The notes beneath the pieces were generated by a model that had not been told where the DNA came from, made no database searches, and worked only from the letters and a program-made list of their open reading frames with translations. Positions 1 through 64,000 of a DNA stretch of 64,000 nucleotides are shown one piece after another. Origin of the DNA: a bacterium (GTDB lineage: Bacteria; Zhuqueibacterota; Zhuqueibacteria; Zhuqueibacterales; Zhuqueibacteraceae). Both the position numbers and the translations under genes were made by a program. Position 1 is the first letter of the stretch, and every line of letters starts with the position of its first letter. The DNA is taken from positions 1 to 64,000 of the forward strand of contig JBIOXB010000086.1 in assembly GCA_044869275.1 (NCBI GenBank), given 5' to 3'.

Positions 1-1926
1 ATCGGCATCGTGGTCGACGACGCCATCGTGGTGCTGGAAAATATCTATGCGAAGATCGAAGATGGCATGAGCCCGATCGAGGCCGCACTCAAAGGCTCCA
101 AGGAAGTTTATTTTGCCGTCATCTCGACCACGATTGCGCTCATCGCCGTGTTCATGCCCATCGTGTTTTTGCAGGGCCTCACCGGCCGGCTCTTCAAAGA
201 GTTTGGCGTCGTCATCGGCGGCTCAGTGGGGATCTCGGCCTTAATCGCACTCACGCTCACGCCGATGTTGAGCAGTCGCATGATCAAGGCCCACGCGCAG
301 CATAGCTGGTTTTATCGCAAGACGGAGCCGTTCTTCATAAAATTGATCAACGGTTACGAAAACTCTCTGGCTTCATTCATGCGTATACGCTGGCTCGGTT
401 TCGTCGCCATTCTCTTTTCCGCCGGTCTGATGTGGCTCTTTCTTACCTTGTTGCCGCAGGAGCTCGCGCCCCTGGAAGACCGCAACCGTTTTCGCTTGAT
501 TTCCACCGCGCCGGAAGGCACTTCGTTCGAGCGCATGGATAAATACATGGACAGCGTGGTCGAACTGGTGAGAAAAGAAGTGCCGGAAGCCGAAGCCGTG
601 ATTGCCAACACCTCCGGTTTTGCCGGCGGCGCCAATGCCGGCAATACCACGGTGACGTTGGTGCCACCGGACCAGCGCGAACGCACGCAGCAGGAAATTG
701 CCGAGGCCATGTCGCGCTCCGTGAGAAGCTTGAACGATGCGCGCACCATCGTCAATCAAGAGCAAACCATCGCCGTCGGCGGCGGCATGGCACGCTTCGG
801 CCTGCCGGTGCAATACGTGATTCAAGCGCCGAACTTTGCGAAACTCAAAGCAGTGTTGCCGAAGTTCATGGAAGAGGCGAACAACCATCCGGCTTTTAGC
901 GCGGCGGATTTAAACTTGAAATTCAACAAGCCGGAGCTCGTGATCGAGATCGACCGCGAACGCGCGCGCTCGCTGGGCGTGTCCGTGAGCGACATCGCGC
1001 AAACGCTGCAGCTCACGTTGAGTGGATCGCGCTATGGTTATTTCATCAAAGACGGCAAGCAATATCAGGTGCTCGGCCAGCTCATGCGGCAAAACCGCGA
1101 CGAGCCGCTGGATCTCACTTCGATCTTCGTGCGTAATCGCAACGGCGAGTTGATCCAGCTCGACAATGTCATCAAGACTTCGGAGCAATCGAATCCGCCG
1201 CAGCTTTTCCGTTTTAATCGCTACATCGCGGCCACGGTTTCCGCCGGACTCTCGCCCGGTTACACTTTGGGCGATGGCATCAAAGCCATGGATGAGATCG
1301 CTGCAAAAGTATTGGACGAATCTTTCAGCACTACGCTTTCCGGCGCGGCGCGCGATTTCGCCGAAAGCTCCTCGAGCTTGATTTTCGTTTTCATTTTGGC
1401 TTTGGCGCTCACCTATCTAATTCTGGCGGCGCAATTCGAAAGCTTCCGCGATCCGTTCATCATCATGTTCACGGTGCCTTTGGCGGTTGCCGGTGCATTG
1501 CTCTCGCTGTGGTATTTCAATCAAACCATCAACATCTTCAGCCAGATCGGCATGATCATGTTGATCGGCCTGGTGACGAAGAACGGCATTTTGATCGTGG
1601 AATTCGCGAACCAGCGCAAAGGGACCGGACTCTCGGTGAAGGAAGCCGTGCAGAGTGCCGCCGCCGCGCGTTTCCGGCCGATTCTCATGACGAGCATGTC
1701 CACCATCCTCGGCATCCTTCCCATTGCTTTGGGCTTGGGCACCGGCGCGGAGAGCCGCGTGTCCATGGGTATCGCCGTGGTGGGCGGAATGATTTTCGCC
1801 AGCGGCTTGACGCTCTACGTGATTCCGGCGATTTATTCTTACTTCTCGAAAGAGTTTCATCAACCGCGCGCCAGTGTGACTGCAACCGCGCGCAGGAGGG
1901 AAGAATTGGTGGGAGCAGAGGTTTGA
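1..1926 (+). CDS. RND efflux transporter permease (AcrB/AcrD/AcrF family), 5'-truncated by window edge
   Basis: Motifs GIVVDDAIVVLENI, GLVTKNGILIVEFA and RFRPILMT; many TM segments; frame open from position 1. Confidence 0.95.
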   Translation: MGIVVDDAIVVLENIYAKIEDGMSPIEAALKGSKEVYFAVISTTIALIAVFMPIVFLQGLTGRLFKEFGVVIGGSVGISALIALTLTPMLSSRMIKAHAQHSWFYRKTEPFFIKLINGYENSLASFMRIRWLGFVAILFSAGLMWLFLTLLPQELAPLEDRNRFRLISTAPEGTSFERMDKYMDSVVELVRKEVPEAEAVIANTSGFAGGANAGNTTVTLVPPDQRERTQQEIAEAMSRSVRSLNDARTIVNQEQTIAVGGGMARFGLPVQYVIQAPNFAKLKAVLPKFMEEANNHPAFSAADLNLKFNKPELVIEIDRERARSLGVSVSDIAQTLQLTLSGSRYGYFIKDGKQYQVLGQLMRQNRDEPLDLTSIFVRNRNGELIQLDNVIKTSEQSNPPQLFRFNRYIAATVSAGLSPGYTLGDGIKAMDEIAAKVLDESFSTTLSGAARDFAESSSSLIFVFILALALTYLILAAQFESFRDPFIIMFTVPLAVAGALLSLWYFNQTINIFSQIGMIMLIGLVTKNGILIVEFANQRKGTGLSVKEAVQSAAAARFRPILMTSMSTILGILPIALGLGTGAESRVSMGIAVVGGMIFASGLTLYVIPAIYSYFSKEFHQPRASVTATARRREELVGAEV

Positions 1927-1943
1927 TGCCACACACTTCGAAG

Positions 1944-2019
1944 TGTCATCCCGAATCGTCGGGATCTTTTTCAGCAGGGATATAGCTTTCAATGCTCAAG
2001 GAGATCTTACAGGATGACA
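1944..2019. repeat. REP-like inverted repeat TGTCATCC...GGATGACA
   Basis: 8-bp terminal inverted repeat with internal GATCT/AGATC, just after the RND stop; same core as palindromes at 11562 and 39323. Confidence 0.6.
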
Positions 2020-2113
2020 TAAACTAAATCTGGGGCGGGCATCGGCGTGCAAGCCGATAATATGAAAAAAGCTTACAGCAAGTGAGTGATGCGCCGTTCA
2101 CTGTCGAAAACTT

Positions 2114-2641
2114 ATGCCTGCAGACTCCGAAAAAATCAACTCCGAATTCCTGATCATGCAATACGAGCAGGCCATGGAAACCTTTCGGCACGGCGTCACC
2201 TCGCTGGCGCAACTGGTGACGGTTTTCGTGCTGGCCGATATCACGCTTATCGGCTTCGCCATTGACAACCAAATCGCCGGCATTATTTTTCTCGGCGCGC
2301 TGTTTCCGCTTTTCATCATGAACTCCGCGAGCGTGGTGGGGAAATTGTTGGCACCGACGATTTTCACGGCTTATTGCCTCGAACAAAAATGCGGCGAAGG
2401 AGTCAGTGGGCTGATGCACACCGGCTTGCGCGTCAACCTGTCGTCCGAGGTTGCCCAAAAACTGGAAGCCGTCAGCGCCATGACGAACGTCGAAGCACAA
2501 GCCGGCCAACTCCGGAAGATCGACATCTCCATGTTTGGCCGGAGAAAGAATCTTGTCAACATCGTTCTCATTCTCGTTGTCCTCATTCACGTGATGGCCC
2601 CGATGCTCCTCACTTCCTGCTTTTCGTGGAAATTGCTATAG
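2114..2641 (+). CDS. Hypothetical membrane protein
   Basis: 175-aa ORF with about three hydrophobic segments; no recognised motif. Confidence 0.65.
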   Translation: MPADSEKINSEFLIMQYEQAMETFRHGVTSLAQLVTVFVLADITLIGFAIDNQIAGIIFLGALFPLFIMNSASVVGKLLAPTIFTAYCLEQKCGEGVSGLMHTGLRVNLSSEVAQKLEAVSAMTNVEAQAGQLRKIDISMFGRRKNLVNIVLILVVLIHVMAPMLLTSCFSWKLL

Positions 2642-2892
2642 TTCATGCTCTTTCCCGAAAATTGTCAGCAATTGCAAGCGATCTTATTCAAGAAGGCCCC
2701 AACTCGGACTACATCATCAATGTAACATGCGGAATGCGAATTTGTCTAGCGATTTTAGGGCAAATAACTTAAGAAATGCAGGCGTTGAAAATACCAGCGC
2801 AGATAGAATTTGAGGAGCAGTTTACGGGATGGGAAACCAAGGTTCGCTCGTTGCAGGAGTTGAAGACCTCTACGGGAAAAGATTCTACAGCA

Positions 2893-3204
2893 CTATTCTA
2901 TTCTGGAAAACAAATTCTTGCCCTCTTCATCAATGTGTCTTTTGACATTCTCATTATTGATTTTTTCATAATGAACCACGTCAAAAAAATAGGGCAATGG
3001 CAGCTCTTCATTGAGTAACGAACGCAAGCGCACCAGCATGGCAGGCGTAATATTTTTTCCCACGACGGCCATATCGACGTCCGAGCCTTTTTCGTTGTTG
3101 CCCATCGCGCGCGAACCGAAAACAACCACCTTTTCGATTTCAGGAAAGTTTGTCAAGGCTTCTACAATATAGCCTTCATCGCGGTTACTCAGGCCGAATC
3201 TCAT
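2893..3204 (-). CDS. Minimal nucleotidyltransferase (MNT) antitoxin, copy 1
   Basis: FGSRAMG...SDVDMAV (GS-x10-DxD) motif; close paralogue of 6498..6812. Confidence 0.9.
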   Translation of the reverse strand: MRFGLSNRDEGYIVEALTNFPEIEKVVVFGSRAMGNNEKGSDVDMAVVGKNITPAMLVRLRSLLNEELPLPYFFDVVHYEKINNENVKRHIDEEGKNLFSRIE

Positions 3205-3436
3205 GCTTGGCTCCTTGCTTGCATGAATTCATAAAACTGATGTAGAGCCGGGTAGAGTGCTTCCAGATAATCCTTCATGAGTTTCCAGGCCAATTCGAAT
3301 GCCATTTCAAAAAACTGGATAAAACCGGCGCGGCCAGCTCATCTGAAGTGTCGGCATCAATATGATTGTCTAATAACGCATAGGCTTGCTCAAAATTCTC
3401 AAACCGTTGGCGCCATCTTATTTCTTTCTTATTCAT
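3201..3436 (-). pseudogene. HEPN (HI0074-type) toxin pseudogene, copy 1
   Basis: Reads MNKKEIRWRQRFENFEQAY..DELA, then a 1-bp frameshift, then GFIQFFEMAFELAWKLMKDYLEA joined directly to LYPALHQFYEFMQARSQA*; about 56 codons missing relative to 6809..7213. Confidence 0.88.
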
Positions 3437-3468
3437 CATCGCATTATCCTACGATTTCTTTTGACATA

Positions 3469-3497
3469 AATATAACCAAGATTACCTAGTTCTGCAA
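3469..3497 (-). promoter_or_regulatory. sigma70-like promoter of TA copy 1
   Basis: TTGCAG-N17-TATATT on the minus strand; both hexamers and the spacing are conserved at 7245..7273. Confidence 0.65.
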
Positions 3498-3551
3498 AGA
3501 CATTTTGACCGGCCCTTTTCATCCCACCGAGATTGAGAACGATCAGAGAAC

Positions 3552-3580
3552 TTGCAAAATTCCGAAGTCTTCGTTAGTAT
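3552..3580 (+). promoter_or_regulatory. sigma70-like rightward promoter, copy 1
   Basis: TTGCAA-N17-TAGTAT; identical to 7349..7377. Confidence 0.65.
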
Positions 3581-3587
3581 ATCATAG

Positions 3588-3670
3588 TGAGCCGTATTTA
3601 TTTGCCACCGATCCGGACGGCTACGAGATCGAGATTTGGTACGAGCTGCCGACGCCGGTCGATCCGACCA
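3588..3670 (+). pseudogene. C-terminal remnant of a VOC/glyoxalase-family gene
   Basis: Frame reads EPYLFATDPDGYEIEIWYELP (DPDG-x-x-I-E motif) with no matching N-terminal half upstream. Confidence 0.55.
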
Positions 3671-3813
3671 GTGGTTTAATCGCTCTTTGCGATCGCATCG
3701 GAGGAGCCGGTTCGAGCAATCCAATTGTTGTATGGCGACGTATCCCTCTCAAAGATTTGGGAAAATAATAAAGCACGATTGCCAGCATAGTTCAGACCGT
3801 CAAGGAGCCGCCG

Positions 3814-5145
3814 ATGATCTTTGAACCCTTCAAGATCAAAAACGTCACGTTCAAAAACAGAGTTCTCAGATCATCCATAGGAGGCAGAACTTCGTATTAC
3901 GACGGCACGGTCACGCCGGCGTGGAAGAATTTCGAGAAACGCTTCGCCGAAGGCGGAGTGGCCGGCATCATTTCCGCCACCATCGGCATCAATAAGCGCC
4001 GCTTGTCGCCACTGCAGTACCCCGGCCTGCATGATGATAAATTCATCCAGCCGATGCGCGAAGGCGTGCGTGCAGTGCAAAAGTTCGACTGCCGCTATAT
4101 CATGCAAATCGGCGACCCCGGCGGGCATACGCACATGAGCTTGTTCTCGGAAGAGGAAGATGCGAAATCGGCCTCTTCGGGCATTGATCTGGTTTACGGT
4201 TATCGCAATCGCATCATCCCGATGTCGGCCGGGGAGATCGAGCAGGAAGTGCAGAGCTTTGCGGAAGCGGCCAGACGCGTGCGCGAAGCCGGTTGCGACG
4301 GCTTGGAAATTACCGCCTCCAAAGGTTATATCATTCAGCAGTTTTTAAATCCCGCCACCAACAGAAGGAAGGACGAATACGGAGGATCGACAGATAAGCG
4401 CTTTCGTTTCTTGCGCGACATTATTGTCGCGGTGCGCAAGAAAATCGGCGAAGATTTTCTCTTGGGCGTCCGCCTGTCGGCAAAGGATTACAATTATCTG
4501 CCTTTCAACGTCAGATGGCCGCTGGTCTTCCCGCTGCGCCATTATTTCATCGGAAATGATTTGGAGCAAACGCTGCAATACGGCAAAGAACTGGAGAAAC
4601 TGGGCGTTGATTATTTGCACATCGACAGCGGCTTTGGCTTTCCCAATCCCAAAGGCAATACCGGCACCTATCCCGTGGACGGATACAAGCTCTTCGCCAA
4701 CGCCACCCGGCATCTGAGTTTCAAGGCCAGCCTGCGTGCGACCATTTTCAACCTCTTGCCGCTTTTCATGGCGCGGGCCATTTTCGGACTGGGCTGGAAA
4801 TTCCAGCCTGCGGCTAATGCGCATTTCGCACAACAATTCAAACAAGCGGTGAACATTCCCATCATTGCCAACGGCGGCTTTCAGCAGCAAGACCTCATGG
4901 AAGCCACTTTGCGCGAGCGTAAATGCGACTTGATCGCCATTGCTCGGCCCTTGTTAGCCAATCCCGATCTGTTAAAAATATTTCAGCAAGGCCGCAATGA
5001 ACCGGAAAATCCTTGCACGTTCTGCAGTCGTTGCTGCACCCGCACCGCGGTGCAGCCCCTGGGTTGCTACGAGCCCTCGAGATTTTCTTCTATGGAAGAA
5101 ATGGAAGAACAGATTTTGAGATGGTCGGCGACGTCGGAAGCATAG
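3814..5145 (+). CDS. NADH:flavin oxidoreductase / Old Yellow Enzyme-like
   Basis: FKNRVLRS, GYIIQQFLNPATNRRKDEYGGS, IARPLLANP, C-terminal CTFCSRC; RBS AAGGAG. Confidence 0.9.
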   Translation: MIFEPFKIKNVTFKNRVLRSSIGGRTSYYDGTVTPAWKNFEKRFAEGGVAGIISATIGINKRRLSPLQYPGLHDDKFIQPMREGVRAVQKFDCRYIMQIGDPGGHTHMSLFSEEEDAKSASSGIDLVYGYRNRIIPMSAGEIEQEVQSFAEAARRVREAGCDGLEITASKGYIIQQFLNPATNRRKDEYGGSTDKRFRFLRDIIVAVRKKIGEDFLLGVRLSAKDYNYLPFNVRWPLVFPLRHYFIGNDLEQTLQYGKELEKLGVDYLHIDSGFGFPNPKGNTGTYPVDGYKLFANATRHLSFKASLRATIFNLLPLFMARAIFGLGWKFQPAANAHFAQQFKQAVNIPIIANGGFQQQDLMEATLRERKCDLIAIARPLLANPDLLKIFQQGRNEPENPCTFCSRCCTRTAVQPLGCYEPSRFSSMEEMEEQILRWSATSEA

Positions 5146-5225
5146 CAGGATAGGCTTTAAGTCTGCAAATGACTCTGTTTCCGTTTGAATGAAGAAGCAG
5201 CATTCATTAACGAGGAGAAGGTGTG

Positions 5226-5651
5226 ATGAACACACAAGAAAATCTAAAAGTCGTCAAGAACATGCTCGCCGCTTTCGTCCGCGGAGACATTCCCGCGGTG
5301 CTCAATGCCTTGACTGATGATGTGGATTGGTTTATCCCCGGGCCACCGGAACGCTTGGCCTTTGCCGGAGCTTATCACGGCCGTGAGCAAGTCATGCAGT
5401 TTTTTATCAAGCTCGACACCGCGCTCGAATTCTTAAAATTCGAGCCGCGAGAGTACGTTGCTGAAGAAGATAAGGTCGTCGCGTTTGGGCATAATGACGA
5501 TCGCATGAAAGCGACTGGACGCTTGTTTGGAAATGATTGGGCGTGTTTATTCGTCGTGCGCGAGGGCAAAGTGGCCAAAGTCCGCATGTATGAAGATACG
5601 GCTGCCTTTGTCATCGCCCTGGAGCCAACCTCTTCTCAGAAAAAAGGCTGA
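5226..5651 (+). CDS. SnoaL-like / NTF2-family protein
   Basis: DDVDW..PGP...AGAYHGREQV and VREGKVAKVRMYEDT pattern; RBS GAGGAG. Confidence 0.85.
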   Translation: MNTQENLKVVKNMLAAFVRGDIPAVLNALTDDVDWFIPGPPERLAFAGAYHGREQVMQFFIKLDTALEFLKFEPREYVAEEDKVVAFGHNDDRMKATGRLFGNDWACLFVVREGKVAKVRMYEDTAAFVIALEPTSSQKKG

Positions 5652-5656
5652 CCCGC

Positions 5657-6448
5657 ATGCCGCTCACCATCCAAAACGTAAACGTTCATCTCGTTGAAGA
5701 AGGTTCAGGACCACCGATTTTGTTTTTACACGGTAATCCGGATTCAGCGGACATGTGGAAGGAAGTCATTGCACCTCTCAGCAAGAAATTTCGTTGTCTC
5801 GCTCCGGATTTGCCCGGCTTCGGCCGCTCCTCCGCGCCGGTAGATTTTGATTATTCTCTGCAGAACATGGCTGCTTTTGTTGATGGTTTGATCACCGCTC
5901 TCGGCATTCAAGAGCCACTCCGTCTTGCCACGCATGATCTCGGCACTTCATTCGGCCTGGCCTGGGCCATCAAGCATCCCAACAAAGTCAAGCGCATTGC
6001 CATCAGCAATGCCATGTTCTTTTCGGATTATCGCTGGCATTTTTGGGGACAAGTGTGGCGCACGCCGTTGTTGGGTGAGCTGAGCATGATCTTGATGAAT
6101 TGGGGGATCTTCAAGCTGGAAATGAAGCGGAGTTCCCGTAAGCTGACCACGGAACATATGCGGCGCACCTATGCGCTGATGCGGGGCCCCATGAGAAAGA
6201 TGATCGTGCGGCTGTATCGCGCCAGCACGCCCAGCCTTTTCGCCGGCTGGGAGGAGGAATTGCTGACTTTGACCGCTCGCATTCCCACTTGCGTGCTATG
6301 GGGCGACCGTGATCCCTACATTCCCTCGCGTTTTGCTGAACGCTTCGGCGCGCAACAAGTCCATCATTTTCCCGACTGCGGCCACTGGCTTCCGGCGGAA
6401 GCGCCCAAGGAAGTGGCCACGCATTTATTGAAACTCTTTGCGGGATGA
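5657..6448 (+). CDS. Alpha/beta hydrolase (haloalkane dehalogenase/epoxide hydrolase-like)
   Basis: FLHGNP, APDLPGFGRS, nucleophile elbow THDLG, WGDRD, CGHW. Confidence 0.9.
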   Translation: MPLTIQNVNVHLVEEGSGPPILFLHGNPDSADMWKEVIAPLSKKFRCLAPDLPGFGRSSAPVDFDYSLQNMAAFVDGLITALGIQEPLRLATHDLGTSFGLAWAIKHPNKVKRIAISNAMFFSDYRWHFWGQVWRTPLLGELSMILMNWGIFKLEMKRSSRKLTTEHMRRTYALMRGPMRKMIVRLYRASTPSLFAGWEEELLTLTARIPTCVLWGDRDPYIPSRFAERFGAQQVHHFPDCGHWLPAEAPKEVATHLLKLFAG

Positions 6449-6497
6449 TGCCATACAGAATTCATGTGACGGAGGCGCCTTCGTTGTTCATTGGAAC

Positions 6498-6812
6498 TCA
6501 GTGTGCTATCCTGGAAAACAGATCCTTGCCCTCGGTGTCAATGTGTCTTTTGAGGTTCTCGTTGTTGATTTTTTCATAGTGAACGACGTCAAAAAAATAT
6601 GGCAATGGGAATTCCTCGTTTAGTAGAGAACGCAGTCGCACCATCGTCGTATGCGTAACGTTTTTTCCAACGACAGCCAGGTCGACGTCCGAACCTTTTT
6701 CATTGTTCCCCATCGCGCGCGAACCGAAAATGAGCGCCTTTTCGATTTCAGGAAAACTCGATAGAGCCTTCAGGATGTAACTTTCATCGCGTTTGCTCAA
6801 ACCGAATCTCAT
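6498..6812 (-). CDS. Minimal nucleotidyltransferase (MNT) antitoxin, copy 2
   Basis: FGSRAMG...SDVDLAV; 4-bp overlap with upstream HEPN gene. Confidence 0.9.
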   Translation of the reverse strand: MRFGLSKRDESYILKALSSFPEIEKALIFGSRAMGNNEKGSDVDLAVVGKNVTHTTMVRLRSLLNEEFPLPYFFDVVHYEKINNENLKRHIDTEGKDLFSRIAH

Positions 6813-7213
6813 TGTTGGCTCTTTTCCTGCATGAAACTATGAAGCCGATGCAGAGCTGGGTAATAGATTTCTCTGATTTTCGCTTCAATTTCGATTGCCG
6901 TACTTTCATCATAGGTGTGAACGGTCAAATTTCTGTCTTCGAGGGCGTCCAACCATACCTGACCGTCTTCAATAATATTTGATTGAAACGCTTGTTTGAT
7001 CGCCTCTTTGGGACTATTAATTTGAAACCCCTGGGCGTGCAGATAATCCCTCATGAGTTTCCAAGCCAATTCGAATGCCATTTCGAAGAATTGAATAAAG
7101 CCGGCGCGCGCCAATTCGTCTGAAGTGTCAACCTCAACGTGTTTCTCCAGCAACGTGTAGGCTTGCTCAAAATTTTCAAACCGCTGACGCCACCGGAGTT
7201 CTTTTTTATTCAT
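6809..7213 (-). CDS. HEPN-domain toxin (HI0074-type nucleotidyltransferase substrate-binding protein)
   Basis: IQFFEMAFELAWK and DRNLTVHTY (R-x4-H HEPN motif). Confidence 0.9.
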   Translation of the reverse strand: MNKKELRWRQRFENFEQAYTLLEKHVEVDTSDELARAGFIQFFEMAFELAWKLMRDYLHAQGFQINSPKEAIKQAFQSNIIEDGQVWLDALEDRNLTVHTYDESTAIEIEAKIREIYYPALHRLHSFMQEKSQQ

Positions 7214-7244
7214 AGTGCATCATTTCGTTTGCTAGTCCGGAGCA

Positions 7245-7273
7245 AATATAACCAAGATTCCTTGATTCTGCAA
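7245..7273 (-). promoter_or_regulatory. sigma70-like promoter of TA copy 2
   Basis: TTGCAG-N17-TATATT about 30 bp upstream of the HEPN start. Confidence 0.65.
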
Positions 7274-7348
7274 AGCTATTTTGGCGCCTCGTTGATGAGC
7301 AAGCGGCCATTCTGGTTCTCGCGCATTATTGCCTTCTGTTTACAGGGC

Positions 7349-7377
7349 TTGCAAAATTCCGAAGTCTTCGTTAGTAT
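7349..7377 (+). promoter_or_regulatory. sigma70-like rightward promoter, copy 2 (upstream of LRR gene)
   Basis: TTGCAA-N17-TAGTAT; identical to 3552..3580. Confidence 0.65.
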
Positions 7378-7437
7378 GCTCTATGGCGGGAGATGCTGCG
7401 ATGATCCACGCCTAGCCCGTTTACTGGCGAGCCCGGA

Positions 7438-8367
7438 ATGAACCATCAACACACTCAAACACCAGTAGGCAAATCATTACTCTCGCTTCTTGATGCGATG
7501 AGCAGCTTCGGCCCGCTGGAGGACGCTCATCTGGACGGGTGCGGGTTGAAAGCGCTTCCTGAAGGCCTGGGCCGTTTTGCAAATCTTAGAACTCTGAGCC
7601 TGTTCGATAATGAGCTAGCCACTCTGCCCGCTTCGATATGGCAACTGCGGCGCCTCACCACCTTGAATCTGGCGGGAAACCACTTTTCATCCATTCCTGA
7701 AAATATCGGAAATCTGGCCAGCCTGCAAATGCTGGATTTGGGCCACAACGAGCTGGCGTTTCTACCGGAGTCCTTGGGTGAGCTTCGCGATCTCTTGTTC
7801 CTCTACCTGAGCGACAATCGCCTGGCCGAGCTGCCGCGATCGCTGCAATTTTTGAAGCGTCTTGCCTATTTGAATATTTCGGATAATCAATTAACTTCCT
7901 TGCCGGATTGGCTGGGAGAGCTGGATAGCCTCGTGGAATTCAGGCTTTACAACAATCAGCTCACGCATCTCCCGGCCTCATTGGGGAAGCTGGCGAAGCT
8001 GCGAGAGCTGCATATCATGAACAACAAGCTCACGGCTCTTCCGGCGACAATAGGTGATCTAGGGCAACTGCGAAAACTGATCTTGCCAGGGAATGGCATC
8101 ACCTCTCTTCCTCCATCCCTCGGGAATTTGGCCCGACTGACCGATCTCGATTTGCGCAACAACAAGCTCGCCCGGCTTCCTGATACGCTGGCAAGCTTGG
8201 AGAATCTCAGATTCCTGGATCTGCGCGCAAACCAATTGACCTATCTGCCTTCGAATCTCGCTGCCATGGCCAGTCTCGAGAAGCTGGACTTAAGATGGAA
8301 CAAACTGTCCGCTTGTCCGACCGTGTTGGAGCCGCTCCAGCACCGTGGGTGCGTTATTTACAGTTAG
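7438..8367 (+). CDS. Leucine-rich repeat protein
   Basis: About 11-12 tandem 23-aa LxxLxLxxNxLxxLPxxLGxL repeats. Confidence 0.93.
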   Translation: MNHQHTQTPVGKSLLSLLDAMSSFGPLEDAHLDGCGLKALPEGLGRFANLRTLSLFDNELATLPASIWQLRRLTTLNLAGNHFSSIPENIGNLASLQMLDLGHNELAFLPESLGELRDLLFLYLSDNRLAELPRSLQFLKRLAYLNISDNQLTSLPDWLGELDSLVEFRLYNNQLTHLPASLGKLAKLRELHIMNNKLTALPATIGDLGQLRKLILPGNGITSLPPSLGNLARLTDLDLRNNKLARLPDTLASLENLRFLDLRANQLTYLPSNLAAMASLEKLDLRWNKLSACPTVLEPLQHRGCVIYS

Positions 8368-8698
8368 TTTTAGGTTAACTACCGCCTTGTCGTTTCAAGC
8401 GGCAGGAATCAAAATCAGCCAAGGAAAAATCATGATGCTTGGCCCATTTCCCATATTTTCTCACCGCCGCTGGCTTTAGATCATTTGCGGTGCTATATTC
8501 ATCAGCGGATGCGCCCGCGGCGACGATAAGGTGCCGGTTGGTCGTTACGGTATGGGCAAGGGCGAGCTATGATGGTTGGATTTTAAAACGGAGCAGATCA
8601 TTGGAGTCGTGAAAGGCTGCTCCAAATTAGAATGGGTACCTCTTCGCCCTTTTCCAACGGCGGAGAAGCACCCATTCGAAGGAAGCGATTTTGAGAAA

Positions 8699-8962
8699 TC
8701 AAGCCGTCGCGGGCAAAGCATTGAGACGCTTCGCCAAACGTGATTTTTGGTTGGCTGCTTTGTTGCGATGGATGATGCCCTTTTGCGCCATCTTGTCGAG
8801 CAAGGAAGTGGCTTCCTTGAGTACGTTCGCGGCTTCTTTTTGATCTTTTGTTTCCAAGGCCTTTTTGGTCATCGTTTTTAAGGACGAGCGATAATGACGG
8901 TTTTTCACCGCGCTTTTCTTGGCCTGTCGAATTCTTTTGAATGCCGATTGGTGGTTTGCCAT
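8699..8962 (-). CDS. rpsT: 30S ribosomal protein S20
   Basis: MANHQSAFKRIRQ...KGIIHRNKAANQKSRL. Confidence 0.97.
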   Translation of the reverse strand: MANHQSAFKRIRQAKKSAVKNRHYRSSLKTMTKKALETKDQKEAANVLKEATSLLDKMAQKGIIHRNKAANQKSRLAKRLNALPATA

Positions 8963-9002
8963 GCTGAACCTTTATGTTGTATTCTGGTTTCAAACGGTTA
9001 CA

Positions 9003-9032
9003 AATATAGCAAATTTCCGGGCTGATTGTCAA
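9003..9032 (-). promoter_or_regulatory. sigma70 promoter of rpsT
   Basis: TTGACA-N18-TATATT with TG extended -10, about 40 bp upstream of the rpsT start. Confidence 0.65.
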
Positions 9033-9117
9033 GCTCTTGAATGAATTTTTTATTTCCATCAGAACTGATCGGCCGCCAAATGTGACCGGTCAGCAGGAAG
9101 AGAGGAAGAAGGGAATT

Positions 9118-10032
9118 ATGGTGAAATTCAATTTTCTTTGCTGGTTGTTGTGCGCGGCACTTGGGCTGGGCTGCGAACGACGTGGCCGTGAAGAACGCCA
9201 GCCTTCTGCTGCGCGTACGCGCGACAAAAACGAGCGCAAAACCTCGTCCCGTGCATTGGTTGAAACTCAGCAAATAAAGCTCGGGAAGTACTCGGCGCTG
9301 TATCTCAAAGTGGAATATCTCGGGGGCGCTCTCGATATCGAGGCAGACACTTCCGGCGCGCTGGCCGACCTGCGCTTCGAATTTGAAAACGAAGAAGATC
9401 GGCCTGAAATCGTCTTTGATTCCACCTCCACCAGCGCGTCGTTGAAAATTCACAGCTTTGATCGTCACCGTGAGCACGTCTCATTGGGTGTTTTGCGGGA
9501 GAGCCGCTGGCACCTCAAAATCTCGCCGCAAGTGACGCTGGATTGTCAACTCGAAGCCGGTGCAGTGGAGAGCCGGCTCAATTTTTCCGGCTTGAAACTG
9601 GAGAATTTGAGCATCGAGATCGGCGCAGGCGAATTGGATTTGATTTTTGACCAGCCCAATGTGGAACGGCCGCGCCTCAGCATCAATGCCGGGGCCGCAT
9701 CCACCGTGGCGCGAGGCTTGTGCCATGCCAATTTCAGCACGTTCGAGTTCCACGGGGGCGCGGGCAAATCCCATCTCAACTTCGACGGCGCGTATGAAGG
9801 TGAGGGCCGGGTGGATTTGAAATACGGCGTGGGTTTGAACACGGTATTGCTCGCCAAGGATTTGGGCGTGAAAATTCACAAATCCGGCTCGTTCCTGGCG
9901 CCAATGAGCCTGCATGGCTTCGAAAAAGACGGTGAAACTTATTATTCCAAAAACTATGATCAAGCGCACGGTCGCCTGGAATTTGACATCGAAATGGGTG
10001 TGGGACACACCACTGTAAGGTGGCTCGATTAG
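9118..10032 (+). CDS. Putative lipoprotein with beta-repeat (toast-rack/LiaF-like) domain
   Basis: Lipobox LGLGC after a hydrophobic stretch; repeated GAG/GVG beta-strand motifs. Confidence 0.65.
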   Translation: MVKFNFLCWLLCAALGLGCERRGREERQPSAARTRDKNERKTSSRALVETQQIKLGKYSALYLKVEYLGGALDIEADTSGALADLRFEFENEEDRPEIVFDSTSTSASLKIHSFDRHREHVSLGVLRESRWHLKISPQVTLDCQLEAGAVESRLNFSGLKLENLSIEIGAGELDLIFDQPNVERPRLSINAGAASTVARGLCHANFSTFEFHGGAGKSHLNFDGAYEGEGRVDLKYGVGLNTVLLAKDLGVKIHKSGSFLAPMSLHGFEKDGETYYSKNYDQAHGRLEFDIEMGVGHTTVRWLD

Positions 10033-10113
10033 AGCGCAAGCCGAGTTCCGCGCCTTTATCGGCCTGGAAGATCAGCATGATGATTTGACCTGCGCGGTCG
10101 TGAAGGTGGTGTA

Positions 10114-10200
10114 GGCTGGATGGATGCTGGATACTTGATACTTGATGCTGGATCGCGGATCAATATCCAGCCTCCAGTATCTAGCATCCAGTATCCAGCC
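10114..10200. repeat. Heptad tandem repeats arranged as an inverted pair
   Basis: GATGCTG/GATACTT units followed by complementary CAGTATC/TAGCATC units. Confidence 0.8.
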
Positions 10201-10225
10201 TTAACGAACCCAAGGAGACGAAAGC

Positions 10226-11407
10226 ATGATTCCTGCTTTGCGCGAACAATACAACCGGCAATTTTCCCGCGAAAAGTATCAAAAATTCCTGCACGCGCTC
10301 GAAGCCGCCGTTGGCGCGAAAGTCGAATTTCGCGTGTGTGAAACCCCGGTATTTTTGCCGCGCGCTTTGCTGGCTGAAATGCAAGGCGCCGCGATGGAAA
10401 TCATGGCACAATTGGCCGCACCAGAGTATTTGCAAGCCTCGCACCGCGCCGTACCCCTAGCTTTTCGTGTGCCGAAGGATGATGCGCATCCCGTTTTTCT
10501 CGCCATCGATTTTGCCATCACCATTGAAAAAGACGGCCGGCTCGCGCCCAGGCTCATCGAGCTGCAAGGCTTTCCTTCCTTATACGCTTTCCAGATGGTG
10601 CTGTCGCAAACTTATCAACGCCAATTCGGTTACGAATACCTGCGCTATCTCTTGAATGGCTTGTCTGAATCCGATTATATCAAGATGTTTCGCCAGGCGG
10701 TGGTGGGTGAGCATGATCCTGAAACCGTCATTTTGATGGAGATCGAGCCGGAGAAACAAAAAACCGCAGTGGATTTTTATTGCACCGAACGTTTCACCGG
10801 CGTCAAGGCGGTGGGTATCACTACCATCAAGAAGCGTGGCCACCGGCTCTATTATCATCATAACGGCAAAGAGACTCCGATTCACCGCATCTACAATCGC
10901 GTGATCGTGGACGAGTTCCTCAAAAAAGGCATTCAATGCGAATTCGATTTTCGCGACGAATTGGAGGTGGAATGGGCGGGACACCCGAATTGGTATTTCC
11001 GTTTGAGCAAGTTTTCGCTGCCGTTTTTGCGCCATCCTACCGTGCCACGTGCTACGTTTCTGCACCAACTCGAGCGCTATCCCGAGGATTTGCATAGCTT
11101 CGTGCTCAAGCCATTGTTCTCCTTTGCCGGCAGCGGTGTGCTCATTGAAGTCACGCGCGAAGCATTGGATGCGATTCCGGCCAGGGAGCGCGAAAATTAT
11201 CTGCTGCAGGAGAAGATTGAATATGGCCCAGTGATCCGCACGCCCAACGAACCGAGCAAAATCGAAATCCGCATGCTCTTCTTCTGGACGGACGAATTGC
11301 GCGCCGTAAGCACACTCGCGCGCTTGAGCAAAGGCAAAATGCTGGGGGTGGACTACAACAAGAACAAGGATTGGGTTGGGGCGTCGGCTTCTTTGTTTGA
11401 GGAATGA
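10226..11407 (+). CDS. ATP-grasp-like protein (circularly permuted / glutathionylspermidine synthase-like)
   Basis: IDFA..IELQGFP, VLKPLFSFAGSGV, YLLQEKI; RBS AAGGAG. Confidence 0.65.
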   Translation: MIPALREQYNRQFSREKYQKFLHALEAAVGAKVEFRVCETPVFLPRALLAEMQGAAMEIMAQLAAPEYLQASHRAVPLAFRVPKDDAHPVFLAIDFAITIEKDGRLAPRLIELQGFPSLYAFQMVLSQTYQRQFGYEYLRYLLNGLSESDYIKMFRQAVVGEHDPETVILMEIEPEKQKTAVDFYCTERFTGVKAVGITTIKKRGHRLYYHHNGKETPIHRIYNRVIVDEFLKKGIQCEFDFRDELEVEWAGHPNWYFRLSKFSLPFLRHPTVPRATFLHQLERYPEDLHSFVLKPLFSFAGSGVLIEVTREALDAIPARERENYLLQEKIEYGPVIRTPNEPSKIEIRMLFFWTDELRAVSTLARLSKGKMLGVDYNKNKDWVGASASLFEE

Positions 11408-11424
11408 ATCTACCAGAAAAGAAA

Positions 11425-11508
11425 CGTAAACGGATTAAGCGGATCGAGCAGATGATTATTCTGGCAAACGAATCTATAAAATCCGCTTTATCCGCTCGAT
11501 CCGCTTAC
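11425..11508. repeat. 9-bp-period inverted repeat
   Basis: CGGATTAAGCGGATCGAGCAGAT ... ATCCGCTTTATCCGCTCGATCCGC between convergent genes. Confidence 0.7.
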
Positions 11509-11527
11509 AAAGACAATAGCTGGATAG

Positions 11528-11629
11528 TACTACAACGTTAAGTCAAAGCCACCACCAGGCATGTCATCCCGAAGCTTCGGGATGACAGTGCTGCCTTTTG
11601 TGCAAATACGCGAACTTAACGTTGTAGTA
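11528..11629. mobile_element. MITE-like element (102 bp)
   Basis: Perfect 16-bp terminal inverted repeats TACTACAACGTTAAGT / ACTTAACGTTGTAGTA; internal perfect 26-bp palindrome at 11562..11587. Confidence 0.6.
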
Positions 11630-11697
11630 ATAGTTACAATTAATCGTCATTAAGCCGCAGAATCTGCTGCAGTGTGACTGGGTGGTTGAGAAGCCGG

Positions 11698-12699
11698 TCA
11701 CTTCTGCCGCAATTCAATACCTCCACCGCTGGTGCGTAACGTCAGCAACGGCCCGCCGCCGTTGAGCTTGCCCTGCAATTTGCCTTCTCCAAAAGAACCC
11801 TGGATCGTGATCGGTATATCACTGTGTACGTCTCCTCCGGATGAACGCGCATCGATATCGGCTTTAATCTCTTTTGCAAGATAGACCAAAATTCCACCGC
11901 CGGAAGTGGACATTTCACATGGCGCCGTCAACGCGGAGAGCAACTCCGCTTCCATGGAGCCACCAGAGGTGCTGGCATCCACATTGCCCCGCAAGTTGCG
12001 CAAACTCACACCTCCGCCGGAGGTATGCGCGCGCAAGTTGCCGCCTGCGCCATCAACCGTAATCGATCCGCCGGAAGTTTCGACATCCACTTCGCCGTCG
12101 ACCTCGCCGACGTCGATGCTGCCGCCGCTGGTATGCGCCACAAGATTGCCTTTGGATTGCCGTAGCGAGATGCTGCCGCCACTGGTATTGGCATTCACCG
12201 GGCCCTCGATGCGGCCGAGATCAAGCGAGCCACCGCTGGTTTTCACGCGCGCTTCACCGATGAGATCATCAACGGCGATGCTGCCACCGGAAGTATTGAG
12301 ATCGAGATTGTATTTCTGCGGCACGGTGATATGAAATTCCACCTGCAAGCCGTCGTTGTTGCGCCACCAGCGCGAGCTGCCGCCGCGCATTTCGGCAATA
12401 ATTGACACGCCGCGCTCGGTTTGGCTGTAGCGAATCTCGTAATCTTCAAACAATTCTTTTTCACTGCGGCGCGAGCGGCCTTCCACCCGTTTCACCACTT
12501 CCACTTTGACTTCGTCCTTCGGCCACGAGCGCACGTCAACCGAACCGAAATCTGCCCGCAAATCCAGCCAGCCGCCGGGCTTCACGGTGAATGACTTTTC
12601 GCTGCGTTCTTCTTGTGTGAAACCCGATTGACACGTCAGCAGTAAGCCCCAAAAAACCAGTTGCCATCTAAAAGAGAATAACAATTTCACAGCGGACAT
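11698..12699 (-). CDS. DUF4097-family beta-strand repeat protein (exported)
   Basis: Signal peptide; repeated TSGGSI motifs; C-terminal LNGGGPLLTLRTSGGGI; RBS GGAGG. Confidence 0.88.
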   Translation of the reverse strand: MSAVKLLFSFRWQLVFWGLLLTCQSGFTQEERSEKSFTVKPGGWLDLRADFGSVDVRSWPKDEVKVEVVKRVEGRSRRSEKELFEDYEIRYSQTERGVSIIAEMRGGSSRWWRNNDGLQVEFHITVPQKYNLDLNTSGGSIAVDDLIGEARVKTSGGSLDLGRIEGPVNANTSGGSISLRQSKGNLVAHTSGGSIDVGEVDGEVDVETSGGSITVDGAGGNLRAHTSGGGVSLRNLRGNVDASTSGGSMEAELLSALTAPCEMSTSGGGILVYLAKEIKADIDARSSGGDVHSDIPITIQGSFGEGKLQGKLNGGGPLLTLRTSGGGIELRQK

Positions 12700-12748
12700 T
12701 GTGCTTCCTCCTTTGCTCGAATGAAAGAATTAACCTCTTGCCGCAGAC

Positions 12749-12776
12749 TATACGAACCTTTTTCTCCTAAGGTTCC
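12749..12776 (-). promoter_or_regulatory. ECF sigma factor-type promoter
   Basis: GGAACC-N16-CGTATA about 50 bp upstream of the DUF4097 gene. Confidence 0.55.
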
Positions 12777-12961
12777 TTGGCAGCTTTCCATACACCTGCA
12801 TGTAGATGCCTGTTGAGACAAATAAAACATCAAAAGGTTGTCATCGTAGTCGACCTTGTTTGTATGTTCACCATCATTGACCGTTGCACAGCCAACTCTA
12901 TGGGCACTTGAAAAGTTCTACAGCATTCGAAGACTATTTTATCAAAATCCTCAAAAATAGT

Positions 12962-12990
12962 TTGGAATTTTTGAAAGTCCTATATATTAT
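12962..12990 (+). promoter_or_regulatory. Possible sigma70 promoter for the sigma54 activator
   Basis: TTGGAA-N17-TATTAT in AT-rich intergenic DNA 100 bp upstream of 13090. Confidence 0.4.
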
Positions 12991-13089
12991 TGCAGCAGAA
13001 ACCCTATCCAAGTGTGACAACCCACCACCTCGTATTCGCAACCTTAGCGCTAGTATAAAACAATCGTACCCCAATTAGGGGGGGATTCT

Positions 13090-14274
13090 ATGCCCAAGAA
13101 CCTGACGCTGGGTGGTTTCAAGTCTGAAGCAGCAGCATCTATTCATTCTCAGGAAACAATAACGGAAGCAGGTAATGTAAAAGAATCTGATCTTGCCAAG
13201 ATTCCGTATCAAAATTCGAACGATGGCGATCGTGCGTTTATTCTTACCCATCCTGAGGGTTCGCTACCCAGTGAGTCACTTCATGGTCTGGCTCAAGCGA
13301 ACCAAAGTCATCAGCCTCTGGAATTGGCAGACATTGACGTTCCCAATCTGGTCGGCAAAAGCGATAAGATGCGCGCGATATGTCGCCAAATCGGCCGAGT
13401 TGCACCGACCGATTGCACCGTCTATGTTCAAGGTGAAAGTGGAACAGGTAAGGAATTGGTGGCACACGCCATCCATTTTCACAGCGTGCGGGCAAGCCGG
13501 CCCTTTGTCCGTGTGAATTGTGCGGCGTTGCCAGAAAGCTTGATCGAAAGTGAATTGTTTGGGCATGTGCGAGGCGCTTTTACCGGTGCCGTACGCAACC
13601 GTGCCGGTCGTTTTGCGCAAGCTGAAAAAGGTACGATCTTACTCGACGAAGTAGGATCATTGTCGCTGGTCAATCAAGGCAAATTGTTGCGCGTTTTGCA
13701 AGAAAGGGAATACGAACCCGTCGGCTCTTCGTTGTCGCAAAGCGCGAACGTGCGCGTGATTGCCACGGATAATCATGACCTGGGGCAAATGGTACATACC
13801 GGTACCTTCCGTGAAGATTTGTTTTTTCGGCTGAATGTTTTCACCATCTCTATGCCAGCGTTGCGTGAGCGCCTGGAAGATCTGCCCTTGCTGCTTGAGC
13901 ATTTTTTGGAGAAATATGTCCACCTGAGCCCTGCGCGGGCGCCAGATGTTTCTCGAGAAGCGCTGTTGCTTATGCAGAATTATCACTGGCCTGGCAACGT
14001 CAGGGAATTGGAAAACGCCATTCAGCGTGCTTTAATTGTTGCAACTTCCGGGCTCATCGAACCCACCAACTTGCCACTGCCCATGCCTCGCTCTGTACCG
14101 CTGCTGAGTCATGCTGGCAAAGGGCTGTGCCTGCGTGAACGGTTGCGGCGCTGCGAAAAACAGGCGATCGAAGAAGCACTCGCACGCTGCGAGGGCGTGA
14201 AAAAAAGCGCTGCGCAGTTGTTGGGCATCGACCCCAAAAACTTGAGCCATTTGTTGCGCAAGCATGGGTTGTGA
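13090..14274 (+). CDS. sigma54-dependent transcriptional activator (AAA+, Fis-type HTH) with no recognisable sensor domain
   Basis: [49 protein letters not shown]-terminal HTH. Confidence 0.93.
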   Translation: MPKNLTLGGFKSEAAASIHSQETITEAGNVKESDLAKIPYQNSNDGDRAFILTHPEGSLPSESLHGLAQANQSHQPLELADIDVPNLVGKSDKMRAICRQIGRVAPTDCTVYVQGESGTGKELVAHAIHFHSVRASRPFVRVNCAALPESLIESELFGHVRGAFTGAVRNRAGRFAQAEKGTILLDEVGSLSLVNQGKLLRVLQEREYEPVGSSLSQSANVRVIATDNHDLGQMVHTGTFREDLFFRLNVFTISMPALRERLEDLPLLLEHFLEKYVHLSPARAPDVSREALLLMQNYHWPGNVRELENAIQRALIVATSGLIEPTNLPLPMPRSVPLLSHAGKGLCLRERLRRCEKQAIEEALARCEGVKKSAAQLLGIDPKNLSHLLRKHGL

Positions 14275-14568
14275 GTGTCTGATTCCGCAAGTGATTTTTG
14301 TTCTGTGGGGCCGACGTCCAGCAAGCGCGATACCAGACCCCGTCTATGACGCCCGTCCTGCTCATTAGTTTTATGACCTCGGTCGTAAGGATTAAGATCG
14401 ACAGTAAAGCTCTTGCTGAATTGCAGTTGTCCTCCCTGCTCGAATTCTCTCCTCATACATTTTATGAGCCCGGCCGGATATTCCGATTTCAAGCCGGCCG
14501 CGGCTTTTCCCTGCCAGGTTGTTAGAATCCTTCGATTTCCGCATTGAGATTCCCGCCCTCTGGTAATG

Positions 14569-14583
14569 CGGCATGATACTTGT
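14569..14583 (+). promoter_or_regulatory. Candidate sigma54 (-24/-12) promoter of the cluster
   Basis: CGGCATG-N4-TTGT versus consensus TGGCACG-N4-TTGC; correct spacing, mismatch at the -12 C; about 110 bp upstream of 14695. Confidence 0.45.
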
Positions 14584-14694
14584 CTTATCGCAGTCAACAA
14601 AATGACACGCCGCGGAGAAGAGTGTGCAATAGCCGTATGAAAGTCCGCGCATTCTTCGCGCGTTGCTGTTTATTCCCAACCAAAGGAGTATGCC

Positions 14695-15348
14695 ATGCAT
14701 GACTTGGATCGCACCACTGCAGAATTTGAAGCGGATCATGAGTATTATGAATCCGACGGACATGAGACGGAGTACGCCGGAGAATACGCAAGCGAAGTTC
14801 TGAGCGAAGCCGATGAGATGGAATTGGCTGCCGAGCTGCTCGAAGTCGCCTCAGAAGAAGAACTCGACCGTTTCTTCGGAAAGATTTTTCGCAAAGTTGC
14901 CGGCACGGTCGGCCGTGCCATCAAATCACCGATCGGCCAGAAAATTTTGGGCGGCTTGAAGGGCATCGCCAAAAAAGCCTTGCCGATTGCAGGGGGCGCG
15001 CTGGGCAGTGTTATCGGCGGCCCGGTCGGCGGCGCCATTGGCGGTAAGCTCGGCTCGTTCGCCAGCAACTTGTTCGAAGCGGAATTTGAGGGCATGAGTT
15101 ACGAGGACCAAGAGTTTGAAGTGGCGCGTCGTCTTGTGCGTTTGAGCGCGGAGGCCGCGAGTAATGCTGCGCAAGCGCCGGCTTCGCAAAATCCACAGGT
15201 TGCGGCGAATCAAGCCATGACCGCAGCCGCGCAACGGCACGCGCCGGGACTGCTCAGACAACGCTACGGCGTCGGCGCTTATGGCGGTGGCGGCCGCAGT
15301 GGGCGCTGGGTGCGTCGCGGACGCAAGATCGTGATCTACGGTGCATGA
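14695..15348 (+). CDS. Hypothetical protein: acidic leader, cationic amphipathic/glycine-zipper core, basic C-terminus
   Basis: RBS AAGGAG; 22 D/E in the first 58 aa; residues 59-127 have 11 K/R and no D/E; GGALGSVIGGPVGGAIGGKLG. Confidence 0.85.
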   Translation: MHDLDRTTAEFEADHEYYESDGHETEYAGEYASEVLSEADEMELAAELLEVASEEELDRFFGKIFRKVAGTVGRAIKSPIGQKILGGLKGIAKKALPIAGGALGSVIGGPVGGAIGGKLGSFASNLFEAEFEGMSYEDQEFEVARRLVRLSAEAASNAAQAPASQNPQVAANQAMTAAAQRHAPGLLRQRYGVGAYGGGGRSGRWVRRGRKIVIYGA

Positions 15349-15355
15349 GTACGCC

Positions 15356-16678
15356 ATGAGCACTGTATTCACAGCGGGCCCGACTTTGGCACAAGAAGCT
15401 GCGGCCTTGCTCACGCGCTTGGATCGTCTCAAGCCTTTCGCCTTGCACGTGCCGATGGTCGTCGCCGCCGCGATTTCACCCTCAGCACAAACGGCGATCG
15501 AGCAGCACATGCTTGCGGCACGGCGCGAATTGCGCGAACGCGTGCATGAATACCTCGACTGGTTATACGGTCCGGTAAGCCGGCGCGCGCCGCCACACGA
15601 GGTTCAACGCCGGTTTACGTTACTGCGCTTGCGTTTCAATCTGGTGCTCTCGGAGTTCGATATTTTTTCGGATGCGTTGACGCAACGCGCGGAGCACGAG
15701 CACGGCGTGTGGATGGCGGGACTCGATGCTCTCGCGGCTGATGCCTTGCGCTTGCCCGGAGATTATTACGAAACACCGCCGGTGATCTGCTATCTCGATC
15801 GCGGCATCGGCGCGGCGATTCGGCGCGTGCGCACGCGTTTGCCGGGCGGCAAGAAAAATCCTGTCGCTATCATTCGCGTGCCGCGCGAGCGTATGGTAGG
15901 CAGCGGCATCGCCTCCTCGCTCGTTCACGAAGTTGGACATCAAGCGGCGGCGCTCTTGGGATTGCTCGATTCTTTGCGGCCGGAGTTGCATGAGCAAATC
16001 GAGCTTCATCCCGAAACGCAACAAGCTTGGCAACTGTGGCAGCGCTGGCTCTCTGAAATCGTCGCGGATTTTTGGTCGGTCGCAAAGCTAGGCATTGCGG
16101 CAACATTTGGGTTGATGGCAGTGGTGAGTTTGCCGGCGCCATTCATGTTCCGCGTCAGCTCGGAGGATCCGCATCCTATGCCGTGGTTCCGGATGAAAAT
16201 CAGTTGTGCCATGGGCGAGGCGCTTTATCCCCATCCGCAATGGCGAGCTCTGGCAAAATTGTGGGAAGCGCTTTATCCCACGAATAATCTCGACGAGCCG
16301 CAGCGCGAACTCCTCCTCATGCTGGAGCGCAACCTGCCGGAGTTTGCAGATTGGCTGGTCGAGCATCGCCCGGCTTCATTGCACGGCGCTACTTTGCGCG
16401 AAGCGATTGTGGAAGAAACGCGCACACCGCAACGGTTGCTAGGGCTTTATCACGCGTGGGCCAAAGACCAGCAACAATTGCGTGAAACGCCGCCCTCCTT
16501 GGCATTCGCTGCTATCGGCCAAGCGCGCGCCGAGAACCAAATCAGTCCGCGCAAGGAAAGTGATTTGCTCGCGCAATTGCTCAACCACTGGGCGCTGCAG
16601 AATGCGCTCAATACTTCGGCAGAGTGCAGCGTGCGAACCGGCGCGCGGGAGTTTGCGCCGCGTATGTTGGCGAGTTGA
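15356..16678 (+). CDS. Putative zinc metallopeptidase (HExxH, gluzincin-like)
   Basis: LVHEVGHQ followed by WLSEIVAD; start could instead be the GTG at 15341. Confidence 0.65.
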   Translation: MSTVFTAGPTLAQEAAALLTRLDRLKPFALHVPMVVAAAISPSAQTAIEQHMLAARRELRERVHEYLDWLYGPVSRRAPPHEVQRRFTLLRLRFNLVLSEFDIFSDALTQRAEHEHGVWMAGLDALAADALRLPGDYYETPPVICYLDRGIGAAIRRVRTRLPGGKKNPVAIIRVPRERMVGSGIASSLVHEVGHQAAALLGLLDSLRPELHEQIELHPETQQAWQLWQRWLSEIVADFWSVAKLGIAATFGLMAVVSLPAPFMFRVSSEDPHPMPWFRMKISCAMGEALYPHPQWRALAKLWEALYPTNNLDEPQRELLLMLERNLPEFADWLVEHRPASLHGATLREAIVEETRTPQRLLGLYHAWAKDQQQLRETPPSLAFAAIGQARAENQISPRKESDLLAQLLNHWALQNALNTSAECSVRTGAREFAPRMLAS

Positions 16679-16843
16679 GGTTTCATTTGTCGCCATTTGT
16701 ATAAAAAGTATTCTATTGAATGACATCGTTTGGGTGGAGCCGCACTCAACCACCATAGCAAATGATCTGCACTCAAATCATCATGCCGGCGTTTTTCGCA
16801 GGAAATACCAACTGCGTTTGAACATTTTTGAAGGAGACATGAC

Positions 16844-18937
16844 ATGGAAATAGTAAAGCAGCAGCAACGGTCGCAGCCGGGCAAACTCGTCGTGTTGGTC
16901 TACGCCACACATGATGCAGCCGGGGCGATTCGGACACCGATTGTCAATGCTGAGTTCACCGTATCCGCTGTCCAACCCGATAAATCGATTGCGGGCGTCA
17001 CTGGCACGGACGGCTCTTTCGCAACGGAACTGCCCACTGGGAATGGCTATAAAATAACCGGCGAAGTCTTTGGGCAGCCTTTCGAACAAGAAGCGATTGG
17101 GATCGAAGCCGGTTGCTCAACAGATGTGGAGTTCCCTATCTACATTGGGCTCTCTCTCAAATCGTACATCTTCAAAGAGGATTGCAGCCCTCCGATGGAG
17201 TGCACGAATATCACTTCGGGCAGAGTGGTGAAGCTGGTAGCGCAACATGCAATTCCTGAGGGGCGATTGGAGAGAAAAGCGGTTAGACTATCAATCTCCT
17301 CCAACGCCGGCATTGTGGAGAATTTTTCGGAGGGGGCAAACTCTGTCGAGGCTTTTTGGAACACAGCCGGCACGGAAGGACAAGTGGCGGTTGACGCAAA
17401 AATCAGTGAAGAAGGAAGCGCATTCACCGTTCTGAGAATGATTCTCAATATCCTTCGGCACCCTGTGACGGCCATCGGCGGGAACGTAACTGTCGGCATG
17501 CGCCGAACGGCTTTGCCGCCCACGAACGATCTTCTGCTCTGGGTAGTGATCAAAAAGAGCACGGATGCTCTCGCGTTCGAAAATTACAATCGCTTCATGG
17601 ACATCGTGCTGTGCGGCAAATCTCCTAGTGCCAGTGAAAGGGGCAGGATTGCCAATGCACAAAATACCTTCAATACCCTCGAGAACAAACGCTTTCTGCC
17701 CTACAATGACGTCGAAGCCTATCGTTTACTCAAAGCCGCAACCGAGGCTTTCGTGATGGTCAATTGTGGCGTCGGCCTAAAAGACTATAAAGGCCTATTC
17801 GACGAAGTTGACGTCGATGAAGTGATCAGTCGGGTCGGGATCAACCTCAATGTGGGTCAGCTTGGGAAGTTTTGGGAGGAGTACCTCGAAGACGTGAACG
17901 GCGAGAAAGATGCGACGCTGCCGTATCTCGCGCTCATTCGCGAGAAGCTCAAAGACTCTCCCATCAAACAAGCGATCTTTTCTAACGTTCTGCCGGTTTC
18001 TCTGCCGCAAGATTGCTTCGGCATCATTCGCGAAAAGCTCACCAATCCTTGCTTGCTCGAGCTGATTTGGTCGTATTGGCATGAAGAAGGCATGCTGGTG
18101 CAAACCATGAATTCCGTGGCCATGCGCTTCCAGAACATTCGCGCCAATACCAGCGGGCGCGACCCGCTTGCCAATTTGGAGATCGATCCGCTGCGGCCGC
18201 TGAACAACCTGTTCTGGGGTCACATTCAGGACGAGCAGCATCGCTTGAGCGTGACGCGCCGCGCATATGAGTATGATCATCATTACGGCATGTCACTTTA
18301 CGGCAAGGCGTTGTCGAACTTCCGTCCGGCGGACAGCCGCTCGCAGTTTTTGGAGTCATTTCACAATCTGCTGCACCTCGCCAACATCTTCTTCAAAGAA
18401 GATGATGACACCACGATGATCGCCGATGCATTTGCCGTGCTCAACGCACTCAAGGACGTTCACTTGGTGCTCTCCGAAGGCGCGCACAATCAGTTTGGCG
18501 ATTTGCCCTCGACGGCGCGCATGGAAATGATGATGCAGCAATGGCTGCTCGCGCGTCCGGAGTTCCGCGAGTTCCTGCCCACGCGCATCATGGTGGCGTA
18601 TCCCGAGCCGTGGATGGACCGCGTGGATGCCATGAAGAAGCTGCAAGGTTGGACGGATACTTCCATCCTGCACTTCCGCAATATGGCGATCTTCGGCGAG
18701 CAGATCGTGTTGTCCGTGCGCTATGGCAGTTGGAGCGAAGTCAACAATCCCGTGCAAGCGGCCAATTGGGCGCGTTTCTGGCGTGCGGAGATTCAGGGTT
18801 ACATTCACGCCTATCGCGCGGCGACGGCGGTCGATCTCACCTTGGACGTTCACGACGTGAAGGAAGCCGCGCAGCGGTATCTGCCGCCCTCGGTGCATTT
18901 GCGCAATCGCGTCTCACGACAAATGCAAAACGTTTGA
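16844..18937 (+). CDS. Large hypothetical protein (beta-rich N-terminus, helical C-terminal region)
   Basis: 697-aa ORF, RBS GAAGGAGA; N-terminus resembles carboxypeptidase-regulatory/Ig-like folds (TGTDGSF..ELPTG..Y); no signal peptide. Confidence 0.85.
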   Translation: MEIVKQQQRSQPGKLVVLVYATHDAAGAIRTPIVNAEFTVSAVQPDKSIAGVTGTDGSFATELPTGNGYKITGEVFGQPFEQEAIGIEAGCSTDVEFPIYIGLSLKSYIFKEDCSPPMECTNITSGRVVKLVAQHAIPEGRLERKAVRLSISSNAGIVENFSEGANSVEAFWNTAGTEGQVAVDAKISEEGSAFTVLRMILNILRHPVTAIGGNVTVGMRRTALPPTNDLLLWVVIKKSTDALAFENYNRFMDIVLCGKSPSASERGRIANAQNTFNTLENKRFLPYNDVEAYRLLKAATEAFVMVNCGVGLKDYKGLFDEVDVDEVISRVGINLNVGQLGKFWEEYLEDVNGEKDATLPYLALIREKLKDSPIKQAIFSNVLPVSLPQDCFGIIREKLTNPCLLELIWSYWHEEGMLVQTMNSVAMRFQNIRANTSGRDPLANLEIDPLRPLNNLFWGHIQDEQHRLSVTRRAYEYDHHYGMSLYGKALSNFRPADSRSQFLESFHNLLHLANIFFKEDDDTTMIADAFAVLNALKDVHLVLSEGAHNQFGDLPSTARMEMMMQQWLLARPEFREFLPTRIMVAYPEPWMDRVDAMKKLQGWTDTSILHFRNMAIFGEQIVLSVRYGSWSEVNNPVQAANWARFWRAEIQGYIHAYRAATAVDLTLDVHDVKEAAQRYLPPSVHLRNRVSRQMQNV

Positions 18938-18949
18938 AGCGGCTCGCCC

Positions 18950-20026
18950 GTGCTCGACTTCACCTCCGCGTTGTATCTGGGCATGCAACACGCGAGTCGC
19001 GCCTTGCGGCCTTGGCCCCAATTGACTACAGGATTGCCCGCGAGTTTAGCTGTGCCTTCGCTCGCGCGAAAGCTGGCGCAACAGTTGGCCGGGTTGCAAG
19101 GCTGTGAAAGCGCCACTCTTGCCGCTTCCACGCTGCATCTCGCTTGGGACGTGTTCGGCATGTTGGCGAAAGGCGCCATCGCGATTTACCTGGATGCCGG
19201 CGTTTATCCCATCGCGCGTTGGGGCGTGGAGCGAGCGGCAGCCGCCGGCGTGCCCGTGCGGAAGTTTGCGCATTATGAGGTGAAAGCTTTGCAACGGTAT
19301 TTGCTGCGTCATGCTTCTTCAAGGCGAATACCGGTGGTTGTAACCGACGGCCTCTGCCCCGAATGCGGTGAAGTCGCGCCGCTGGGAGCGTACCTGCAAT
19401 CCGTGCGAAGCCGACGCGGTTACGTGATTGTTGATGACACGCAGGCGCTCGGCATAGTCGGCGCTTCGCCTTCGCGTGCCGCACCGTATGGAAAGGGAGG
19501 AGGCGGTACGTTAAAATGGGCGGATCTTCTCAGTCCAAATATTTTGATGTTCAGCTCATTGGCAAAAGGTTTCGGCGTGCCGCTAGCGGTGCTGTCCGGC
19601 AGCGATGAAATGATTCGACGTTTCGAGCGCGAAAGTGAAACGCGCCGCCATTGCAGCCCGCCTTCGGTTGCCGCGCTACACGCCGCCGAGCTTGCGCTCG
19701 CGGAGAATGAAACAAACGGCGAGACCTTACGCGTGCATCTCGCGCAGCTCGTTCGACATTTTCATGCGCGACTCCATGCCGCAGGATTCTCCGTCAATGC
19801 GGGTTTATTCCCAATGCAGACTTTACAACCAAGTTATGGGATTGACGGGCGCGTGCTGCACGAACGCTTGCTGCGCAAAGGTGTGCGCACGCTTCTGCAA
19901 AGCGGGCGCAACAAGGGCGAGGCGAGAGTCAGCTTCATCCTCGGCGCGCGGCATCAGCTCAACGATATTGATCGCGCGGTGCAAGCGCTTTCTGAATGCG
20001 TGAAGGTCAATGGCAGAAAAATGTAA
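18950..20026 (+). CDS. PLP-dependent enzyme, class I/II fold, divergent BioF/alpha-oxoamine synthase-like
   Basis: LDFTSALYLG, VVTDG..G..APL, IVDDTQALG, SSLAKGFG (PLP lysine). Confidence 0.8.
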   Translation: MLDFTSALYLGMQHASRALRPWPQLTTGLPASLAVPSLARKLAQQLAGLQGCESATLAASTLHLAWDVFGMLAKGAIAIYLDAGVYPIARWGVERAAAAGVPVRKFAHYEVKALQRYLLRHASSRRIPVVVTDGLCPECGEVAPLGAYLQSVRSRRGYVIVDDTQALGIVGASPSRAAPYGKGGGGTLKWADLLSPNILMFSSLAKGFGVPLAVLSGSDEMIRRFERESETRRHCSPPSVAALHAAELALAENETNGETLRVHLAQLVRHFHARLHAAGFSVNAGLFPMQTLQPSYGIDGRVLHERLLRKGVRTLLQSGRNKGEARVSFILGARHQLNDIDRAVQALSECVKVNGRKM

Positions 20027-20128
20027 GACAGAAACATGGCGTTTGACCTCACACCAGAAAGCTGACGATGAGGGGATGAAGCCCTGCAAAGCGGGAGGAA
20101 ATTTTTCTGCCCTCCAGCTTTCTGTCTT
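20012..20128. repeat. 15-bp-period inverted repeat (GRCAGAAAAAT type)
   Basis: GGCAGAAAAAT..AAGACAGAAA ... ATTTTTCTGCC..TTTCTGTCTT; same family as 39166..39271. Confidence 0.7.
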
Positions 20129-20153
20129 TCGAATGTTTTTAGGAGAACCTGCC

Positions 20154-20873
20154 ATGTGGACCACAACCGACGGCTACGTTCTGCACCTGCCGCGCTCGGG
20201 ATTGATGAAGATTCTGGCGCGACTGCAAGACTCCGGATTGAATGAGTTGATCAAAGACAATCAAACGCATAATCTCACGCGTGAAGTCATCCACTCCGTG
20301 GGGCGGCTGGCGCAAAACGCGCGCCATAACGGGAACGTTCTGCATAACCAATCGCAGCAACGTTATGCGATGTTCACTTCGCCAACTGGTGGCGGCAAAT
20401 ATCAATTGCTCGCGCGCCCGCTGCGTATCGGCCATAGCGCAATTCTCTTTGTGCACTTCGAGCCGGAGAAAACGCCGCAAGGTTTCGCCATCGGAGAAGA
20501 GGTTAAAGTTCTGCTTACGCGCAAGCCGCGTTTTCATCCCAACGTGCTCAAAAGCACGGAAGCATTGCAGCGCGAAGCTCGCAAGATATTTTTCCGTGCC
20601 CATCCACGTCTCACCGGCAAAGTCGAAGTGTGGCATCGTGTGCCGCTCGAATGGCGGCGGCACTTTCCGAAAATGAATCCCAATCGTTTGAGCAATCTTA
20701 TTGCGCTGCAAACCAAAGCGCAGCACAGTAACGTGGCAAACATGTGGATAAATTTTCGGGAACGTTTGCAGCGCCGTGAGCATGCACCGGCGCCGAAAGA
20801 GATTATGCGATTCGTGCGCGTGGTGGATCGCGTGTTGTTCATTCCACCGGCGGTGAAAATACGCCGGCAATAA
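20154..20873 (+). CDS. Hypothetical protein with possible C-terminal HNH-like (His-Me finger) domain
   Basis: RBS AGGAGA; FFRAHPRLTGKVEVWHRVP...LSNLIAL...QHSNVANMW pattern; very basic. Confidence 0.55.
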   Translation: MWTTTDGYVLHLPRSGLMKILARLQDSGLNELIKDNQTHNLTREVIHSVGRLAQNARHNGNVLHNQSQQRYAMFTSPTGGGKYQLLARPLRIGHSAILFVHFEPEKTPQGFAIGEEVKVLLTRKPRFHPNVLKSTEALQREARKIFFRAHPRLTGKVEVWHRVPLEWRRHFPKMNPNRLSNLIALQTKAQHSNVANMWINFRERLQRREHAPAPKEIMRFVRVVDRVLFIPPAVKIRRQ

Positions 20874-20888
20874 CAAAACGGAGTTCTT

Positions 20889-23708
20889 ATGAAGAGGCCA
20901 TACACCGCAAACATTTTTGAAAACATTGCTGAGCTTGATTTTGAGGTGGACGGCTTTGAAATCGAAAGCGCCGAGACCTGGCAAGGCGAAGTCAATCGCA
21001 AAAGCCGAGATCATATTCCCTGGGTGCAGAGCGCGTTGAATCGGGAGAACTTCGATGATGAAGAGCTCTTCTCGCTCGATATCTCGGGCGGGCTGCGGGA
21101 CGAGTCGCCATTTCCTGAACCCGAGTCCGCGGATTGGGAATATGAGTCTGCTCTCGATGTGTTGTCTCCCTCTGAACTAAAAGCAGTAAGGATCACCAGT
21201 ACATTTGAGACTGGTCGTGCCGGTGGGTTTGGCGGGCTCACTGGAAATTTTGATGGACAAGGTTTGTCCTTCGGGCTTCTCAATTTCACTATTAAAGCGG
21301 GCAGCCTCATACCTCTCCTCCAGGAGTTCATCAACAAATATCCCGCCCGCTATTCGAGTGCCTTCGGGAAAGATGCTGCGCGCTTCAAAGAGATGGTGTT
21401 TACCACCAAGCCGGACCCAAAGAATCCGAAGCGCCGTATTCGCGACGTAGAACGACAAATGGCGTTTGTAAACCAGATGAACGCCATTCCAAAGAAGGCA
21501 AAGGGCAACAGGATCATCGAGCCCTGGAAGACCTATTTCGGCCGGCTCGAGAACGATCCTGAATTCCAAAAAATTCAGGTTAAGGCCGTCCGAGGAGCGC
21601 TGGATCGCGCGCGCTACTGGTACAACTATTTCGATTTCAAGACGGAACGCGGCTTTGCCTTCATGTTCGACCTTGTCTCGTCAGCCGGCGGAGCCTGGCT
21701 GAATGCAGCGAAATTCAAGGGAAAACGCAGAGAGCTTCTCCGGAAGATGTTGGCTGACAAAAAGACACGGCTGGGCCGAGGTACGCTCACCGAGCTCGAG
21801 AAAATGGAAGTTATCGCGAACATGATTGCGGATGTCTCTTTGGAAGAGTGGCGAGAAAAGGCGCGCGTGCGCAAATTGTGGTTTGTTCGCGGCAGTGGAA
21901 AGGTCCACGGGAGATTTTTCGATATCAAGAAAGATTTTGGCGTTACAGATGACCCGCCGGTTTTCGGCGCGGGCGCATCCCCCCGCCCCAGCGCATCTGA
22001 ACTTGCAGGGGACTGGGGCTATCCTTCCGGCTTCGCATGGCCGGGCGAAATGGAATTCGAGACGGCGCGACCGCAGAAACGCAAAAACCCGGGAACGGAC
22101 TGCGGCAGCTCGGGTGCGCCGGCTGCGTTGGTATCACAACCCGGAGGCCGCTGCATTGGACCAACGCCACCGGTCTGTCCCTCTGTTACAGGTATTCTCT
22201 CGCTGCAAAGCATCGGCAACATTCCGTTTGAATACATCGTGCGTGTAGGGAAGAACAGATCCACAAATCTTATGGTCGTTACGCAACGGCTTCGTCCCCG
22301 CACGCAAAGGTTTTTGCCGTCGGTCCGAACGGCCTTGACGCGGTTTGTCGACAATATGAACCGCTTCGGCATGCCGATCGAAGCGATTTTGACTGCCGGC
22401 TCCTACTGTTGCAGGTGTATCAGCAAAACAAACTCACTCAGCAACCACTCTCACGGCGATGCTTTCGATCTGGTGGGAGTCCGTTGGACTGGGGGGGGCG
22501 AGACCATCGCTCACAATTGGAACACAGCCGAACGAGCTTTGCTCCGCCGAATTAACGCTTGCCTGCGTTTGTCGTTTCCCACCGTGATCGATTACCACCG
22601 CGCGGATCACCGCGACCACTTCCACTGCGATATGAATCGCGGTAATTCACGTAATACACGCAATATACGCCGACCAGATACGCTGCGTTTCACGCAAGAA
22701 GCACTGAGCCTTGTTCTGGGCCGCACTGTGCCTGTGACTGGAAAGCTTGATGCGGCAACACAACGCGCGTTGATCGAATTCGGCGGCACGAATGCTGACG
22801 CGCTGGGAAATTCCGCACAACTCAACGAGATACTCGATCGGCTTTTCACCATTGTCGCGGCGCCTCCCGCCGGAGTGCCACGTGCTGAAGAAGAACTGAA
22901 CTATGAAAGGAGCGCCCCGACGGGCCGGCCCGTCGTCAAAGGCGGTTTGCGTACCAGCCGTGGCAATGAGCCTCCAGGCCTGACGTTGTACGAACAAATT
23001 CCGCTAGGTCAGGAGTCGCCGGCGAAACCGAAGACGGGCATCTTTGTTCCCGTTGGCTTCCGGCCGCAGTCGCAAGTCGACTTGATTATCTATCTGCACG
23101 GGATGAAGGCGCCAAGTGGACTCTCCACGTCGGCGACGATCGACGTGTACTGGTCACGACGCTATCCTTTCCTGCTTCGCGAGGGAGTGAACCAGAGCGG
23201 CAAGAACGTAGTCCTCGTGGCGCCAACTCTGGGTCCTGCATCGCAGGCCGGCAGACTCACGGACCCGGGCGGCTTCGACTGGTACGTGGACCAGGTGATG
23301 AGAGTACTCGCAGAGCGCGGACCCTACCAACAAGCAAGTCAACCACCGCAGGTTGGAAATATTGTTCTCGCGTGCCATTCGGCGGGAGGAAAAATCATGC
23401 GGCTTCTGGCGCTAGGGCAGCATCGCTATTCGAACAGGATTCGCGAGTGTTGGGGATTTGATTGCCTGTACAATTCTCGTGACCCGGAAGTCTGGAGACA
23501 ATGGGCCATCTCCCACCCAAACGTTGGGCTTTTCATCTACTATCTTGGCTCAACCGAAGGTCATTCAAAGAACCTGCAAGGAATAGGAAAACCGCCAGTT
23601 CCGCCCCCGGACAACGTTAAGGTGGAGAAATCCAACGCCCGCTACCATAACCTGGTGCCGATGGCCCACTGGGTCGATCGAATCAGGCGGGCGCCATTCT
23701 TGAAATGA
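20889..23708 (+). CDS. Multidomain protein: acidic leader, lysozyme/chitosanase-like domain, extensin-C/M15-like peptidase, PG-binding-like domain, alpha/beta hydrolase-like domain
   Basis: ITSTFETG...GNFDGQGLSFGLLNF; GSYCCR...SNHSHGDAFD...HRDHFHCD; TQEALSLVLG...VTGKLDAATQRALIEF; IYLHG...CHSAGG...WGFDCLY. Confidence 0.7.
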   Translation: MKRPYTANIFENIAELDFEVDGFEIESAETWQGEVNRKSRDHIPWVQSALNRENFDDEELFSLDISGGLRDESPFPEPESADWEYESALDVLSPSELKAVRITSTFETGRAGGFGGLTGNFDGQGLSFGLLNFTIKAGSLIPLLQEFINKYPARYSSAFGKDAARFKEMVFTTKPDPKNPKRRIRDVERQMAFVNQMNAIPKKAKGNRIIEPWKTYFGRLENDPEFQKIQVKAVRGALDRARYWYNYFDFKTERGFAFMFDLVSSAGGAWLNAAKFKGKRRELLRKMLADKKTRLGRGTLTELEKMEVIANMIADVSLEEWREKARVRKLWFVRGSGKVHGRFFDIKKDFGVTDDPPVFGAGASPRPSASELAGDWGYPSGFAWPGEMEFETARPQKRKNPGTDCGSSGAPAALVSQPGGRCIGPTPPVCPSVTGILSLQSIGNIPFEYIVRVGKNRSTNLMVVTQRLRPRTQRFLPSVRTALTRFVDNMNRFGMPIEAILTAGSYCCRCISKTNSLSNHSHGDAFDLVGVRWTGGGETIAHNWNTAERALLRRINACLRLSFPTVIDYHRADHRDHFHCDMNRGNSRNTRNIRRPDTLRFTQEALSLVLGRTVPVTGKLDAATQRALIEFGGTNADALGNSAQLNEILDRLFTIVAAPPAGVPRAEEELNYERSAPTGRPVVKGGLRTSRGNEPPGLTLYEQIPLGQESPAKPKTGIFVPVGFRPQSQVDLIIYLHGMKAPSGLSTSATIDVYWSRRYPFLLREGVNQSGKNVVLVAPTLGPASQAGRLTDPGGFDWYVDQVMRVLAERGPYQQASQPPQVGNIVLACHSAGGKIMRLLALGQHRYSNRIRECWGFDCLYNSRDPEVWRQWAISHPNVGLFIYYLGSTEGHSKNLQGIGKPPVPPPDNVKVEKSNARYHNLVPMAHWVDRIRRAPFLK

Positions 23709-23721
23709 GTGCCTTAGCTTC

Positions 23722-23790
23722 ATGAAATGGGAATTTCAATTCAGGCCGGAGCCGTTTCCCTATCCTGTCCACTTTTTGCCACCAACATGA
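23722..23790 (+). other. 22-codon ORF resembling an isolated cargo leader (remnant or small peptide)
   Basis: MKWEFQFRPEPFPYPVHFLPPT*; compare MRRQFEFEAEPF (25903) and RFTSHFEPF (27271). Confidence 0.4.
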
Positions 23791-23845
23791 CTTTGACAAG
23801 AATACTGAACCGTATCCCCAAGCACTCGTCAAGAGGAATACCATC

Positions 23846-24685
23846 ATGAATGACGAATTAGACGGCTATGAAATGTCAGACTTCGAAGATTTCGAGTTCG
23901 AAGACGAAGATGAATTTGAAGATTCCGAATTTCGTTCGCGCGGCGCAATGCCGATGCGAAGGCGCGTGCCCATGGCAGCGCGGCCGCGAATGACGCGTGC
24001 CGGTATGCGCCAACGAATGCGCCCCGGCGTGCAAAGGAGAACTCCAGGCTTGCGGTCGAGACGTATGAGAATGCTAGGCCGCCCACGAATGCGACGTCCG
24101 GGTTTGCGGCCACGCCCGCCATTGTCACGTCCTGCTTTCCGACCGGGGCCTCGTCCCGTCCCGGCAAGAGTTGTAGCAGCTAGGCCCACGCCGCTAGTCG
24201 TATCTTCAGCACAGCCGGGCCGCGTGCGATATTATGGCTATGGTTATCCGTATTATGCTATTCCATACGCATTTCCGTATTCCTATCCGCCCAGCAACGG
24301 TCATGATGATGGCACAGGTGCCGGCGCAGCTCTCGATCCCAATGTCTTGGTAGACATGGGCGCAGAACCCGGTGCAGACTCCTCGCCGGATACGGGCGCG
24401 GATTTTCCTCCCGATGGTGGAGCAGTGCAGGAACCGGCGCCGGGAGTTGACATGGGTTCGGAGCCCGGCACGGACTCGGCCGCAGATGCGAGCGCGGACT
24501 TCGCGCCGGATGACGGCGCAGGCGTGAGCGCTGATAGTGAAGCGGACGCGGGCGGCGGAGCAACCGCTCCAGATCGAAGAGATCACAGCGGGCGCAAAGC
24601 CGGCTATCGTCTCGGTTATCAACGCGGCTTCAGAGCCGGCTACGCTGCTCGACGCAGGCCATGTCGATGTGGACGTCAAAATTGA
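23846..24685 (+). CDS. Low-complexity block-charged hypothetical protein
   Basis: RBS GAGGA; E/D/F leader, R/P/M-rich block, Y/P block, two 32-aa acidic repeats (96-bp period at about 24350 and 24446), basic tail. Confidence 0.75.
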   Translation: MNDELDGYEMSDFEDFEFEDEDEFEDSEFRSRGAMPMRRRVPMAARPRMTRAGMRQRMRPGVQRRTPGLRSRRMRMLGRPRMRRPGLRPRPPLSRPAFRPGPRPVPARVVAARPTPLVVSSAQPGRVRYYGYGYPYYAIPYAFPYSYPPSNGHDDGTGAGAALDPNVLVDMGAEPGADSSPDTGADFPPDGGAVQEPAPGVDMGSEPGTDSAADASADFAPDDGAGVSADSEADAGGGATAPDRRDHSGRKAGYRLGYQRGFRAGYAARRRPCRCGRQN

Positions 24686-24772
24686 TTTCGTTTAACGTCA
24701 TCGGAGCAGACGAGAAAGCGTTTAAGTTGTTCGATTCCGAGTTGAATGATTGGAAAACAGTGAGGTCCAGCT

Positions 24773-25873
24773 ATGCCATCTTATAACGCTCAGACGACGC
24801 CAAACGGCAGTGTCACCAATGGTCATATCCGCGAGCATTGTTCCGCACACCGAGACCAGATTACTACTATCGGGCGAAATCAAGGTCAGCAAGTTCGCGT
24901 AAAAAGATTTACTCCGGACGGGGTCACGCTGCTGGATCTTGCACTCTACACCGTCATCGATCTGCACGATGAGGCGCCGGAGGTTGTCTTAGTGGGCTTC
25001 GGAGAACCTCAAGATCTGCAAGATCGCCTGGGGCTGTCCGGCACCGGCACGTTTACGGGTAAGATTGATTCTGAAGTCCCGCATCCTACCTTCACGGATA
25101 CCGAGGCGAAGAACAACAGCGAGTTCGTCGAACGCCTGACTGACAATGGCCGCCACCGGGGATTGATTGCCATTGCTCCGCACGGCGGCAATATCGAGCC
25201 ACACACCGACATGCAAGCAGAGCGCGTTCGCGAGAGGCTCGCGTCCAAGTGTGTTTCCGCGTGGTTTTGCAAGGGCTTTAAAAAAAATGGCGGCGCCTTT
25301 GATCGTTGGCACATCACCTCAACGGATATCAGCGAGGAGTCATTCCCCAAGCTGAAAACGGTGATCGGGCGCCACTTCCAATACGCAGTCGCATTCCATG
25401 GCTGGAATGAGGCTACCATCTGTATCGGTGGATCAGCGCCACGCGAGTTGAAGCAGCAAATCAAAACGAAAATCGTGAGCGCCCTCTCGGGTTCGGGAAT
25501 TGCCGTGGCCACCGATGATGAGGGAACGTGTCCCGATGGCTTCACCGGCACTGACCCGAAGAACATTGTGAACCGCCTTGGCACAAACGGCGTTCAGATT
25601 GAACAATCGATCAAGGCTCGCACCGACTACCGTATTCAAATTGCCGATGCGGTCGCCGATGTCATCGGTCCCAAGATCAGGGTTTGTACGGCGCCGGTGT
25701 TTAAGGGTTCTAGCGCCTGGGCATGCTTCTTCAAGAGCCTCGGTTACAGTGTGCTAGTGATGATGTTGATTCCGCTGGCTTGGGTATCTTCTACCAAATG
25801 CGAAATCAATCGCCTGCTGTTCCGCAGGAGGAACTGCCACAAGGGAAACACCGGTCCCTGCATCGAGTTATGA
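24773..25873 (+). CDS. Poly-gamma-glutamate hydrolase family protein (PghP/YjqB, DUF867-like)
   Basis: IAPHGGNIEPHT, WHITST, AVAFHG, NIVNRL..NGVQIEQS; RBS GAGG. Confidence 0.8.
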   Translation: MPSYNAQTTPNGSVTNGHIREHCSAHRDQITTIGRNQGQQVRVKRFTPDGVTLLDLALYTVIDLHDEAPEVVLVGFGEPQDLQDRLGLSGTGTFTGKIDSEVPHPTFTDTEAKNNSEFVERLTDNGRHRGLIAIAPHGGNIEPHTDMQAERVRERLASKCVSAWFCKGFKKNGGAFDRWHITSTDISEESFPKLKTVIGRHFQYAVAFHGWNEATICIGGSAPRELKQQIKTKIVSALSGSGIAVATDDEGTCPDGFTGTDPKNIVNRLGTNGVQIEQSIKARTDYRIQIADAVADVIGPKIRVCTAPVFKGSSAWACFFKSLGYSVLVMMLIPLAWVSSTKCEINRLLFRRRNCHKGNTGPCIEL

Positions 25874-25902
25874 TGTCGGAGTGAATTTAAGAGGAGCAAA
25901 TC

Positions 25903-27234
25903 ATGCGACGTCAATTTGAGTTTGAAGCAGAGCCGTTCGAGCTCGACCCGGAATTTGATTCGGAGTGGGAGACTTTCGATTCCGAGCTGGAGGAAGAGTG
26001 GTATGGCGAGGCGAGTCACGGCAGTGCTCCAGCACTGGCCGCGCCCAGTATTCATAACCTCAAGAACAATATCGTCAGGCTGGCGAACCAAGAGTGGTTG
26101 GCGTGGGATCGCGGCAGGAAAAAAGAATCGGATCCGAGCATACGCGCGAAATTGAGAGAATATTGGACCACGGGCGCCAGAGTGCAAGCAATATTTCGTG
26201 AGCCGAATTGGTGGTCGGCGCATCCGTGGAGCGCGGCTTTCATTTCGTGGATCATGCGAAAGGCCGGAGCAGGCAACACTTTTCGCTATGCGGCCGCGCA
26301 TGCGATTTACACTAAAGCGGCCAAAGACAATCGGCTCGCCAATAATGCGAATCCTTTCAAGGCCTTTCGCCTTAGAGAAGTACGACCGCAAGCTGGTGAT
26401 TTGGTTTGCAGGAGTCGCGCGGGCAGCGGTGCCAATTATGATAATATTCACGCGGGCCACAAAACACATTGTGATATTGTCACCGAAGTTCATCCTGGCC
26501 GTTTAACGACGATCGGAGGAAATGTCAGCAATTCGGTCTCTAAAACCGCGGTCCGTCTTGACGCGAATGGATTCATCAATCAACCCGGATACTTTGCTGT
26601 CATCAAAGTGGGCGCGCCTGCACATCCAGTCAGGACAACGACGCCGGGATTGGAACTGGAAGAGACCACACCTTTTGATACGGAATCTGAGTTTTACGAC
26701 CCTGAATTTGAGGAAGAGTCGTGGGAAGAAGTAATGGAGAGCGATTTCAGGCCAACCCCGGTTGAGCCTCATGGCGGTGGGCGGATTCAAAACAAAACGG
26801 CACCGAAGCCCTCAGACGTGGTTACCGTCTCAGGATACGGCGGCAAACGTGTTCCGCTTCATCGCCTGGCCGCCGATGCATGGCGCGCACTAGTGATTGC
26901 TGCGCGCACGGACGGCTTACAAGCACCTTTGTTGCTTCCCGTATCCGGTTTTCGCGACCCTCAACATCAACAACGGCTTTGGAACGCTGCGTTAGCGCGT
27001 TATGGTTCTGCTCAAGAAGCTCGCAAATGGGTGGCTCCGCCGGGTGGCAGCGCCCATCAATCGGGCCGGGCGATTGATTTTTATCTAGGCGGCAGCAATT
27101 CGAGCCGTAATGTCAGCCGCCTGCAAGCCACTCCCGCTTATAGATGGCTCGTTACCAACGCCGCGCGCTTCGGGTTTTATCCTTATTCGCGTGAACCATG
27201 GCATTGGGAATATAATCCCCCGGCCTCAGCTTAA
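25903..27234 (+). CDS. Acidic leader + DUF2272 (CHAP/NlpC-like) domain + acidic linker + M15B D,D-carboxypeptidase (VanY-like)
   Basis: PWSAAFISW, THCDIV, TIGGNVSNSV; SGFR..APPGGSAHQSGRAID..EPWHWEY; RBS GAGGAG. Confidence 0.82.
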   Translation: MRRQFEFEAEPFELDPEFDSEWETFDSELEEEWYGEASHGSAPALAAPSIHNLKNNIVRLANQEWLAWDRGRKKESDPSIRAKLREYWTTGARVQAIFREPNWWSAHPWSAAFISWIMRKAGAGNTFRYAAAHAIYTKAAKDNRLANNANPFKAFRLREVRPQAGDLVCRSRAGSGANYDNIHAGHKTHCDIVTEVHPGRLTTIGGNVSNSVSKTAVRLDANGFINQPGYFAVIKVGAPAHPVRTTTPGLELEETTPFDTESEFYDPEFEEESWEEVMESDFRPTPVEPHGGGRIQNKTAPKPSDVVTVSGYGGKRVPLHRLAADAWRALVIAARTDGLQAPLLLPVSGFRDPQHQQRLWNAALARYGSAQEARKWVAPPGGSAHQSGRAIDFYLGGSNSSRNVSRLQATPAYRWLVTNAARFGFYPYSREPWHWEYNPPASA

Positions 27235-27270
27235 CTCACCATCGAATGAATTGTTTTATCCGGAAGGCGA

Positions 27271-28224
27271 ATGATGAACCGACGATTCACTTCTCATTTC
27301 GAGCCGTTTCATGCCTACTCGGAATTCGACGAAACCCTTGACCTGATCGGTGAATACGATGAGGCTTCTGAGTCTTTCGCTCCCGAATTGGGTGAGAGCT
27401 GGTTGGACGAGTTGAATGAAAGTCGTGCCACCCGCTCGATCCCGCGATTGATGAAGAAGCCGGAAACCGACCCGCCAGCAGTCACGCTTTATGTCGGAAT
27501 CGATCTGAAAATTATTCACCGCGATGGAACGAAGGGGACTGCGCCCATGACCGGGATTTTTGTCCCCGCCAACTACAGGCCCAAGCCAACAGTCGATTTG
27601 ATTCTTTATCTGCACGGCCACAAAGGAGCTTATCCGGGCGCCCATATTCCTATTGACGGCTATTGGAGCAGTCGAAGACCTCCCTCTTACTTCCCATTAC
27701 GAAAGGAATTAAACGCTAGCAACAAGAATGTCATTCTCGTAGCGCCGACGTTAGGTCCAAAATCAGAGTACGGCCTTTTGACAAGACCCACGAGGTTTAA
27801 TCAATACCTGGATGAGGTGATGGCAGCGCTGAGAGCGCACGGCCCACATAAAGCTCAAGCGCAATCCCCCGTCGTCGGGAAGATTATCTTGGCCTGCCAT
27901 TCGGGCGGTGGAAGCCCGATGCTCCGGTTGGCAAAGCTGAAAGGCAGCGGCGGCTTCGCAGACAAAGTTATTGAATGCTGGGGATTTGATTGTTTGTACG
28001 GCATCGGTGTCGATGCGGCGTGGGCCAATTGGGCGAGATCGCATTCGCATGCCAAGCTTTTCATTTATTACCTCGGTTCTACGGAAAGCAACTCTAAAAA
28101 GCTTAGGGCAAAGAATCTCCACAATGTGTTTGTCGAACGGTCGAGCGCTCGCGGGCATTATTGGGTGCCGAAAGCACATTGGCGGCATCGTATCCAACAA
28201 GCGCGCTTTCTGCTGAATCGATGA
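27271..28224 (+). CDS. Acidic leader + alpha/beta hydrolase-like domain
   Basis: LYLHG, LACHSGGG, CWGFDCLY, GHYWVP; paralogous to the C-terminal domain of 20889..23708. Confidence 0.75.
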   Translation: MMNRRFTSHFEPFHAYSEFDETLDLIGEYDEASESFAPELGESWLDELNESRATRSIPRLMKKPETDPPAVTLYVGIDLKIIHRDGTKGTAPMTGIFVPANYRPKPTVDLILYLHGHKGAYPGAHIPIDGYWSSRRPPSYFPLRKELNASNKNVILVAPTLGPKSEYGLLTRPTRFNQYLDEVMAALRAHGPHKAQAQSPVVGKIILACHSGGGSPMLRLAKLKGSGGFADKVIECWGFDCLYGIGVDAAWANWARSHSHAKLFIYYLGSTESNSKKLRAKNLHNVFVERSSARGHYWVPKAHWRHRIQQARFLLNR

Positions 28225-28305
28225 ATACAGCGGAAAGCATGAGGTATAAACAACCCCGCGAATCCGTGATCCGATTCACCAAAATGTTATAAAATCGATT
28301 CATGC

Positions 28306-29760
28306 ATGATGAATATCGCCGGCCCGATCTCATACGCTCATCGCAATCGCCCTCGCTTCGTCGAGGAACTCAAAGCGTTTGTCCGTTTTCCGAGCATCAG
28401 CTCCCAACCCCGGCACGCGGTTGACGTGAAAATGTGCGCCGGGTGGTTGGCGCATCATCTGCGGAGCATCGGCATGGAAAATGTCAAAATCGCGCCCACC
28501 GTGCGCCACCCGATCGTCTGCGCAGATTGGCAATACCGGCCCGGCGGTCGAACGGTTTTGATTTATGGCCACTACGATGTGCAGCCCGCCGACCCGCACA
28601 GCCAGTGGCATTCGCCTCCGTTTGCGGCGATCGTGCACAGCGATAATCTTTATGGCCGAGGTGCATCAGATGACAAAGGGCAGATGTTCGCTCATCTCAA
28701 AGCCGTGGAATCCTACCTGCAAACGAGCGGTGAGCTGCCGGTGAACGTCAAATGCCTTTTTGAAGGCGAGGAGGAAATCGGCAGTCCGAACCTTGCGTCA
28801 TTTTTGGAACGCCATCGCCCCGCCTTTGCTGCTGATGTCGCGGTACTTTCAGACATGCCCATGCTCGCGCCCAATCGCCCGGCGATTACCTATGCGATGC
28901 GCGGTGCTCTGAGCCTGGAGCTGGAGGCATATGGGGCGAAACAAGACTTGCATTCCGGAAATTTCGGTGGCGCTGTACACAACCCTCTTGAGGCTCTTTG
29001 TGAAATGATCGGTCAACTCCATGATGCCAGCGGGCGCATAGTTATTCCTGGATTTTACGACGACGTGCGAGCATGGAGCGATGATGAGCGTGATTATATG
29101 GCACGTGCGGGGCCGACCAATGCGCAAATACTTCACGCGGCGGAAACAGAGAGCGGCTGGGGCGAGCCCGGTTATACTGCTTACGAGCGCATAACGATTC
29201 GTCCTGCACTGTCGGTGAATGGCATTGTCGGCGGTTATCAAGGCGCGGGCGGCAAAGCGGTCATTCCCGCTTACGCAATGGCCAAACTCAATTTTCGGCT
29301 TGTCCCGGATCAGAATCCCCGCAAGGTCGAGCAGCTCTTTCGTCAATACCTCGCGCGGATTACACCTCCCGCCATTCGTTGCGTCGTTCGCACGAACCTG
29401 GCTGCTCATCCGGTTTTTATCGATCGCAAACATCCCGTCATGGGCGCCGCCGCCGTTGCTTGTTCCAAAGGGTTTGGAAGACTGCCCGTATTTCTGCGGT
29501 CTGGAGGGACGATTCCAATGGCTCACACGTTCCAAAATGTGCTCGGCCTGCCGACGGTGCTGATGGGCTTTGCATTGGCGGACGATCGCATGCATGCGCC
29601 CAACGAAAAATTCCACCTGCCGAATTTTTACAACGGGATCAAGACGGCAATTTTCTTCCTGGCAGAAGTTGGCGCCATTCGACCTTCGCAAGCGCGTCGC
29701 TTACAGGAAACTAGTGCCCTCCGACCGCCTGAGGCTCGAGCAGGGAGTTGTTCCGCATGA
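28306..29760 (+). CDS. M20-family dipeptidase
   Basis: IYGHYDVQP, YGRGASDDKGQ, FEGEEEIGS, DLHSG, GGTIP, HAPNEKF. Confidence 0.93.
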   Translation: MMNIAGPISYAHRNRPRFVEELKAFVRFPSISSQPRHAVDVKMCAGWLAHHLRSIGMENVKIAPTVRHPIVCADWQYRPGGRTVLIYGHYDVQPADPHSQWHSPPFAAIVHSDNLYGRGASDDKGQMFAHLKAVESYLQTSGELPVNVKCLFEGEEEIGSPNLASFLERHRPAFAADVAVLSDMPMLAPNRPAITYAMRGALSLELEAYGAKQDLHSGNFGGAVHNPLEALCEMIGQLHDASGRIVIPGFYDDVRAWSDDERDYMARAGPTNAQILHAAETESGWGEPGYTAYERITIRPALSVNGIVGGYQGAGGKAVIPAYAMAKLNFRLVPDQNPRKVEQLFRQYLARITPPAIRCVVRTNLAAHPVFIDRKHPVMGAAAVACSKGFGRLPVFLRSGGTIPMAHTFQNVLGLPTVLMGFALADDRMHAPNEKFHLPNFYNGIKTAIFFLAEVGAIRPSQARRLQETSALRPPEARAGSCSA

Positions 29761-30563
29761 TTATCGACGCTCATTGCCACGCCGGCCCGGGAGACGGCTT
29801 CACTGGTCCATGGGATACGCGGGCCTCGCTCAAGAAATACGTACGCTGGGCCGATGAGGCCGGTATTCACCGCACCGTGCTGTGGGCTGCCCTGCACACC
29901 GATTACGCTGTCGCCAATCGTGAAGTCGGCCGCATCGTCGCCAGCAACCCGCAGCGGTTCTACGGTTTTGCCTTCGTGCATGCGGAGCGTGATCGCGGCC
30001 GCATTCGCCGCATGGTGCAAGAGGCCGTGGAGAGCTATGGTTTCTGCGGCATCAAAGTGCATCGCCGTGACGCACGCATCAGCCGCGAAATCTGCGAAAC
30101 AGCACGCGCCTTTGCTCTTCCCGTTGTGTATGATCCAATGGGCGAAGCGGCTGTGGCAGAATTGCTCGCGAGCGAGTACCCGGATGTTCCTTTTATCATT
30201 CCTCATTTAAGCAGCTTTGCGGATGATTGGGAGGCGCAACTGGCTTTTGTTGCTCATCTCGCCCGGCATCCGAACATCTACACGGACACCTCCGGTGTGC
30301 GGCGTTTCGATTTACTTGAACAGGCTGTGCGGCGGGCGGGCGCGCGCAAGATTCTCTTTGGCTCGGACGGCCCGTGGCTGCATCCCGGCGTTGAGCTCGC
30401 CAAGGTTCATGCGCTCGGCCTACCGGCTCACCAACAACGGCTGATCTTGGCTGGGAATTTTTTGCGACTCATCGCGCGCGTACAACAAAAATCGCTGATG
30501 CCCGACAGCCGAGCCGATCAACCCCTCGATGCTATGAACGGCCACGTCTCGTTTGGATCATGA
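29757..30563 (+). CDS. Amidohydrolase family protein (amidohydro_2)
   Basis: IIDAHCH, GIKVH, IIPH, YTDTS, ILFGSDGP; ATGA overlap with the M20 gene. Confidence 0.9.
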   Translation: MIIDAHCHAGPGDGFTGPWDTRASLKKYVRWADEAGIHRTVLWAALHTDYAVANREVGRIVASNPQRFYGFAFVHAERDRGRIRRMVQEAVESYGFCGIKVHRRDARISREICETARAFALPVVYDPMGEAAVAELLASEYPDVPFIIPHLSSFADDWEAQLAFVAHLARHPNIYTDTSGVRRFDLLEQAVRRAGARKILFGSDGPWLHPGVELAKVHALGLPAHQQRLILAGNFLRLIARVQQKSLMPDSRADQPLDAMNGHVSFGS

Positions 30564-30964
30564 ACTCTTGCTCTGCAATTCTGGTGTGCGATCGCGACCA
30601 GCTTTTTCGCGAAACGCTCAAAAACTTTCTGCTCGCGGCGGGTTATGCAGAAGTGGAAATCGTAACCACGGCGCGTTCGGCCCTTGCCATGCTGCGTCGC
30701 GAGCGCTTCGCCTGTGTGTTGATTGGCATGTCGCGCCCGTTCTCTTGTAGGCGCCGCCTGGCAGCCATCGCGCAACAACGGCAACCACAGGCAAAAGTCT
30801 TCATGCTCGTGGCGGCAGAAGATCACCCTCTTATTCACGATGTCTCATTTGAATATATCATCAAAGAGCACGTTTTCTCGAGTATAATGGAATTGCTCGA
30901 GGAGCCGGCGAGCGCGAAGCAGGTAGCGAAGATTGAGAAGCCTCGCGGCAAAAGGTTCTCATGA
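30560..30964 (+). CDS. Receiver-like domain protein lacking the phospho-acceptor Asp
   Basis: ILVCDRD...L..AGY.EV...A..AL..L...FACVLIGMS (G at the usual D position); ATGA overlaps on both sides. Confidence 0.6.
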
Positions 30965-32364
30965 TGCACGAGGTGGGGCAGAGACGCATGTCATTGGATC
31001 TTTATCAGCTTTTCTTTAACGGCGCCGACGAGGCAATTTTCGGCATTGAGGCCGCAACCCAGGCCATTGTTGCGGCGAATCAACAGGCAAGCCGGTGGAC
31101 CGGTTATCGTAACGATGAGCTGCTCGGGCTGCGGATGGGCGGATTGTTGCAGGCGCAGAATACTTCCGAGGTTTTGGCTCTTCTTTCTCGAGGTCACAGT
31201 GCGAACACTATACGCGACTGCAGGCTGCGCCTGCGCAAAAAGGATGGCGGGTGTTTGGCAGTAACCGCCAGCGTGAAATTGGCTGAGTTGCACCAGCAGC
31301 GTATTCTGTTTGTCATTGCGAGTGCGGACCATGCGGCCTGCGCTCACGAAAATGCTGCCACACTTGACACGGCTTTGGAAGAACAGTCCGGTTTTCCTGC
31401 GATCATCGGTCAGAGCGAGAGCATGCGCCAAGTCTGCCGGCGCATTGGTTTGGTGGCGAAGAGCGAGACCACGGTTTTGCTTCAAGGCGAGAGCGGCACG
31501 GGTAAGGAAGTGGTTGCCAATGCCGTGCACGCACATAGTTTGCGGGCGCGCGGCGCTTTCGTGAGAGTGAATTGTGCCTCGCTCAGCGAGACGTTATTGG
31601 AAAGTGAGCTCTTCGGCCACGTCAGAGGTGCTTTCACGGGCGCGATGCGCGACCGGCATGGGCGGTTCAAACAGGCGGACGGGGGCACGATCCTGTTGGA
31701 CGAGATCGGCTGCCTGTCGCTCGCCGGGCAAGCCAAGCTGCTGCGCGTGCTGCAGGAGCATGAATTCGAGCCCGTGGGCAGTTCGGTGACCACTTCCACA
31801 AATGTCCGGGTGCTGGCTTCCACCAATTCGGATCTGCAGACGGCCGTAGCTGCTGGCAAATTTCGTGAGGATCTATTCTATCGCCTGAATGTTTTTGTAA
31901 TCCATCTGCCGCCGCTGCGCGAGCGGCAGGAAGATATTCCCTTGCTCGCCCAGCATTTTTTACGCAAATGTAATCAATGCATCGGCAAAGATATCCGGGC
32001 CTGTGCGCCGGAAACACTTGAAGCTCTGATGGCCCATGACTGGCCGGGCAATGTGCGCGAGCTCGAGAACGCCATCGAACATGCGGTGATCGTCGAGAAA
32101 GGCGCGCTCATTACGCCCGCCAGCCTGCCCATGAACCTGAGCGGAGCTCGTGACCGGCAGGAAGCGTCAGGTTCCACTGCCGAGCTCGGCCTGCGAGATA
32201 TGCTCAATCTGCTGGAAAAGCAGATTTTGCTCAATACGCTCGTGCGCGCGAATGGCATCAAGAAACGCGCCGCTGCCTTGTTGCATATTGACGCCAGAAA
32301 TTTGCCCTACCTTTTGCGAAAGCATAATCTTTCCGAAATCAGCCTACCGAACGGAAGCTATTGA
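30961..32364 (+). CDS. PAS-domain sigma54-dependent transcriptional activator
   Basis: N-terminal PAS ([24 protein letters not shown]); [27 protein letters not shown]. Confidence 0.93.
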
Positions 32365-32504
32365 CTTGCTTTTGGCCCTTTTTCTGCTACAATGGCAAGA
32401 AGGAAAAGAAATTTGCGGATGAGTATTTCGGTTCTCACTACTTTTCCATTCACTTGAGATGCGACAGGTTTTTTCTGAATCTTTTCAATCCACGGAGGCC
32501 TACG

Positions 32505-35135
32505 ATGGCTTTTGGCGAGTACCTGTTCTCTTTTATTAATAAGCACCGGGCGCTTCTACTTTTTGCGGCATTGTTCTGCCTGTATTATTTGATCGCCGCA
32601 CCACCGCCATCGCCGTCCCGGCCACCTGGAAACGGCTATTTACACAAATTGGACAAAGTTGTTGCAAAACAATTTCCCGCCGATTGGGCCTGGCTGCAAC
32701 GCACGTTTCCGCATGGCACGGCGGATAAAACTGCGCATATCGAAGCGCTGCAACAAGCGCAATCCATGCGCCGGCTCACGAAGTCTTCAACACCTGGCGC
32801 CGTGTGGAATTTTGCCGGACCGGAAAATATCGGCGGGCGTATCAGCGATATCGAATTCAATCCCCAGGACGGGAGTATCGTTTACGCCGGCGCGGCAACA
32901 GGCGGGGTGTTCAAGTCGAGCAACGGCGGAATGACGTGGTCTCCGGTTTTTGATGACCAAGCCGTGCTCCCCATCGGCGATCTGGCCGTCGATCCAAATG
33001 ATCCCAGGGTCATTTACGCTGGCACCGGCGAGGCCAATGGCGGCCACAACAATTTTCCCGGTGCCGGCATGTTCAAATCAACCGATGCCGGCGCAACCTG
33101 GCAATATGCCGGACTGGCGGCGACGAATTCGATCGGCCGCGTCGTGATCGATCCCTTGAATTCGAATCGCGTTTTTGTCGCGGCGGTTGGTTCATATTTC
33201 GGAAAAGACAACGATCGCGGCGTGTATCGTAGTCTCGATGCCGGGCAAACGTGGCAACAAGTTCTATTCGTGAACGATTCCACCGGCGCCATCGATCTCG
33301 TGCTCGATCCGCAAAATCCCAGCAAGCTCTTTGCGGCGGTGTGGGAACGCGTCCGCCCGCCGGAATTCACCACCCATCTCAACGGCCCTGCGAGCGGCAT
33401 TTATCGCAGCCTGGACGGCGGCGATTCGTGGCAACGTTTGGGTGCGATGCAGGGATTGCCCGCGGCGCGCGACAATATTGGGCGCATCGGCCTGGCACTC
33501 TGCTCCTCGCAGCCCCAGCATCTCTACGCTTTGTACACAAACTCCGGTTACACTTATGACAGCTTATACCGCTCGCGGGACGGTGGCGGGACATGGCAGC
33601 GCACCGATCTGAATAATCAACTGCGTTCCGGTTTCAGCAATTTTAGTTGGTATTTTGGCAACGTGCGCGTGCATCCGGATGACCCGGAAACAGTTTATGT
33701 TTTGGATCTAACGTTGATGATTTCGCATGACGGCGGGCGGAATTGGAGTGTTGCGCCGACTTCGCATGTCGATCATCACGCCCTCACCTTCGATCCGGGT
33801 GAGCCGCAACGCCTGCTCACCGGTAATGACGGCGGCATGGATATTTCCACTGACGGCGGTCTCTCCTGGGAGGAAGTTACCGGCCTTCCGGTCACACAGT
33901 TTTATCACATCACCATGGACCTCAATCATCCCGAGAGATTGTACGGCGGCACGCAGGACAACGGCACCATGCGCACGCTCACGGGTAATCGCGACGATTG
34001 GGAATACATTTACGGCGGCGACGGCTTTTATGTCATCGTCGATCCGAACGACCCAAACATCATCTATGCGGAGTCACAAAACGGCGGTTTGGGCAAATCT
34101 ACGGACGGCGGCAATAGTTTTGCCGACGTGTTGAACGGCATCAATCCCAATGAGCCCACGAATTGGTCCACCCCGGTGGTGATGGATCCGAACGACAGCC
34201 AGGTTTTGTACTACGGCACCGATCGCGTTTATCGCACGCAGAACGGCGCGGGAAGCTGGCAACCGATCAGCGGCGATTTGACCTTACAAAAGCCCGGTTC
34301 GCGGCTGGGCACGGTGACCTGCATTGCCGTCTCGCCCGCCAAACCCGAGGTGATATACGCGGGCACCGACGACAGCCAAGTGTGGGTGACGAATGACGGC
34401 GGAACTATCTGGACGGAGATCTCGCAAACTCTGCCCTATCGCTGGGTCACGCGCGTCGCCGTCGATCCGGTGGATGAAAACCTCGCTTACGTTACTTTCT
34501 CCGGCTTGAAATGGAACTCTCCGCAACCGCATGTATTTCGCACGGTGGATATGGGTGCGACCTGGGAAGACATCAGCAATAATTTACCGGATGCGCCGGT
34601 GAATACGATCGTCGTCGATCCGGTTTATTCGAACTTCTTGTATGTCGGCACTGACGTTTCGGCCTATTATTCGGCTGACGACGGACAAACCTGGCAATCT
34701 GTTGGATCAGGTTTGCCGCTGGTCTCGGTTTATGATTTATTCGTGCATCCCACCGCGCGCATTCTGGTGGCCGGCACGCACGGACGTTCGATGTATACGT
34801 TTGATCTCGCCACGCTGACGCAGGTGGATGACGCAAGACCCGGGAAACGAGCCCCGGCTACGATCGCACTGGAACAAAACTATCCCAACCCTTTCAACCC
34901 TTCGACCGCCATCCGTTTTTCTTTGTCAAGGGCCGCCGAAGTTTCGCTGCAAGTTTATAATACGCACGGCCGGCTCGTGCGCACACTCATCAGTGCAGAG
35001 AGAGCTGCAGGCGCGCATATCGTGCACTGGAATGCAGATGATCAGCAAGGCCGTAAAGCAGCAAGCGGTGCGTATTTTTGCCGGCTGCGCGTGGGGCGTG
35101 AAGTGTTGCAGAAAAAAATGATTCTGCAGCACTGA
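32505..35135 (+). CDS. Secreted BNR/Asp-box (VPS10/sortilin-like) beta-propeller protein with C-terminal FlgD-Ig/sorting domain
   Basis: Many S-x-D-x-G-x-T-W boxes; C-terminal LEQNYPNPFNPST...ASGAYF; RBS GGAGG. Confidence 0.88.
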   Translation: MAFGEYLFSFINKHRALLLFAALFCLYYLIAAPPPSPSRPPGNGYLHKLDKVVAKQFPADWAWLQRTFPHGTADKTAHIEALQQAQSMRRLTKSSTPGAVWNFAGPENIGGRISDIEFNPQDGSIVYAGAATGGVFKSSNGGMTWSPVFDDQAVLPIGDLAVDPNDPRVIYAGTGEANGGHNNFPGAGMFKSTDAGATWQYAGLAATNSIGRVVIDPLNSNRVFVAAVGSYFGKDNDRGVYRSLDAGQTWQQVLFVNDSTGAIDLVLDPQNPSKLFAAVWERVRPPEFTTHLNGPASGIYRSLDGGDSWQRLGAMQGLPAARDNIGRIGLALCSSQPQHLYALYTNSGYTYDSLYRSRDGGGTWQRTDLNNQLRSGFSNFSWYFGNVRVHPDDPETVYVLDLTLMISHDGGRNWSVAPTSHVDHHALTFDPGEPQRLLTGNDGGMDISTDGGLSWEEVTGLPVTQFYHITMDLNHPERLYGGTQDNGTMRTLTGNRDDWEYIYGGDGFYVIVDPNDPNIIYAESQNGGLGKSTDGGNSFADVLNGINPNEPTNWSTPVVMDPNDSQVLYYGTDRVYRTQNGAGSWQPISGDLTLQKPGSRLGTVTCIAVSPAKPEVIYAGTDDSQVWVTNDGGTIWTEISQTLPYRWVTRVAVDPVDENLAYVTFSGLKWNSPQPHVFRTVDMGATWEDISNNLPDAPVNTIVVDPVYSNFLYVGTDVSAYYSADDGQTWQSVGSGLPLVSVYDLFVHPTARILVAGTHGRSMYTFDLATLTQVDDARPGKRAPATIALEQNYPNPFNPSTAIRFSLSRAAEVSLQVYNTHGRLVRTLISAERAAGAHIVHWNADDQQGRKAASGAYFCRLRVGREVLQKKMILQH

Positions 35136-35240
35136 CGCGGCTGCGGCAAATTGAGTAACGCCTTCAGATTGTTCCGTCGCTGCGCTGCTCGCCATGACAT
35201 TTCTACTGCTCTTGCAGGAGTCAACCAAAAGGTTTTTTTT

Positions 35241-37157
35241 ATGTCTTCCCGTCACGTCATTCTCGGTACTGCCGGACACATTGACCACGGCAAAACCTCT
35301 CTGGTGAAGGCGCTCACCGGCGTGGACACCGATCGCCTGCCCGAAGAAAAAGCACGCGGTATGACCATCGATTTGGGATTCGCGCATTTCGGCGAGACCG
35401 CCACCATCATCGATGTGCCCGGGCACGAAAAATTCATCAAGAACATGGTCGCGGGTGTGAGCACGATCGATTTGGTTTTGTTTGTCATTGCTGCTGATGA
35501 CGGCATTATGCCCCAGACGCACGAGCATCTCGAAATCTGCCAATTGCTGCAAGTCAAACGCGGCCTGGTGGTGCTCACCAAGATCGATCTGGTGGAGCGT
35601 GACTGGCTGGAATTGGTGCAGGAAGAAATCAAGAAATTTCTGCAGGGCACGTTTTTGGAAAAAGCGCTAATCGTACCGGTTTCCAATGCCACGCGCGCAG
35701 GCATTGATACGCTGCGTGGCCTCATTGCCGGCATGATTCCGGAGATTCCGCCCCGGCCGGATCGCGGTGTGTTCTGGATGCCGGTGGATCGCGCTTTTAC
35801 CATGAAAGGCTTTGGCACCGTGGTCACCGGCTCCGTGCTATCAGGACAAATTGCCGCGGGCGAAGAGTTGGAAATTCTTCCGGACCAGAAAAGCACGCGC
35901 GCGCGCAATTTGCAACGCCACGGTGCGCAAGTGAAGCAAGTGCAAACCGGCGACCGCGCGGCGATTAATTTGCAGGGCATGGCGATAGATGAAATTTCCC
36001 GAGGCCACGTTTTAACCCTGCCCAATTATTTCCATGCCACGGCGCGCATGAACTGCCGTGTGCAGATTCTAAAAACCGCCGACCGGCCGGTCAAAACGAG
36101 AACGCGCGTGCGTGTCCATCTCGGTACGGCGGAAATCATGGGGCGATTGTTTCCCCTTGATTGCAAAGAAATCGCCCCGGGGCAAGCGGCGTACGTGCAA
36201 TTGAGATTCGAGAAGCCGGTTGCCGCGCGGCGTTTGGATCCGCTGGTGATTCGGCGCTATTCTCCGCCGAAAACGATTGGTGGCGGCGTGGTGTTGCAAG
36301 CCGAAGCTCCACCCCTGCGCCGGCGCGATGCGGCATGGGAAGATCGCTTGCGCGCGCTCGAGCAAGAAGATCCCGTGGATTTGTTGATTGCCCAGTTTCT
36401 GCAGCCGGGCCGATATGGGGTCACACTCGAACAATTGGCCATGGAAACCGGCCAAAAGAAGGAAGAATTGCACAAACTGCTTGCCGCGTTGCAGGAAAGC
36501 GGTGCGATTCTGCCGCTGGGCAAACGCGGCTATCTCCATCACCATCGCCTGGAGAGTCTCTGGCAACAGCTTGAAACCGCACTGTCCGCTTATCATCACC
36601 AGCACCCGTTGCAACTTGGCTTGCGCAAAGCCGAAATGCATGCTTTGCTGCCGCCCTTGAGCGATGCCGCCTTGATGAATTTGCTAGTGCAGCATTACAA
36701 AACAGCGGGGAAACTCAAAGAGATTGATTCGTGTTTGGCTTTGGCCGATCACGAAATCCGCTTTTCGGAGGCACAGCAAAAGTTGCGCGCACAGATTCTC
36801 GAATATTTGTGGGCAGCCGGATTTGCGCCGCCAAGCCCGGCAGAGCTGGCGCAAAAAGCCGGTGTCTCGGAAACCCAATTGCAAGAATTGCTCGGCGCCA
36901 TGCTGTTGTTGCGTGAAGTGGTGCGACTGGAGTCAGACATATATTTACACCCACAAAAAATCTTTGCTGCACAAAAAAGATTGGTTGACTATTTGCGCCA
37001 ACATCACGACATTACGGTAAGTCAATTCAAAGAACTGATCGACAATACCAGCCGAAAATTCGCCGTGCCGTTGCTGCAACATTTTGACGCTCTCGGCGTG
37101 ACTGAGCGCCAGGGCGAGATGCGCGTCTTGGGCGCAGCGGCGGAAGAGCGCGCGTAG
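35241..37157 (+). CDS. selB: Selenocysteine-specific translation elongation factor
   Basis: [29 protein letters not shown], winged-helix tail [11 protein letters not shown]. Confidence 0.96.
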
Positions 37158-37158
37158 C

Positions 37159-37542
37159 ATGAGGAAGATTTTGCAGGAGCATCTCAAACAAGGTAGGAGT
37201 GCAATCGCCATGAAAAACGAAACCCCGCGTGAACCGCACGAATTGCAACTGCATCGCTGTGCGTGGTGCCAGCGCAACATCGCGCCGGATGACGAGTATT
37301 TCGGCTGCGGCGCGAAAACCATGCCGGGCATCGATCTTTCCGATCGCGAAGGCACGACGATCTCCATGTATCTGGCACTGGCGCAAAAAACCGTTCCCGC
37401 CATAGTCGTACCCTCCGATTCCCCGGCCAAGCGCGAAGGCAACGACGTTTACTTCGTGATCTGCAGCGAAAGCTGCGGCCACGCTTTGAAAGACGCGCTA
37501 GAAAAAGACAAAGAAGCGTTCGGCAACATTTGTTTGAATTGA
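37159..37542 (+). CDS. Hypothetical Cys-rich (metal-binding) protein
   Basis: CAWC ... CSESC; start may be 37210. Confidence 0.6.
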   Translation: MRKILQEHLKQGRSAIAMKNETPREPHELQLHRCAWCQRNIAPDDEYFGCGAKTMPGIDLSDREGTTISMYLALAQKTVPAIVVPSDSPAKREGNDVYFVICSESCGHALKDALEKDKEAFGNICLN

Positions 37543-37635
37543 GCGAGGCTTTAGCGCTGTCGCCCTTGCGATCTTCGATGTGCAATCCTTGATTTTCCAA
37601 TTTCGATGCAGTGATTTGATGTTCTCGATTCGCGC

Positions 37636-39156
37636 ATGCAATCCGATTCGCCACGCTTCTTGCTCGTGAACCCGTGGATCACCGATTTTGCGGCCTATGA
37701 TTTTTGGTCGAAGCCACTGGGATTGCTGTATCTTGCCGCGGTCTTGCGGCGGGAGGGAAACGCGGTGCGGCTGGTGGATTGCATGGACCGCTGCCATCCG
37801 GAATTGCTGCATTGGCAGGGACGCACGCGGCCGCAAAACCGCCAATGGAGCACCGGTAAGTTTGTCCGCGTGCCCATCGCCAAGCCCGCGTGTTACGCGC
37901 ATGTGCCGCGACGGTATGCGCGTTACGGTTTTCCCGAAGAAATCTTCAAAAAAATTTGTAGTGAGGGCGCCAAGCCGGATGCCATTTTGGTGACGAGCGG
38001 TATGACCTATTGGTACCCCGGCGTCCAACAAACGATTGGCGTGCTGCGAAGTTTGTTTCCTCAAACCACGATCTGGTTGGGCGGAACCTACGCCACGTTG
38101 TGCACGGCCCACGCAGGTGAGCATTCCGGGGCGGATGTTGTCGTTGCCGGAGAAGGGGAGAGTCAGATCGGTGAAATTATCGCGTCGGTTTTCAAGAGCA
38201 AAGCTGCCGCCGTGCGCCATGGTTCCAGCCTGCCGCAGGACCATGCCGTTGATTTGGATCAACTCCCTTTTGCGGCTTTCGATCTTTATCCCAACCTGTC
38301 TCATGCCGCGATCATGACCTCGCGCGGCTGCCCACTTAAATGCACGTTCTGCGCCTCGCGCCTGGTGTCCGGACAATATCGCTGGCGTGCAGTGGAGCAC
38401 GTGATCGCCGAGCTGGACTGGCTCCATCACGGCTTGAAGATTCGTGAGTTTGCGTTCTATGATGACGCCTTGCTGACCAATCGCGACCGCCACTTCAAAC
38501 CGCTGTGCGAGCAGATCATTGCCAAAAACCTGCGAGCAACATTTCACACGCCGAATGGCTTGCAAGTTAAATTCCTCGATCGCGAAGCTGCACAGCTCAT
38601 GCAGCGCGCGGGTTTCAAAACGATTCGTCTCGCTTATGAAAGCGGGAGCGCCGAACGCCAGCGCGACATGAGCAAAAAAGTAAGCAACGAAAGCTTCGCC
38701 GCGGGCGTCTCGAATTTGCATGCCGCCGGCTTTGGCCCGGCGGAGCTCGATGCTTATGTGATGATGGCCCTGCCCGGACAAGCGCTCGAAGAAGTTTTGT
38801 GGAGCATGGCTTACGTGCACAGCCTGGGCGTGGGAATCCGTCTCGCAGCATTTTCTCCCATTCCCGGCACCGTGGATTATGAACGCGCTGTCGCCCGCGG
38901 TGATTTTCCCGCAGAAGCTGATCCCTTGTTGACCAACAATTCGATATTGCCGGTGCGCTTGGAAGGAAGCGATTACGCTGTTTATGGTTTGATCTCACGC
39001 CTGGCGAAACAGTTGAATGAGCATTTGCAGAGCACGGGCAAGCCCGTGGAGGCTTGCGGGGATTTGTTTGCGAGATTGCAACGGGAGGTGCGATTGAAAA
39101 CAGATCAGACGCTTCACGGAAACGAGCTCCCACGGAAAAATGTTGCGTTGAATTGA
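37636..39156 (+). CDS. B12-binding radical SAM protein
   Basis: KPLGLLYLAAVL, LGGTYAT..GEGE, TSRGCPLKCTFC. Confidence 0.92.
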   Translation: MQSDSPRFLLVNPWITDFAAYDFWSKPLGLLYLAAVLRREGNAVRLVDCMDRCHPELLHWQGRTRPQNRQWSTGKFVRVPIAKPACYAHVPRRYARYGFPEEIFKKICSEGAKPDAILVTSGMTYWYPGVQQTIGVLRSLFPQTTIWLGGTYATLCTAHAGEHSGADVVVAGEGESQIGEIIASVFKSKAAAVRHGSSLPQDHAVDLDQLPFAAFDLYPNLSHAAIMTSRGCPLKCTFCASRLVSGQYRWRAVEHVIAELDWLHHGLKIREFAFYDDALLTNRDRHFKPLCEQIIAKNLRATFHTPNGLQVKFLDREAAQLMQRAGFKTIRLAYESGSAERQRDMSKKVSNESFAAGVSNLHAAGFGPAELDAYVMMALPGQALEEVLWSMAYVHSLGVGIRLAAFSPIPGTVDYERAVARGDFPAEADPLLTNNSILPVRLEGSDYAVYGLISRLAKQLNEHLQSTGKPVEACGDLFARLQREVRLKTDQTLHGNELPRKNVALN

Positions 39157-39165
39157 GCAAAAGCC

Positions 39166-39271
39166 AAGACAGAAAAATGAAGGACAGAAAGATGGCAGCA
39201 GATCTCATGTCCGGAGCATGGATGGTGAAGGGATAGGGCAAAGATTTTTCTGTCCTACATCTTTCTGTCTT
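39166..39271. repeat. 15-bp-period inverted repeat
   Basis: AAGACAGAAAAATGAAGGACAGAAAGATG ... ATTTTTCTGTCCTACATCTTTCTGTCTT. Confidence 0.75.
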
Positions 39272-39322
39272 CTGCTTTTTTGCAGGATGATTGTGCCAAT
39301 GCTGCCGCCCCCTTGGCTTCGG

Positions 39323-39350
39323 TTTTCATCCCGACCCTTCGGGATGAAAA
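39323..39350. repeat. REP-like hairpin
   Basis: TTTTCATCCCGA-CCCT-TCGGGATGAAAA, 12-bp perfect stem. Confidence 0.7.
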
Positions 39351-39374
39351 TCCGAGGTAGACCTGTTAGACGCC

Positions 39375-39998
39375 ATGAACGTCAATCAACAACGCTGGGA
39401 AAATCTGGCTGCGGTGCTCAATGTCACGCCGGACGAGGGCGAGTTTGAACGCCTAATACTGGCCTATTCTGAATCGCATCGTGCCTATCATACACTGCAG
39501 CATCTTTCGGAATGCCTGGAGCGGTTTGATTGGGCTGTGACTGATCATATTTTTCAAAACAGCGCACTAGCTGAAATGGCATTGTGGTATCACGATGCCA
39601 TCTACCAGCCCAGGGCCAGTGATAACGAGCGCAGAAGCGCGGAATGGGCTTACGGATTTCTGAACAAATCGGGCATTCGTAGTGAAGAGTGCAAACTCGT
39701 GCATTCTATTATTATGGCCACTCGTCATGACCAGGCGCCGCGAGAGCCCATGTCTCAACTTGTTGTTGATATTGATCTATCCATACTCGGCGCAGAGCCA
39801 GCACGTTTCGTAGAATATGAAAAGCAAGTGCGGGAAGAATATCAATGGGTGCCTGGTTTCCTGTATAAGAAAAAGAGAAGGAAATTGCTCCAGGCGTTTT
39901 TGGATAGACCTCGCTTATATTGTACGGAACTTTTTTACCGGGCGTACGAGCATCGTGCGCGCGAGAATCTAAAGCGCTCCATTGCGTGGTTGAAATAA
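39375..39998 (+). CDS. HD-superfamily metal-dependent phosphohydrolase (COG4339-like)
   Basis: RAYHTLQH, WYHDAIY, DNERRSA, DIDLSILG, VREEY. Confidence 0.85.
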   Translation: MNVNQQRWENLAAVLNVTPDEGEFERLILAYSESHRAYHTLQHLSECLERFDWAVTDHIFQNSALAEMALWYHDAIYQPRASDNERRSAEWAYGFLNKSGIRSEECKLVHSIIMATRHDQAPREPMSQLVVDIDLSILGAEPARFVEYEKQVREEYQWVPGFLYKKKRRKLLQAFLDRPRLYCTELFYRAYEHRARENLKRSIAWLK

Positions 39999-40123
39999 GC
40001 TCCATGACAAGCCAAATGATGGCAAAAATCTCTCTAATGGATGGAACAGGTCCAGTGACGACGGGATGAGTGCCGCCGCGTGTGCCTTTATCCACTGGAG
40101 AAAACGAACGCGAAGGAGGAAGA

Positions 40124-40591
40124 ATGCTGCGCCGCTTGTTTTTGTTTGCCACGTTCGCTTTATCCGGCTGCACGTTGTTGCAGCCGCCGGCCGAGCCGGT
40201 CAAGCGCGAACCGATCACTTCGCCGGATGCACCGGCGGCGATCGGACCTTACAGCCAGGCCATCAAAATCGGAAACAATCTGTTCTGTAGCGGGCAAATT
40301 GGCATCATTCCCGCGACCGGCGATTTGATCATTGGCGACATCAAAGAAGAGACGCGCCAAGTGCTCAAAAACCTGGGCGCGGTCTTGCGAGCCGCGGGGA
40401 TGTCTTATGGCGACGTCGTAAAAGCGACGGTGTTTCTCGCGGACATGAACGATTACAAGCTCATGAACGAAGCTTACAGTGAATTCTTCACCGCAGTCAA
40501 GCCGGCGCGCGAAGCCGTGCAAGTGGCCCGGCTGCCGCGCGACGCGCGCGTGGAGATCAGTTGCATTGCGGTGAAAGTGGAAGAACAATGA
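40124..40591 (+). CDS. RidA/YjgF family protein with N-terminal lipoprotein signal
   Basis: APAAIGPYSQAI, CSGQI, PAREAVQVARLP, VEISCIA; MLRRLFLFATFALSGC; RBS AAGGAGG. Confidence 0.88.
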   Translation: MLRRLFLFATFALSGCTLLQPPAEPVKREPITSPDAPAAIGPYSQAIKIGNNLFCSGQIGIIPATGDLIIGDIKEETRQVLKNLGAVLRAAGMSYGDVVKATVFLADMNDYKLMNEAYSEFFTAVKPAREAVQVARLPRDARVEISCIAVKVEEQ

Positions 40592-40627
40592 ATCTTGCTT
40601 CTCGCCGCGGGATTGCGTATCATAGGC

Positions 40628-41497
40628 ATGTGTCCCGTAAGAGAGCTTGACGTGCGTGAGATTTCTGCCTTACCGCCCTCGGGCATCATCACTTTGCTGA
40701 CAGATTTCGGCAACGCTGACGGTTACGTCGCCGCCATGAAGGGTGTGATCTTGAGCCGCTATCCGCGCGCGCAACTGGTGGACGTCAGCCATGAAATTCC
40801 CGCGCAGGCGGTGGTTGCCGCGGAATTGTTATTCTCAACGCACTACACTTATTTTCCGCGCGGCACCGTGCATGTGGCTATAGTCGATCCTGGCGTGGGT
40901 ACGCAGCGCGCGGCGCTGGCATGTATTTTTGCCGGGCATTACTTCGTCGCGCCGGACAATGGTTTGCTTGATTTCTGCACCGCAGGGGAGGGGGAGTGCC
41001 TTGCCGTGCGCCTCAATCGCCCGGAATATTGGCGGCCGCAAGTGTCTCGTACGTTTCATGGCCGCGATGTTTTTGCTCCGGTGGCCGCGCAACTCGCCCT
41101 GGGCACGCCGCTCCTGAGTTTAGGCGAGCGTTTTGATTTGGTCGCGCGTGGCCTGGCGCGGTCTTGTCAGATCGAACCCGGCCGGCTCATGGGCGAAATC
41201 ATTTATATCGATCGCTTCGGCAATTTGATTTCCAATATTTCCACCGCAGCGTTTTTGAGTTTTTGTGGCCCGCACCCCTTTCTGATTCGCGCCGGGCGGT
41301 TGGTATTTGATCGTTTGCAGCCTTCCTATGGGTATGTGCCGGCCGGCGCGCCGGTCGCACTCTTCAACAGCTTCGAGCGGCTGGAAATCGGTGTCAACCA
41401 GGGCCATGCCGCTGCGCAATTTGATTTCAAAACAGGAACGTCGATCATCGTTGAACGAGGAGAGTCAATTTTCAACCATGCAGAATCCCGAACGTAG
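40628..41497 (+). CDS. SAM hydroxide adenosyltransferase / chlorinase-fluorinase family (DUF62)
   Basis: ITLLTDFG, VDPGVGT, APDNG, TFHGRDVFAP, IDRFGN; start uncertain. Confidence 0.9.
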   Translation: MCPVRELDVREISALPPSGIITLLTDFGNADGYVAAMKGVILSRYPRAQLVDVSHEIPAQAVVAAELLFSTHYTYFPRGTVHVAIVDPGVGTQRAALACIFAGHYFVAPDNGLLDFCTAGEGECLAVRLNRPEYWRPQVSRTFHGRDVFAPVAAQLALGTPLLSLGERFDLVARGLARSCQIEPGRLMGEIIYIDRFGNLISNISTAAFLSFCGPHPFLIRAGRLVFDRLQPSYGYVPAGAPVALFNSFERLEIGVNQGHAAAQFDFKTGTSIIVERGESIFNHAESRT

Positions 41498-42383
41498 CGC
41501 TTCGGAGGGTTATCTTCATCCTTCATCTTTTTCGCCGGAGCCGCCGCAAGAATCCTGGGCCGCGAGAGTCTTACGGACCGACCGGCCGCGCTTGAATGTC
41601 GTACTGTTCATCTTGACTTGCCTTTCCACCTTTTTTATCGGCTATACATTCAATGGCAGTTTCACCTCCGGCCTGTGGTATTCTGGCGGGATTATCTCCA
41701 TACTTTTGGCGCACGAGATGGGACATTACCTGATGTGCATGCGCTATCGCATCCCGGCGACGCTGCCGTTTTTTATCCCTTTTCCTTCTTTGCCCTTCGG
41801 CACCATGGGCGCGGTGATTCGCATGGATGCCCGCATGCCCAATCGCCGCGTGCTTTTCGATATCGGTGTGGCCGGACCGCTCGCCGGCTTGATCCTCACC
41901 CTCCCAGCCATTTACTTCGGCCTGAAAATGTCGGAGGTGGTGCAAATCACCGGCACCGAAGGCGTCTGGACGCTGGGCGATTCTTTGCTCTTCAGATGGC
42001 TCAGCCGCCTCACCATCGGTGAATTGCCGGAGGGATACGACACCTTGCTGCACCCGCTGGCTTACGCCGGATGGGCGGGGTTATTCGTCACGGCGCTTAA
42101 TCTTTTGCCCATTGGGCAGCTCGATGGTGGGCACATTTTATATGCGCTCGTGGGCGAGCGCGGGCGAAAGATCTATTCCGTCAACATGGCGTTGTTCGCG
42201 TTGTTGGGCATCGTCAAGTTCAGCGGCTGGTATTTGCTCATCGTGCTGTTGTTGTGGTTCGGCTACAACCACCCGCCAACGCAGGAAAACGATGAACCCT
42301 TGGATCCCAAACGCCAGGCGTTAGCGTATGTGACCCTTTTGATCTTCGTATTGTCATTCACCCCGGTTCCTTTTCAAGTTTGA
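41478..42383 (+). CDS. Site-2 protease (M50 family)
   Basis: AHEMGH, AGPLAG, NLLPIGQLDGGH, TM segments. Confidence 0.92.
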   Translation: MQNPERSASEGYLHPSSFSPEPPQESWAARVLRTDRPRLNVVLFILTCLSTFFIGYTFNGSFTSGLWYSGGIISILLAHEMGHYLMCMRYRIPATLPFFIPFPSLPFGTMGAVIRMDARMPNRRVLFDIGVAGPLAGLILTLPAIYFGLKMSEVVQITGTEGVWTLGDSLLFRWLSRLTIGELPEGYDTLLHPLAYAGWAGLFVTALNLLPIGQLDGGHILYALVGERGRKIYSVNMALFALLGIVKFSGWYLLIVLLLWFGYNHPPTQENDEPLDPKRQALAYVTLLIFVLSFTPVPFQV

Positions 42384-42385
42384 GC

Positions 42386-43306
42386 ATGCCTGGCGCCGCG
42401 GAAAAATTTTCCATCGCCGGACTTGGCGAAGTGATGTGGGATTTTTACGGGGAAGAGAAATTTCCCGGGGGCACTCCCGCGAACATTGTGTGCCAGGTCC
42501 AGCAATTGGGCGATCGCGGGCTTTTGCTTTCACGCGTCGGCCTCGACGAGTTGGGGGAGGAACTCGTGCAGGCGCTGCAACGTCGTGGCCTATCCACGGA
42601 TTTCATCCAGCGCGATCCCGTCAAAAACACGGGGCGTGTGCATATCTCACTCGATGCTGACGGAGTGCCGCATTATCGCGGCTACCAAGACGTCGCTTTC
42701 GATTATCTCGTGCCTACGCCTGGTTTTGACGAATTGGCGCCGCAGGTTGACGCCGTGGTGTTCGGAACCCTGGCGCAGCGCGCCGAACCCACGCGGCAAA
42801 CCATCTTCCGGTTTTTGCGGGCGGCCACGCGCGCGGTGAAGGTTTTCGATCTCGGCTACGCGCATGCCGATCCGGTCGAGCTGGCGCGCATTCTGCCAGG
42901 CTCTTTGGAAATGGCCGATATTGTGAAGATGAACGTGGCCGAGATGAACGCCATGCAGAAGGTTTTGCGGCGCAGCACCGATGCCGCGCCCGCGTTGATG
43001 GAGTTTTTGATCCAACGGTACGGCCTGAAGCTGGTGGCGGTGACGCTCGGCGCCAAAGGTTGTGAGCTGTTCAGTCCCACTGCAACCTGCGTCCTCCCCG
43101 GGTTGCCGATTCGCGCGATCGACACGACCGGCGCAGGAGACGCTTTCACGGCCGGAATGATTTACCAATTTCTGCGCGGCGCACGTTTGCGCGAAATCGG
43201 TGAATTTGCCAATCTCATGGGCGCGTTTCTCTGTACGCAAAAGGGCGCGACGCCGATATTTGATTTGCAAACGGTGCGGGATTTCCAAAACGCATTGCAA
43301 AAATGA
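42386..43306 (+). CDS. PfkB-family carbohydrate kinase
   Basis: GEVMWD, PGGTPAN, VTLGAKG, DTTGAGDAF. Confidence 0.92.
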   Translation: MPGAAEKFSIAGLGEVMWDFYGEEKFPGGTPANIVCQVQQLGDRGLLLSRVGLDELGEELVQALQRRGLSTDFIQRDPVKNTGRVHISLDADGVPHYRGYQDVAFDYLVPTPGFDELAPQVDAVVFGTLAQRAEPTRQTIFRFLRAATRAVKVFDLGYAHADPVELARILPGSLEMADIVKMNVAEMNAMQKVLRRSTDAAPALMEFLIQRYGLKLVAVTLGAKGCELFSPTATCVLPGLPIRAIDTTGAGDAFTAGMIYQFLRGARLREIGEFANLMGAFLCTQKGATPIFDLQTVRDFQNALQK

Positions 43307-43316
43307 GGAAGCAAAT

Positions 43317-44303
43317 ATGCCCATTGATTTTCCTGAAAGAACTCGCTTGGCGCATTTGCCCACTCCGATCGAGGCCCTGCCACGCCTGAGCCAATGGCTG
43401 GAAGGCCCGGAAATTTTCTTGAAACGCGATGATTTGACCGGCATCGCCAAGACCGGCAACAAAGTGCGCAAGCTGGAGTACTTGATCGCCGAAGCGCAAC
43501 AGCAAAACTGCGAGATGTTGATCACGTGCGGCGGTGCCCAGTCCAATCATGCGCGCGCCACGGCCGTGACCGCCGCCAAAGTCGGGATGAAATGCCACCT
43601 CGTGCTGCGCAATGCCCTCAGCGGCGATTTGGATGGCAATCTTTTTTTGGATCGCCTCTTCGGTGCGGAGATTATGTTTATTACGCCGCAGGAATACGAG
43701 CAGGTGGATGATCTCATGGCAAAATTGGCGGAGGTGCATGAGGCCAAGGGCCATAAGACTTACGTTATTCCTGAAGGCGGCTCGAATGCCTTGGGTGCGC
43801 TGGGCTACGTTGCGGCCATGGAGGAAGTGGCGAAGCAAATGAAGGCGCAACGCTTTGAATTCGATCATATGATTTGCGCCGTGGGCTCGGGCGGCACCAT
43901 GGCGGGCATGCTGCTGGGACGCAGCGCATTCGAAGTCAAGGCTGAAATCCACGGCATCAACGTGTGCGACGATGCGTCGCACTTTCAAAACCGCATCGCC
44001 AACATCCTGCGCGACGCCAAACGCCGCTTCGGGTTCGATATCAATCTGCAAAAGAATGATATTCGCGTGATCGACGGTTACGTCGGCAAAGGCTACGGTC
44101 TGAGCAGCCAGGAGGAAATCGATCTCATCAAACAAGTCGCGCGTTTGGAAGGCATCTTGCTCGATCCGGTTTACACCGGCAAGGCCATGTACGGCGTAGT
44201 GGATTTGATTCGCAAAGGCCGTTTCCGGAAAGGCGAGAAGATCTTGTTTTGGCACACGGGCGGGATTTTTGGGTTGTTTCCGAAGAAGGCGTTGTTTTTT
44301 TGA
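43317..44303 (+). CDS. D-cysteine desulfhydrase / ACC deaminase family PLP enzyme
   Basis: LKRDDLTG..GNKVRKLEY, GGAQSNH, PEGGSN, LDPVYTGKA, HTGG. Confidence 0.92.
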   Translation: MPIDFPERTRLAHLPTPIEALPRLSQWLEGPEIFLKRDDLTGIAKTGNKVRKLEYLIAEAQQQNCEMLITCGGAQSNHARATAVTAAKVGMKCHLVLRNALSGDLDGNLFLDRLFGAEIMFITPQEYEQVDDLMAKLAEVHEAKGHKTYVIPEGGSNALGALGYVAAMEEVAKQMKAQRFEFDHMICAVGSGGTMAGMLLGRSAFEVKAEIHGINVCDDASHFQNRIANILRDAKRRFGFDINLQKNDIRVIDGYVGKGYGLSSQEEIDLIKQVARLEGILLDPVYTGKAMYGVVDLIRKGRFRKGEKILFWHTGGIFGLFPKKALFF

Positions 44304-44320
44304 TAAGGAGGTATTGCGGT

Positions 44321-44391
44321 TTGATACTCGATCCTCGATCCTGGATGGCCAGTATCAAGGATCGAGGATCAAGCAACGAGGATCAAGCAAC
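44321..44391. repeat. Heptad tandem inverted repeat between convergent genes
   Basis: GATACTC GATCCTC GATCCTG ... CAGTATC AAGGATC GAGGATC AAGCAAC GAGGATC. Confidence 0.75.
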
Positions 44392-44395
44392 GTTT

Positions 44396-44836
44396 TCAAG
44401 CCGCCGGCGGTGGCACATAATGCAGGTATTGATTCATCAGCTCAATCTCCGCGGATTTTTCCCGTATGTCGATGGTCATCAAATCGCGCAGAGAAATGAT
44501 GCCGACTAAGTTGTCTTCGTGGGTGATCACCAAGTGGCGGATATTGTGCGACTGCATGCGCGCCAGGCTCGCGGTGTAGCTATCCTCCGGTTTGGCGGCG
44601 ACAATGTTGGTCGTCATCACTTTCGCCACCGCAATCGAGGCGGGATCGATTTTTTTGGTGACGACGCGTTTCATCAAATCTCGCTCGGAAAATATTCCCA
44701 CCATGCGCTCGCCCTCCATGACGGCCACGGCGCCGATGCCTTTTTCGACCATGTATTGCACCGTCTCCAGCACGGTTTGGGTGCTCTGCACCGTATAAAC
44801 TTCCCTGCTGCGCACAATATCACCGACTGTGTTCAT
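44396..44836 (-). CDS. CBS domain protein
   Basis: VGIFSERD, VMT, IRHL..LVGIISLRD; RBS GGAGG. Confidence 0.92.
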   Translation of the reverse strand: MNTVGDIVRSREVYTVQSTQTVLETVQYMVEKGIGAVAVMEGERMVGIFSERDLMKRVVTKKIDPASIAVAKVMTTNIVAAKPEDSYTASLARMQSHNIRHLVITHEDNLVGIISLRDLMTIDIREKSAEIELMNQYLHYVPPPAA

Positions 44837-44886
44837 GGTATCCTCCAGCTTGGGCTCACAGCTTTAATCATGAAAACGGCTTCGAA

Positions 44887-46833
44887 TCACTCCTGCTCTT
44901 CTTGCAAGCGGGCGAGCACTGAGTAATCTTCCAAAGTAGTCGTATCACCAACAGTTTGTTTGCCGGCAGCTATATCGCGCAGCAAACGTCGCATGATTTT
45001 GCCGCTGCGCGTCTTGGGCAACGCTTCGGAGAAGCGAATATCGTCCGGCCGGGCCAGCGCGCCGATTTCTTTGGCCACGTGCGCACGCAATTCCTGGCGC
45101 AACTCTTCCGAAAACTTCCAGCCGCTTTCGAGCGTGACGAATGCGGCAATGGCCTGGCCCTTCAAATCATCGGGCCGGCCCACCACCGCGGCTTCGGCGA
45201 CTGACGGATGGCTCACCAATGCCGATTCCACCTCCATGGTTCCCAAGCGGTGGCCGGAAACATTGATGACATCATCGACGCGACCCATGATCCAGTAATA
45301 ACCGTCCTCATCGCGGCGCGCGCCGTCACCGGTAAAATATGCGCCCGGCACCTGGGTCCAATATTGTTGCTTGAAGCGCTCGGGATCGCCGTAAATCGTG
45401 CGCAGCATCGAGGGCCATGGTTTCTTGATCACGAGAAAACCGCCCTGGTTGTCGGCCACGGGCTTGCCCTCTTTTGTGACCACCTCGGGCAATACTCCGA
45501 AAAATGGCCGCGTGCCCGAGCCCGGTTTGGTCGGCGTCGCGCCCGGCAGCGGCGTGATCATGATCGCGCCGGTTTCAGTTTGCCACCAGGTATCCACAAT
45601 CGGGCAACGTTCGTTGCCGATGATTTTGTGATACCACATCCACGCTTCGGGATTGATGGGCTCGCCCACGGAGCCGAGCAAACGCAAAGAAGAAAGATCG
45701 CGCCGCCGGGGCCATTGTTCGCCCCATTTGATGAACGCGCGAATCGCGGTGGGCGCGGTGTAAAAAACATTGACCTGATACTTTTCCACAATCGCCCACA
45801 AGCGATCAGGCTCGGGAAAATTGGGAGCGCCTTCGTACATCAACGAAGTGGCGCCGTTGCTGAGCGGGCCATAAACAATATAAGAATGTCCGGTGACCCA
45901 GCCAATATCCGCCGTGCACCAGTAGGTATCCTCGTCTTTCATATCAAAAACCCAGCGCGAGGTCAGATTGGTGCCGACCATGTAGCCCCCGGTGGTGTGC
46001 AAAATGCCTTTGGGCTTGCCCGTGGTTCCGGACGTGTAAAGAATGTAGAGCGGATGCTCGGCGTCCAGCGGCTCGGCCGGGCAGTCGGCGGAAGCATTCA
46101 TCATCAATTCATGATACCAATGATCGCGGCCCGGCTCGACCTGCACTTTATTGCCCGCGCGTTGCACCGTCACCACGTGGTGAACCGAGGGGCAGGAGAC
46201 GAGTGCTTCGTCCACCGCTTTTTTCAGCTCGATCACATTGCCGCGGCGATAGCCGCCATCGGCAGTGATCACCAGTGAGGCCTGGCAGTCATTGATACGA
46301 TCTTTCAATGCCTCTGCGCTGAAGCCGCCAAAGACGACGGAGTGGGGCGCGCCGATGCGCGCACAGGCCAGCATGGCAATTGCCGCTTCCGGCACTTGTG
46401 GCATGTAAATGATGACGCGATCGCCCGCCTTGATGCCCAGCGACTTGAGCACGTTGGCAAATTTGCAGACTTCACGGTGCAAATCTTGATACGTGAGCAC
46501 ACGGCTATCGCCCGGCTCGCCCTCCCAAATCAGCGCGGCTTTGTTCTTGCGCCAGGTGGTGAGGTGGCGATCCAAACAATTATAGGAGATGTTCGTCTTC
46601 GCGCCCACAAACCACTTGGCAAACGGCTCCTGCCATTCCAAAACTTTGTCCCATTTCCTGAACCAATGCAAGCCTTGCGCCTGCTCGGCCCAAAAACCTT
46701 CGGGGTCGTCGATCGAACGCTGATACAGCTTTTCGTATTCGTCAAGCGTCTGAATATGTGCTTTGCTGGAAAATGCGTCAGCAGGTTTGAACAGGCGAGT
46801 TTCTTTTAAAACGGATGTAATATCAGCGCTCAT
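44887..46833 (-). CDS. acs: Acetyl-CoA synthetase
   Basis: [44 protein letters not shown]. Confidence 0.97.
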
Positions 46834-47077
46834 GAGCAGCAACCTCCTTCGTCGAGAGAGTTGGATCTGGGTTCAAAAGTGCCAATGATGCAAAGACGCG
46901 GACGCCGCGCCCGCTATAAATAAGTAGCGACGAAAGATCAAAGCGCGGAAGAGAATTTTTGTAGGAAAAAATCAAAAAGGGCAGCCTCAAATCCTGAAAG
47001 GGTACAATAGCCGCAGACCTCGACTCAAATTAAAGGATTATGAGCATAAACTAAAATATTCGTATCGAGCGCGAACA

Positions 47078-48433
47078 CTATAAACCTCTTTCGGAATACA
47101 ATTCCTCTCGATCAATTGTGACTTCACCGCCAAGATCAAATGCTTCGACTTTGAATTCCCGCCGACGTCGTCGGATTTCTTCCTTGCGCTCTTTAATTTT
47201 GTCTAATGGTGTTTCGTTTAGGTTTGTTTCCGATCGTCCACCAATTTCACCAGACTTCCACAATTCACCAAGAGAATATTCCTTGAGCCAGTGTTCCAGT
47301 TCTTTATGGGAAAGGCGCTTTAGCGTGCTCCAACCTTCATCTGATTCGACGACGACGACATCATCGGCATTTTCGAGAAAGGAAATCAAATCGGAAGAAT
47401 GCGTTGAAATGATGATCTGCATACGTTCCGAAGCTTCTTGCAGCACACCCGCCAGCAAGCGGAGCAATTGCGGGTGCAAACCAACTTCTGGGCTATCAAG
47501 GCAAAGTAAAGTAGGAGGTTCGGGATCATAAAGTGCCACTAAGATGCAGAGAAAATGAATTGTGCCATCGGAGAGCAAATTGGCAGTTATAGCGCGTTTA
47601 GGAAAGTTCTTGTCCTTCCATGCCAATATCGTCTTACCTTTCCCTAAATTAGTAGGAAAAGCTATCTCCTCAAATGACGGAAAGGCGCGACGGAGTGTAA
47701 GCAATAACGCATCATAAAAATCCCGATACTGGGATTGATTGTGCAGATGATGCAATACGCTCGAGAGGTTGTCACCATTACGGTTCAAACGTGTAACAGG
47801 TGCATCACTGATCGCTTGAGCGCTGCGCATGGGCAAATTGGGGCTGCTATCAAACGAAGAGTGAACCGCGATATTCGCTAAGACATTCCGTAGTCTGTTA
47901 AGCACTGGATCTTGAATGGCATCTCGAATCTGGGTAATGACCAGGTTAGAGCTACTGGCTTGGTATGCCTTGACCCCATGAGGGTCTCTCAAATCTCTAT
48001 CATCAGGATCAGGAATAGGCGTATGCTCGAGGCCGGATTTATCAACAAACAATGCACCGACAAGCTTCTCTGTAACTATTGAGTATTCTTCATTATCAAT
48101 AGAACCAGAAGGCGAATTCTTGGTAATCCCGACAAGATAGTCACCTTCCTTACGAATAAAGGAAGAGTCTCTTACTTCAGATTCTATGTCAATGCCGCAT
48201 CGAAAGCTCATTCTTTCCACGCCGTTCCAGCTTAGAACTTTGCCGATGCCGCCTCTTTGTGCAACAGCGTGCGAAAGCCCTTGCTTACACGCTTCGGACA
48301 GAAAATCCCAAAAGTCGAGAAAGTTCGTTTTTCCGCTGCGATTGGGCCCAATAAGAACGTTTAATGATCGCAGCGGAAAATCATCTAAGGATTTAAAACT
48401 CTTGAATCCCTGAATGTTGATGGATGAAATCAT
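47078..48433 (-). CDS. ABC/SMC-like AAA ATPase (COG4637/AAA_21 type) with C-terminal extension
   Basis: IQGFKSF, IGPNRSGKTN, LSDGT, LDSPEVGLHP, ISTHS, LGELWKSGEIGG; visibly more AT-rich than its neighbours. Confidence 0.85.
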   Translation of the reverse strand: MISSINIQGFKSFKSLDDFPLRSLNVLIGPNRSGKTNFLDFWDFLSEACKQGLSHAVAQRGGIGKVLSWNGVERMSFRCGIDIESEVRDSSFIRKEGDYLVGITKNSPSGSIDNEEYSIVTEKLVGALFVDKSGLEHTPIPDPDDRDLRDPHGVKAYQASSSNLVITQIRDAIQDPVLNRLRNVLANIAVHSSFDSSPNLPMRSAQAISDAPVTRLNRNGDNLSSVLHHLHNQSQYRDFYDALLLTLRRAFPSFEEIAFPTNLGKGKTILAWKDKNFPKRAITANLLSDGTIHFLCILVALYDPEPPTLLCLDSPEVGLHPQLLRLLAGVLQEASERMQIIISTHSSDLISFLENADDVVVVESDEGWSTLKRLSHKELEHWLKEYSLGELWKSGEIGGRSETNLNETPLDKIKERKEEIRRRRREFKVEAFDLGGEVTIDREELYSERGL

Positions 48434-48446
48434 TTCTGAACCAAAA

Positions 48447-50723
48447 CTAATTGGTGCTCTTCCCAATCAAATTCAACGCACTTCCCGCCTTAAACCAGCC
48501 AATGGCCGTTTCATTGAAAGTATGATTCAATACGCATGCATTGGTCGTGCCGTCGCTATGTTTGATGATCAGCTTTAGCGGTTTGCCGGGCGTAAATGTC
48601 GTAAGTCCCACGATCGATAGACGATCTTCTTCGCGGATCAAGTCATAGTCCGCCGGATCGGCAAACGTGAGCGGGAGAAGTCCCTGCTTTTTTAGATTGG
48701 TTTCATGAATGCGCGCGAAGCTGCGCGTGATCACCGCGCGGCAGCCGAGCCAGCGCGGCTCCATCGCGGCATGTTCTCGCGAAGATCCTTCTCCATAATT
48801 CTCATCGCCGACCGCAACCCACCCCATTAATTTGCCCGCGAGCAGCAAAGTTTTGTATTCGCGCGCGACTTCTGAAAAAGATTTCACTGCTCCGGTGAGC
48901 ACGTTCTTGCCCCGGCCTGCTTCTCCGGTGAAGGCATTGATCGCGCCGCTGAACATGTTGTCGGAGATGTTGTCGAGATGGCCGCGATATTTCAGCCATT
49001 TGCCCGCGGGCGAGATGTGATCCGTCGTGCATTTGCCTTTGGCTTTCACCAGTACCGGCAGATCGACGAAATCTCGGCCTTCCCAAGGCGCGAAGGGTAC
49101 CAGCGCCTGCAGACGTTCGCTTTGGGGATCTATGACCACCCGCACTTTCGCGCCTTCGGCCGCGGGCGCCACATAGCCAGAATCGCCTGGATCGAAGCCT
49201 CGGGCCGGTAGCTCGACGCCCGTGGGAGGGTCAAGCTTGACGCTCTCACCTTTGTCATTGACCAGGGTATCGGTGAGCGGATTGAAGCTCAATCTTCCCG
49301 CCAGTGCGTAGGCGGTGACAATCTCCGGGCTGGCGACAAAGGCAAGCGTGTTGGGGTTGTCGTCGTTGCGCTTGGCAAAATTACGATTATAGGAATTGAT
49401 GATGGTGTTGCGCTCGCCCGGTTTGATGTCGTCGCGGCTCCACATGCCGATGCACGGGCCGCAGGCATTCGCCAGCACTTTGCCGCCCACGGCGGTGAGC
49501 GTCTGCAATTGGCCGTCGCGTGTGATGGTCGCACGAATTTGCTCCGAGCCGGGAGTGATGGTGAATTTCGACTTGACTTTCAAGCCCTTTGCCAGGGCTT
49601 GCTGCGCCACGCTCGCGGCGCGCTCGAGGTCTTCATATGAAGAATTGGTGCAACTGCCGATCAACGCGACTTTGATTTCATCGGGATATCCGTTTTGCTT
49701 CGCATCCTCCGCCAGCTGGGAAACGGGCCGCGCCAAATCGGGGGTCAATGGCCCATTGACATACGGCTCCAGTTTCGCCAGATCGATTTCAATCACTTGA
49801 TCATAAAACTTTTCCGGCGATTTCAAAACTTCGGGATCGGGGGTGAGATGGTGCGCGATACGATTGGCCGCCTGCGCAACCTGGGCACGCTCGGTCGCGA
49901 TCAAGTAGGTTTCCATGCGCTGGTCGTAGGGAAAAACCGAGGTCGTTGCGCCGATTTCTGCGCCCATGTTGGTGATGGTGCCCTTGCCCGTGGCGCTGAT
50001 CGCGGCTGCGCCTTCGCCAAAATACTCGATGATATTGTTCGTCCCGCCTTTGACCGTAAGAATGCCCGCGACTCTGAGAATGACGTCTTTTGCCGCGGTC
50101 CAGCCGTTCATTTTGCCTTTGAGATGCACGCCCACGACGCCGGGCCATTTCAATTCCCACGGAATACCCGCCATGACATCCACGGCATCCGCGCCGCCGA
50201 CGCCAATCGCGATCATGCCCAAGCCGCCGGCATTGGGCGTGTGCGAATCCGTGCCGATCATCAAACCGCCAGGAAAGGCATAGTTTTCGAGCACGACTTG
50301 ATGAATGATGCCGGCGCCCGGTTTCCAAAAGCCAATGCCGTATTTGTTCGAGACGCTGGCGAGGAAATCATACACTTCTTTATTTTCATCGCGCGCGCGC
50401 GCCAAATCAGCATGCGCACCCAGCTTGGCTTGAATGAGGTGATCGCAATGGACCGTGGAGGGCACAACAGTCTTGGGTATGCTCGCAGTCATGAACTGCA
50501 GCAGAGCCATTTGCGCCGTGGCGTCTTGCATGGCCACGCGATCGGGAGAGAGATTGATGTAAGTTTTCTTGCGCGCGGGCGGTTCCTTCGGCAATTCACT
50601 GAAATGCGCGCACAGAATTTTTTCGGTGAGCGTCAGCGGCCGGTGGTAGAGCTGGCGCGCCGCCGCGATTTTCGCATCAAAAGATGCATAGACGCGTTGG
50701 ATTGAATCGAGGTCGAAAAGCAT
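48447..50723 (-). CDS. Aconitate hydratase (mitochondrial-like type)
   Basis: [54 protein letters not shown]. Confidence 0.96.
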
Positions 50724-50975
50724 AAAAATACTCCTCGGCAAAAAGTACAGATGAAATCACTTTCGTCTCGAGCACTGTCTATTTTGATGGGGCCTTGGGT
50801 GTAGCCAAACAAACCGTCACACCTATAACGCTCAATCATATAATGTTTTCGCCGGGGTGATGCTTGAGGCTTGTGGAACGCAGCGTTTTCTTGATGCCGC
50901 TGGCATTGAGGATTGAATCAAGAACTTGAATTTCGGTAGCATGAAGCCGGCCCAATGTACTTAAGCCGATCATGA

Positions 50976-51293
50976 TTATGTCAACCCGCCCGTCTTCAAC
51001 GTTTTCCCCAATACATACTCCACTTCCAAAACATTGCCCTTCAGCCGGCCATTAAAATCTTTGCGGTCGTCAATGATAATATCCGTCACCACGCGCTCGG
51101 CGAATTTTTTCAGCTCTTCGTGACACTTCTGAATCACGAACATCACCTCTTCCCAAGACCCTTCCAGCAAAATGCCCATCGCGGTCAATTGATAATCCAA
51201 TTCGCTTTTCGCGACCAAGGCCACTGCTTGGGCTAGCAATTCTTTGGTTTCCTCGCCCGTGCCGATGGGCGTAAGTCGAAATTCGACCAGCAT
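50976..51293 (-). CDS. MTH1187/YkoF-family thiamine-binding protein
   Basis: EFRLTPIG, YQLTAMG..LEGSWEEV, IDDR. Confidence 0.85.
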   Translation of the reverse strand: MLVEFRLTPIGTGEETKELLAQAVALVAKSELDYQLTAMGILLEGSWEEVMFVIQKCHEELKKFAERVVTDIIIDDRKDFNGRLKGNVLEVEYVLGKTLKTGGLT

Positions 51294-51413
51294 TGCTTTC
51301 CTTTCTCGCTCAGCGGAATTTTGAAAACCTCGTCCCGCCGGCGCGGGAGGGCTTGAGAGTTCAACCCCGCTCGGCGCTAGCAGCGGAACGGGAAAAATGT
51401 AATTTTTTATTTC

Positions 51414-51851
51414 TTAGGCCGACTCTTGCATTTCAGTTTCACTGATGTTCTGGCCCAGCAATTTTACGCCTTCCTTAAAAACCACTTCGATTTTTGTATC
51501 ATTGTGCACTTTGGTGATCACGCCCACACCGAAAGTCTTGTGGCGGATGGCCTTGACCAAACGAAAATCGCCGCTGGTGGAGTAATCCTGGGCATCCTGC
51601 TCGGAGACTTCCAAGATCAAATTGTCCCAGCTCATTCTGCTGCGCCGGCCGCCGCTGCGCGGTGCCTTGGCGGCTTTGGGGGTGGCGGATTTCACGCGAT
51701 ACAACCGGTAGCTATTGCACACCGTGCACATCACGCGCGAGATCTTGCCGTCTTTAACCGAGGTGGCTTTGTGCAGAGTGTCCGCTTTGCATTTGCCGCA
51801 ATAAAATTCAATCTCTTGTCCGACTAGACGTTCGACTTCAGCGTCGCTCAT
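51414..51851 (-). CDS. Hypothetical zinc-ribbon protein
   Basis: CGKC...H...CTVC; C-terminal HKTFGVGVI...IEVVF; RBS AAGGAG. Confidence 0.75.
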   Translation of the reverse strand: MSDAEVERLVGQEIEFYCGKCKADTLHKATSVKDGKISRVMCTVCNSYRLYRVKSATPKAAKAPRSGGRRSRMSWDNLILEVSEQDAQDYSTSGDFRLVKAIRHKTFGVGVITKVHNDTKIEVVFKEGVKLLGQNISETEMQESA

Positions 51852-52084
51852 ATTTTCTCCTTGACGTAAGGTGACCCTACCAGATGAAACAACATATAAT
51901 AGTAACACTAATTTTTTTGAAAAACAAGCCCTTGATTTTGAAAAATAGAGATGTAGCGGCAAAATTGCGTTGGGGATTGCTATTGAATTTCAAAATTGCT
52001 ATCATCCGTCCACTTTGTCGGAAGTATTCAAAGCATGCAGCGCGAACGCAAACGATAGCCCGGCGATGAGGGAGGAAAAAAACC

Positions 52085-54355
52085 GTGGCCGATATGTCCA
52101 ACCATCAGATCAAACGCATGACCACCGTTTCGCAATCCGATGTCGATCGCATCGTTTACGGCGATCATCACGATCCGTTTTCCGTTTTGGGCATGCATCA
52201 CCTTGCGCACGAAGGCGCGAGTGCGATTGCCGTGCGCGTCTTTGCACCGGAAGCCGAGAGAATCGCCGTCATCGACCCGGAAGGAGGCGGCCACCCCATG
52301 ACCAAGATCAATGGCTTGGGATTTTATGAGCTGGTGCTTGAAGATCGCCGCGAACGCTTTCGTTACCAGCTCGAATTGACCGATTCTTTCGGACAAACGC
52401 GGCGTGTGGCCGACCCCTATGCCTATATGCGTGTTCTGACGGATGAAGATTTAGGCCTGTTCGCCCGTGGCAAGCATTGGCAAATCTATGATCGGCTCGG
52501 AGCCCACCTCATGACCATCGACCAGGCCACGGGCGTGCATTTCGCCGTGTGGGCGCCTTCGGCGCGGCGCGTGAGCGTGGTCGGAAATTTCAATCGCTGG
52601 GACGGCCGCCGCCACACCATGCGCAAACTGCTCACCGGGGTATGGGAGATTTTCATTCCCGGCCTCACGGCTGGAGAAGTTTACAAATTTGAAATAAAAA
52701 CGCGCGAAGGTCATTTGCGCGTGAAAAGCGACCCCTATGCCCAGCGCACGGAATTGCGCCCGGCGAACGCCTCGGTGGTACCGGTCGCAGAGAAATTTCA
52801 GTGGCAGGATCAAGATTGGATGTCGCGCCGCGCCGAAACCGGCTGGCTGGAGCGGCCGATGGCGATTTATGAATTGCATCTCGGCTCGTGGAAGCGCAAG
52901 GGCCAGGGCGAAAACGATTGGCTCGGTTATCGTGAAACAGCGAACGACCTGGCGGAATACCTCACCCATATGGGTTATACGCACGTCGAGCTGATGCCGG
53001 TTATGGAGCATCCCTATGATCCCTCCTGGGGCTATCAAGTCACAGGGTACTATGCGGTGAGCAGCCGTTACGGCAATCCGGAAGATTTTGCCTATTTCGT
53101 GGATTGCATGCATCGCCACAATCTCGGCGTAATTTTGGACTGGGTGCCAGCGCATTTTCCCAAAGACGATTTTGCCCTGCGCTGGTTCGATGGCACGGCA
53201 TTGTATGAGCATGCCGATCCGCGCCTGGGCGAGCATCCCGATTGGGGCACGCTGATTTTCAACTATGGGCGCAACGAAGTGCGCAATTTCTTGATTGCGA
53301 ACGCGCTGTTCTGGCTGGAAAAATACCACATCGATGGCCTGCGTGTGGATGCCGTCGCCTCCATGCTCTATCTCGACTACTCGCGCAACGCCGGGGAATG
53401 GGTGCCGAACAAATACGGCGGGCGCGAGAACTTGGAGGCCATTGATTTTATCAAAGAAATGAATGAAATCGTGCATGGCAGATTTCCCGGCGCGATCACC
53501 ATTGCCGAAGAATCCACGGCGTGGCCTGCCGTGTCGCGCCCGACTTATCTCGGCGGCCTCGGCTTTACGTTCAAATGGAACATGGGATGGATGAATGATT
53601 TTCTGCGATACATGGAGAAAGACCCTATTTATCGCCAATATCATCAAAACTTGATCACTTTCTCGATGATTTATGCATTTTCTGAGAACTTCATTTTACC
53701 CTTGTCACATGATGAAGTGGTGCACGGCAAGCGTGCATTGCTGGACAAGATGCCGGGCGACAGCTGGCGCAAGTTCGCGAATATGCGGCTGGCGCTGGGC
53801 TTCATGTTTGGCCACCCTGGCAAAAAGATGCTGTTCATGGGCAGCGAGACCGGGCAGTGGTGGGAATGGAATCATGCTGATAGTTTGCAGTGGCATTTGC
53901 TCGAGCACGAGCCGCATCGCAAGCTGCTGGAATATGTGAAGGATTTGAATCATCTTTACCGCAGTGAGCCCGCCCTGTATGAAGTCGACTATTCCTGGGA
54001 AGGATTTCAATGGATCGATTTCAGCGACGCGCAATCCAGCTTGATTTCATTCATGCGCTACGGCAAAAAACGGGACGAAGTCGTGGTATTTGCCTGCAAT
54101 TTCACTCCGACGCCGCGGCGGAGTTACCGCCTGGGGGTGCCCATGCGGGGCTATTACCAAGAATTGCTCAACAGCGATTCCGAGCATTACGGCGGCAGCA
54201 ATCTGGGCAATTCCGGCGGCGTGCAAGCCGAAGAAGCTCCGCACCACAACCAGCCGTACTCCATTGTCATCGAATTCCCGCCGCTGGCGGTGGTGGTGCT
54301 CAAATGCCGGAGGAATGAGGCGGAGGAGGCGGCGAAGAGCGAAGGGCGAGGATAG
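52085..54355 (+). CDS. glgB: 1,4-alpha-glucan branching enzyme
   Basis: FAVWAP, YELHLGSW, WGYQ, DWVPAHF, GLRVDAVASMLY, AEESTAW, LSHDEVVHGK. Confidence 0.97.
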   Translation: MADMSNHQIKRMTTVSQSDVDRIVYGDHHDPFSVLGMHHLAHEGASAIAVRVFAPEAERIAVIDPEGGGHPMTKINGLGFYELVLEDRRERFRYQLELTDSFGQTRRVADPYAYMRVLTDEDLGLFARGKHWQIYDRLGAHLMTIDQATGVHFAVWAPSARRVSVVGNFNRWDGRRHTMRKLLTGVWEIFIPGLTAGEVYKFEIKTREGHLRVKSDPYAQRTELRPANASVVPVAEKFQWQDQDWMSRRAETGWLERPMAIYELHLGSWKRKGQGENDWLGYRETANDLAEYLTHMGYTHVELMPVMEHPYDPSWGYQVTGYYAVSSRYGNPEDFAYFVDCMHRHNLGVILDWVPAHFPKDDFALRWFDGTALYEHADPRLGEHPDWGTLIFNYGRNEVRNFLIANALFWLEKYHIDGLRVDAVASMLYLDYSRNAGEWVPNKYGGRENLEAIDFIKEMNEIVHGRFPGAITIAEESTAWPAVSRPTYLGGLGFTFKWNMGWMNDFLRYMEKDPIYRQYHQNLITFSMIYAFSENFILPLSHDEVVHGKRALLDKMPGDSWRKFANMRLALGFMFGHPGKKMLFMGSETGQWWEWNHADSLQWHLLEHEPHRKLLEYVKDLNHLYRSEPALYEVDYSWEGFQWIDFSDAQSSLISFMRYGKKRDEVVVFACNFTPTPRRSYRLGVPMRGYYQELLNSDSEHYGGSNLGNSGGVQAEEAPHHNQPYSIVIEFPPLAVVVLKCRRNEAEEAAKSEGRG

Positions 54356-54489
54356 AAGATGAGGGCGCAGGAGATTCTGAAGTGTCAGACGCAAAGCGTG
54401 ACGAATTGGTGAAACATTACGAATTCCAAATTACGTAGCGCGAATCATGGGCTCAGCTTTTGATGAAAGCATGAACAGAAAGGATTTCG

Positions 54490-55326
54490 ATGAACGAGGT
54501 TGTTGTTGCAGTGATTCTAGGAATCGTTGAAGGATTGACCGAATTTCTGCCCGTGAGCTCAACGGGGCATTTGATTCTGGTGGGAAACTGGCTGCAATTT
54601 ACCGGAGAAAAAGCGAATGCTTTTGAAATCTTTATCCAGTTCGGCGCGATCATTGCCGTGCTGGGATATTTTCGCAAGCGCATCGGCGCGTTGTTGCAAA
54701 GGCTGCTGGGCAAGGAGCCGCGGCCGGGCGAGCAGTACGGCTTCAGTGTTGCCCAAGCGCGCCGCTTTGCAGCTGCGGTGATGGTCGCATTTGTTCCCGC
54801 CGCCGTGATGGGATTCTTCTTGCATGACAAGATTGAGGAACTCCTTTTCAATCCGCGGACCGTGGCCGCTGCATTGGTGATCGGTGGCGTGGGCATTATT
54901 TTGATCGAGCGTTTGCACTTGCGCCCGACTACAGAAGCGATGGAAGAAACGACCTGGCTGCAAGCCTTCTGGGTCGGGGTGGCGCAATGTTTCTCCTTGT
55001 TTCCCGGCATGTCGCGCTCGGCTTCGACCATCATGGGCGGATTGGTTGCGGGCCAGAGCCACGCCGCGGCGGCGGAATTCTCGTTTTTTTTGGCGATCCC
55101 CACGATTTCCGCAGCGACTTTGTACAGTTTGCTCAAAAGAATTCACCTGTTGCATCGTGAAGATGTCTTGATTTTTTCCGCGGGATTTATAGTTTCTCTG
55201 ATTACGGCCTGGGTGGTGATCGCGGCGTTCATGTCGTACATCAAAAAGCACAGCTTCGAAGCCTTTGGCTGGTACCGCATTGTTTTGGGATTCGCGATTC
55301 TCGGCATGATCTGGCTGCAGGCGTAG
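54490..55326 (+). CDS. uppP: Undecaprenyl-diphosphate phosphatase
   Basis: EGLTEFLPVSSTGH, PGMSRS, AAEFSFFLAIP, FGWYRI. Confidence 0.96.
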   Translation: MNEVVVAVILGIVEGLTEFLPVSSTGHLILVGNWLQFTGEKANAFEIFIQFGAIIAVLGYFRKRIGALLQRLLGKEPRPGEQYGFSVAQARRFAAAVMVAFVPAAVMGFFLHDKIEELLFNPRTVAAALVIGGVGIILIERLHLRPTTEAMEETTWLQAFWVGVAQCFSLFPGMSRSASTIMGGLVAGQSHAAAAEFSFFLAIPTISAATLYSLLKRIHLLHREDVLIFSAGFIVSLITAWVVIAAFMSYIKKHSFEAFGWYRIVLGFAILGMIWLQA

Positions 55327-55332
55327 TTGTTT

Positions 55333-55438
55333 GAGGATCGTGGAGGGAAGATCTCTGGTCGAAGCTTTGAGGAGGGAAGATTGAGGATGGCGAGTTCTGG
55401 GCTTTTGCGATCTTCGATCCTCTGGCTTCGACCGTCGA
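55333..55438. repeat. Degenerate heptad inverted repeat
   Basis: GAGGATC/GAAGATC/GAAGATT GAGGATG units versus GATCTTC GATCCTC. Confidence 0.5.
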
Positions 55439-55455
55439 ACCAGGAGGGGGTGGCA

Positions 55456-56142
55456 ATGACATACAAACTGCAAATCCCGCAGTGGCCGGAGAACGAGCGG
55501 CCGCGCGAGCGCTTGTGCCAATTGGGGGCAGAGTATCTCTCCGACGCGGAATTGCTGGCAATCACCCTGCGCGTGGGCAACCAGGGACAATCCGCATTCG
55601 ATCTCGCCAAAGCAATCCTCATTTCTTGCCAGGGTCTGGGCGGATTGGATGCCAAAAGCGTGAGCGAGCTGTGCCAGATCCACGGCATCGGCCCGGCCAA
55701 AGCTGCGCAGATCAAAGCCGCGATTGAAATCGGCAAGCGCTTGCGCCACGCGAGCAAGACGCCGGGCGCGGCCTTTCGCAACAGCCGTGAAGTGTTCGAT
55801 CATATGCAAGCGAGATTGCGCCATCAGCCGCGCGAGCAATTTCACGTCTTGTTATTGACCATTCGCAACAAACTGATTCTCGAGAAAAAACTGTTCGAAG
55901 GCACGCTGCACGAAAGCATCGTCAATCCGCGTGAAGTGGTCAAGCTCGCGGTGAACGAACAGGCGGCCGGCGTCATTTTTGTGCACAACCATCCCAGCGG
56001 CGAGCCGGCGCCCAGCAAGGACGATCTCGATTTGACCAAAAGACTGCAACGCGCGTGTGAAGCAGTCGAGATTCGCGTGCTGGACCACGTGATCGTTGGC
56101 GGCGATCGTTTCTTCAGTTTTGCCGATGAAGCCTTGTTGTAG
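55456..56142 (+). CDS. radC: RadC / JAB-domain protein
   Basis: ERPRERL, LSDAELLAI, GIGPAKA, VHNHPSG, VLDHVIV; RBS AGGAGG. Confidence 0.95.
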   Translation: MTYKLQIPQWPENERPRERLCQLGAEYLSDAELLAITLRVGNQGQSAFDLAKAILISCQGLGGLDAKSVSELCQIHGIGPAKAAQIKAAIEIGKRLRHASKTPGAAFRNSREVFDHMQARLRHQPREQFHVLLLTIRNKLILEKKLFEGTLHESIVNPREVVKLAVNEQAAGVIFVHNHPSGEPAPSKDDLDLTKRLQRACEAVEIRVLDHVIVGGDRFFSFADEALL

Positions 56143-56245
56143 GGATTGGGGATTGTGAATAGTGGATGGAAGATCGTAAATTGAAAACGAAGACGAAATA
56201 TGACTCACGATCAACGATCTACTATCCACCATCCACGATCTCTCG
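56142..56245. repeat. Degenerate heptad inverted repeat
   Basis: GGGATTG GGGATTG TGAATAG TGGATGG AAGATCG ... CACGATC AACGATC TACTATC CACCATC CACGATC. Confidence 0.65.
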
Positions 56246-56278
56246 CATAATCCTCGAATCAAAGATCAGGCAAAAAGG

Positions 56279-58114
56279 GTGAGCACCTCCACTTCCAAAA
56301 TCCGGCGCTTGCCGGAGAATCTCACTAACAAAATCGCGGCCGGAGAAGTCGTCGATCGCCCCGCTTCCGTGGCGAAAGAATTGCTGGAAAATGCGATTGA
56401 CGCCGGCGCGACGGAAATTGCCGTGATTGCCAAAGACGGCGGTCGCGCCCTCATTCAAGTGGTGGACAACGGCAGCGGCATGAGCCGGGCCGACGCTGAA
56501 CTGGCCTTCGAACGCCACGCCACCAGCAAGATATATACGGAAGAAGATCTGGAGGCCATAAGCACGCTCGGCTTCCGCGGCGAGGCGCTGGCCAGCATCG
56601 CCTCCGTCGCGCAAGTCTCCATGAAAACCATGGAACCGGGCGCGATGGAAGCCACGATCATTGAAATCGAAGGCGGTGAATTCAAGGATACACGCATTGG
56701 CGCGAGCACGCCGGGCACGAGCATTGCGGTCAAGAATCTTTTTTACAACACCCCGGGCCGGCGCAAGTTTTTGAAATCCGCGTCCACGGAGTATCGCCAG
56801 TTGCTCGGCGTGGTGAATCGTTTCGCCGCCGGCTATCCGGGCACGCAACTGATTTTCGTGCACAATGACGAGATTATTTTCGACATGCCGGTGGCTGCCT
56901 CGCTCGAAGAAAGGCTGGTGACGCTCTACGGCAGCCGTTTGCGCGACGCGTTGATCACGATTCACGACAAGGGTCCGGCTGCGGAAATCACCGGCGTCGT
57001 GGGCAAGCAAAGCACGATTCGCCAGCAGCGCGGCGAGCAGTTTTTGTTCTTGAATCATCGTTTCATCGCCGATCGTTCGCTTAATCACGCCATCGTCTCG
57101 GCCTACGGCGAAATCCTCGCGCACGGCGGATTTCCGTTTTATGCCGTTTTTTTGCAGATTGACCCGCAGCGCGTGGATGTGAATGTGCATCCTTCAAAGA
57201 TGGAAGTGAAATTTGCCGATGATCGCTTGATCTATGCCATTTTGCGCAACACCGTACGGCAGGCGCTCACTTCAACCGCGGTGATTCCGGTCGAGTCGAG
57301 CATCGTGCGCGCCGTGCCAATCGTGGCCTGGCCTTCCGCGCCCGAGGTTCCTGCCGCCGAGCAAAATGGCATTCCGGTCGGTGCAGGGCTCGCGCCTGAA
57401 ATGGTGAGGCAAATACCGCAATTCGATTTTCGTGCCAAACATCCGGGCCGGCAGCTTGGTTTTGAGCTGAAACCCACAGCGCCTGCTGAAAAATCAATCA
57501 TCGATGCCGATCCCGGCACTTCCGAACCGGCCAAATACCAACCGCACAATGTTTGGCAAATTCATGATCGCTACATTCTCTCAGAAATCAAATCCGGCCT
57601 GGTCATCATCGACCAGCACGTCGCGCATGAGCGCATTTTGTATGAGCAAGCGCTGGATATTTTCAGCCAACAAGAGCCGGCCACGCAGAATTTGCTGTTT
57701 CCCGTCGTGCTCGAGCTGAGTCCGGAAGATCACGACCTCGTGCAGGAGATTCTGCCTTTGCTGGAAAAGCTCGGATTTGCACTCAAGCCGTTTGGCCGCT
57801 TCACTTTTCTGATGGAAGGCGTGCCGGCAGGTGCGCGCTTCAGCAAGGGCACGCAAAATGAGAAGATCATTCTGCAGATTATCGACGAATACAAGCGCGG
57901 CAAGCGCGAGAATCTCGAAATCCGCGACAACGTGGCGCGTTCCTTCGCCTGCCACTCCGCCATCCGCTCCGGTGACCGGTTGTCGCTGGCCACGATGAAT
58001 GCGCTGATCGATCAGCTCTTTGCCACGAAATCTCCATACTTTTGCCCGCACGGGAGGCCGGTGATTATTAATATTCCGCTGGAAGAATTGGACAAGAGAT
58101 TTGGGAGAATATAG
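56279..58114 (+). CDS. mutL: DNA mismatch repair endonuclease MutL
   Basis: KIAAGEVV, GFRGEAL, DVNVHP, DQHVAHERILYE, CPHGRP. Confidence 0.97.
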   Translation: MSTSTSKIRRLPENLTNKIAAGEVVDRPASVAKELLENAIDAGATEIAVIAKDGGRALIQVVDNGSGMSRADAELAFERHATSKIYTEEDLEAISTLGFRGEALASIASVAQVSMKTMEPGAMEATIIEIEGGEFKDTRIGASTPGTSIAVKNLFYNTPGRRKFLKSASTEYRQLLGVVNRFAAGYPGTQLIFVHNDEIIFDMPVAASLEERLVTLYGSRLRDALITIHDKGPAAEITGVVGKQSTIRQQRGEQFLFLNHRFIADRSLNHAIVSAYGEILAHGGFPFYAVFLQIDPQRVDVNVHPSKMEVKFADDRLIYAILRNTVRQALTSTAVIPVESSIVRAVPIVAWPSAPEVPAAEQNGIPVGAGLAPEMVRQIPQFDFRAKHPGRQLGFELKPTAPAEKSIIDADPGTSEPAKYQPHNVWQIHDRYILSEIKSGLVIIDQHVAHERILYEQALDIFSQQEPATQNLLFPVVLELSPEDHDLVQEILPLLEKLGFALKPFGRFTFLMEGVPAGARFSKGTQNEKIILQIIDEYKRGKRENLEIRDNVARSFACHSAIRSGDRLSLATMNALIDQLFATKSPYFCPHGRPVIINIPLEELDKRFGRI

Positions 58115-58163
58115 CCCGTAACTTGGCTGGTATCTGAAATAACTAAGTGTTTGGTCATGAGCC

Positions 58164-58727
58164 ATGAACACGCTCGGCCTGGATGAACAACATGCCTTGT
58201 TGAAGACTGTAATTGAGCGGCTCGAGCGTTGCAACATTCCCTACATGGTGGCGGGCTCGGTTGCGGCCAATACTTATATGCCGGCGCGCACGACGAATGA
58301 TATTGATATCGTCATTAAATTGGAAGAAGCCGATATTGACAAATTGATCTCCGTTTTCGAAGATGACTTTTATGTCAATTCTCACGAAGCCATTCAAGAT
58401 TCAATTCGTCGCCATTATCCCTTCAATGCCATTTTTCTCGCGACTGCTGCGAAAGTGGATTTGATCCCGATCAAACCCGATGCGTTTGCGCAGTCCGAGT
58501 TTAAGCGCCGTCGTATTGTCGTTGTTCAAAATGAAGAATTTTGGTATGTCACACCTGAAGATTATATTATCTCCAAGCTGAAAAGTTATGTGGTCTCCAA
58601 ATCCGAGCGGCAGTTATCCGACCTCAAAAATGTTTTGGAAACACAAAAAGAAAAATTAGATTTCGCATATCTTAACCACTGGCTGGACATTTTCAATCTT
58701 CGCGAGGAATTTACAAAATTGCCATGA
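58164..58727 (+). CDS. Nucleotidyltransferase-fold protein
   Basis: YMVAGSVA...RTTNDIDIV, KVD, PEDYIISKL. Confidence 0.8.
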   Translation: MNTLGLDEQHALLKTVIERLERCNIPYMVAGSVAANTYMPARTTNDIDIVIKLEEADIDKLISVFEDDFYVNSHEAIQDSIRRHYPFNAIFLATAAKVDLIPIKPDAFAQSEFKRRRIVVVQNEEFWYVTPEDYIISKLKSYVVSKSERQLSDLKNVLETQKEKLDFAYLNHWLDIFNLREEFTKLP

Positions 58728-59011
58728 TTTTCGCCGACGACACACGCCCTGAGACACGCGAAGTTCTATTGCGGCTTTGGCGCGCCAAAGCCGAAGGTGA
58801 GCGCGCGCTGCATGGGTTTCGTTTGTGGAACAGTTTCAAAAATCGCATCATCAGCGCTATCCACGAACAGAATCCCGAAATTGATCCAATTGAGCTCTTA
58901 GTAGAGACTTTCAAACGAATCTATCTTCATGATTTCAATCCGGAAGAAATGGAGCGCATTTGTGAACGTATTCGCCAATACCATCGGAGACGGGCATTGG
59001 CTGGCAACTAA
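58724..59011 (+). CDS. Small hypothetical protein, putative partner of the nucleotidyltransferase
   Basis: ATGA overlap with the upstream gene; 95 aa, charged, helical; DT.PE N-terminal motif. Confidence 0.65.
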   Translation: MIFADDTRPETREVLLRLWRAKAEGERALHGFRLWNSFKNRIISAIHEQNPEIDPIELLVETFKRIYLHDFNPEEMERICERIRQYHRRRALAGN

Positions 59012-59019
59012 AACATGCT

Positions 59020-59952
59020 ATGGGAATCATTGATCGCCGCACGACCGCTCTCGTTCTCACCGGTCCGACTGCCGTGGGTAAGACTGCCGTGGCTCTGGGG
59101 TTAGCCGAAAAGTTTCCCGCCGAAATCGTTTCTGCAGACTCCCGCCAGGTATATCGCTACATGAACATCGGAACAGCCAAACCTGCTTTGAGCGAGAGAG
59201 AGAAGGTTCCACATCATTTTATCGATATCTGCGACCCGGACGAAACTTACAGCGCCGGGCAATATGGCCGCGAGGCACGCGCCCGCGTGTTGGAAATTAT
59301 GCAAAAAGGAAAGTTGCCGCTGATTGTGGGCGGGTCGGGCCTGTACTTGCGGGCGTTGTTGCGAGGATTTTCCGCAGCATTACCGTCGAATCGAGCATTG
59401 CAGGAACAATTGAAGCGCCGTGCGCAACAGGAAGGAAGCGCGGCCCTGTATGCAGAATTGTTGCGCCTCGATCCGGATTCGGCAAAGCATCTGCATCCGA
59501 ATGACGCGCATCGCATCGTGCGCGCGCTGGAAGTTTATCATACTGGAAATGTATCGCAGCGCAAGCTGTGGAAAAGCCCGGGACCACCCGCGCCCTTTGC
59601 CTACAAAATTCTGGTTTTGAATTTGGAAAGAAAAATTCTTTACCAGCGCATCAATCACCGCGTCGAGCAAATGGTCGCTGCAGGCTTGATCGATGAGTGC
59701 CGCCGCTTGCTGGAAAGGGGTTATGCCCCCGAGCTGAATGCGCTGCAAACCGTCGGCTATCAGGAAGTGTTTCAGCTGTTGCGCGGTGAGATTTCACATG
59801 AGGAAATGATCGAGTCGATTCAACGCCACTCCCGCCAATATGCCAAGCGCCAATTAACGTGGTTTCGCAAGATGGCGGAGGGTTATTGGCTGGACGCCTT
59901 CGAATCTGAATCTGCGATGGCGCTTGCTGCCCGGCTGGCGGGCTTGAGCTGA
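59020..59952 (+). CDS. miaA: tRNA dimethylallyltransferase
   Basis: GPTAVGKT, SADSRQVY, IGTAKP, GGSGLY, YAKRQLTWF. Confidence 0.97.
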   Translation: MGIIDRRTTALVLTGPTAVGKTAVALGLAEKFPAEIVSADSRQVYRYMNIGTAKPALSEREKVPHHFIDICDPDETYSAGQYGREARARVLEIMQKGKLPLIVGGSGLYLRALLRGFSAALPSNRALQEQLKRRAQQEGSAALYAELLRLDPDSAKHLHPNDAHRIVRALEVYHTGNVSQRKLWKSPGPPAPFAYKILVLNLERKILYQRINHRVEQMVAAGLIDECRRLLERGYAPELNALQTVGYQEVFQLLRGEISHEEMIESIQRHSRQYAKRQLTWFRKMAEGYWLDAFESESAMALAARLAGLS

Positions 59953-60072
59953 AGGTGTGTAATTGCAAAAGCTCACACGGGATAACCAGCATGGTGGCGC
60001 TGTCCAGCCCCACCAGCCTGGCCACACAAGAGTGCGATTGTGCACACGCCCTGCGCCGGGGCGCGCTCGTGG

Positions 60073-61431
60073 TCAATTCGTTCCGGCTGCTTTGCTACCG
60101 CTTGCAGGATGCTGCAGGCGCCGGTATTTTTCAGAATATTTTTCATACAGTGCTTTGTGCTTGCTGCCGAGATCGATTTCCCGGCCCTGGATGAATTCAC
60201 GCTCGATCTGCGTGGTGATTTCGAGCGGATCGCCGGTGGTGACGATCAAAGTTGCATCCTTGCCTTCCTGCAGCGAGCCGAGACGGTCGGACACCCCCAG
60301 AATTTCCGCCGCGTTCAAGGTGATGGCTTTGAGCGCTTCCTCGCGCGGCAGGCCATAGGCCGCTGCCGTTGCCGCTTCATAGGGCAAATTGCGCACATTC
60401 GAGTTTTCAAAATTGGCAATACAAAACTTCACACCTGCTTCGTATAATTTTTTCGGTGCGGCAAACTGCGTGTCGTAAGCTTCCCAAACCCTCCCGGGCA
60501 AGTCGTGAATCGGGCCGTAAATAACCGGGACATTTTTTTCCTGCAGTAAGGATGCCACCCGCCACGCGTCTTTTCCGCCGACGATGGCCACACGAATATT
60601 TTCATCTTCCGCCCACTGCAGCGCTGCCCGAATCTGCTTGGCATCGTTCGCGGTGACGAACACCGGTATTTTTCTCTCCAAAACCGGAAGCATCGCCTCC
60701 CAACGCGAATCGGATTCGTGATGAACGTTCCCCATCTTGGCTTCCGCGTTTTTCGCAATCATGTAAGCACGCGCGGCTGCAAAAGCCTCCTTGATGATTC
60801 GCAAATTTTCTTGAATTTGTTTGCGTTGCTCTTCCTCGCTTGAGGTGACTCGCCTGGTGCGCCGCACGCTCATCGTTGGCCAGTCCACGTGCATCGCCAC
60901 GGGCGCCTTGAGCGTCATCTGCTCCCAGGTCCAGCCGTCGAGCATGAGCAAAGCCGAGGTTCCTGAAATCAAGCCGCCTTGTGGAACACTGAGCGCCAGG
61001 GCCACGCCATTGGCGCGCGTCACGGGAATCATTTCGCCATCTGGATTCACAGCGACTTCCGCGCGCACGCTGGGATTGATCTGGCCGGTTTCGCTGAAGT
61101 CCATGGTCGCGCGCACCGCGCCGATTTCGATCAAACCCAGCGTGGTATGGGCGGCGATCATTGCCGGATAAACGTGTTTGCCCGTAACTTCGATCTTCTT
61201 GGCGTTCGCCGGCACTGTCACATTCTCGCCGAGTGCGGTGATTTTACCGTTCTCGAATACGATCGTGGCGTTGGACATGGGGGCGGCGCTCACCGGATGC
61301 ACGGTCGCGCCCACGAGCGCAATCGGCTGGGCTTGTGCCGGCGCGGGAATCTGGCCATAGTTTTGGGCAAATATGTCATCGATACCGAGAACGAGCAGCA
61401 CGAGAGCAAGGGCGGATTGCATGCGATTCAT
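60073..61431 (-). CDS. Exported amidohydrolase family protein (HutI-like fold, possibly a non-catalytic partner)
   Basis: Signal peptide; GKHVYPAMIAAHTTLGL, ITLNAAEILG, GSLQEGKDATL. Confidence 0.85.
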   Translation of the reverse strand: MNRMQSALALVLLVLGIDDIFAQNYGQIPAPAQAQPIALVGATVHPVSAAPMSNATIVFENGKITALGENVTVPANAKKIEVTGKHVYPAMIAAHTTLGLIEIGAVRATMDFSETGQINPSVRAEVAVNPDGEMIPVTRANGVALALSVPQGGLISGTSALLMLDGWTWEQMTLKAPVAMHVDWPTMSVRRTRRVTSSEEEQRKQIQENLRIIKEAFAAARAYMIAKNAEAKMGNVHHESDSRWEAMLPVLERKIPVFVTANDAKQIRAALQWAEDENIRVAIVGGKDAWRVASLLQEKNVPVIYGPIHDLPGRVWEAYDTQFAAPKKLYEAGVKFCIANFENSNVRNLPYEAATAAAYGLPREEALKAITLNAAEILGVSDRLGSLQEGKDATLIVTTGDPLEITTQIEREFIQGREIDLGSKHKALYEKYSEKYRRLQHPASGSKAAGTN

Positions 61432-61535
61432 TTTATTTGCCTCTTGGGGTTTGTAAAAAAGATTCTTTCTGAAACCATGACGCGAGGTGGAGGCACAAAG
61501 GCGCTTGGCAATTGTGTAATCGTAAACTCACCTCT

Positions 61536-64000
61536 TCACCGCCACGGCTGCTCGCATTGATCTTGCCGATCGCAAGACAGAAATCTACCGGAGCGAAGTT
61601 CAAAATCTTGCACGCCGGTGGTGCTGGCGCTTTCGCCGCCGCCGCTGGAACCTTCTCTCGCAGCCAGCACTTTTTGAATCAATGCGGCGCGTTCTTTATC
61701 CACCTCGGCACGCATTTTCAAATCCTCTTCGTAATCGAAGTACTGGCGGCCCTCGATCCACGTTTGTTCGCACCTGCTGTAGGTCGAAAGAGGGGAGCCG
61801 TTCCAGAGCACGAAGTCGGCATGCTTGCCCGGCTCCAGCGAACCGACGTAGCGATCAACTTTGAGCTGCTTGGCCGGGTTCAAGGTAACGAACTTGAGCG
61901 CTTCTTCTTCGGAAACGTTGCCGTACTTCACGGCTTTGGTGGCCTCCCAATTCAATCTGCGCGCCAGCTCGCCGCTGTCGGAATTGAAGGAAACCACCAC
62001 ACCCTGTTCGTGCATGAGCGCACCGTTGTGCGGAATGGCGTCATAGACCTCGAATTTGTATGCCCACCAATCGCTGAAGGAGGAGGCGCCGGCGCCGTGC
62101 GTGCTAATGGCCTCCGCGACTTTGTAGCCCTCGAGCACGTGCTGAAACGTGCCCATTTTGAAGCCGAATTCTTCCGCGAGGCGAATCATCATGAGAATTT
62201 CATCCTGGCGGTAGGAATGGCAATGAATGAATCTCTTTCCCTGCAGAACTTCCACCAGGGCCTCCAATTCCAGATCGCGGCGCGGCGGGATGGTCATGCC
62301 GTCTTTTTTCTTGGTATTGAAGGCCTGCCATTCAAGCTCATAATCTCGCGCGGCTTTGAAGCGGTCGCGAATGAGCTGCTCGACGCCCATGCGTGTTTGT
62401 GGATAACGGCCGGTCGGCGGGTTCCAATTGCTTTGCTTCACGTTCTCGCCCAGCGCGAACTTGATCGTCGGCGGCGCCTCCGTGAATTTAATGCCCTCAT
62501 TGTCCGCCCCCCAGCGCAACTTGATAGCTTGATTCTGGCCGCCGATGGGATTGGCCGAGCCATGCATGACGTGCGCCAGCGTCAGCCCGCCAGCGAGCTG
62601 GCGATAAATGCCGATGTCCTGGCTATTCACCACGTCGCTAATGCGAACCTCGGCCGTTACCGCCTGCGCGCTTTCATTGATGGCATCCGCAGCGGAATGT
62701 GAATGCGCATCGATCAATCCCGGGGTCAGGTGTTTGCCTTTCGCCTCAAGTATGACGGCATTCGCCGGCGCCGTGAGCTGGGTTCCGATCTGCGCGATCG
62801 TGCCGCCGCGTACCAGCATATCGGCATTTTCGAGCTTGCCCTGCTGGCCGCAGGTCCAAATCGTTGCGCCGCGCACGAGCAAGGCTTCGTGCTGAGCCGG
62901 CGGTGCGGAACGGCCAAAGCCGCCGTAGGGAAAGACTTTTTTTAATTCTGCTTTTGTTGTTGCTTCTTGCTTTTTGCCGTTTTCTTTTTCCGTGAACGGC
63001 TGGAGGCGTTTTGCTTGCCACTCGAAACTCACACCGTCAGGAAATACGCCGCTGCCTTTCATTTCGTCTTTGGCAAAGTCCCCGGCCATGCTCATCACGC
63101 CTTTGTAGCCCAAGGTATCGCCTTGGAGCAGCATGGTCACGCGTTTCTCGTCGAGCTGAAATTTGTCGAGCTTGGCTTTGATCTCATTTTTCAAAAGTTC
63201 GCCGCTCGGTTTTTCAGGAGTGCCTTTCAGAGCGAGCGTATAGTTTTCGCTTTGGCCGCCGCCTTTTTTTATTTGAAAGTCCCATGTGCCGCGCAAGTCG
63301 GCAGCGACCGGCTTCTTGATTTCGTAGCGATGGCCGTCCACCCATACCTCGAATATCGCAGTCTTCTCCGCAAACAGATCTCCCTCTGTAACCACAAGAT
63401 TCGCAATTTTCCCGGGCGCAATGGAACCGAGGCGATTTTCCACGCCGAAGAGCCTGGCGGGAACAACCGTCAGTGCGCCCAGGGCGGCATCGGCGGATAG
63501 GCCGTGGGCCATGGCCTTGCGCACACGGGCGGGGAAATCCGAGGTTTTTTTCAGTTTCGCCGTCGTCAATGCAAATGCCACGCCGGCTTGGTGCAGCCAA
63601 AACGGATTGGCAGGCGCCATGGACCAGTGCTGCAAATCATCGAGACTGGCATCCAGGGCCTCCTCGGGCGTATCCACTTGCGGGGGCGCGGGAAAATCGA
63701 GCGGCAGAATTACCGGCACTTGCGCGCGCTTGATCGCGTCGATTTGCCGATATTCATCACCGCTGCCGCGCACGATAAGAGGCAAAGAGAATTCGCGGGC
63801 AATAGCCACCGCCCGCAGGAAGTTGTTCGTCTCCGCGGCCTCGAAGATCACGGGCATGCGCGTGCTCGACATTTCGCTCAAGGCCGCCAGCGCGGGATTT
63901 TCTTCTGGACGGGCTTGGTTGGGATTTTTGCGATAAGCGGCTTGCGCTTCCTGATACCATTGCGCATCCAGCAAGCTTTGCCGCGTCAACGCGATGGCGC
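61536..64000 (-). CDS. Large tandem-domain amidohydrolase, 5'-truncated by window edge
   Basis: GSIAPGKIANLVV; PGLIDAHSH, IKFALGEN, HCHSY, FNSDS, GSLEPGKHADF. Confidence 0.9.
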   Translation of the reverse strand, partial: AIALTRQSLLDAQWYQEAQAAYRKNPNQARPEENPALAALSEMSSTRMPVIFEAAETNNFLRAVAIAREFSLPLIVRGSGDEYRQIDAIKRAQVPVILPLDFPAPPQVDTPEEALDASLDDLQHWSMAPANPFWLHQAGVAFALTTAKLKKTSDFPARVRKAMAHGLSADAALGALTVVPARLFGVENRLGSIAPGKIANLVVTEGDLFAEKTAIFEVWVDGHRYEIKKPVAADLRGTWDFQIKKGGGQSENYTLALKGTPEKPSGELLKNEIKAKLDKFQLDEKRVTMLLQGDTLGYKGVMSMAGDFAKDEMKGSGVFPDGVSFEWQAKRLQPFTEKENGKKQEATTKAELKKVFPYGGFGRSAPPAQHEALLVRGATIWTCGQQGKLENADMLVRGGTIAQIGTQLTAPANAVILEAKGKHLTPGLIDAHSHSAADAINESAQAVTAEVRISDVVNSQDIGIYRQLAGGLTLAHVMHGSANPIGGQNQAIKLRWGADNEGIKFTEAPPTIKFALGENVKQSNWNPPTGRYPQTRMGVEQLIRDRFKAARDYELEWQAFNTKKKDGMTIPPRRDLELEALVEVLQGKRFIHCHSYRQDEILMMIRLAEEFGFKMGTFQHVLEGYKVAEAISTHGAGASSFSDWWAYKFEVYDAIPHNGALMHEQGVVVSFNSDSGELARRLNWEATKAVKYGNVSEEEALKFVTLNPAKQLKVDRYVGSLEPGKHADFVLWNGSPLSTYSRCEQTWIEGRQYFDYEEDLKMRAEVDKERAALIQKVLAAREGSSGGGESASTTGVQDFELRSGRFLSCDRQDQCEQPWR

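Follow-up and report, generated by a model that had tools for sequence, protein, structure and literature searches.

Phage and tailocin lysis cassettes combine a holin with an endolysin, and with a spanin or disruptin in some cases; we consider holin-dependent 'type 10' secretion together with them. Double-glycine-leader bacteriocins and microcins are exported by peptidase-containing ABC transporters and have a G-G, G-A or G-S junction. The payloads of eCIS are N-terminally tagged. Related literature is PMC9527704 for holin-type lysis and type 10 secretion, PMC10240207 for membrane-permeabilising glycine zippers such as the N-terminus of the T6SS effector Tde1, and PMC3482391 for polymorphic toxin systems, in which enzymatic domains that vary at the C-terminus are preceded by a trafficking region conserved at the N-terminus.

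We describe here a gene cluster that shares features with each of these systems. The window is the whole stretch of DNA analysed, 64,000 nt long (GCA_044869275.1, contig JBIOXB010000086.1, positions 1-64,000, forward strand), and the cluster occupies positions 13090-32364. The ORF list gives 15 co-oriented ORFs, all on the + strand, with paralogous sigma-54 activators as end genes (56% identical over 312 residues), an arrangement that an earlier note on this DNA had claimed and that the Sigma54_activat matches bear out. The features are as follows.

13090..14274, + strand: g01, sigma-54 activator with short N-terminus, AAA+ and HTH_8 (Pfam: Sigma54_activat 2e-66, HTH_8 2.2e-9)
14569..14584, + strand: imperfect -24/-12-like element, 111 nt upstream of the g02 start (7/11 consensus)
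14695..15348, + strand: g02, charge-segregated glycine-zipper protein, 217 aa (without Pfam family)
15356..16678, + strand: g03, orphan HExxH protein, putative gluzincin-type metallopeptidase (motif; without Pfam, NCBIfam or PDB sequence match)
16844..18937, + strand: g04, 697-aa orphan, two N-terminal Ig-like beta-sandwich domains and a ~490-aa helical C-terminal domain
18950..20026, + strand: g05, divergent BioF/Kbl-like PLP enzyme (Aminotran_1_2 3e-9)
20010..20873, + strand: g06, candidate gene, basic, leaderless 287-aa ORF (239 aa if from 20154; without Pfam family)
20889..23708, + strand: g07, multidomain cargo with leader, M15-like Extensin-like_C (1e-13) and C-terminal C-H-S-x-G-G domain
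23846..24685, + strand: g08, acidic leader, then Arg/Pro-rich tract and aromatic-rich stretch (sequence, charge profile)
24773..25873, + strand: g09, leaderless poly-gamma-glutamate-hydrolase-like enzyme, hydrophobic C-terminal segment (Gamma_PGA_hydro 1.2e-19)
25903..27234, + strand: g10, canonical tag, DUF2272 (CHAP-like, 1.1e-30), internal acidic stretch, VanY (1e-22)
27271..28224, + strand: g11, cargo with leader and C-H-S-G-G-G domain, paralogue of the g07 C-terminus (without Pfam or PDB match)
28306..29760, + strand: g12, M20 dipeptidase (NF006053 at 507 bits, above its cut-off of 441)
29757..30563, + strand: g13, Amidohydro_2 enzyme, conserved-core member (5.3e-17)
30560..30964, + strand: g14, pseudo-receiver (Response_reg 28.8 bits, below the cut-off of 30.2)
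30961..32364, + strand: g15, sigma-54 activator with PAS (Sigma54_activat 1.1e-67, PAS_9 8.8e-5)

The gaps between cargo genes measure 29-137 nt and thus leave no room for immunity genes. ATGA overlaps join g12/g13 (29757), g13/g14 (30560) and g14/g15 (30961), as claimed for a coupled tail; however, the amidohydrolase in particular, and also the M20 peptidase, are members of the conserved set and not mere tail. The Pfam scan of the cluster genes contained no T6SS, ABC exporter, encapsulin or phage families, and TssC was not found in the source genome (94% completeness). The proposed absence of T6SS, phage, ABC exporter and encapsulin genes holds for the cluster; an eCIS locus is present in the genome, on another contig. 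With no shell family found, the suggestion of a protein compartment is unsupported.

Relatives of g04 were found at 478 genome loci, and gene order was analysed in the best 80, which fall in Acidobacteriota, Nitrospirota, Pseudomonadota and Methylomirabilota. The conserved order begins with one to three copies of the glycine-zipper protein, the HExxH protein, the 697-aa protein and the BioF-like PLP enzyme, and continues through a variable block to the amidohydrolase and a sigma-54 activator, with an M20 peptidase before these two in some loci. Within these best 80 loci the HExxH protein occurs in 78, the glycine-zipper protein and the PLP enzyme in 72 each, the amidohydrolase in 59 (full-length copies of g13 at E 1e-103 to 1e-124) and the M20 peptidase in 14. 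No further gene within 10 kb on either side is common to more than 15 of the 80, so an exporter or immunity gene is not universal. A homology and synteny check had been set beforehand, and it shows the core order conserved across phyla and an acidic tag kept in the variable block.

The cluster is conserved but unstudied and scattered over several hundred bacterial species; searches of Pfam, NCBIfam, PADLOC, PDB, Foldseek and the literature returned neither a named system, in agreement with the earlier note, nor a description of such a cluster. It is present in 2 of the 167 genomes from the phylum to which the window belongs, and likewise in 2 of 251 Burkholderiales that were sampled. Carriers include the chemolithoautotrophs Nitrosomonas and Nitrospira, and the soil bacteria Janthinobacterium and Massilia, with several cargo genes. 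In one locus, from Nitrosomonas, the two ends carry similar ORFs, transposase-like by eye. The rare, patchy spread together with such ends suggests an accessory island rather than a housekeeping function.

The cargo domains are those expected from the first reading: Extensin-like_C, Gamma_PGA_hydro, and DUF2272 with VanY. Four of the six cargo-block genes carry the acidic leader that had been claimed for most of them (g07, g08, g10 and g11; absent from 20010/20154 and 24773), and none of the four has a hydrophobic stretch of KD19 >= 1.6. In a genome-wide scan, an acidic/aromatic N-terminus was seen in 24 of 5043 ORFs; five of the 24, among them the top scorer and four of the top five, lie in the cluster (14695, 20889, 23846, 25903, 27271). 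Across relatives, variable-block proteins lack export signals and share an acidic tag with the motif M-x(1-5)-[FL]-x-F-E-x-x-P-F, whose strict form occurs in 18 of 61 ORFs from the variable block but in 8 of 659 from the flanks. In the source genome, the strict form occurs at four ORFs among 206940 candidate starts, and g10 is the only one of these with an acidic tag after the motif. A 45-position tag profile retrieved 21 proteins among 1.84 billion, every one matching from residue 1; PG_binding_1 is present in each of the 16 scanned, accompanied by DUF2272 in one and by Lipase_3 in one.

A Pfam family could be assigned to 48 of 116 variable-block ORFs scanned, and 43 of the 48 are envelope-directed. 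The families are PG_binding_1 (22), Amidase_2 (10), OmpA (6), trypsin-like (6), VanY (3) and NLPC_P60 (2), with DUF2272, Muramidase, PLD and Peptidase_C1 seen once each; some tagged proteins end in a weakly GIY-YIG-like domain. In the window, the C-terminus of g07 is 48% identical to g11, the charge of g08 runs from -10 to +6, +7 and +7, g09 reaches KD19 1.74 at residue 317, and g10 has an internal charge of -10 at residues 260-280. A g08-class protein comes after the PLP gene in Janthinobacterium loci. It is uncertain whether g06 is a real gene; it has no relative within the best 80 of 478 loci and is overlapped by an opposite-strand ORF.

The glycine-zipper protein g02 represents a full-length family with one to three paralogues at each locus. 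An acidic/aromatic N-terminus is followed by a helix ending in F-L-G, a cationic glycine zipper, an acidic helix, an Ala-rich stretch and the C-terminal tail G-R-W-x-R-R-G-x-x-I, and the charge profile changes from -20 over the first 60 residues to +9. In the family alignment L48, L88, P97, E130, G203, W205, R207 and I212 are invariant, and F60-L61-G62 at the leader helix is nearly so. No classical transmembrane segment is found in g02 (best KD19 1.34), nor a match to holin families in Pfam and related family scans; a weak match links it to phage tape-measure segments (phrog_167, 8.9e-5). In relatives, the g02 module is also fused to PG_binding_1, Amidase_2 or OmpA proteins. Neither g02, g03 nor g04 is named by Pfam, NCBIfam, PADLOC or PDB, the sole Pfam or NCBIfam match among them being a weak glycine-zipper match to pdsO.

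The HExxH motif of g03 reads VHEVGHQ, and H191, E192, H195, E234 and D238 are invariant in 43 sequences. Its AF2 model is confident (pLDDT 86, pTM 0.84), but Foldseek returned no PDB match at E <= 0.001 and no zincin fold match was detectable, so that protease activity is read from the motif and g03 is a putative metallopeptidase of gluzincin type. All 3723 relatives of g04 are unnamed. Its N-terminal domain, modelled at pLDDT > 90 and with likeness to DUF3823, pilins and S-layer proteins, is variable across relatives, whereas the C-terminal domain (pLDDT 30-50) is nearly fixed and holds all 106 invariant columns, from R221 on. g05 matches E. coli BioF at 2.4e-16 and yet scores 62.5 bits against NCBIfam bioF, far below the cut-off of 426; K206, the PLP lysine, and D162 are invariant in 30 relatives, and both BioF His positions are replaced, by Y86 and Q165.

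Sigma-54 control, as the earlier note had proposed, is supported in the relatives and is less direct for the window. In a scan of the 2.6 kb before the HExxH gene, 63 of 78 loci match TGGCAC-N5-TTGCA at no fewer than 9/11 positions, as a rule immediately upstream of the first copy of g02, and an activator is adjacent in 65 of the best 80 of 478 loci. In the window, no canonical -24/-12 promoter lies upstream of 14695; the only candidate there is the element at 14569, whose -12 reads GT where GC is expected. The relatives' promoter matches and this imperfect element together suggest that the window's copy is also under sigma-54, and rpoN was found in the source genome. The activator conserved in relatives shares 41-43% identity with g01 and g15, confined to the AAA core, and on sequence comparison neither is its orthologue. 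The pseudo-receiver assignment of g14 agrees with its sub-cut-off Response_reg match and with the Gly at the acceptor Asp position.

An acidic tag on wall-cutting enzymes, where an export signal would be expected, points to an undescribed way out of the cytoplasm. Starting from what is directly observed (the conserved gene set, tag, cargo domains, absent export signals and relatives' sigma-54 promoter matches), we tentatively favour, at somewhat less than even chances, an envelope-attack module, self-contained and switched by sigma-54, that would work in the manner of a holin-endolysin cassette but with unrelated parts. In such a module (I) a signal would lead the activator to switch the operon on; (II) g02 proteins and cargo enzymes would be synthesised in the cytoplasm in a harmless pro-form, whose acidic, aromatic-rich N-terminus may cover a cationic segment, namely the glycine zipper of g02 or, in many cargo proteins, the Arg/Pro-rich tract before the peptidoglycan-binding domain; (III) g03 would strip or unmask the acidic part, possibly at the conserved junction between a Gly-terminated acidic run and the basic residues behind it; (IV) the freed g02 proteins would insert in the inner membrane and breach it; (V) signal-less wall hydrolases, proteases and lipases could then reach the cell envelope; and (VI) the producer would lyse and release a cocktail of lytic enzymes, or leak without full lysis. 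Several points argue against this lysis module. The PLP enzyme, the amidohydrolase and the 697-aa protein are superfluous for a simple lysis cassette, yet they are most conserved; it is not obvious what chemolithoautotrophs such as Nitrosomonas and Nitrospira would gain from suicide or predation; g02 has neither a classical transmembrane segment nor a holin match; and the window's promoter is not canonical. The weakly GIY-YIG-like C-termini would also fit autolysis less well than a toxin directed against the cytoplasm of another cell.

A dedicated, non-lytic export route, which we regard as unlikely, would use the acidic tag as a secretion signal read by the core, with g04 in the role of receptor or chaperone, g03 cutting the tag as a peptidase and g02 forming the channel, and the cargo would be antibacterial, polymorphic and meant for competitors. 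The producer could do without immunity genes, since its outer membrane would shield it from enzymes arriving outside. The strictly N-terminal tag before varied enzymatic domains is a polymorphic-toxin architecture, the variable N-terminus and nearly fixed C-terminus of g04 are as expected for contact with variable partners, and several carriers are soil bacteria with multiple cargo genes. However, the conserved set has no ATPase, membrane channel family or outer-membrane component, no energy source for transport is apparent in it, and membrane segments are not predicted in g03, g04, g05 or g13, apart from one hydrophobic stretch in g03.

It is quite improbable that the cluster matures a bacteriocin or RiPP-like product, an alternative raised by the earlier note. 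Here the g02 paralogues would be precursors whose leader is cut off before release, their core or invariant C-terminal tail would be modified by g04, g05 and g13, and the hydrolases would be accessory. Several precursor-like paralogues per locus, the conserved leader helix with F60-L61-G62, sub-threshold lantibiotic-leader and TRI4_N matches on that helix, and conserved enzymes including a g05 that retains the PLP lysine are consistent with it. The leader-like helix is nonetheless not accompanied by any known modifying enzyme: radical SAM, YcaO, LanB/C/M, C39 peptidase and ABC exporter are absent from the cluster and shared flanks, the 'core peptide' would measure about 140 residues, and large enzymes bear the same leader logic.

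An eCIS accessory module, in which the tagged proteins would be payloads or the module would lyse the cell to free particles, is highly improbable. Contig C217 of the source genome carries a full eCIS locus that includes a sigma-54 activator of its own, one Nitrospira locus has eCIS sheath and tube genes directly upstream, and Pvc16_N occurs in 21 of 50 genomes with the cluster, compared with 33 of 251 Burkholderiales genomes sampled, a comparison uncontrolled for kinship and genome size. However, the other 29 of the 50 carriers, including a complete Massilia chromosome, gave no Pvc16_N match, so that an eCIS is not obligatory, only 1 of 80 loci has eCIS genes no more than 10 kb away, and the source genome's eCIS locus has no acidic-tagged protein. 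We give least credence to remodelling or turnover of the cell's own wall, for example under nitrogen limitation, with peptidases and amidohydrolase salvaging wall peptides: sigma-54 control and the conserved M20 dipeptidase and amidohydrolase beside wall hydrolases would fit, but the distribution is that of an accessory island and housekeeping wall enzymes carry export signals.

Compared with the systems introduced above, the cluster resembles eCIS in cargo with a disordered N-terminal tag and in a genome co-occurrence above the background sample, but lacks the adjacency and the general co-occurrence. With double-glycine bacteriocins it shares an acidic helical leader, a small-residue junction, a cationic glycine-rich membrane-active part and several paralogues at each locus; however, its junction is L-G, C39 peptidase and ABC transporter are absent from cluster and shared flanks, and what it would release are polypeptides of about 140 residues or entire enzymes. 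As in polymorphic toxins, a conserved N-terminal region precedes variable enzymatic domains, but without adjacent immunity genes or a known secretion-linked N-terminal domain, and with cargo that is almost all envelope-directed. As in Tde1, a glycine zipper attached to or encoded beside a toxin enzyme is proposed to carry it across a membrane, whereas g02 forms a full-length family of its own, in which an acidic pro-region and a conserved tail at the C-terminus are present, in a genome where T6SS was not found. The likeness to holin-endolysin cassettes lies in signal-less muralytic enzymes with wall-binding domains, encoded beside a membrane-active protein and switched on together. Here, in contrast, g02 lacks both a holin family match and a classical transmembrane helix, phage or tail context is absent from 79 of 80 loci, five additional conserved proteins (the HExxH protein, the 697-aa protein, the PLP enzyme, the amidohydrolase and the activator) are without counterpart, as is the M20 peptidase (g04, g05, g12 and g13 being conserved enzymes or enzyme-like proteins), the enzymes have a common acidic N-terminal tag and Arg/Pro-rich tracts, and control is by sigma-54. 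The cluster thus joins a membrane-active glycine-zipper protein and orphan core proteins to tagged wall-cutting enzymes, which points to an undescribed exit route for lytic enzymes.

The stretch from 13090 to 32364 holds 15 co-oriented + strand ORFs (ORF listing of the window), here called g01 to g15. The end genes g01 and g15 both encode sigma-54 activators (Sigma54_activat, 2e-66 and 1.1e-67) that share 56% identity over 312 residues, bearing out the earlier note's picture of 15 co-oriented genes between two paralogous activators. The genes enclosed by g01 and ending with g15 are:

14695-15348, + strand: g02, 217 aa, strongly acidic N-terminus and cationic glycine-zipper middle, no family
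15356-16678, + strand: g03, 440 aa, HExxH protein, without a family or a relative among PDB sequences
16844-18937, + strand: g04, 697 aa, no family
18950-20026, + strand: g05, divergent BioF-like PLP enzyme (62.5 bits; cut-off 426)
g06-g11, + strand: six cargo genes, with the domains Extensin-like_C, Gamma_PGA_hydro, and DUF2272 plus VanY
g12-g15, + strand: tail of M20 dipeptidase, Amidohydro_2 enzyme (g13), receiver with Gly for the acceptor Asp, and second activator, all four joined by ATGA overlaps

The cargo genes are separated by gaps of 29-137 nt, with no interleaved small ORFs. A scan for sigma-70 promoters and terminators returned counts not above those in shuffles. Of the public runs listed as carrying it, none is RNA; all four are soil metagenome DNA runs from one study.

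Comparative analysis reveals that this arrangement extends across phyla. Among 8000 candidates scored, at least 3723 are relatives of g04, every one unnamed; identity across phyla is 50-60% over most of the length, and 60% across ~490 residues. At least 478 stretches of the species-genome collection encode a g04 relative. Synteny was counted over the best 80 of these 478 loci, onto which the window proteins were mapped by script. The 80 loci belong to Acidobacteriota, Nitrospirota, Methylomirabilota, Alpha-, Beta- and Gammaproteobacteria, and one MAG labelled Clostridia; proteobacterial carriers include Janthinobacterium, Massilia, Nitrosomonas, Variovorax, Thauera and Methylomicrobium. The HExxH protein is present in 78/80 loci, the glycine-zipper protein in 72/80 (usually two copies upstream and one downstream), the PLP enzyme in 72/80, a sigma-54 activator on the opposite strand in 65/80, the amidohydrolase in 59/80 and the M20 peptidase in 14/80, with many of the absences falling at contig ends. 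A conserved core order across phyla with a variable block, which the earlier note had proposed looking for, is thus what we find. Since gene order is conserved across phyla, we dropped chance juxtaposition of the genes as an explanation. The amidohydrolase, which had been taken for a mere part of the tail, belongs by these counts to the conserved set, while the ATGA coupling of the tail holds. Clustering of all 1281 ORFs within 10 kb found no further family common to more than 15 of the 80 loci; the module thus stands on its own, and no exporter, ATPase or immunity gene within this distance is universal.

The distribution of the cluster is rare and patchy: it occurs in 2/167 genomes of the window's phylum, the window's own included, and in 2/251 sampled Burkholderiales genomes. 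In the Nitrosomonas mobilis locus (L045), two similar ORFs (630-1583 and 20236-21186), transposase-like by eye, flank the cluster, which suggests a mobile island.

The glycine-zipper protein g02 represents a full-length family. It begins with a variable acidic N-terminus (the downstream paralogue has a C-x-C-x-x-C start instead), followed by a helix with a nearly invariant F-L-G end (F60-L61-G62), a cationic stretch into the glycine zipper, an acidic helix and an Ala-rich stretch, and closes with the C-terminal tail G-R-W-x-R-R-G-x-x-I, in which G203, W205, R207 and I212 are invariant. Its best hydrophobicity score (KD19) is 1.34, below the 1.6 mark. It has no Pfam family, and no holin family in Pfam or PHROGs matches it; sub-threshold matches are to Gly-zipper_Omp, Orbivirus VP5 and tape-measure proteins. 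Longer and tandem forms occur, also in Actinomycetota, Myxococcota and Planctomycetota, and PF23135 TRI4_N is a borderline match to the longer forms (2/30 family members at 0.003).

In g03, residues H191, E192, H195, E234 and D238 are invariant in 43 sequences; the retention of HExxH together with E234/D238 marks it as a putative zincin metallopeptidase. Its model (pLDDT 86, pTM 0.84) has no Foldseek match to solved structures at E ≤ 0.001, and a wider fold search aligned its N-terminal helical bundle only, with generic matches. In the ESM Atlas it falls into its own unnamed clusters, with Peptidase_U49 and M48 at 0.77, a resemblance that is a lead at most. Complex prediction of g03 with g02 scored 0.00, uninformative in either direction.

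The g04 protein contains two well-modelled Ig-like domains resembling DUF3823, pilins and S-layer proteins. The ~490-residue helical domain that follows contains all 106 invariant columns; AlphaFold2 left it unfolded (pLDDT 30-50). Nothing in the ESM Atlas exceeds 0.84 for g04, and a search for fused, longer forms of its C-terminal domain found none. In g05, the PLP lysine and the aspartate are kept in 30/30 aligned relatives, and Tyr and Gln replace the two histidines of E. coli BioF. Assignment as a BioF/alpha-oxoamine synthase was rejected on its bit score and the replacement of both histidines; its sequence puts g05 within the BioF fold type, outside the BioF family. The amidohydrolase g13 reaches E near 1e-120 over 270 residues across loci, a degree of conservation close to that of a housekeeping enzyme; its sole solved relative is an uncharacterised amidohydrolase.

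Recognised domains in the variable block, which separates the PLP gene from the amidohydrolase or activator, are mainly directed at the envelope. In a census of 116 such ORFs (Pfam E ≤ 1e-4), 48 have a Pfam family, and in 43 of these it is envelope-directed: PG_binding_1 (22), Amidase_2 (10), OmpA (6), trypsin-like (6), VanY (3) and NLPC_P60 (2), with single occurrences of DUF2272, Muramidase, PLD and Peptidase_C1. Three Massilia loci account for the remaining 5, which are GNAT or nitroreductase genes. Among the 68 family-less ORFs are spurious ones from GC-rich genomes and, recurrently, an Arg/Pro-rich class resembling the window gene at 23846. Muralytic domains lacking an export signal are VanY, DUF2272 and Extensin-like_C in the window and Amidase_2, Muramidase and NLPC_P60 in relatives; in both, the N-termini of the signal-less cargo are acidic and non-hydrophobic.

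These N-termini share an acidic leader, the tag. Its Met is separated by one to five residues from [FL]-x-F-E-x-x-P-F; next come an acidic run that contains a second F-E pair, and E-R-G-R-R, often followed by an Arg/Pro-rich tract and then a PG_binding_1 domain near residue 100. The strict motif is found in 18/61 variable-block ORFs against 8/659 flank ORFs, kin among them not being independent, and recurs in Nitrospirota, Acidobacteriota, Beta- and Gammaproteobacteria. A 45-position tag profile, run against 1.84 billion representative proteins (E ≤ 0.001), gave 21 matches, all beginning at residue 1. PG_binding_1 was present in 16/16 scanned matches of at least 150 residues, one of them with DUF2272, one with Lipase_3 and one with a weak GIY-YIG match. 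Two proteins among the matches listed end in a complete glycine-zipper module. Acidic/aromatic N-termini are also rare genome-wide: under one fixed criterion, accepting any start codon within the first 80 codons, 24/5043 ORFs pass, 5 of them in the cluster, which holds the best score and four of the top five.

Within the window, the gene at 25903 carries the canonical tag, and those at 20889, 23846 and 27271 carry looser ones. None of these four proteins has a signal-peptide-like hydrophobic stretch, so the earlier claim of acidic leaders in place of signal peptides stands for them. The product of 24773-25873 is poly-gamma-glutamate-hydrolase-like and untagged. At its C-terminus is a hydrophobic segment (KD19 1.74 at residue 317), which could serve as a membrane anchor. 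The 25903-27234 product has a second acidic/aromatic stretch at ~residues 250-290 (net -10 over 20 residues) between DUF2272 and VanY, and in an Acidobacteriota relative (L019:13062-15299) the order of these two domains is reversed; the sequence of the 25903 gene suggests that two tagged cargo units have been fused. Two cargo proteins have in common, at 27271-28224 and at 22950-23708, a ~250-residue domain (48% identity) with no relative in Pfam or PDB and with a C-H-S-x-G-G motif that resembles a hydrolase nucleophile elbow. Several tagged proteins of other genomes (L004:5394-6386, L067:14060-15265, P0242, P0253, P0256, P0261) show a C-terminal G-I-Y ... Y-V-G pattern. GIY-YIG scores of such proteins are weak (24.0 and 21.6 bits; cut-off 22.6); if this domain is a nuclease, targets inside another cell are indicated.

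Control by sigma-54, as the earlier note had it, is supported in part. In relatives, a search of the 2.6 kb preceding the HExxH gene found a match of at least 9/11 positions to TGGCAC-N5-TTGCA, with GG and GC fixed, in 63/78 loci, typically just 5' of the first glycine-zipper gene. Furthermore, an enhancer-binding protein adjoins the cluster and rpoN is present in the window's genome. The window itself, however, has no canonical -24/-12 promoter; its best element matches 7/11 positions and has GT at -12. The conserved activator of relatives (e.g., L002:17331-18719, - strand) carries a ~130-residue N-terminal domain without a Pfam family, whereas in the window a pseudo-receiver encoded on its own and an activator with a PAS domain stand instead; the input signal has therefore been exchanged.

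Immediately 3' of the second activator, 32361-35135 encodes a protein of BNR/sortilin type whose C-terminus bears a type IX secretion sorting domain (Por_Secre_tail; TIGR04183 31.8 bits against a cut-off of 23). Its true start may lie further downstream, given a hydrophobic segment at residue 64. By comparison of the 80 loci, this gene lies outside the conserved cluster. Elsewhere in the window are a nucleotidyltransferase substrate-binding (HEPN-like) protein (6809-7213), a leucine-rich-repeat protein (7438-8367) and an AAA_21/AbiEii-type ATPase (47078-48466), possible conflict-system genes unlinked to the cluster.

How wall hydrolases and toxins without signals leave bacteria, phage lysis aside, is an open question, and the cluster offers a compact, widespread test case with carriers that are cultured and harmless (Janthinobacterium, Massilia, Variovorax, Nitrosomonas). 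The best reading is a holin-endolysin logic built from unrelated parts. The products would be made as charge-masked pro-forms, which the HExxH protein would unmask where the acidic run ends in Gly and basic residues; the glycine-zipper proteins would then breach the inner membrane, the enzymes would gain access to the wall, and the outcome would be lysis of the producer or release of a lytic cocktail. Underlying this reading are a self-contained gene set with sigma-54 promoter matches and activators in relatives, signal-less envelope enzymes with wall-binding domains, an acidic tag beside cationic segments, and a membrane-active-looking glycine-zipper family co-encoded with tagged enzymes and sometimes fused to them. 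We put it forward tentatively, because it assigns no role to the most conserved proteins, g04, g05 and g13.

The main rival, a non-lytic, tag-directed export route for antibacterial enzymes, is possible but rather doubtful. A further reading, which we consider unlikely, is a new protein-export route in which the orphan core proteins would read and remove the tag, the glycine-zipper proteins would provide passage, the PLP enzyme and amidohydrolase would supply a needed small molecule or modification, and folded wall-binding enzymes would exit without Sec, Tat, an ATPase or a known machine. Should the tag prove to direct export or controlled release, the principle of secretion would be new, and it might serve as a tool for protein release or cell lysis on command. 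If the cluster is a mere lysis switch, as in the holin-endolysin-like reading, then bacteria have built such a device from unrelated parts under sigma-54 control. Points of interest are the three conserved orphan proteins, an N-terminal tag testable on reporters, and the modularity of the lytic enzyme set.

That g02 matures like a bacteriocin or RiPP is improbable. Double-glycine bacteriocins have a leader junction of G-G, G-A or G-S at -2/-1, whereas the g02 junction is L-G, and a search of the cluster and flanks found no C39-peptidase ABC transporter in the cluster and none common to more than 15/80 flanks. Likewise, 13090-32364 contains no radical SAM, YcaO or Lan family; with no known class-defining modifying enzyme beside a precursor, RiPP pathway membership was rejected, and the earlier RiPP alternative is weakened.

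That the cluster is an accessory module of an extracellular contractile system (eCIS) is very improbable. The earlier statement that no eCIS is present holds for the cluster itself but not for the genome, which has a complete locus on another contig (C217, ~21.5-50.7 kb; L085:1558-19304, L086:496-12774). This locus encodes sheath, gp19 tube, Pvc16_N, AAA ATPase, gp25, Baseplate_J, gpV/GPD, DUF6519 and two eCIS_core (DUF4157) proteins of 1769 and 414 aa, with a CarboxypepD_reg and Big_1 protein within it. The sigma-54 activator alongside is 38% identical to g15 and so not a close paralogue of it, and L086 has no canonical sigma-54 promoter at ≤1 mismatch. Pvc16_N is found in 21/50 carrier genomes searched (50 of the 80 carriers) against 33/251 sampled Burkholderiales genomes, which suggests an approximately threefold enrichment of eCIS among carriers in a comparison uncorrected for kinship or genome size. 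One Nitrospira locus has sheath and tube genes immediately upstream of its cluster. However, eCIS or tail-like genes occur within 10 kb in 1/80 loci, and in the other 79/80 the cluster is neither in nor beside a sheath/tube/baseplate/Pvc16 locus, as an eCIS payload or accessory module would be. Pvc16_N was not found in a complete Massilia chromosome carrying the cluster, and the genome-wide N-terminus scan found no acidic-tagged protein in this genome's eCIS locus. The link between cluster and eCIS is not obligatory. A search of this genome (completeness 94%) for the T6SS protein TssC found none.

Envelope remodelling is also very improbable. The compartment alternative was dropped because no encapsulin or microcompartment shell family (Pfam, NCBIfam) occurs among the 15 genes; a shell of a new kind could conceivably be formed by the g04 C-terminus or g02.

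Among known systems, the holin-endolysin cassette shares with the cluster muralytic enzymes that lack an export signal, but differs in that g02 has neither classical transmembrane-level hydrophobicity nor a holin family; no phage family occurs in the cluster. Polymorphic toxins share the conserved N-terminal region and variable C-terminal domains of the tagged proteins, but in those systems an immunity gene follows each toxin, whereas the cluster has none, nor any known trafficking domain. None of the 13 cluster proteins scanned matches PADLOC, and the cluster is therefore not a catalogued defence system. We found no description of it in the open full-text literature (subscription journals lie outside that scope). 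With no family for the orphan core and no known system whose defining features are all present, the earlier view that the cluster matches no named system is upheld. In sum, the cluster is a real, widespread and undescribed system with an inferred function.

Follow-up and report, generated by a model that had tools for sequence, protein, structure and literature searches.

Glutamate- and aromatic-rich blocks recur along the proteins of an operon that is conserved and patchily spread. It lies in the window, the whole 64,000-nucleotide stretch of contig JBIOXB010000086.1 analysed here; all features below are on the plus strand. With confidence evenly divided for and against, the blocks are read as charge-masking, cleavable pro-spacers that are processed by B, a predicted protease encoded by the second gene. 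They precede cationic modules in multi-domain proteins and would mask the charge of these modules. The predicted zinc protease B would cut each block at its Glu-rich end, freeing separate, likely antibacterial products: cell-wall enzymes, nucleases and peptides. B would be an active Glu-directed protease, and the operon would be switched on through sigma-54. Two further enzymes, K and L, may recycle the spacer peptides. The core protein A, presumably processed in the same way as the cargo, may insert in membranes; A with the core protein C would get the cargo out of the cell or onto its target, or else the cell may lyse.

The blocks head five window proteins, encoded by the ORFs at 14695, 20889, 23846, 25903 and 27271. 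A first-pass annotation had described them as a leader shared by five unrelated proteins and followed by K/R-rich domains. All five segments that it quoted are present in these ORFs, and the segments downstream of the window blocks are indeed K/R-rich (net +11 to +26). The block at 25903 (residues 5-36) has a net charge of -15. An acid/aromatic window filter, chosen after the five ORFs had been seen, is passed by 36 of the 28,222 stop-to-stop ORFs of the genome, five being these. The term leader holds for the N-termini of the five proteins only; the window contains ten blocks, some of them inside the same proteins ahead of further domains, and five of the ten start past residue 50 (including the WPGE example at residues 384-387 of protein F). 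The recurrence of blocks between domains inside the chains makes a targeting leader confined to the N-terminus less probable and fits a cleavage signal or pro-piece better. Nor are the five proteins all unrelated: the protein at 27271 and the C-terminal domain of that at 20889 share 44-48% identity. The protein at 14695, which carries a block, belongs to the conserved core and not to the variable cargo.

The operon runs in the order A, B (an HExxH protein), C, D (BioF-like), a variable slot, an M20 peptidase, an amidohydrolase and a sigma-54 activator. A (14695..15348; 217 aa) is present in 72/80 loci. It consists of an acidic block (A1, residues 10-58, 14722..14868), an amphipathic basic helix after E-x-x-F-[LF]-G-K (residues 60-77; hydrophobic moment 0.70), a glycine-zipper-like segment, a second acidic block (A2, residues 127-142, 15073..15120) and a basic C-terminus; it has no Pfam match. 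C (16844..18937; 697 aa) is a conserved core protein with a variable N-terminus and 478 genome matches. Its homologues form 1120 clusters at 50% identity, and it has no match in Pfam, NCBIfam, PHROG or PADLOC. Sigma-54 promoters have a -24/-12 consensus. A sequence within two mismatches of it precedes A in 24 of 28 relative loci, with 1.3 expected and the window not among the matches. The window has a candidate variant promoter with GT at -12 (14569..14583), which aligns with the same element in two of three close relatives. A sigma-54-dependent activator (Pfam Sigma54_activat) is encoded upstream at 13090..14274, and a receiver protein plus a PAS sigma-54 activator at 30560..32364 (activator in 65/80 loci). 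A PADLOC search for anti-phage defence matched none of nine proteins, and no description of the gene cluster was found.

The slot encodes the cargo. F (20889..23708; 939 aa) is a polyprotein in which four blocks alternate with a PG-binding remnant, a phrog_30036-like domain, an extensin-like domain and an alpha/beta-hydrolase-like domain, the last a weak match (E 0.012 only). Its blocks are F1 (20916..20990, ending in WQGE), F2 (21045..21176), the internal F3 (21999..22061, with WPGEMEFE) and the internal, weak F4 (22887..22907, score 8). G (23846..24685; 279 aa) has an acidic block (23852-23932), an Arg/Pro-rich cationic peptide, an Asp/Pro/Ala-rich stretch and a basic tail. I (25903..27234; 443 aa) is a second polyprotein, in which one block (25915-26010) precedes a DUF2272/CHAP-like domain and another (26653-26748) a VanY D,D-carboxypeptidase. 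J (27271..28224; 317 aa) has a block (27298-27420) and the alpha/beta-hydrolase-like domain that it has in common with F (E 0.017). Two slot genes have no block: one at 20010..20873 (likely start 20154), present in 0/80 loci, and one at 24773..25873, with a poly-gamma-glutamate hydrolase domain (Pfam PF05908). The slot proteins of the operon are mostly peptidoglycan binders or hydrolases, nucleases and proteases; a peptidoglycan-related family occurs in 40 of 67 scanned proteins. Many cargoes open with a short Arg/Pro-rich peptide, and in some loci cargo genes are few or absent.

Block counts were taken from 39 dereplicated relative loci, which are not independent of each other. A strong N-terminal block is found in 35/59 slot proteins and 52/63 A proteins, and in 1/150 other core proteins (0/37 B, 1/38 C, 0/34 D, 0/30 L and 0/11 K). 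The background in the window's own genome is 36 of 6320 ORFs of at least 200 aa outside the operon. The strong block is missing in 24 of the 59 slot ORFs; some of these are probably mis-called frames, and none was dropped from the count. Blocks track the variable slot across many taxa, which supports the earlier suggestion of a shared, system-specific signal. That suggestion would have been refuted by the same leaders on homologous domains outside such clusters, and none of 52 DUF2272/VanY proteins there has a strong block. The upstream block is missing in 78 of 119 J homologues, counted whatever their genomic context. A genome-wide search found no further cargo elsewhere in the window's own genome. 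The 59 slot proteins also contain 59 internal blocks; one of 54 internal blocks lies inside a Pfam match (14.1 expected). Of 17 gaps separating Pfam matches, only 8 contain a block.

Charge neutralisation, also raised in the first-pass annotation, gains support. Segments after blocks are net positive in 86 of 86 cases (+8.4 per 100 aa), against 398 of 705 (+1.4 per 100 aa) in a genome control, although cutting out acidic blocks itself biases the remaining sequence towards positive charge. Block charge and following-segment charge are anti-correlated (rho -0.35; genome control 0.01).

B (15341..16678; 440-445 aa) overlaps the stop of A and is present in 78/80 loci. Like zinc peptidases of the M48/gluzincin type, it has an HExxH motif (15926-15940) with E..AD and HP..R downstream, and all three are kept across three subtypes. 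H196, E197, H200 and E239 are invariant in 52/52 close sequences and in 12/12 across the subtypes. In a structure model (pLDDT 80.9; residues 152-184 poorly modelled) the putative metal-site residues sit on two confidently modelled helices. Unlike M48/gluzincin peptidases, B has an extra N-terminal three-helix bundle and no Pfam, NCBIfam or PDB sequence match; a search of PDB and viral libraries for folds like the full-length model found none at E<=0.001, only generic helical-bundle matches. Its protease activity is therefore predicted from the motifs. B-like proteins of two distant subtypes adjoin acid-block/FLG[KR]L proteins.

The blocks have a sequence pattern of their own. The eight window cargo blocks show enrichment of [FWY]E (19 versus 11.2 shuffled), W-x-G-E (3 versus 0.1), EPF (2 versus 0.3) and E-[FWYLM]-E (10 versus 4.4), but none of plain E-x-E (19 versus 15.8). 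The first three are the micro-motifs first noticed, and they do not all extend beyond the window: EPF shows no enrichment among 88 relative blocks (4 versus 4.4), where W-x-G-E is rare (4). E-[FWYLM]-E dominates there (107 versus 36); this, the avoidance of EE (53 versus 152) and the excess of Glu over Asp in the blocks (872 versus 174) together imply selection on sequence. Glu stands two places ahead of the last Glu in a fraction of 0.69 of the 88 blocks (shuffled 0.31) and one place ahead in 0.09; in 83 metagenome-locus blocks the two-place value is 0.59 versus 0.23. In the window no precise cleavage point can be defined, since E-x-E terminates just one of the eight cargo blocks and shows no enrichment in them. 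The residue right after the last Glu is Arg in 21 of 113 blocks, the block end being Glu by the definition used. Alignment of the eight trypsin cargoes with solved S1B proteases places the end of the block at residue 1 of the latter in two cases, and the start right after it corresponds to residue 2 of the 1P3C and V8 chains. A third has its aligned start three residues further past the block; the typical trypsin start is absent in the other five.

The period-2 pattern also suits docking as a beta-strand. The blocks could be tags that stay uncut: an E-hydrophobic-E strand in extended form would attach to C or A, the operon would form a particle or condensate in which the cargo is thereby packed, and B would process only A or another substrate. 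We consider this unlikely. The blurred cut site in the window would agree with it, as would the conservation of C and A, which have no assigned function. By a simple hydropathy test, a hydrophobic N-terminal stretch typical of signal peptides is found in 0/65 slot proteins and 0/64 A proteins; the lack of signal peptides on the slot proteins likewise agrees with docking. No export route was identified for the cargo. However, several blocks per chain, placed between domains, are superfluous for one-off loading, agreement with the maturation point of trypsins is not needed for it, and the scaling of block charge with the following module suits masking.

We regard it as improbable that the blocks serve just as low-complexity, neutral linkers or as solubility tags, offsetting the charge of very basic domains without being recognised. 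Blocks differ greatly in length and sequence and include tandem repeats, and the domain of J is often found without one; the preference for Glu, the avoidance of EE, the E-hydrophobic-E pattern and the tie to the operon all argue against neutrality.

Slightly less probable still is a tailoring role, in which D (by PLP acyl transfer), L and K would recognise or modify the blocks in the manner of pathways for peptide natural products. D (18950..20026) is a PLP enzyme resembling BioF/alpha-oxoamine synthases (profile match below the bioF cut-off) in 72/80 loci, and its PLP lysine, K206, is invariant. L (29748..30563; amidohydrolase_2) is found in 59/80 loci and K (28306..29760; M20 dipeptidase, NF006053 above cut-off) in 14/80. 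The Arg/Pro-rich peptides at the start of many cargoes would suit tailoring. Against this, the cargo is mostly folded enzymes, D is absent from some complete loci, and the two distant subtypes have blocks and B with no D or L nearby.

That the blocks load cargo into an eCIS, a contractile injection system, with its genes elsewhere is very improbable. In its favour, an eCIS-type locus lies on contig C217 of the window's own genome, the tube gene is present in all four close-B genomes among 201 (45/201 overall), and eCIS/PVC cargoes of unrelated kinds have a disordered N-terminal loading signal in common (PMC9054023, PMC12210884, PMC11297309). Against it, the tube gene is found in only 9 of 24 further operon-bearing genomes (many incomplete) and is thus not required, one such genome listed as complete has none, internal blocks are left unexplained, and inspection of the loci revealed no recognisable structural gene of an eCIS. 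The T6SS sheath protein VipB is found in 0/5 operon-bearing genomes.

Pro-spacers cut by B would have animal counterparts, such as the multi-peptide precursors of frogs and bees. Complex antimicrobial-peptide precursors of spider venom have PQM/iPQM spacers, and their propiece is proposed to prevent harm during synthesis (PMC6832493). As in the operon, an acidic propiece precedes a cationic product, and products stand in a row with Glu-containing spacers between them. The spider precursors are eukaryotic, have a signal peptide, are cut after Arg (position -1, with Glu at -2 to -4) by a separate protease and yield short peptides only; the operon is bacterial, its proteins lack a signal peptide, its blocks end in Glu, folded enzymes are among its cargo and it encodes a candidate protease. 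Polymorphic toxin systems likewise have rapidly changing effector domains (nucleases, peptidases, cell-wall enzymes) beside a conserved core. The available portion of the main text describing them makes no mention of glutamate-rich, gluzincin, oxononanoate, amidohydrolase or glycine zipper (Zhang et al. 2012, PMC3482391). The operon differs from them in its several effectors per chain and acidic spacers; no known trafficking domain was recognised, nor any immunity gene in locus maps covering ORFs of at least 150 aa.

Somewhat more tentatively than the pro-spacer reading itself, we propose a previously undescribed, widespread bacterial weapon system. Its effectors would be encoded as shuffled polyproteins, each unit being an acidic spacer plus a cationic module. 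A new family of Glu-directed metalloproteases would mature them, and their release would go through the A/C core without Sec, T6SS or eCIS, making the system a bacterial counterpart of animal antimicrobial-peptide precursors. The operon is directly testable because cultured hosts exist (Janthinobacterium, Massilia, Variovorax, Nitrosomonas and Ensifer adhaerens). If the proposal is true, it would establish a new logic of bacterial effector production, that of spacer-delimited polyproteins with self-masking, and a new protease family; it would also provide a simple sequence tag with which to mine many unannotated cell-wall enzymes, nucleases and cationic peptides. Should the blocks instead serve for docking, the operon would still define a machine for cargo handling not described before.

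The blocks, acidic segments rich in Glu and aromatic residues, are a real feature linked to a conserved operon system. The five segments quoted in the first-pass annotation are present in the sequence. Of the genome's 28,222 stop-to-stop ORFs, 36 pass an acid/aromatic window filter, and five of the 36 are the five window proteins. By a block score with author-set weights (Glu 2; Asp and aromatics below 1; Lys/Arg negative) these proteins hold ten blocks: two in A (14695), four in F (20889), one in G (23846), two in I (25903) and one in J (27271). 'Leader' is too narrow a name, because five of the ten start after residue 50. Nor are the proteins all unrelated, as had been proposed; J and F's last domain share 44-48% identity. 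The first reading is supported in part. A remnant of the start of a PG-binding domain (20991-21044) lies between F's first two blocks. The domain that follows this remnant and the second block shares 70% identity with relative locus L026, a sign of cassette shuffling.

In the window, A, B (15341), C (16844), D (18950, a BioF-like PLP enzyme), six genes of the variable cargo slot, K (28306, M20 dipeptidase) and L (29748, amidohydrolase) form a single plus-strand run with sigma-54 activators flanking both sides. C has 478 matches in the genome collection. In the loci of the best 80 of these, B is present in 78, A and D in 72 each, an activator in 65, L in 59 and K in 14; the window's own slot genes are found in 0 to 6. 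Across loci the genes keep the order A-B-C-D-slot-(K)-L. The spread is patchy: B matches occur in 4/61 genomes around the window's own genome (own counted) and in 6/201 around genome G061, two of them weak in each set. Upstream of A, 24 of 28 relative loci carry a sigma-54 consensus, where 1.3 would be expected. The window does not pass this test but holds an aligned variant of the element at 14569. The clusters at L168 (Paraburkholderia phymatum pBPHY01), L227, L057 and L074 are reduced, with block-bearing cargo genes scarce or absent; D is undetected in some of them. The gene at 10226-11407, which does not belong to the operon in the relatives compared, encodes a 393-aa protein with no Pfam match that by eye resembles a circularly permuted ATP-grasp. 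No known family fits the system, and no description of the operon was found in the literature within the limits of the library searched.

Strong N-terminal blocks are carried by 52/63 A proteins and 35/59 slot proteins in the 39 relative loci that remain after dereplication at a C identity of 75%; a simple script called the slot ORFs, and all were kept, though a few are probably in wrong frames. The counts for other core proteins are B 0/37, C 1/38, D 0/34, L 0/30 and K 0/11, and the genome background is 36/6320. Among DUF2272/VanY proteins outside clusters in 201 genomes, none of 52 has a strong block and four have weak ones (7 to 8.4); the sample covers 30 of 34 VanY places, and most of its proteins are distant subfamilies. 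The only in-cluster VanY of that set has a strong block. Homologues of J, counted irrespective of genomic context, have any upstream block in 41/119 cases and a strong one in 28/119. Most lack a block, so the J domain can exist without one; these sequence counts speak against blocks being exclusive to the operon.

The blocks have a grammar of their own. Glu outnumbers Asp (872 vs 174). In 88 blocks from relatives, the residue two places ahead of the last Glu is itself Glu in a fraction of 0.69 (shuffled 0.31, maximum 0.43), and the residue one place ahead in 0.09; in 83 blocks from metagenome loci, which include flanking noise, the two-place fraction is 0.59 vs 0.23. E-[FWYLM]-E is enriched in relatives (107 vs 36 shuffled) and in the window (10 vs 4.4), and EE is rarer than in shuffled relative blocks (53 vs 152). 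Plain E-x-E shows no enrichment in window blocks and is terminal in only 1/8 cargo blocks. Of the recurrent micro-motifs proposed earlier, W-x-G-E holds in the window (3 vs 0.1) and EPF is not enriched in relatives (4 vs 4.4).

Internal blocks (59 among 59 slot proteins) avoid domains. In 36 of the 67 scanned proteins, namely those that have matches once near-duplicates are set aside, 1/54 internal blocks falls inside a Pfam match (14.1 expected), and 8/17 gaps between matches hold a block. Segments after blocks are net positive in 86/86 cases (six from the window; mean +8.4 per 100 aa), and block charge varies inversely with that of the following segment (rho -0.35). The genome control gives 398/705, +1.4 per 100 aa and rho 0.01; the p value of 0.001 overstates the significance, since kin are not independent.

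The cargo scan covered 65 of 133 slot ORFs and two long A-type proteins. Pfam matches were found in 49/67, and 40/67 are peptidoglycan-related. Families include PG_binding_1 (26), Amidase_2 (11), OmpA (6) and VanY (3), as well as trypsin (6), GIY-YIG (5), HNH (1) and PLD (1). Many cargo proteins start with an Arg/Pro-rich stretch; a hydrophobic N-terminus was found in 0/65 slot proteins. Three of eight trypsin ORFs have an xxGxD[DT]R start, absent from five closely related others, which lines up with residue 2 in the chains of 1P3C and V8; these chains presumably begin at the mature N-terminus. The block's last Glu corresponds to residue 1 in two trypsins and lies three residues before it in one. 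GIY-YIG-like cargo at L010:12375-13274, L023:12488-13303 and L080:11462-12004 ends in TNQR-R/L-ELE[LM]E, with an acidic block both before and after the domain. Two window slot genes have no block. That at 20010-20873 is an orphan with no family match, its C-terminal part resembling, by eye, a degenerate HNH-type nuclease. That at 24773-25873 encodes a poly-gamma-glutamate hydrolase with a homologue in the slot of L126; speculatively, it and the M20 dipeptidase may dispose of Glu-rich peptides.

HExxH, E..AD and HP..R are zinc peptidase motifs. In B they are invariant in 52 close homologues and also in a set of 12 sequences that spans three subtypes (22-57% identity), and in a structure model the ligands sit on two helices predicted with confidence. 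B is a candidate protease; fold searches with the model returned no metallopeptidase match, so the activity is read from the motifs. Next to B, each of the two distant subtypes has proteins that carry FLG[KR]L after acidic blocks. Subtype II (L087:7372-15648, L086:6786-13387, also L223), whose B aligns at probability 99.6, has a 790-aa acidic protein with FEEFLGKL, the distant B, a conserved 370-aa protein of unassigned function, and downstream a block-led gene with an ESPF-led acidic leader, which in L087 encodes PG-binding domains. Subtype III (L225:5883-12895, minus strand) has two Asp/Glu-block and Arg-rich proteins, a distant B and further unassigned genes; homologues of this B with more than 80% identity are numerous in Cupriavidus, Azoarcus and Burkholderia ubonensis.

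The main rival explanation, that blocks are docking tags, is possible but rather doubtful. That they load cargo into an eCIS is a weak proposal: tube genes occur in 4/5 and then in 9/24 further operon-bearing genomes, against 45/201 in the background. VipB, of the T6SS sheath, was found in 0/5 operon-bearing genomes. The window's own genome has an eCIS-type locus (contig C217, about 16500-50600) with a T4 gp19-like tube at 48379 and a 1769-aa ORF containing several acidic stretches. The most likely reading, held at about even chances, is that blocks act as a mask for cationic modules and show the predicted protease B where to cut. Among known systems, the complex precursor of spiders comes closest; it shares an acidic propiece and spacers but differs by its signal peptide and Arg cut site (PMC6832493). 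In the masking reading, each block would neutralise the positive charge of the module that follows and B would cut at the block. By further inference, cargo would be exported through A/C or released by lysis, and may serve an antibacterial use.
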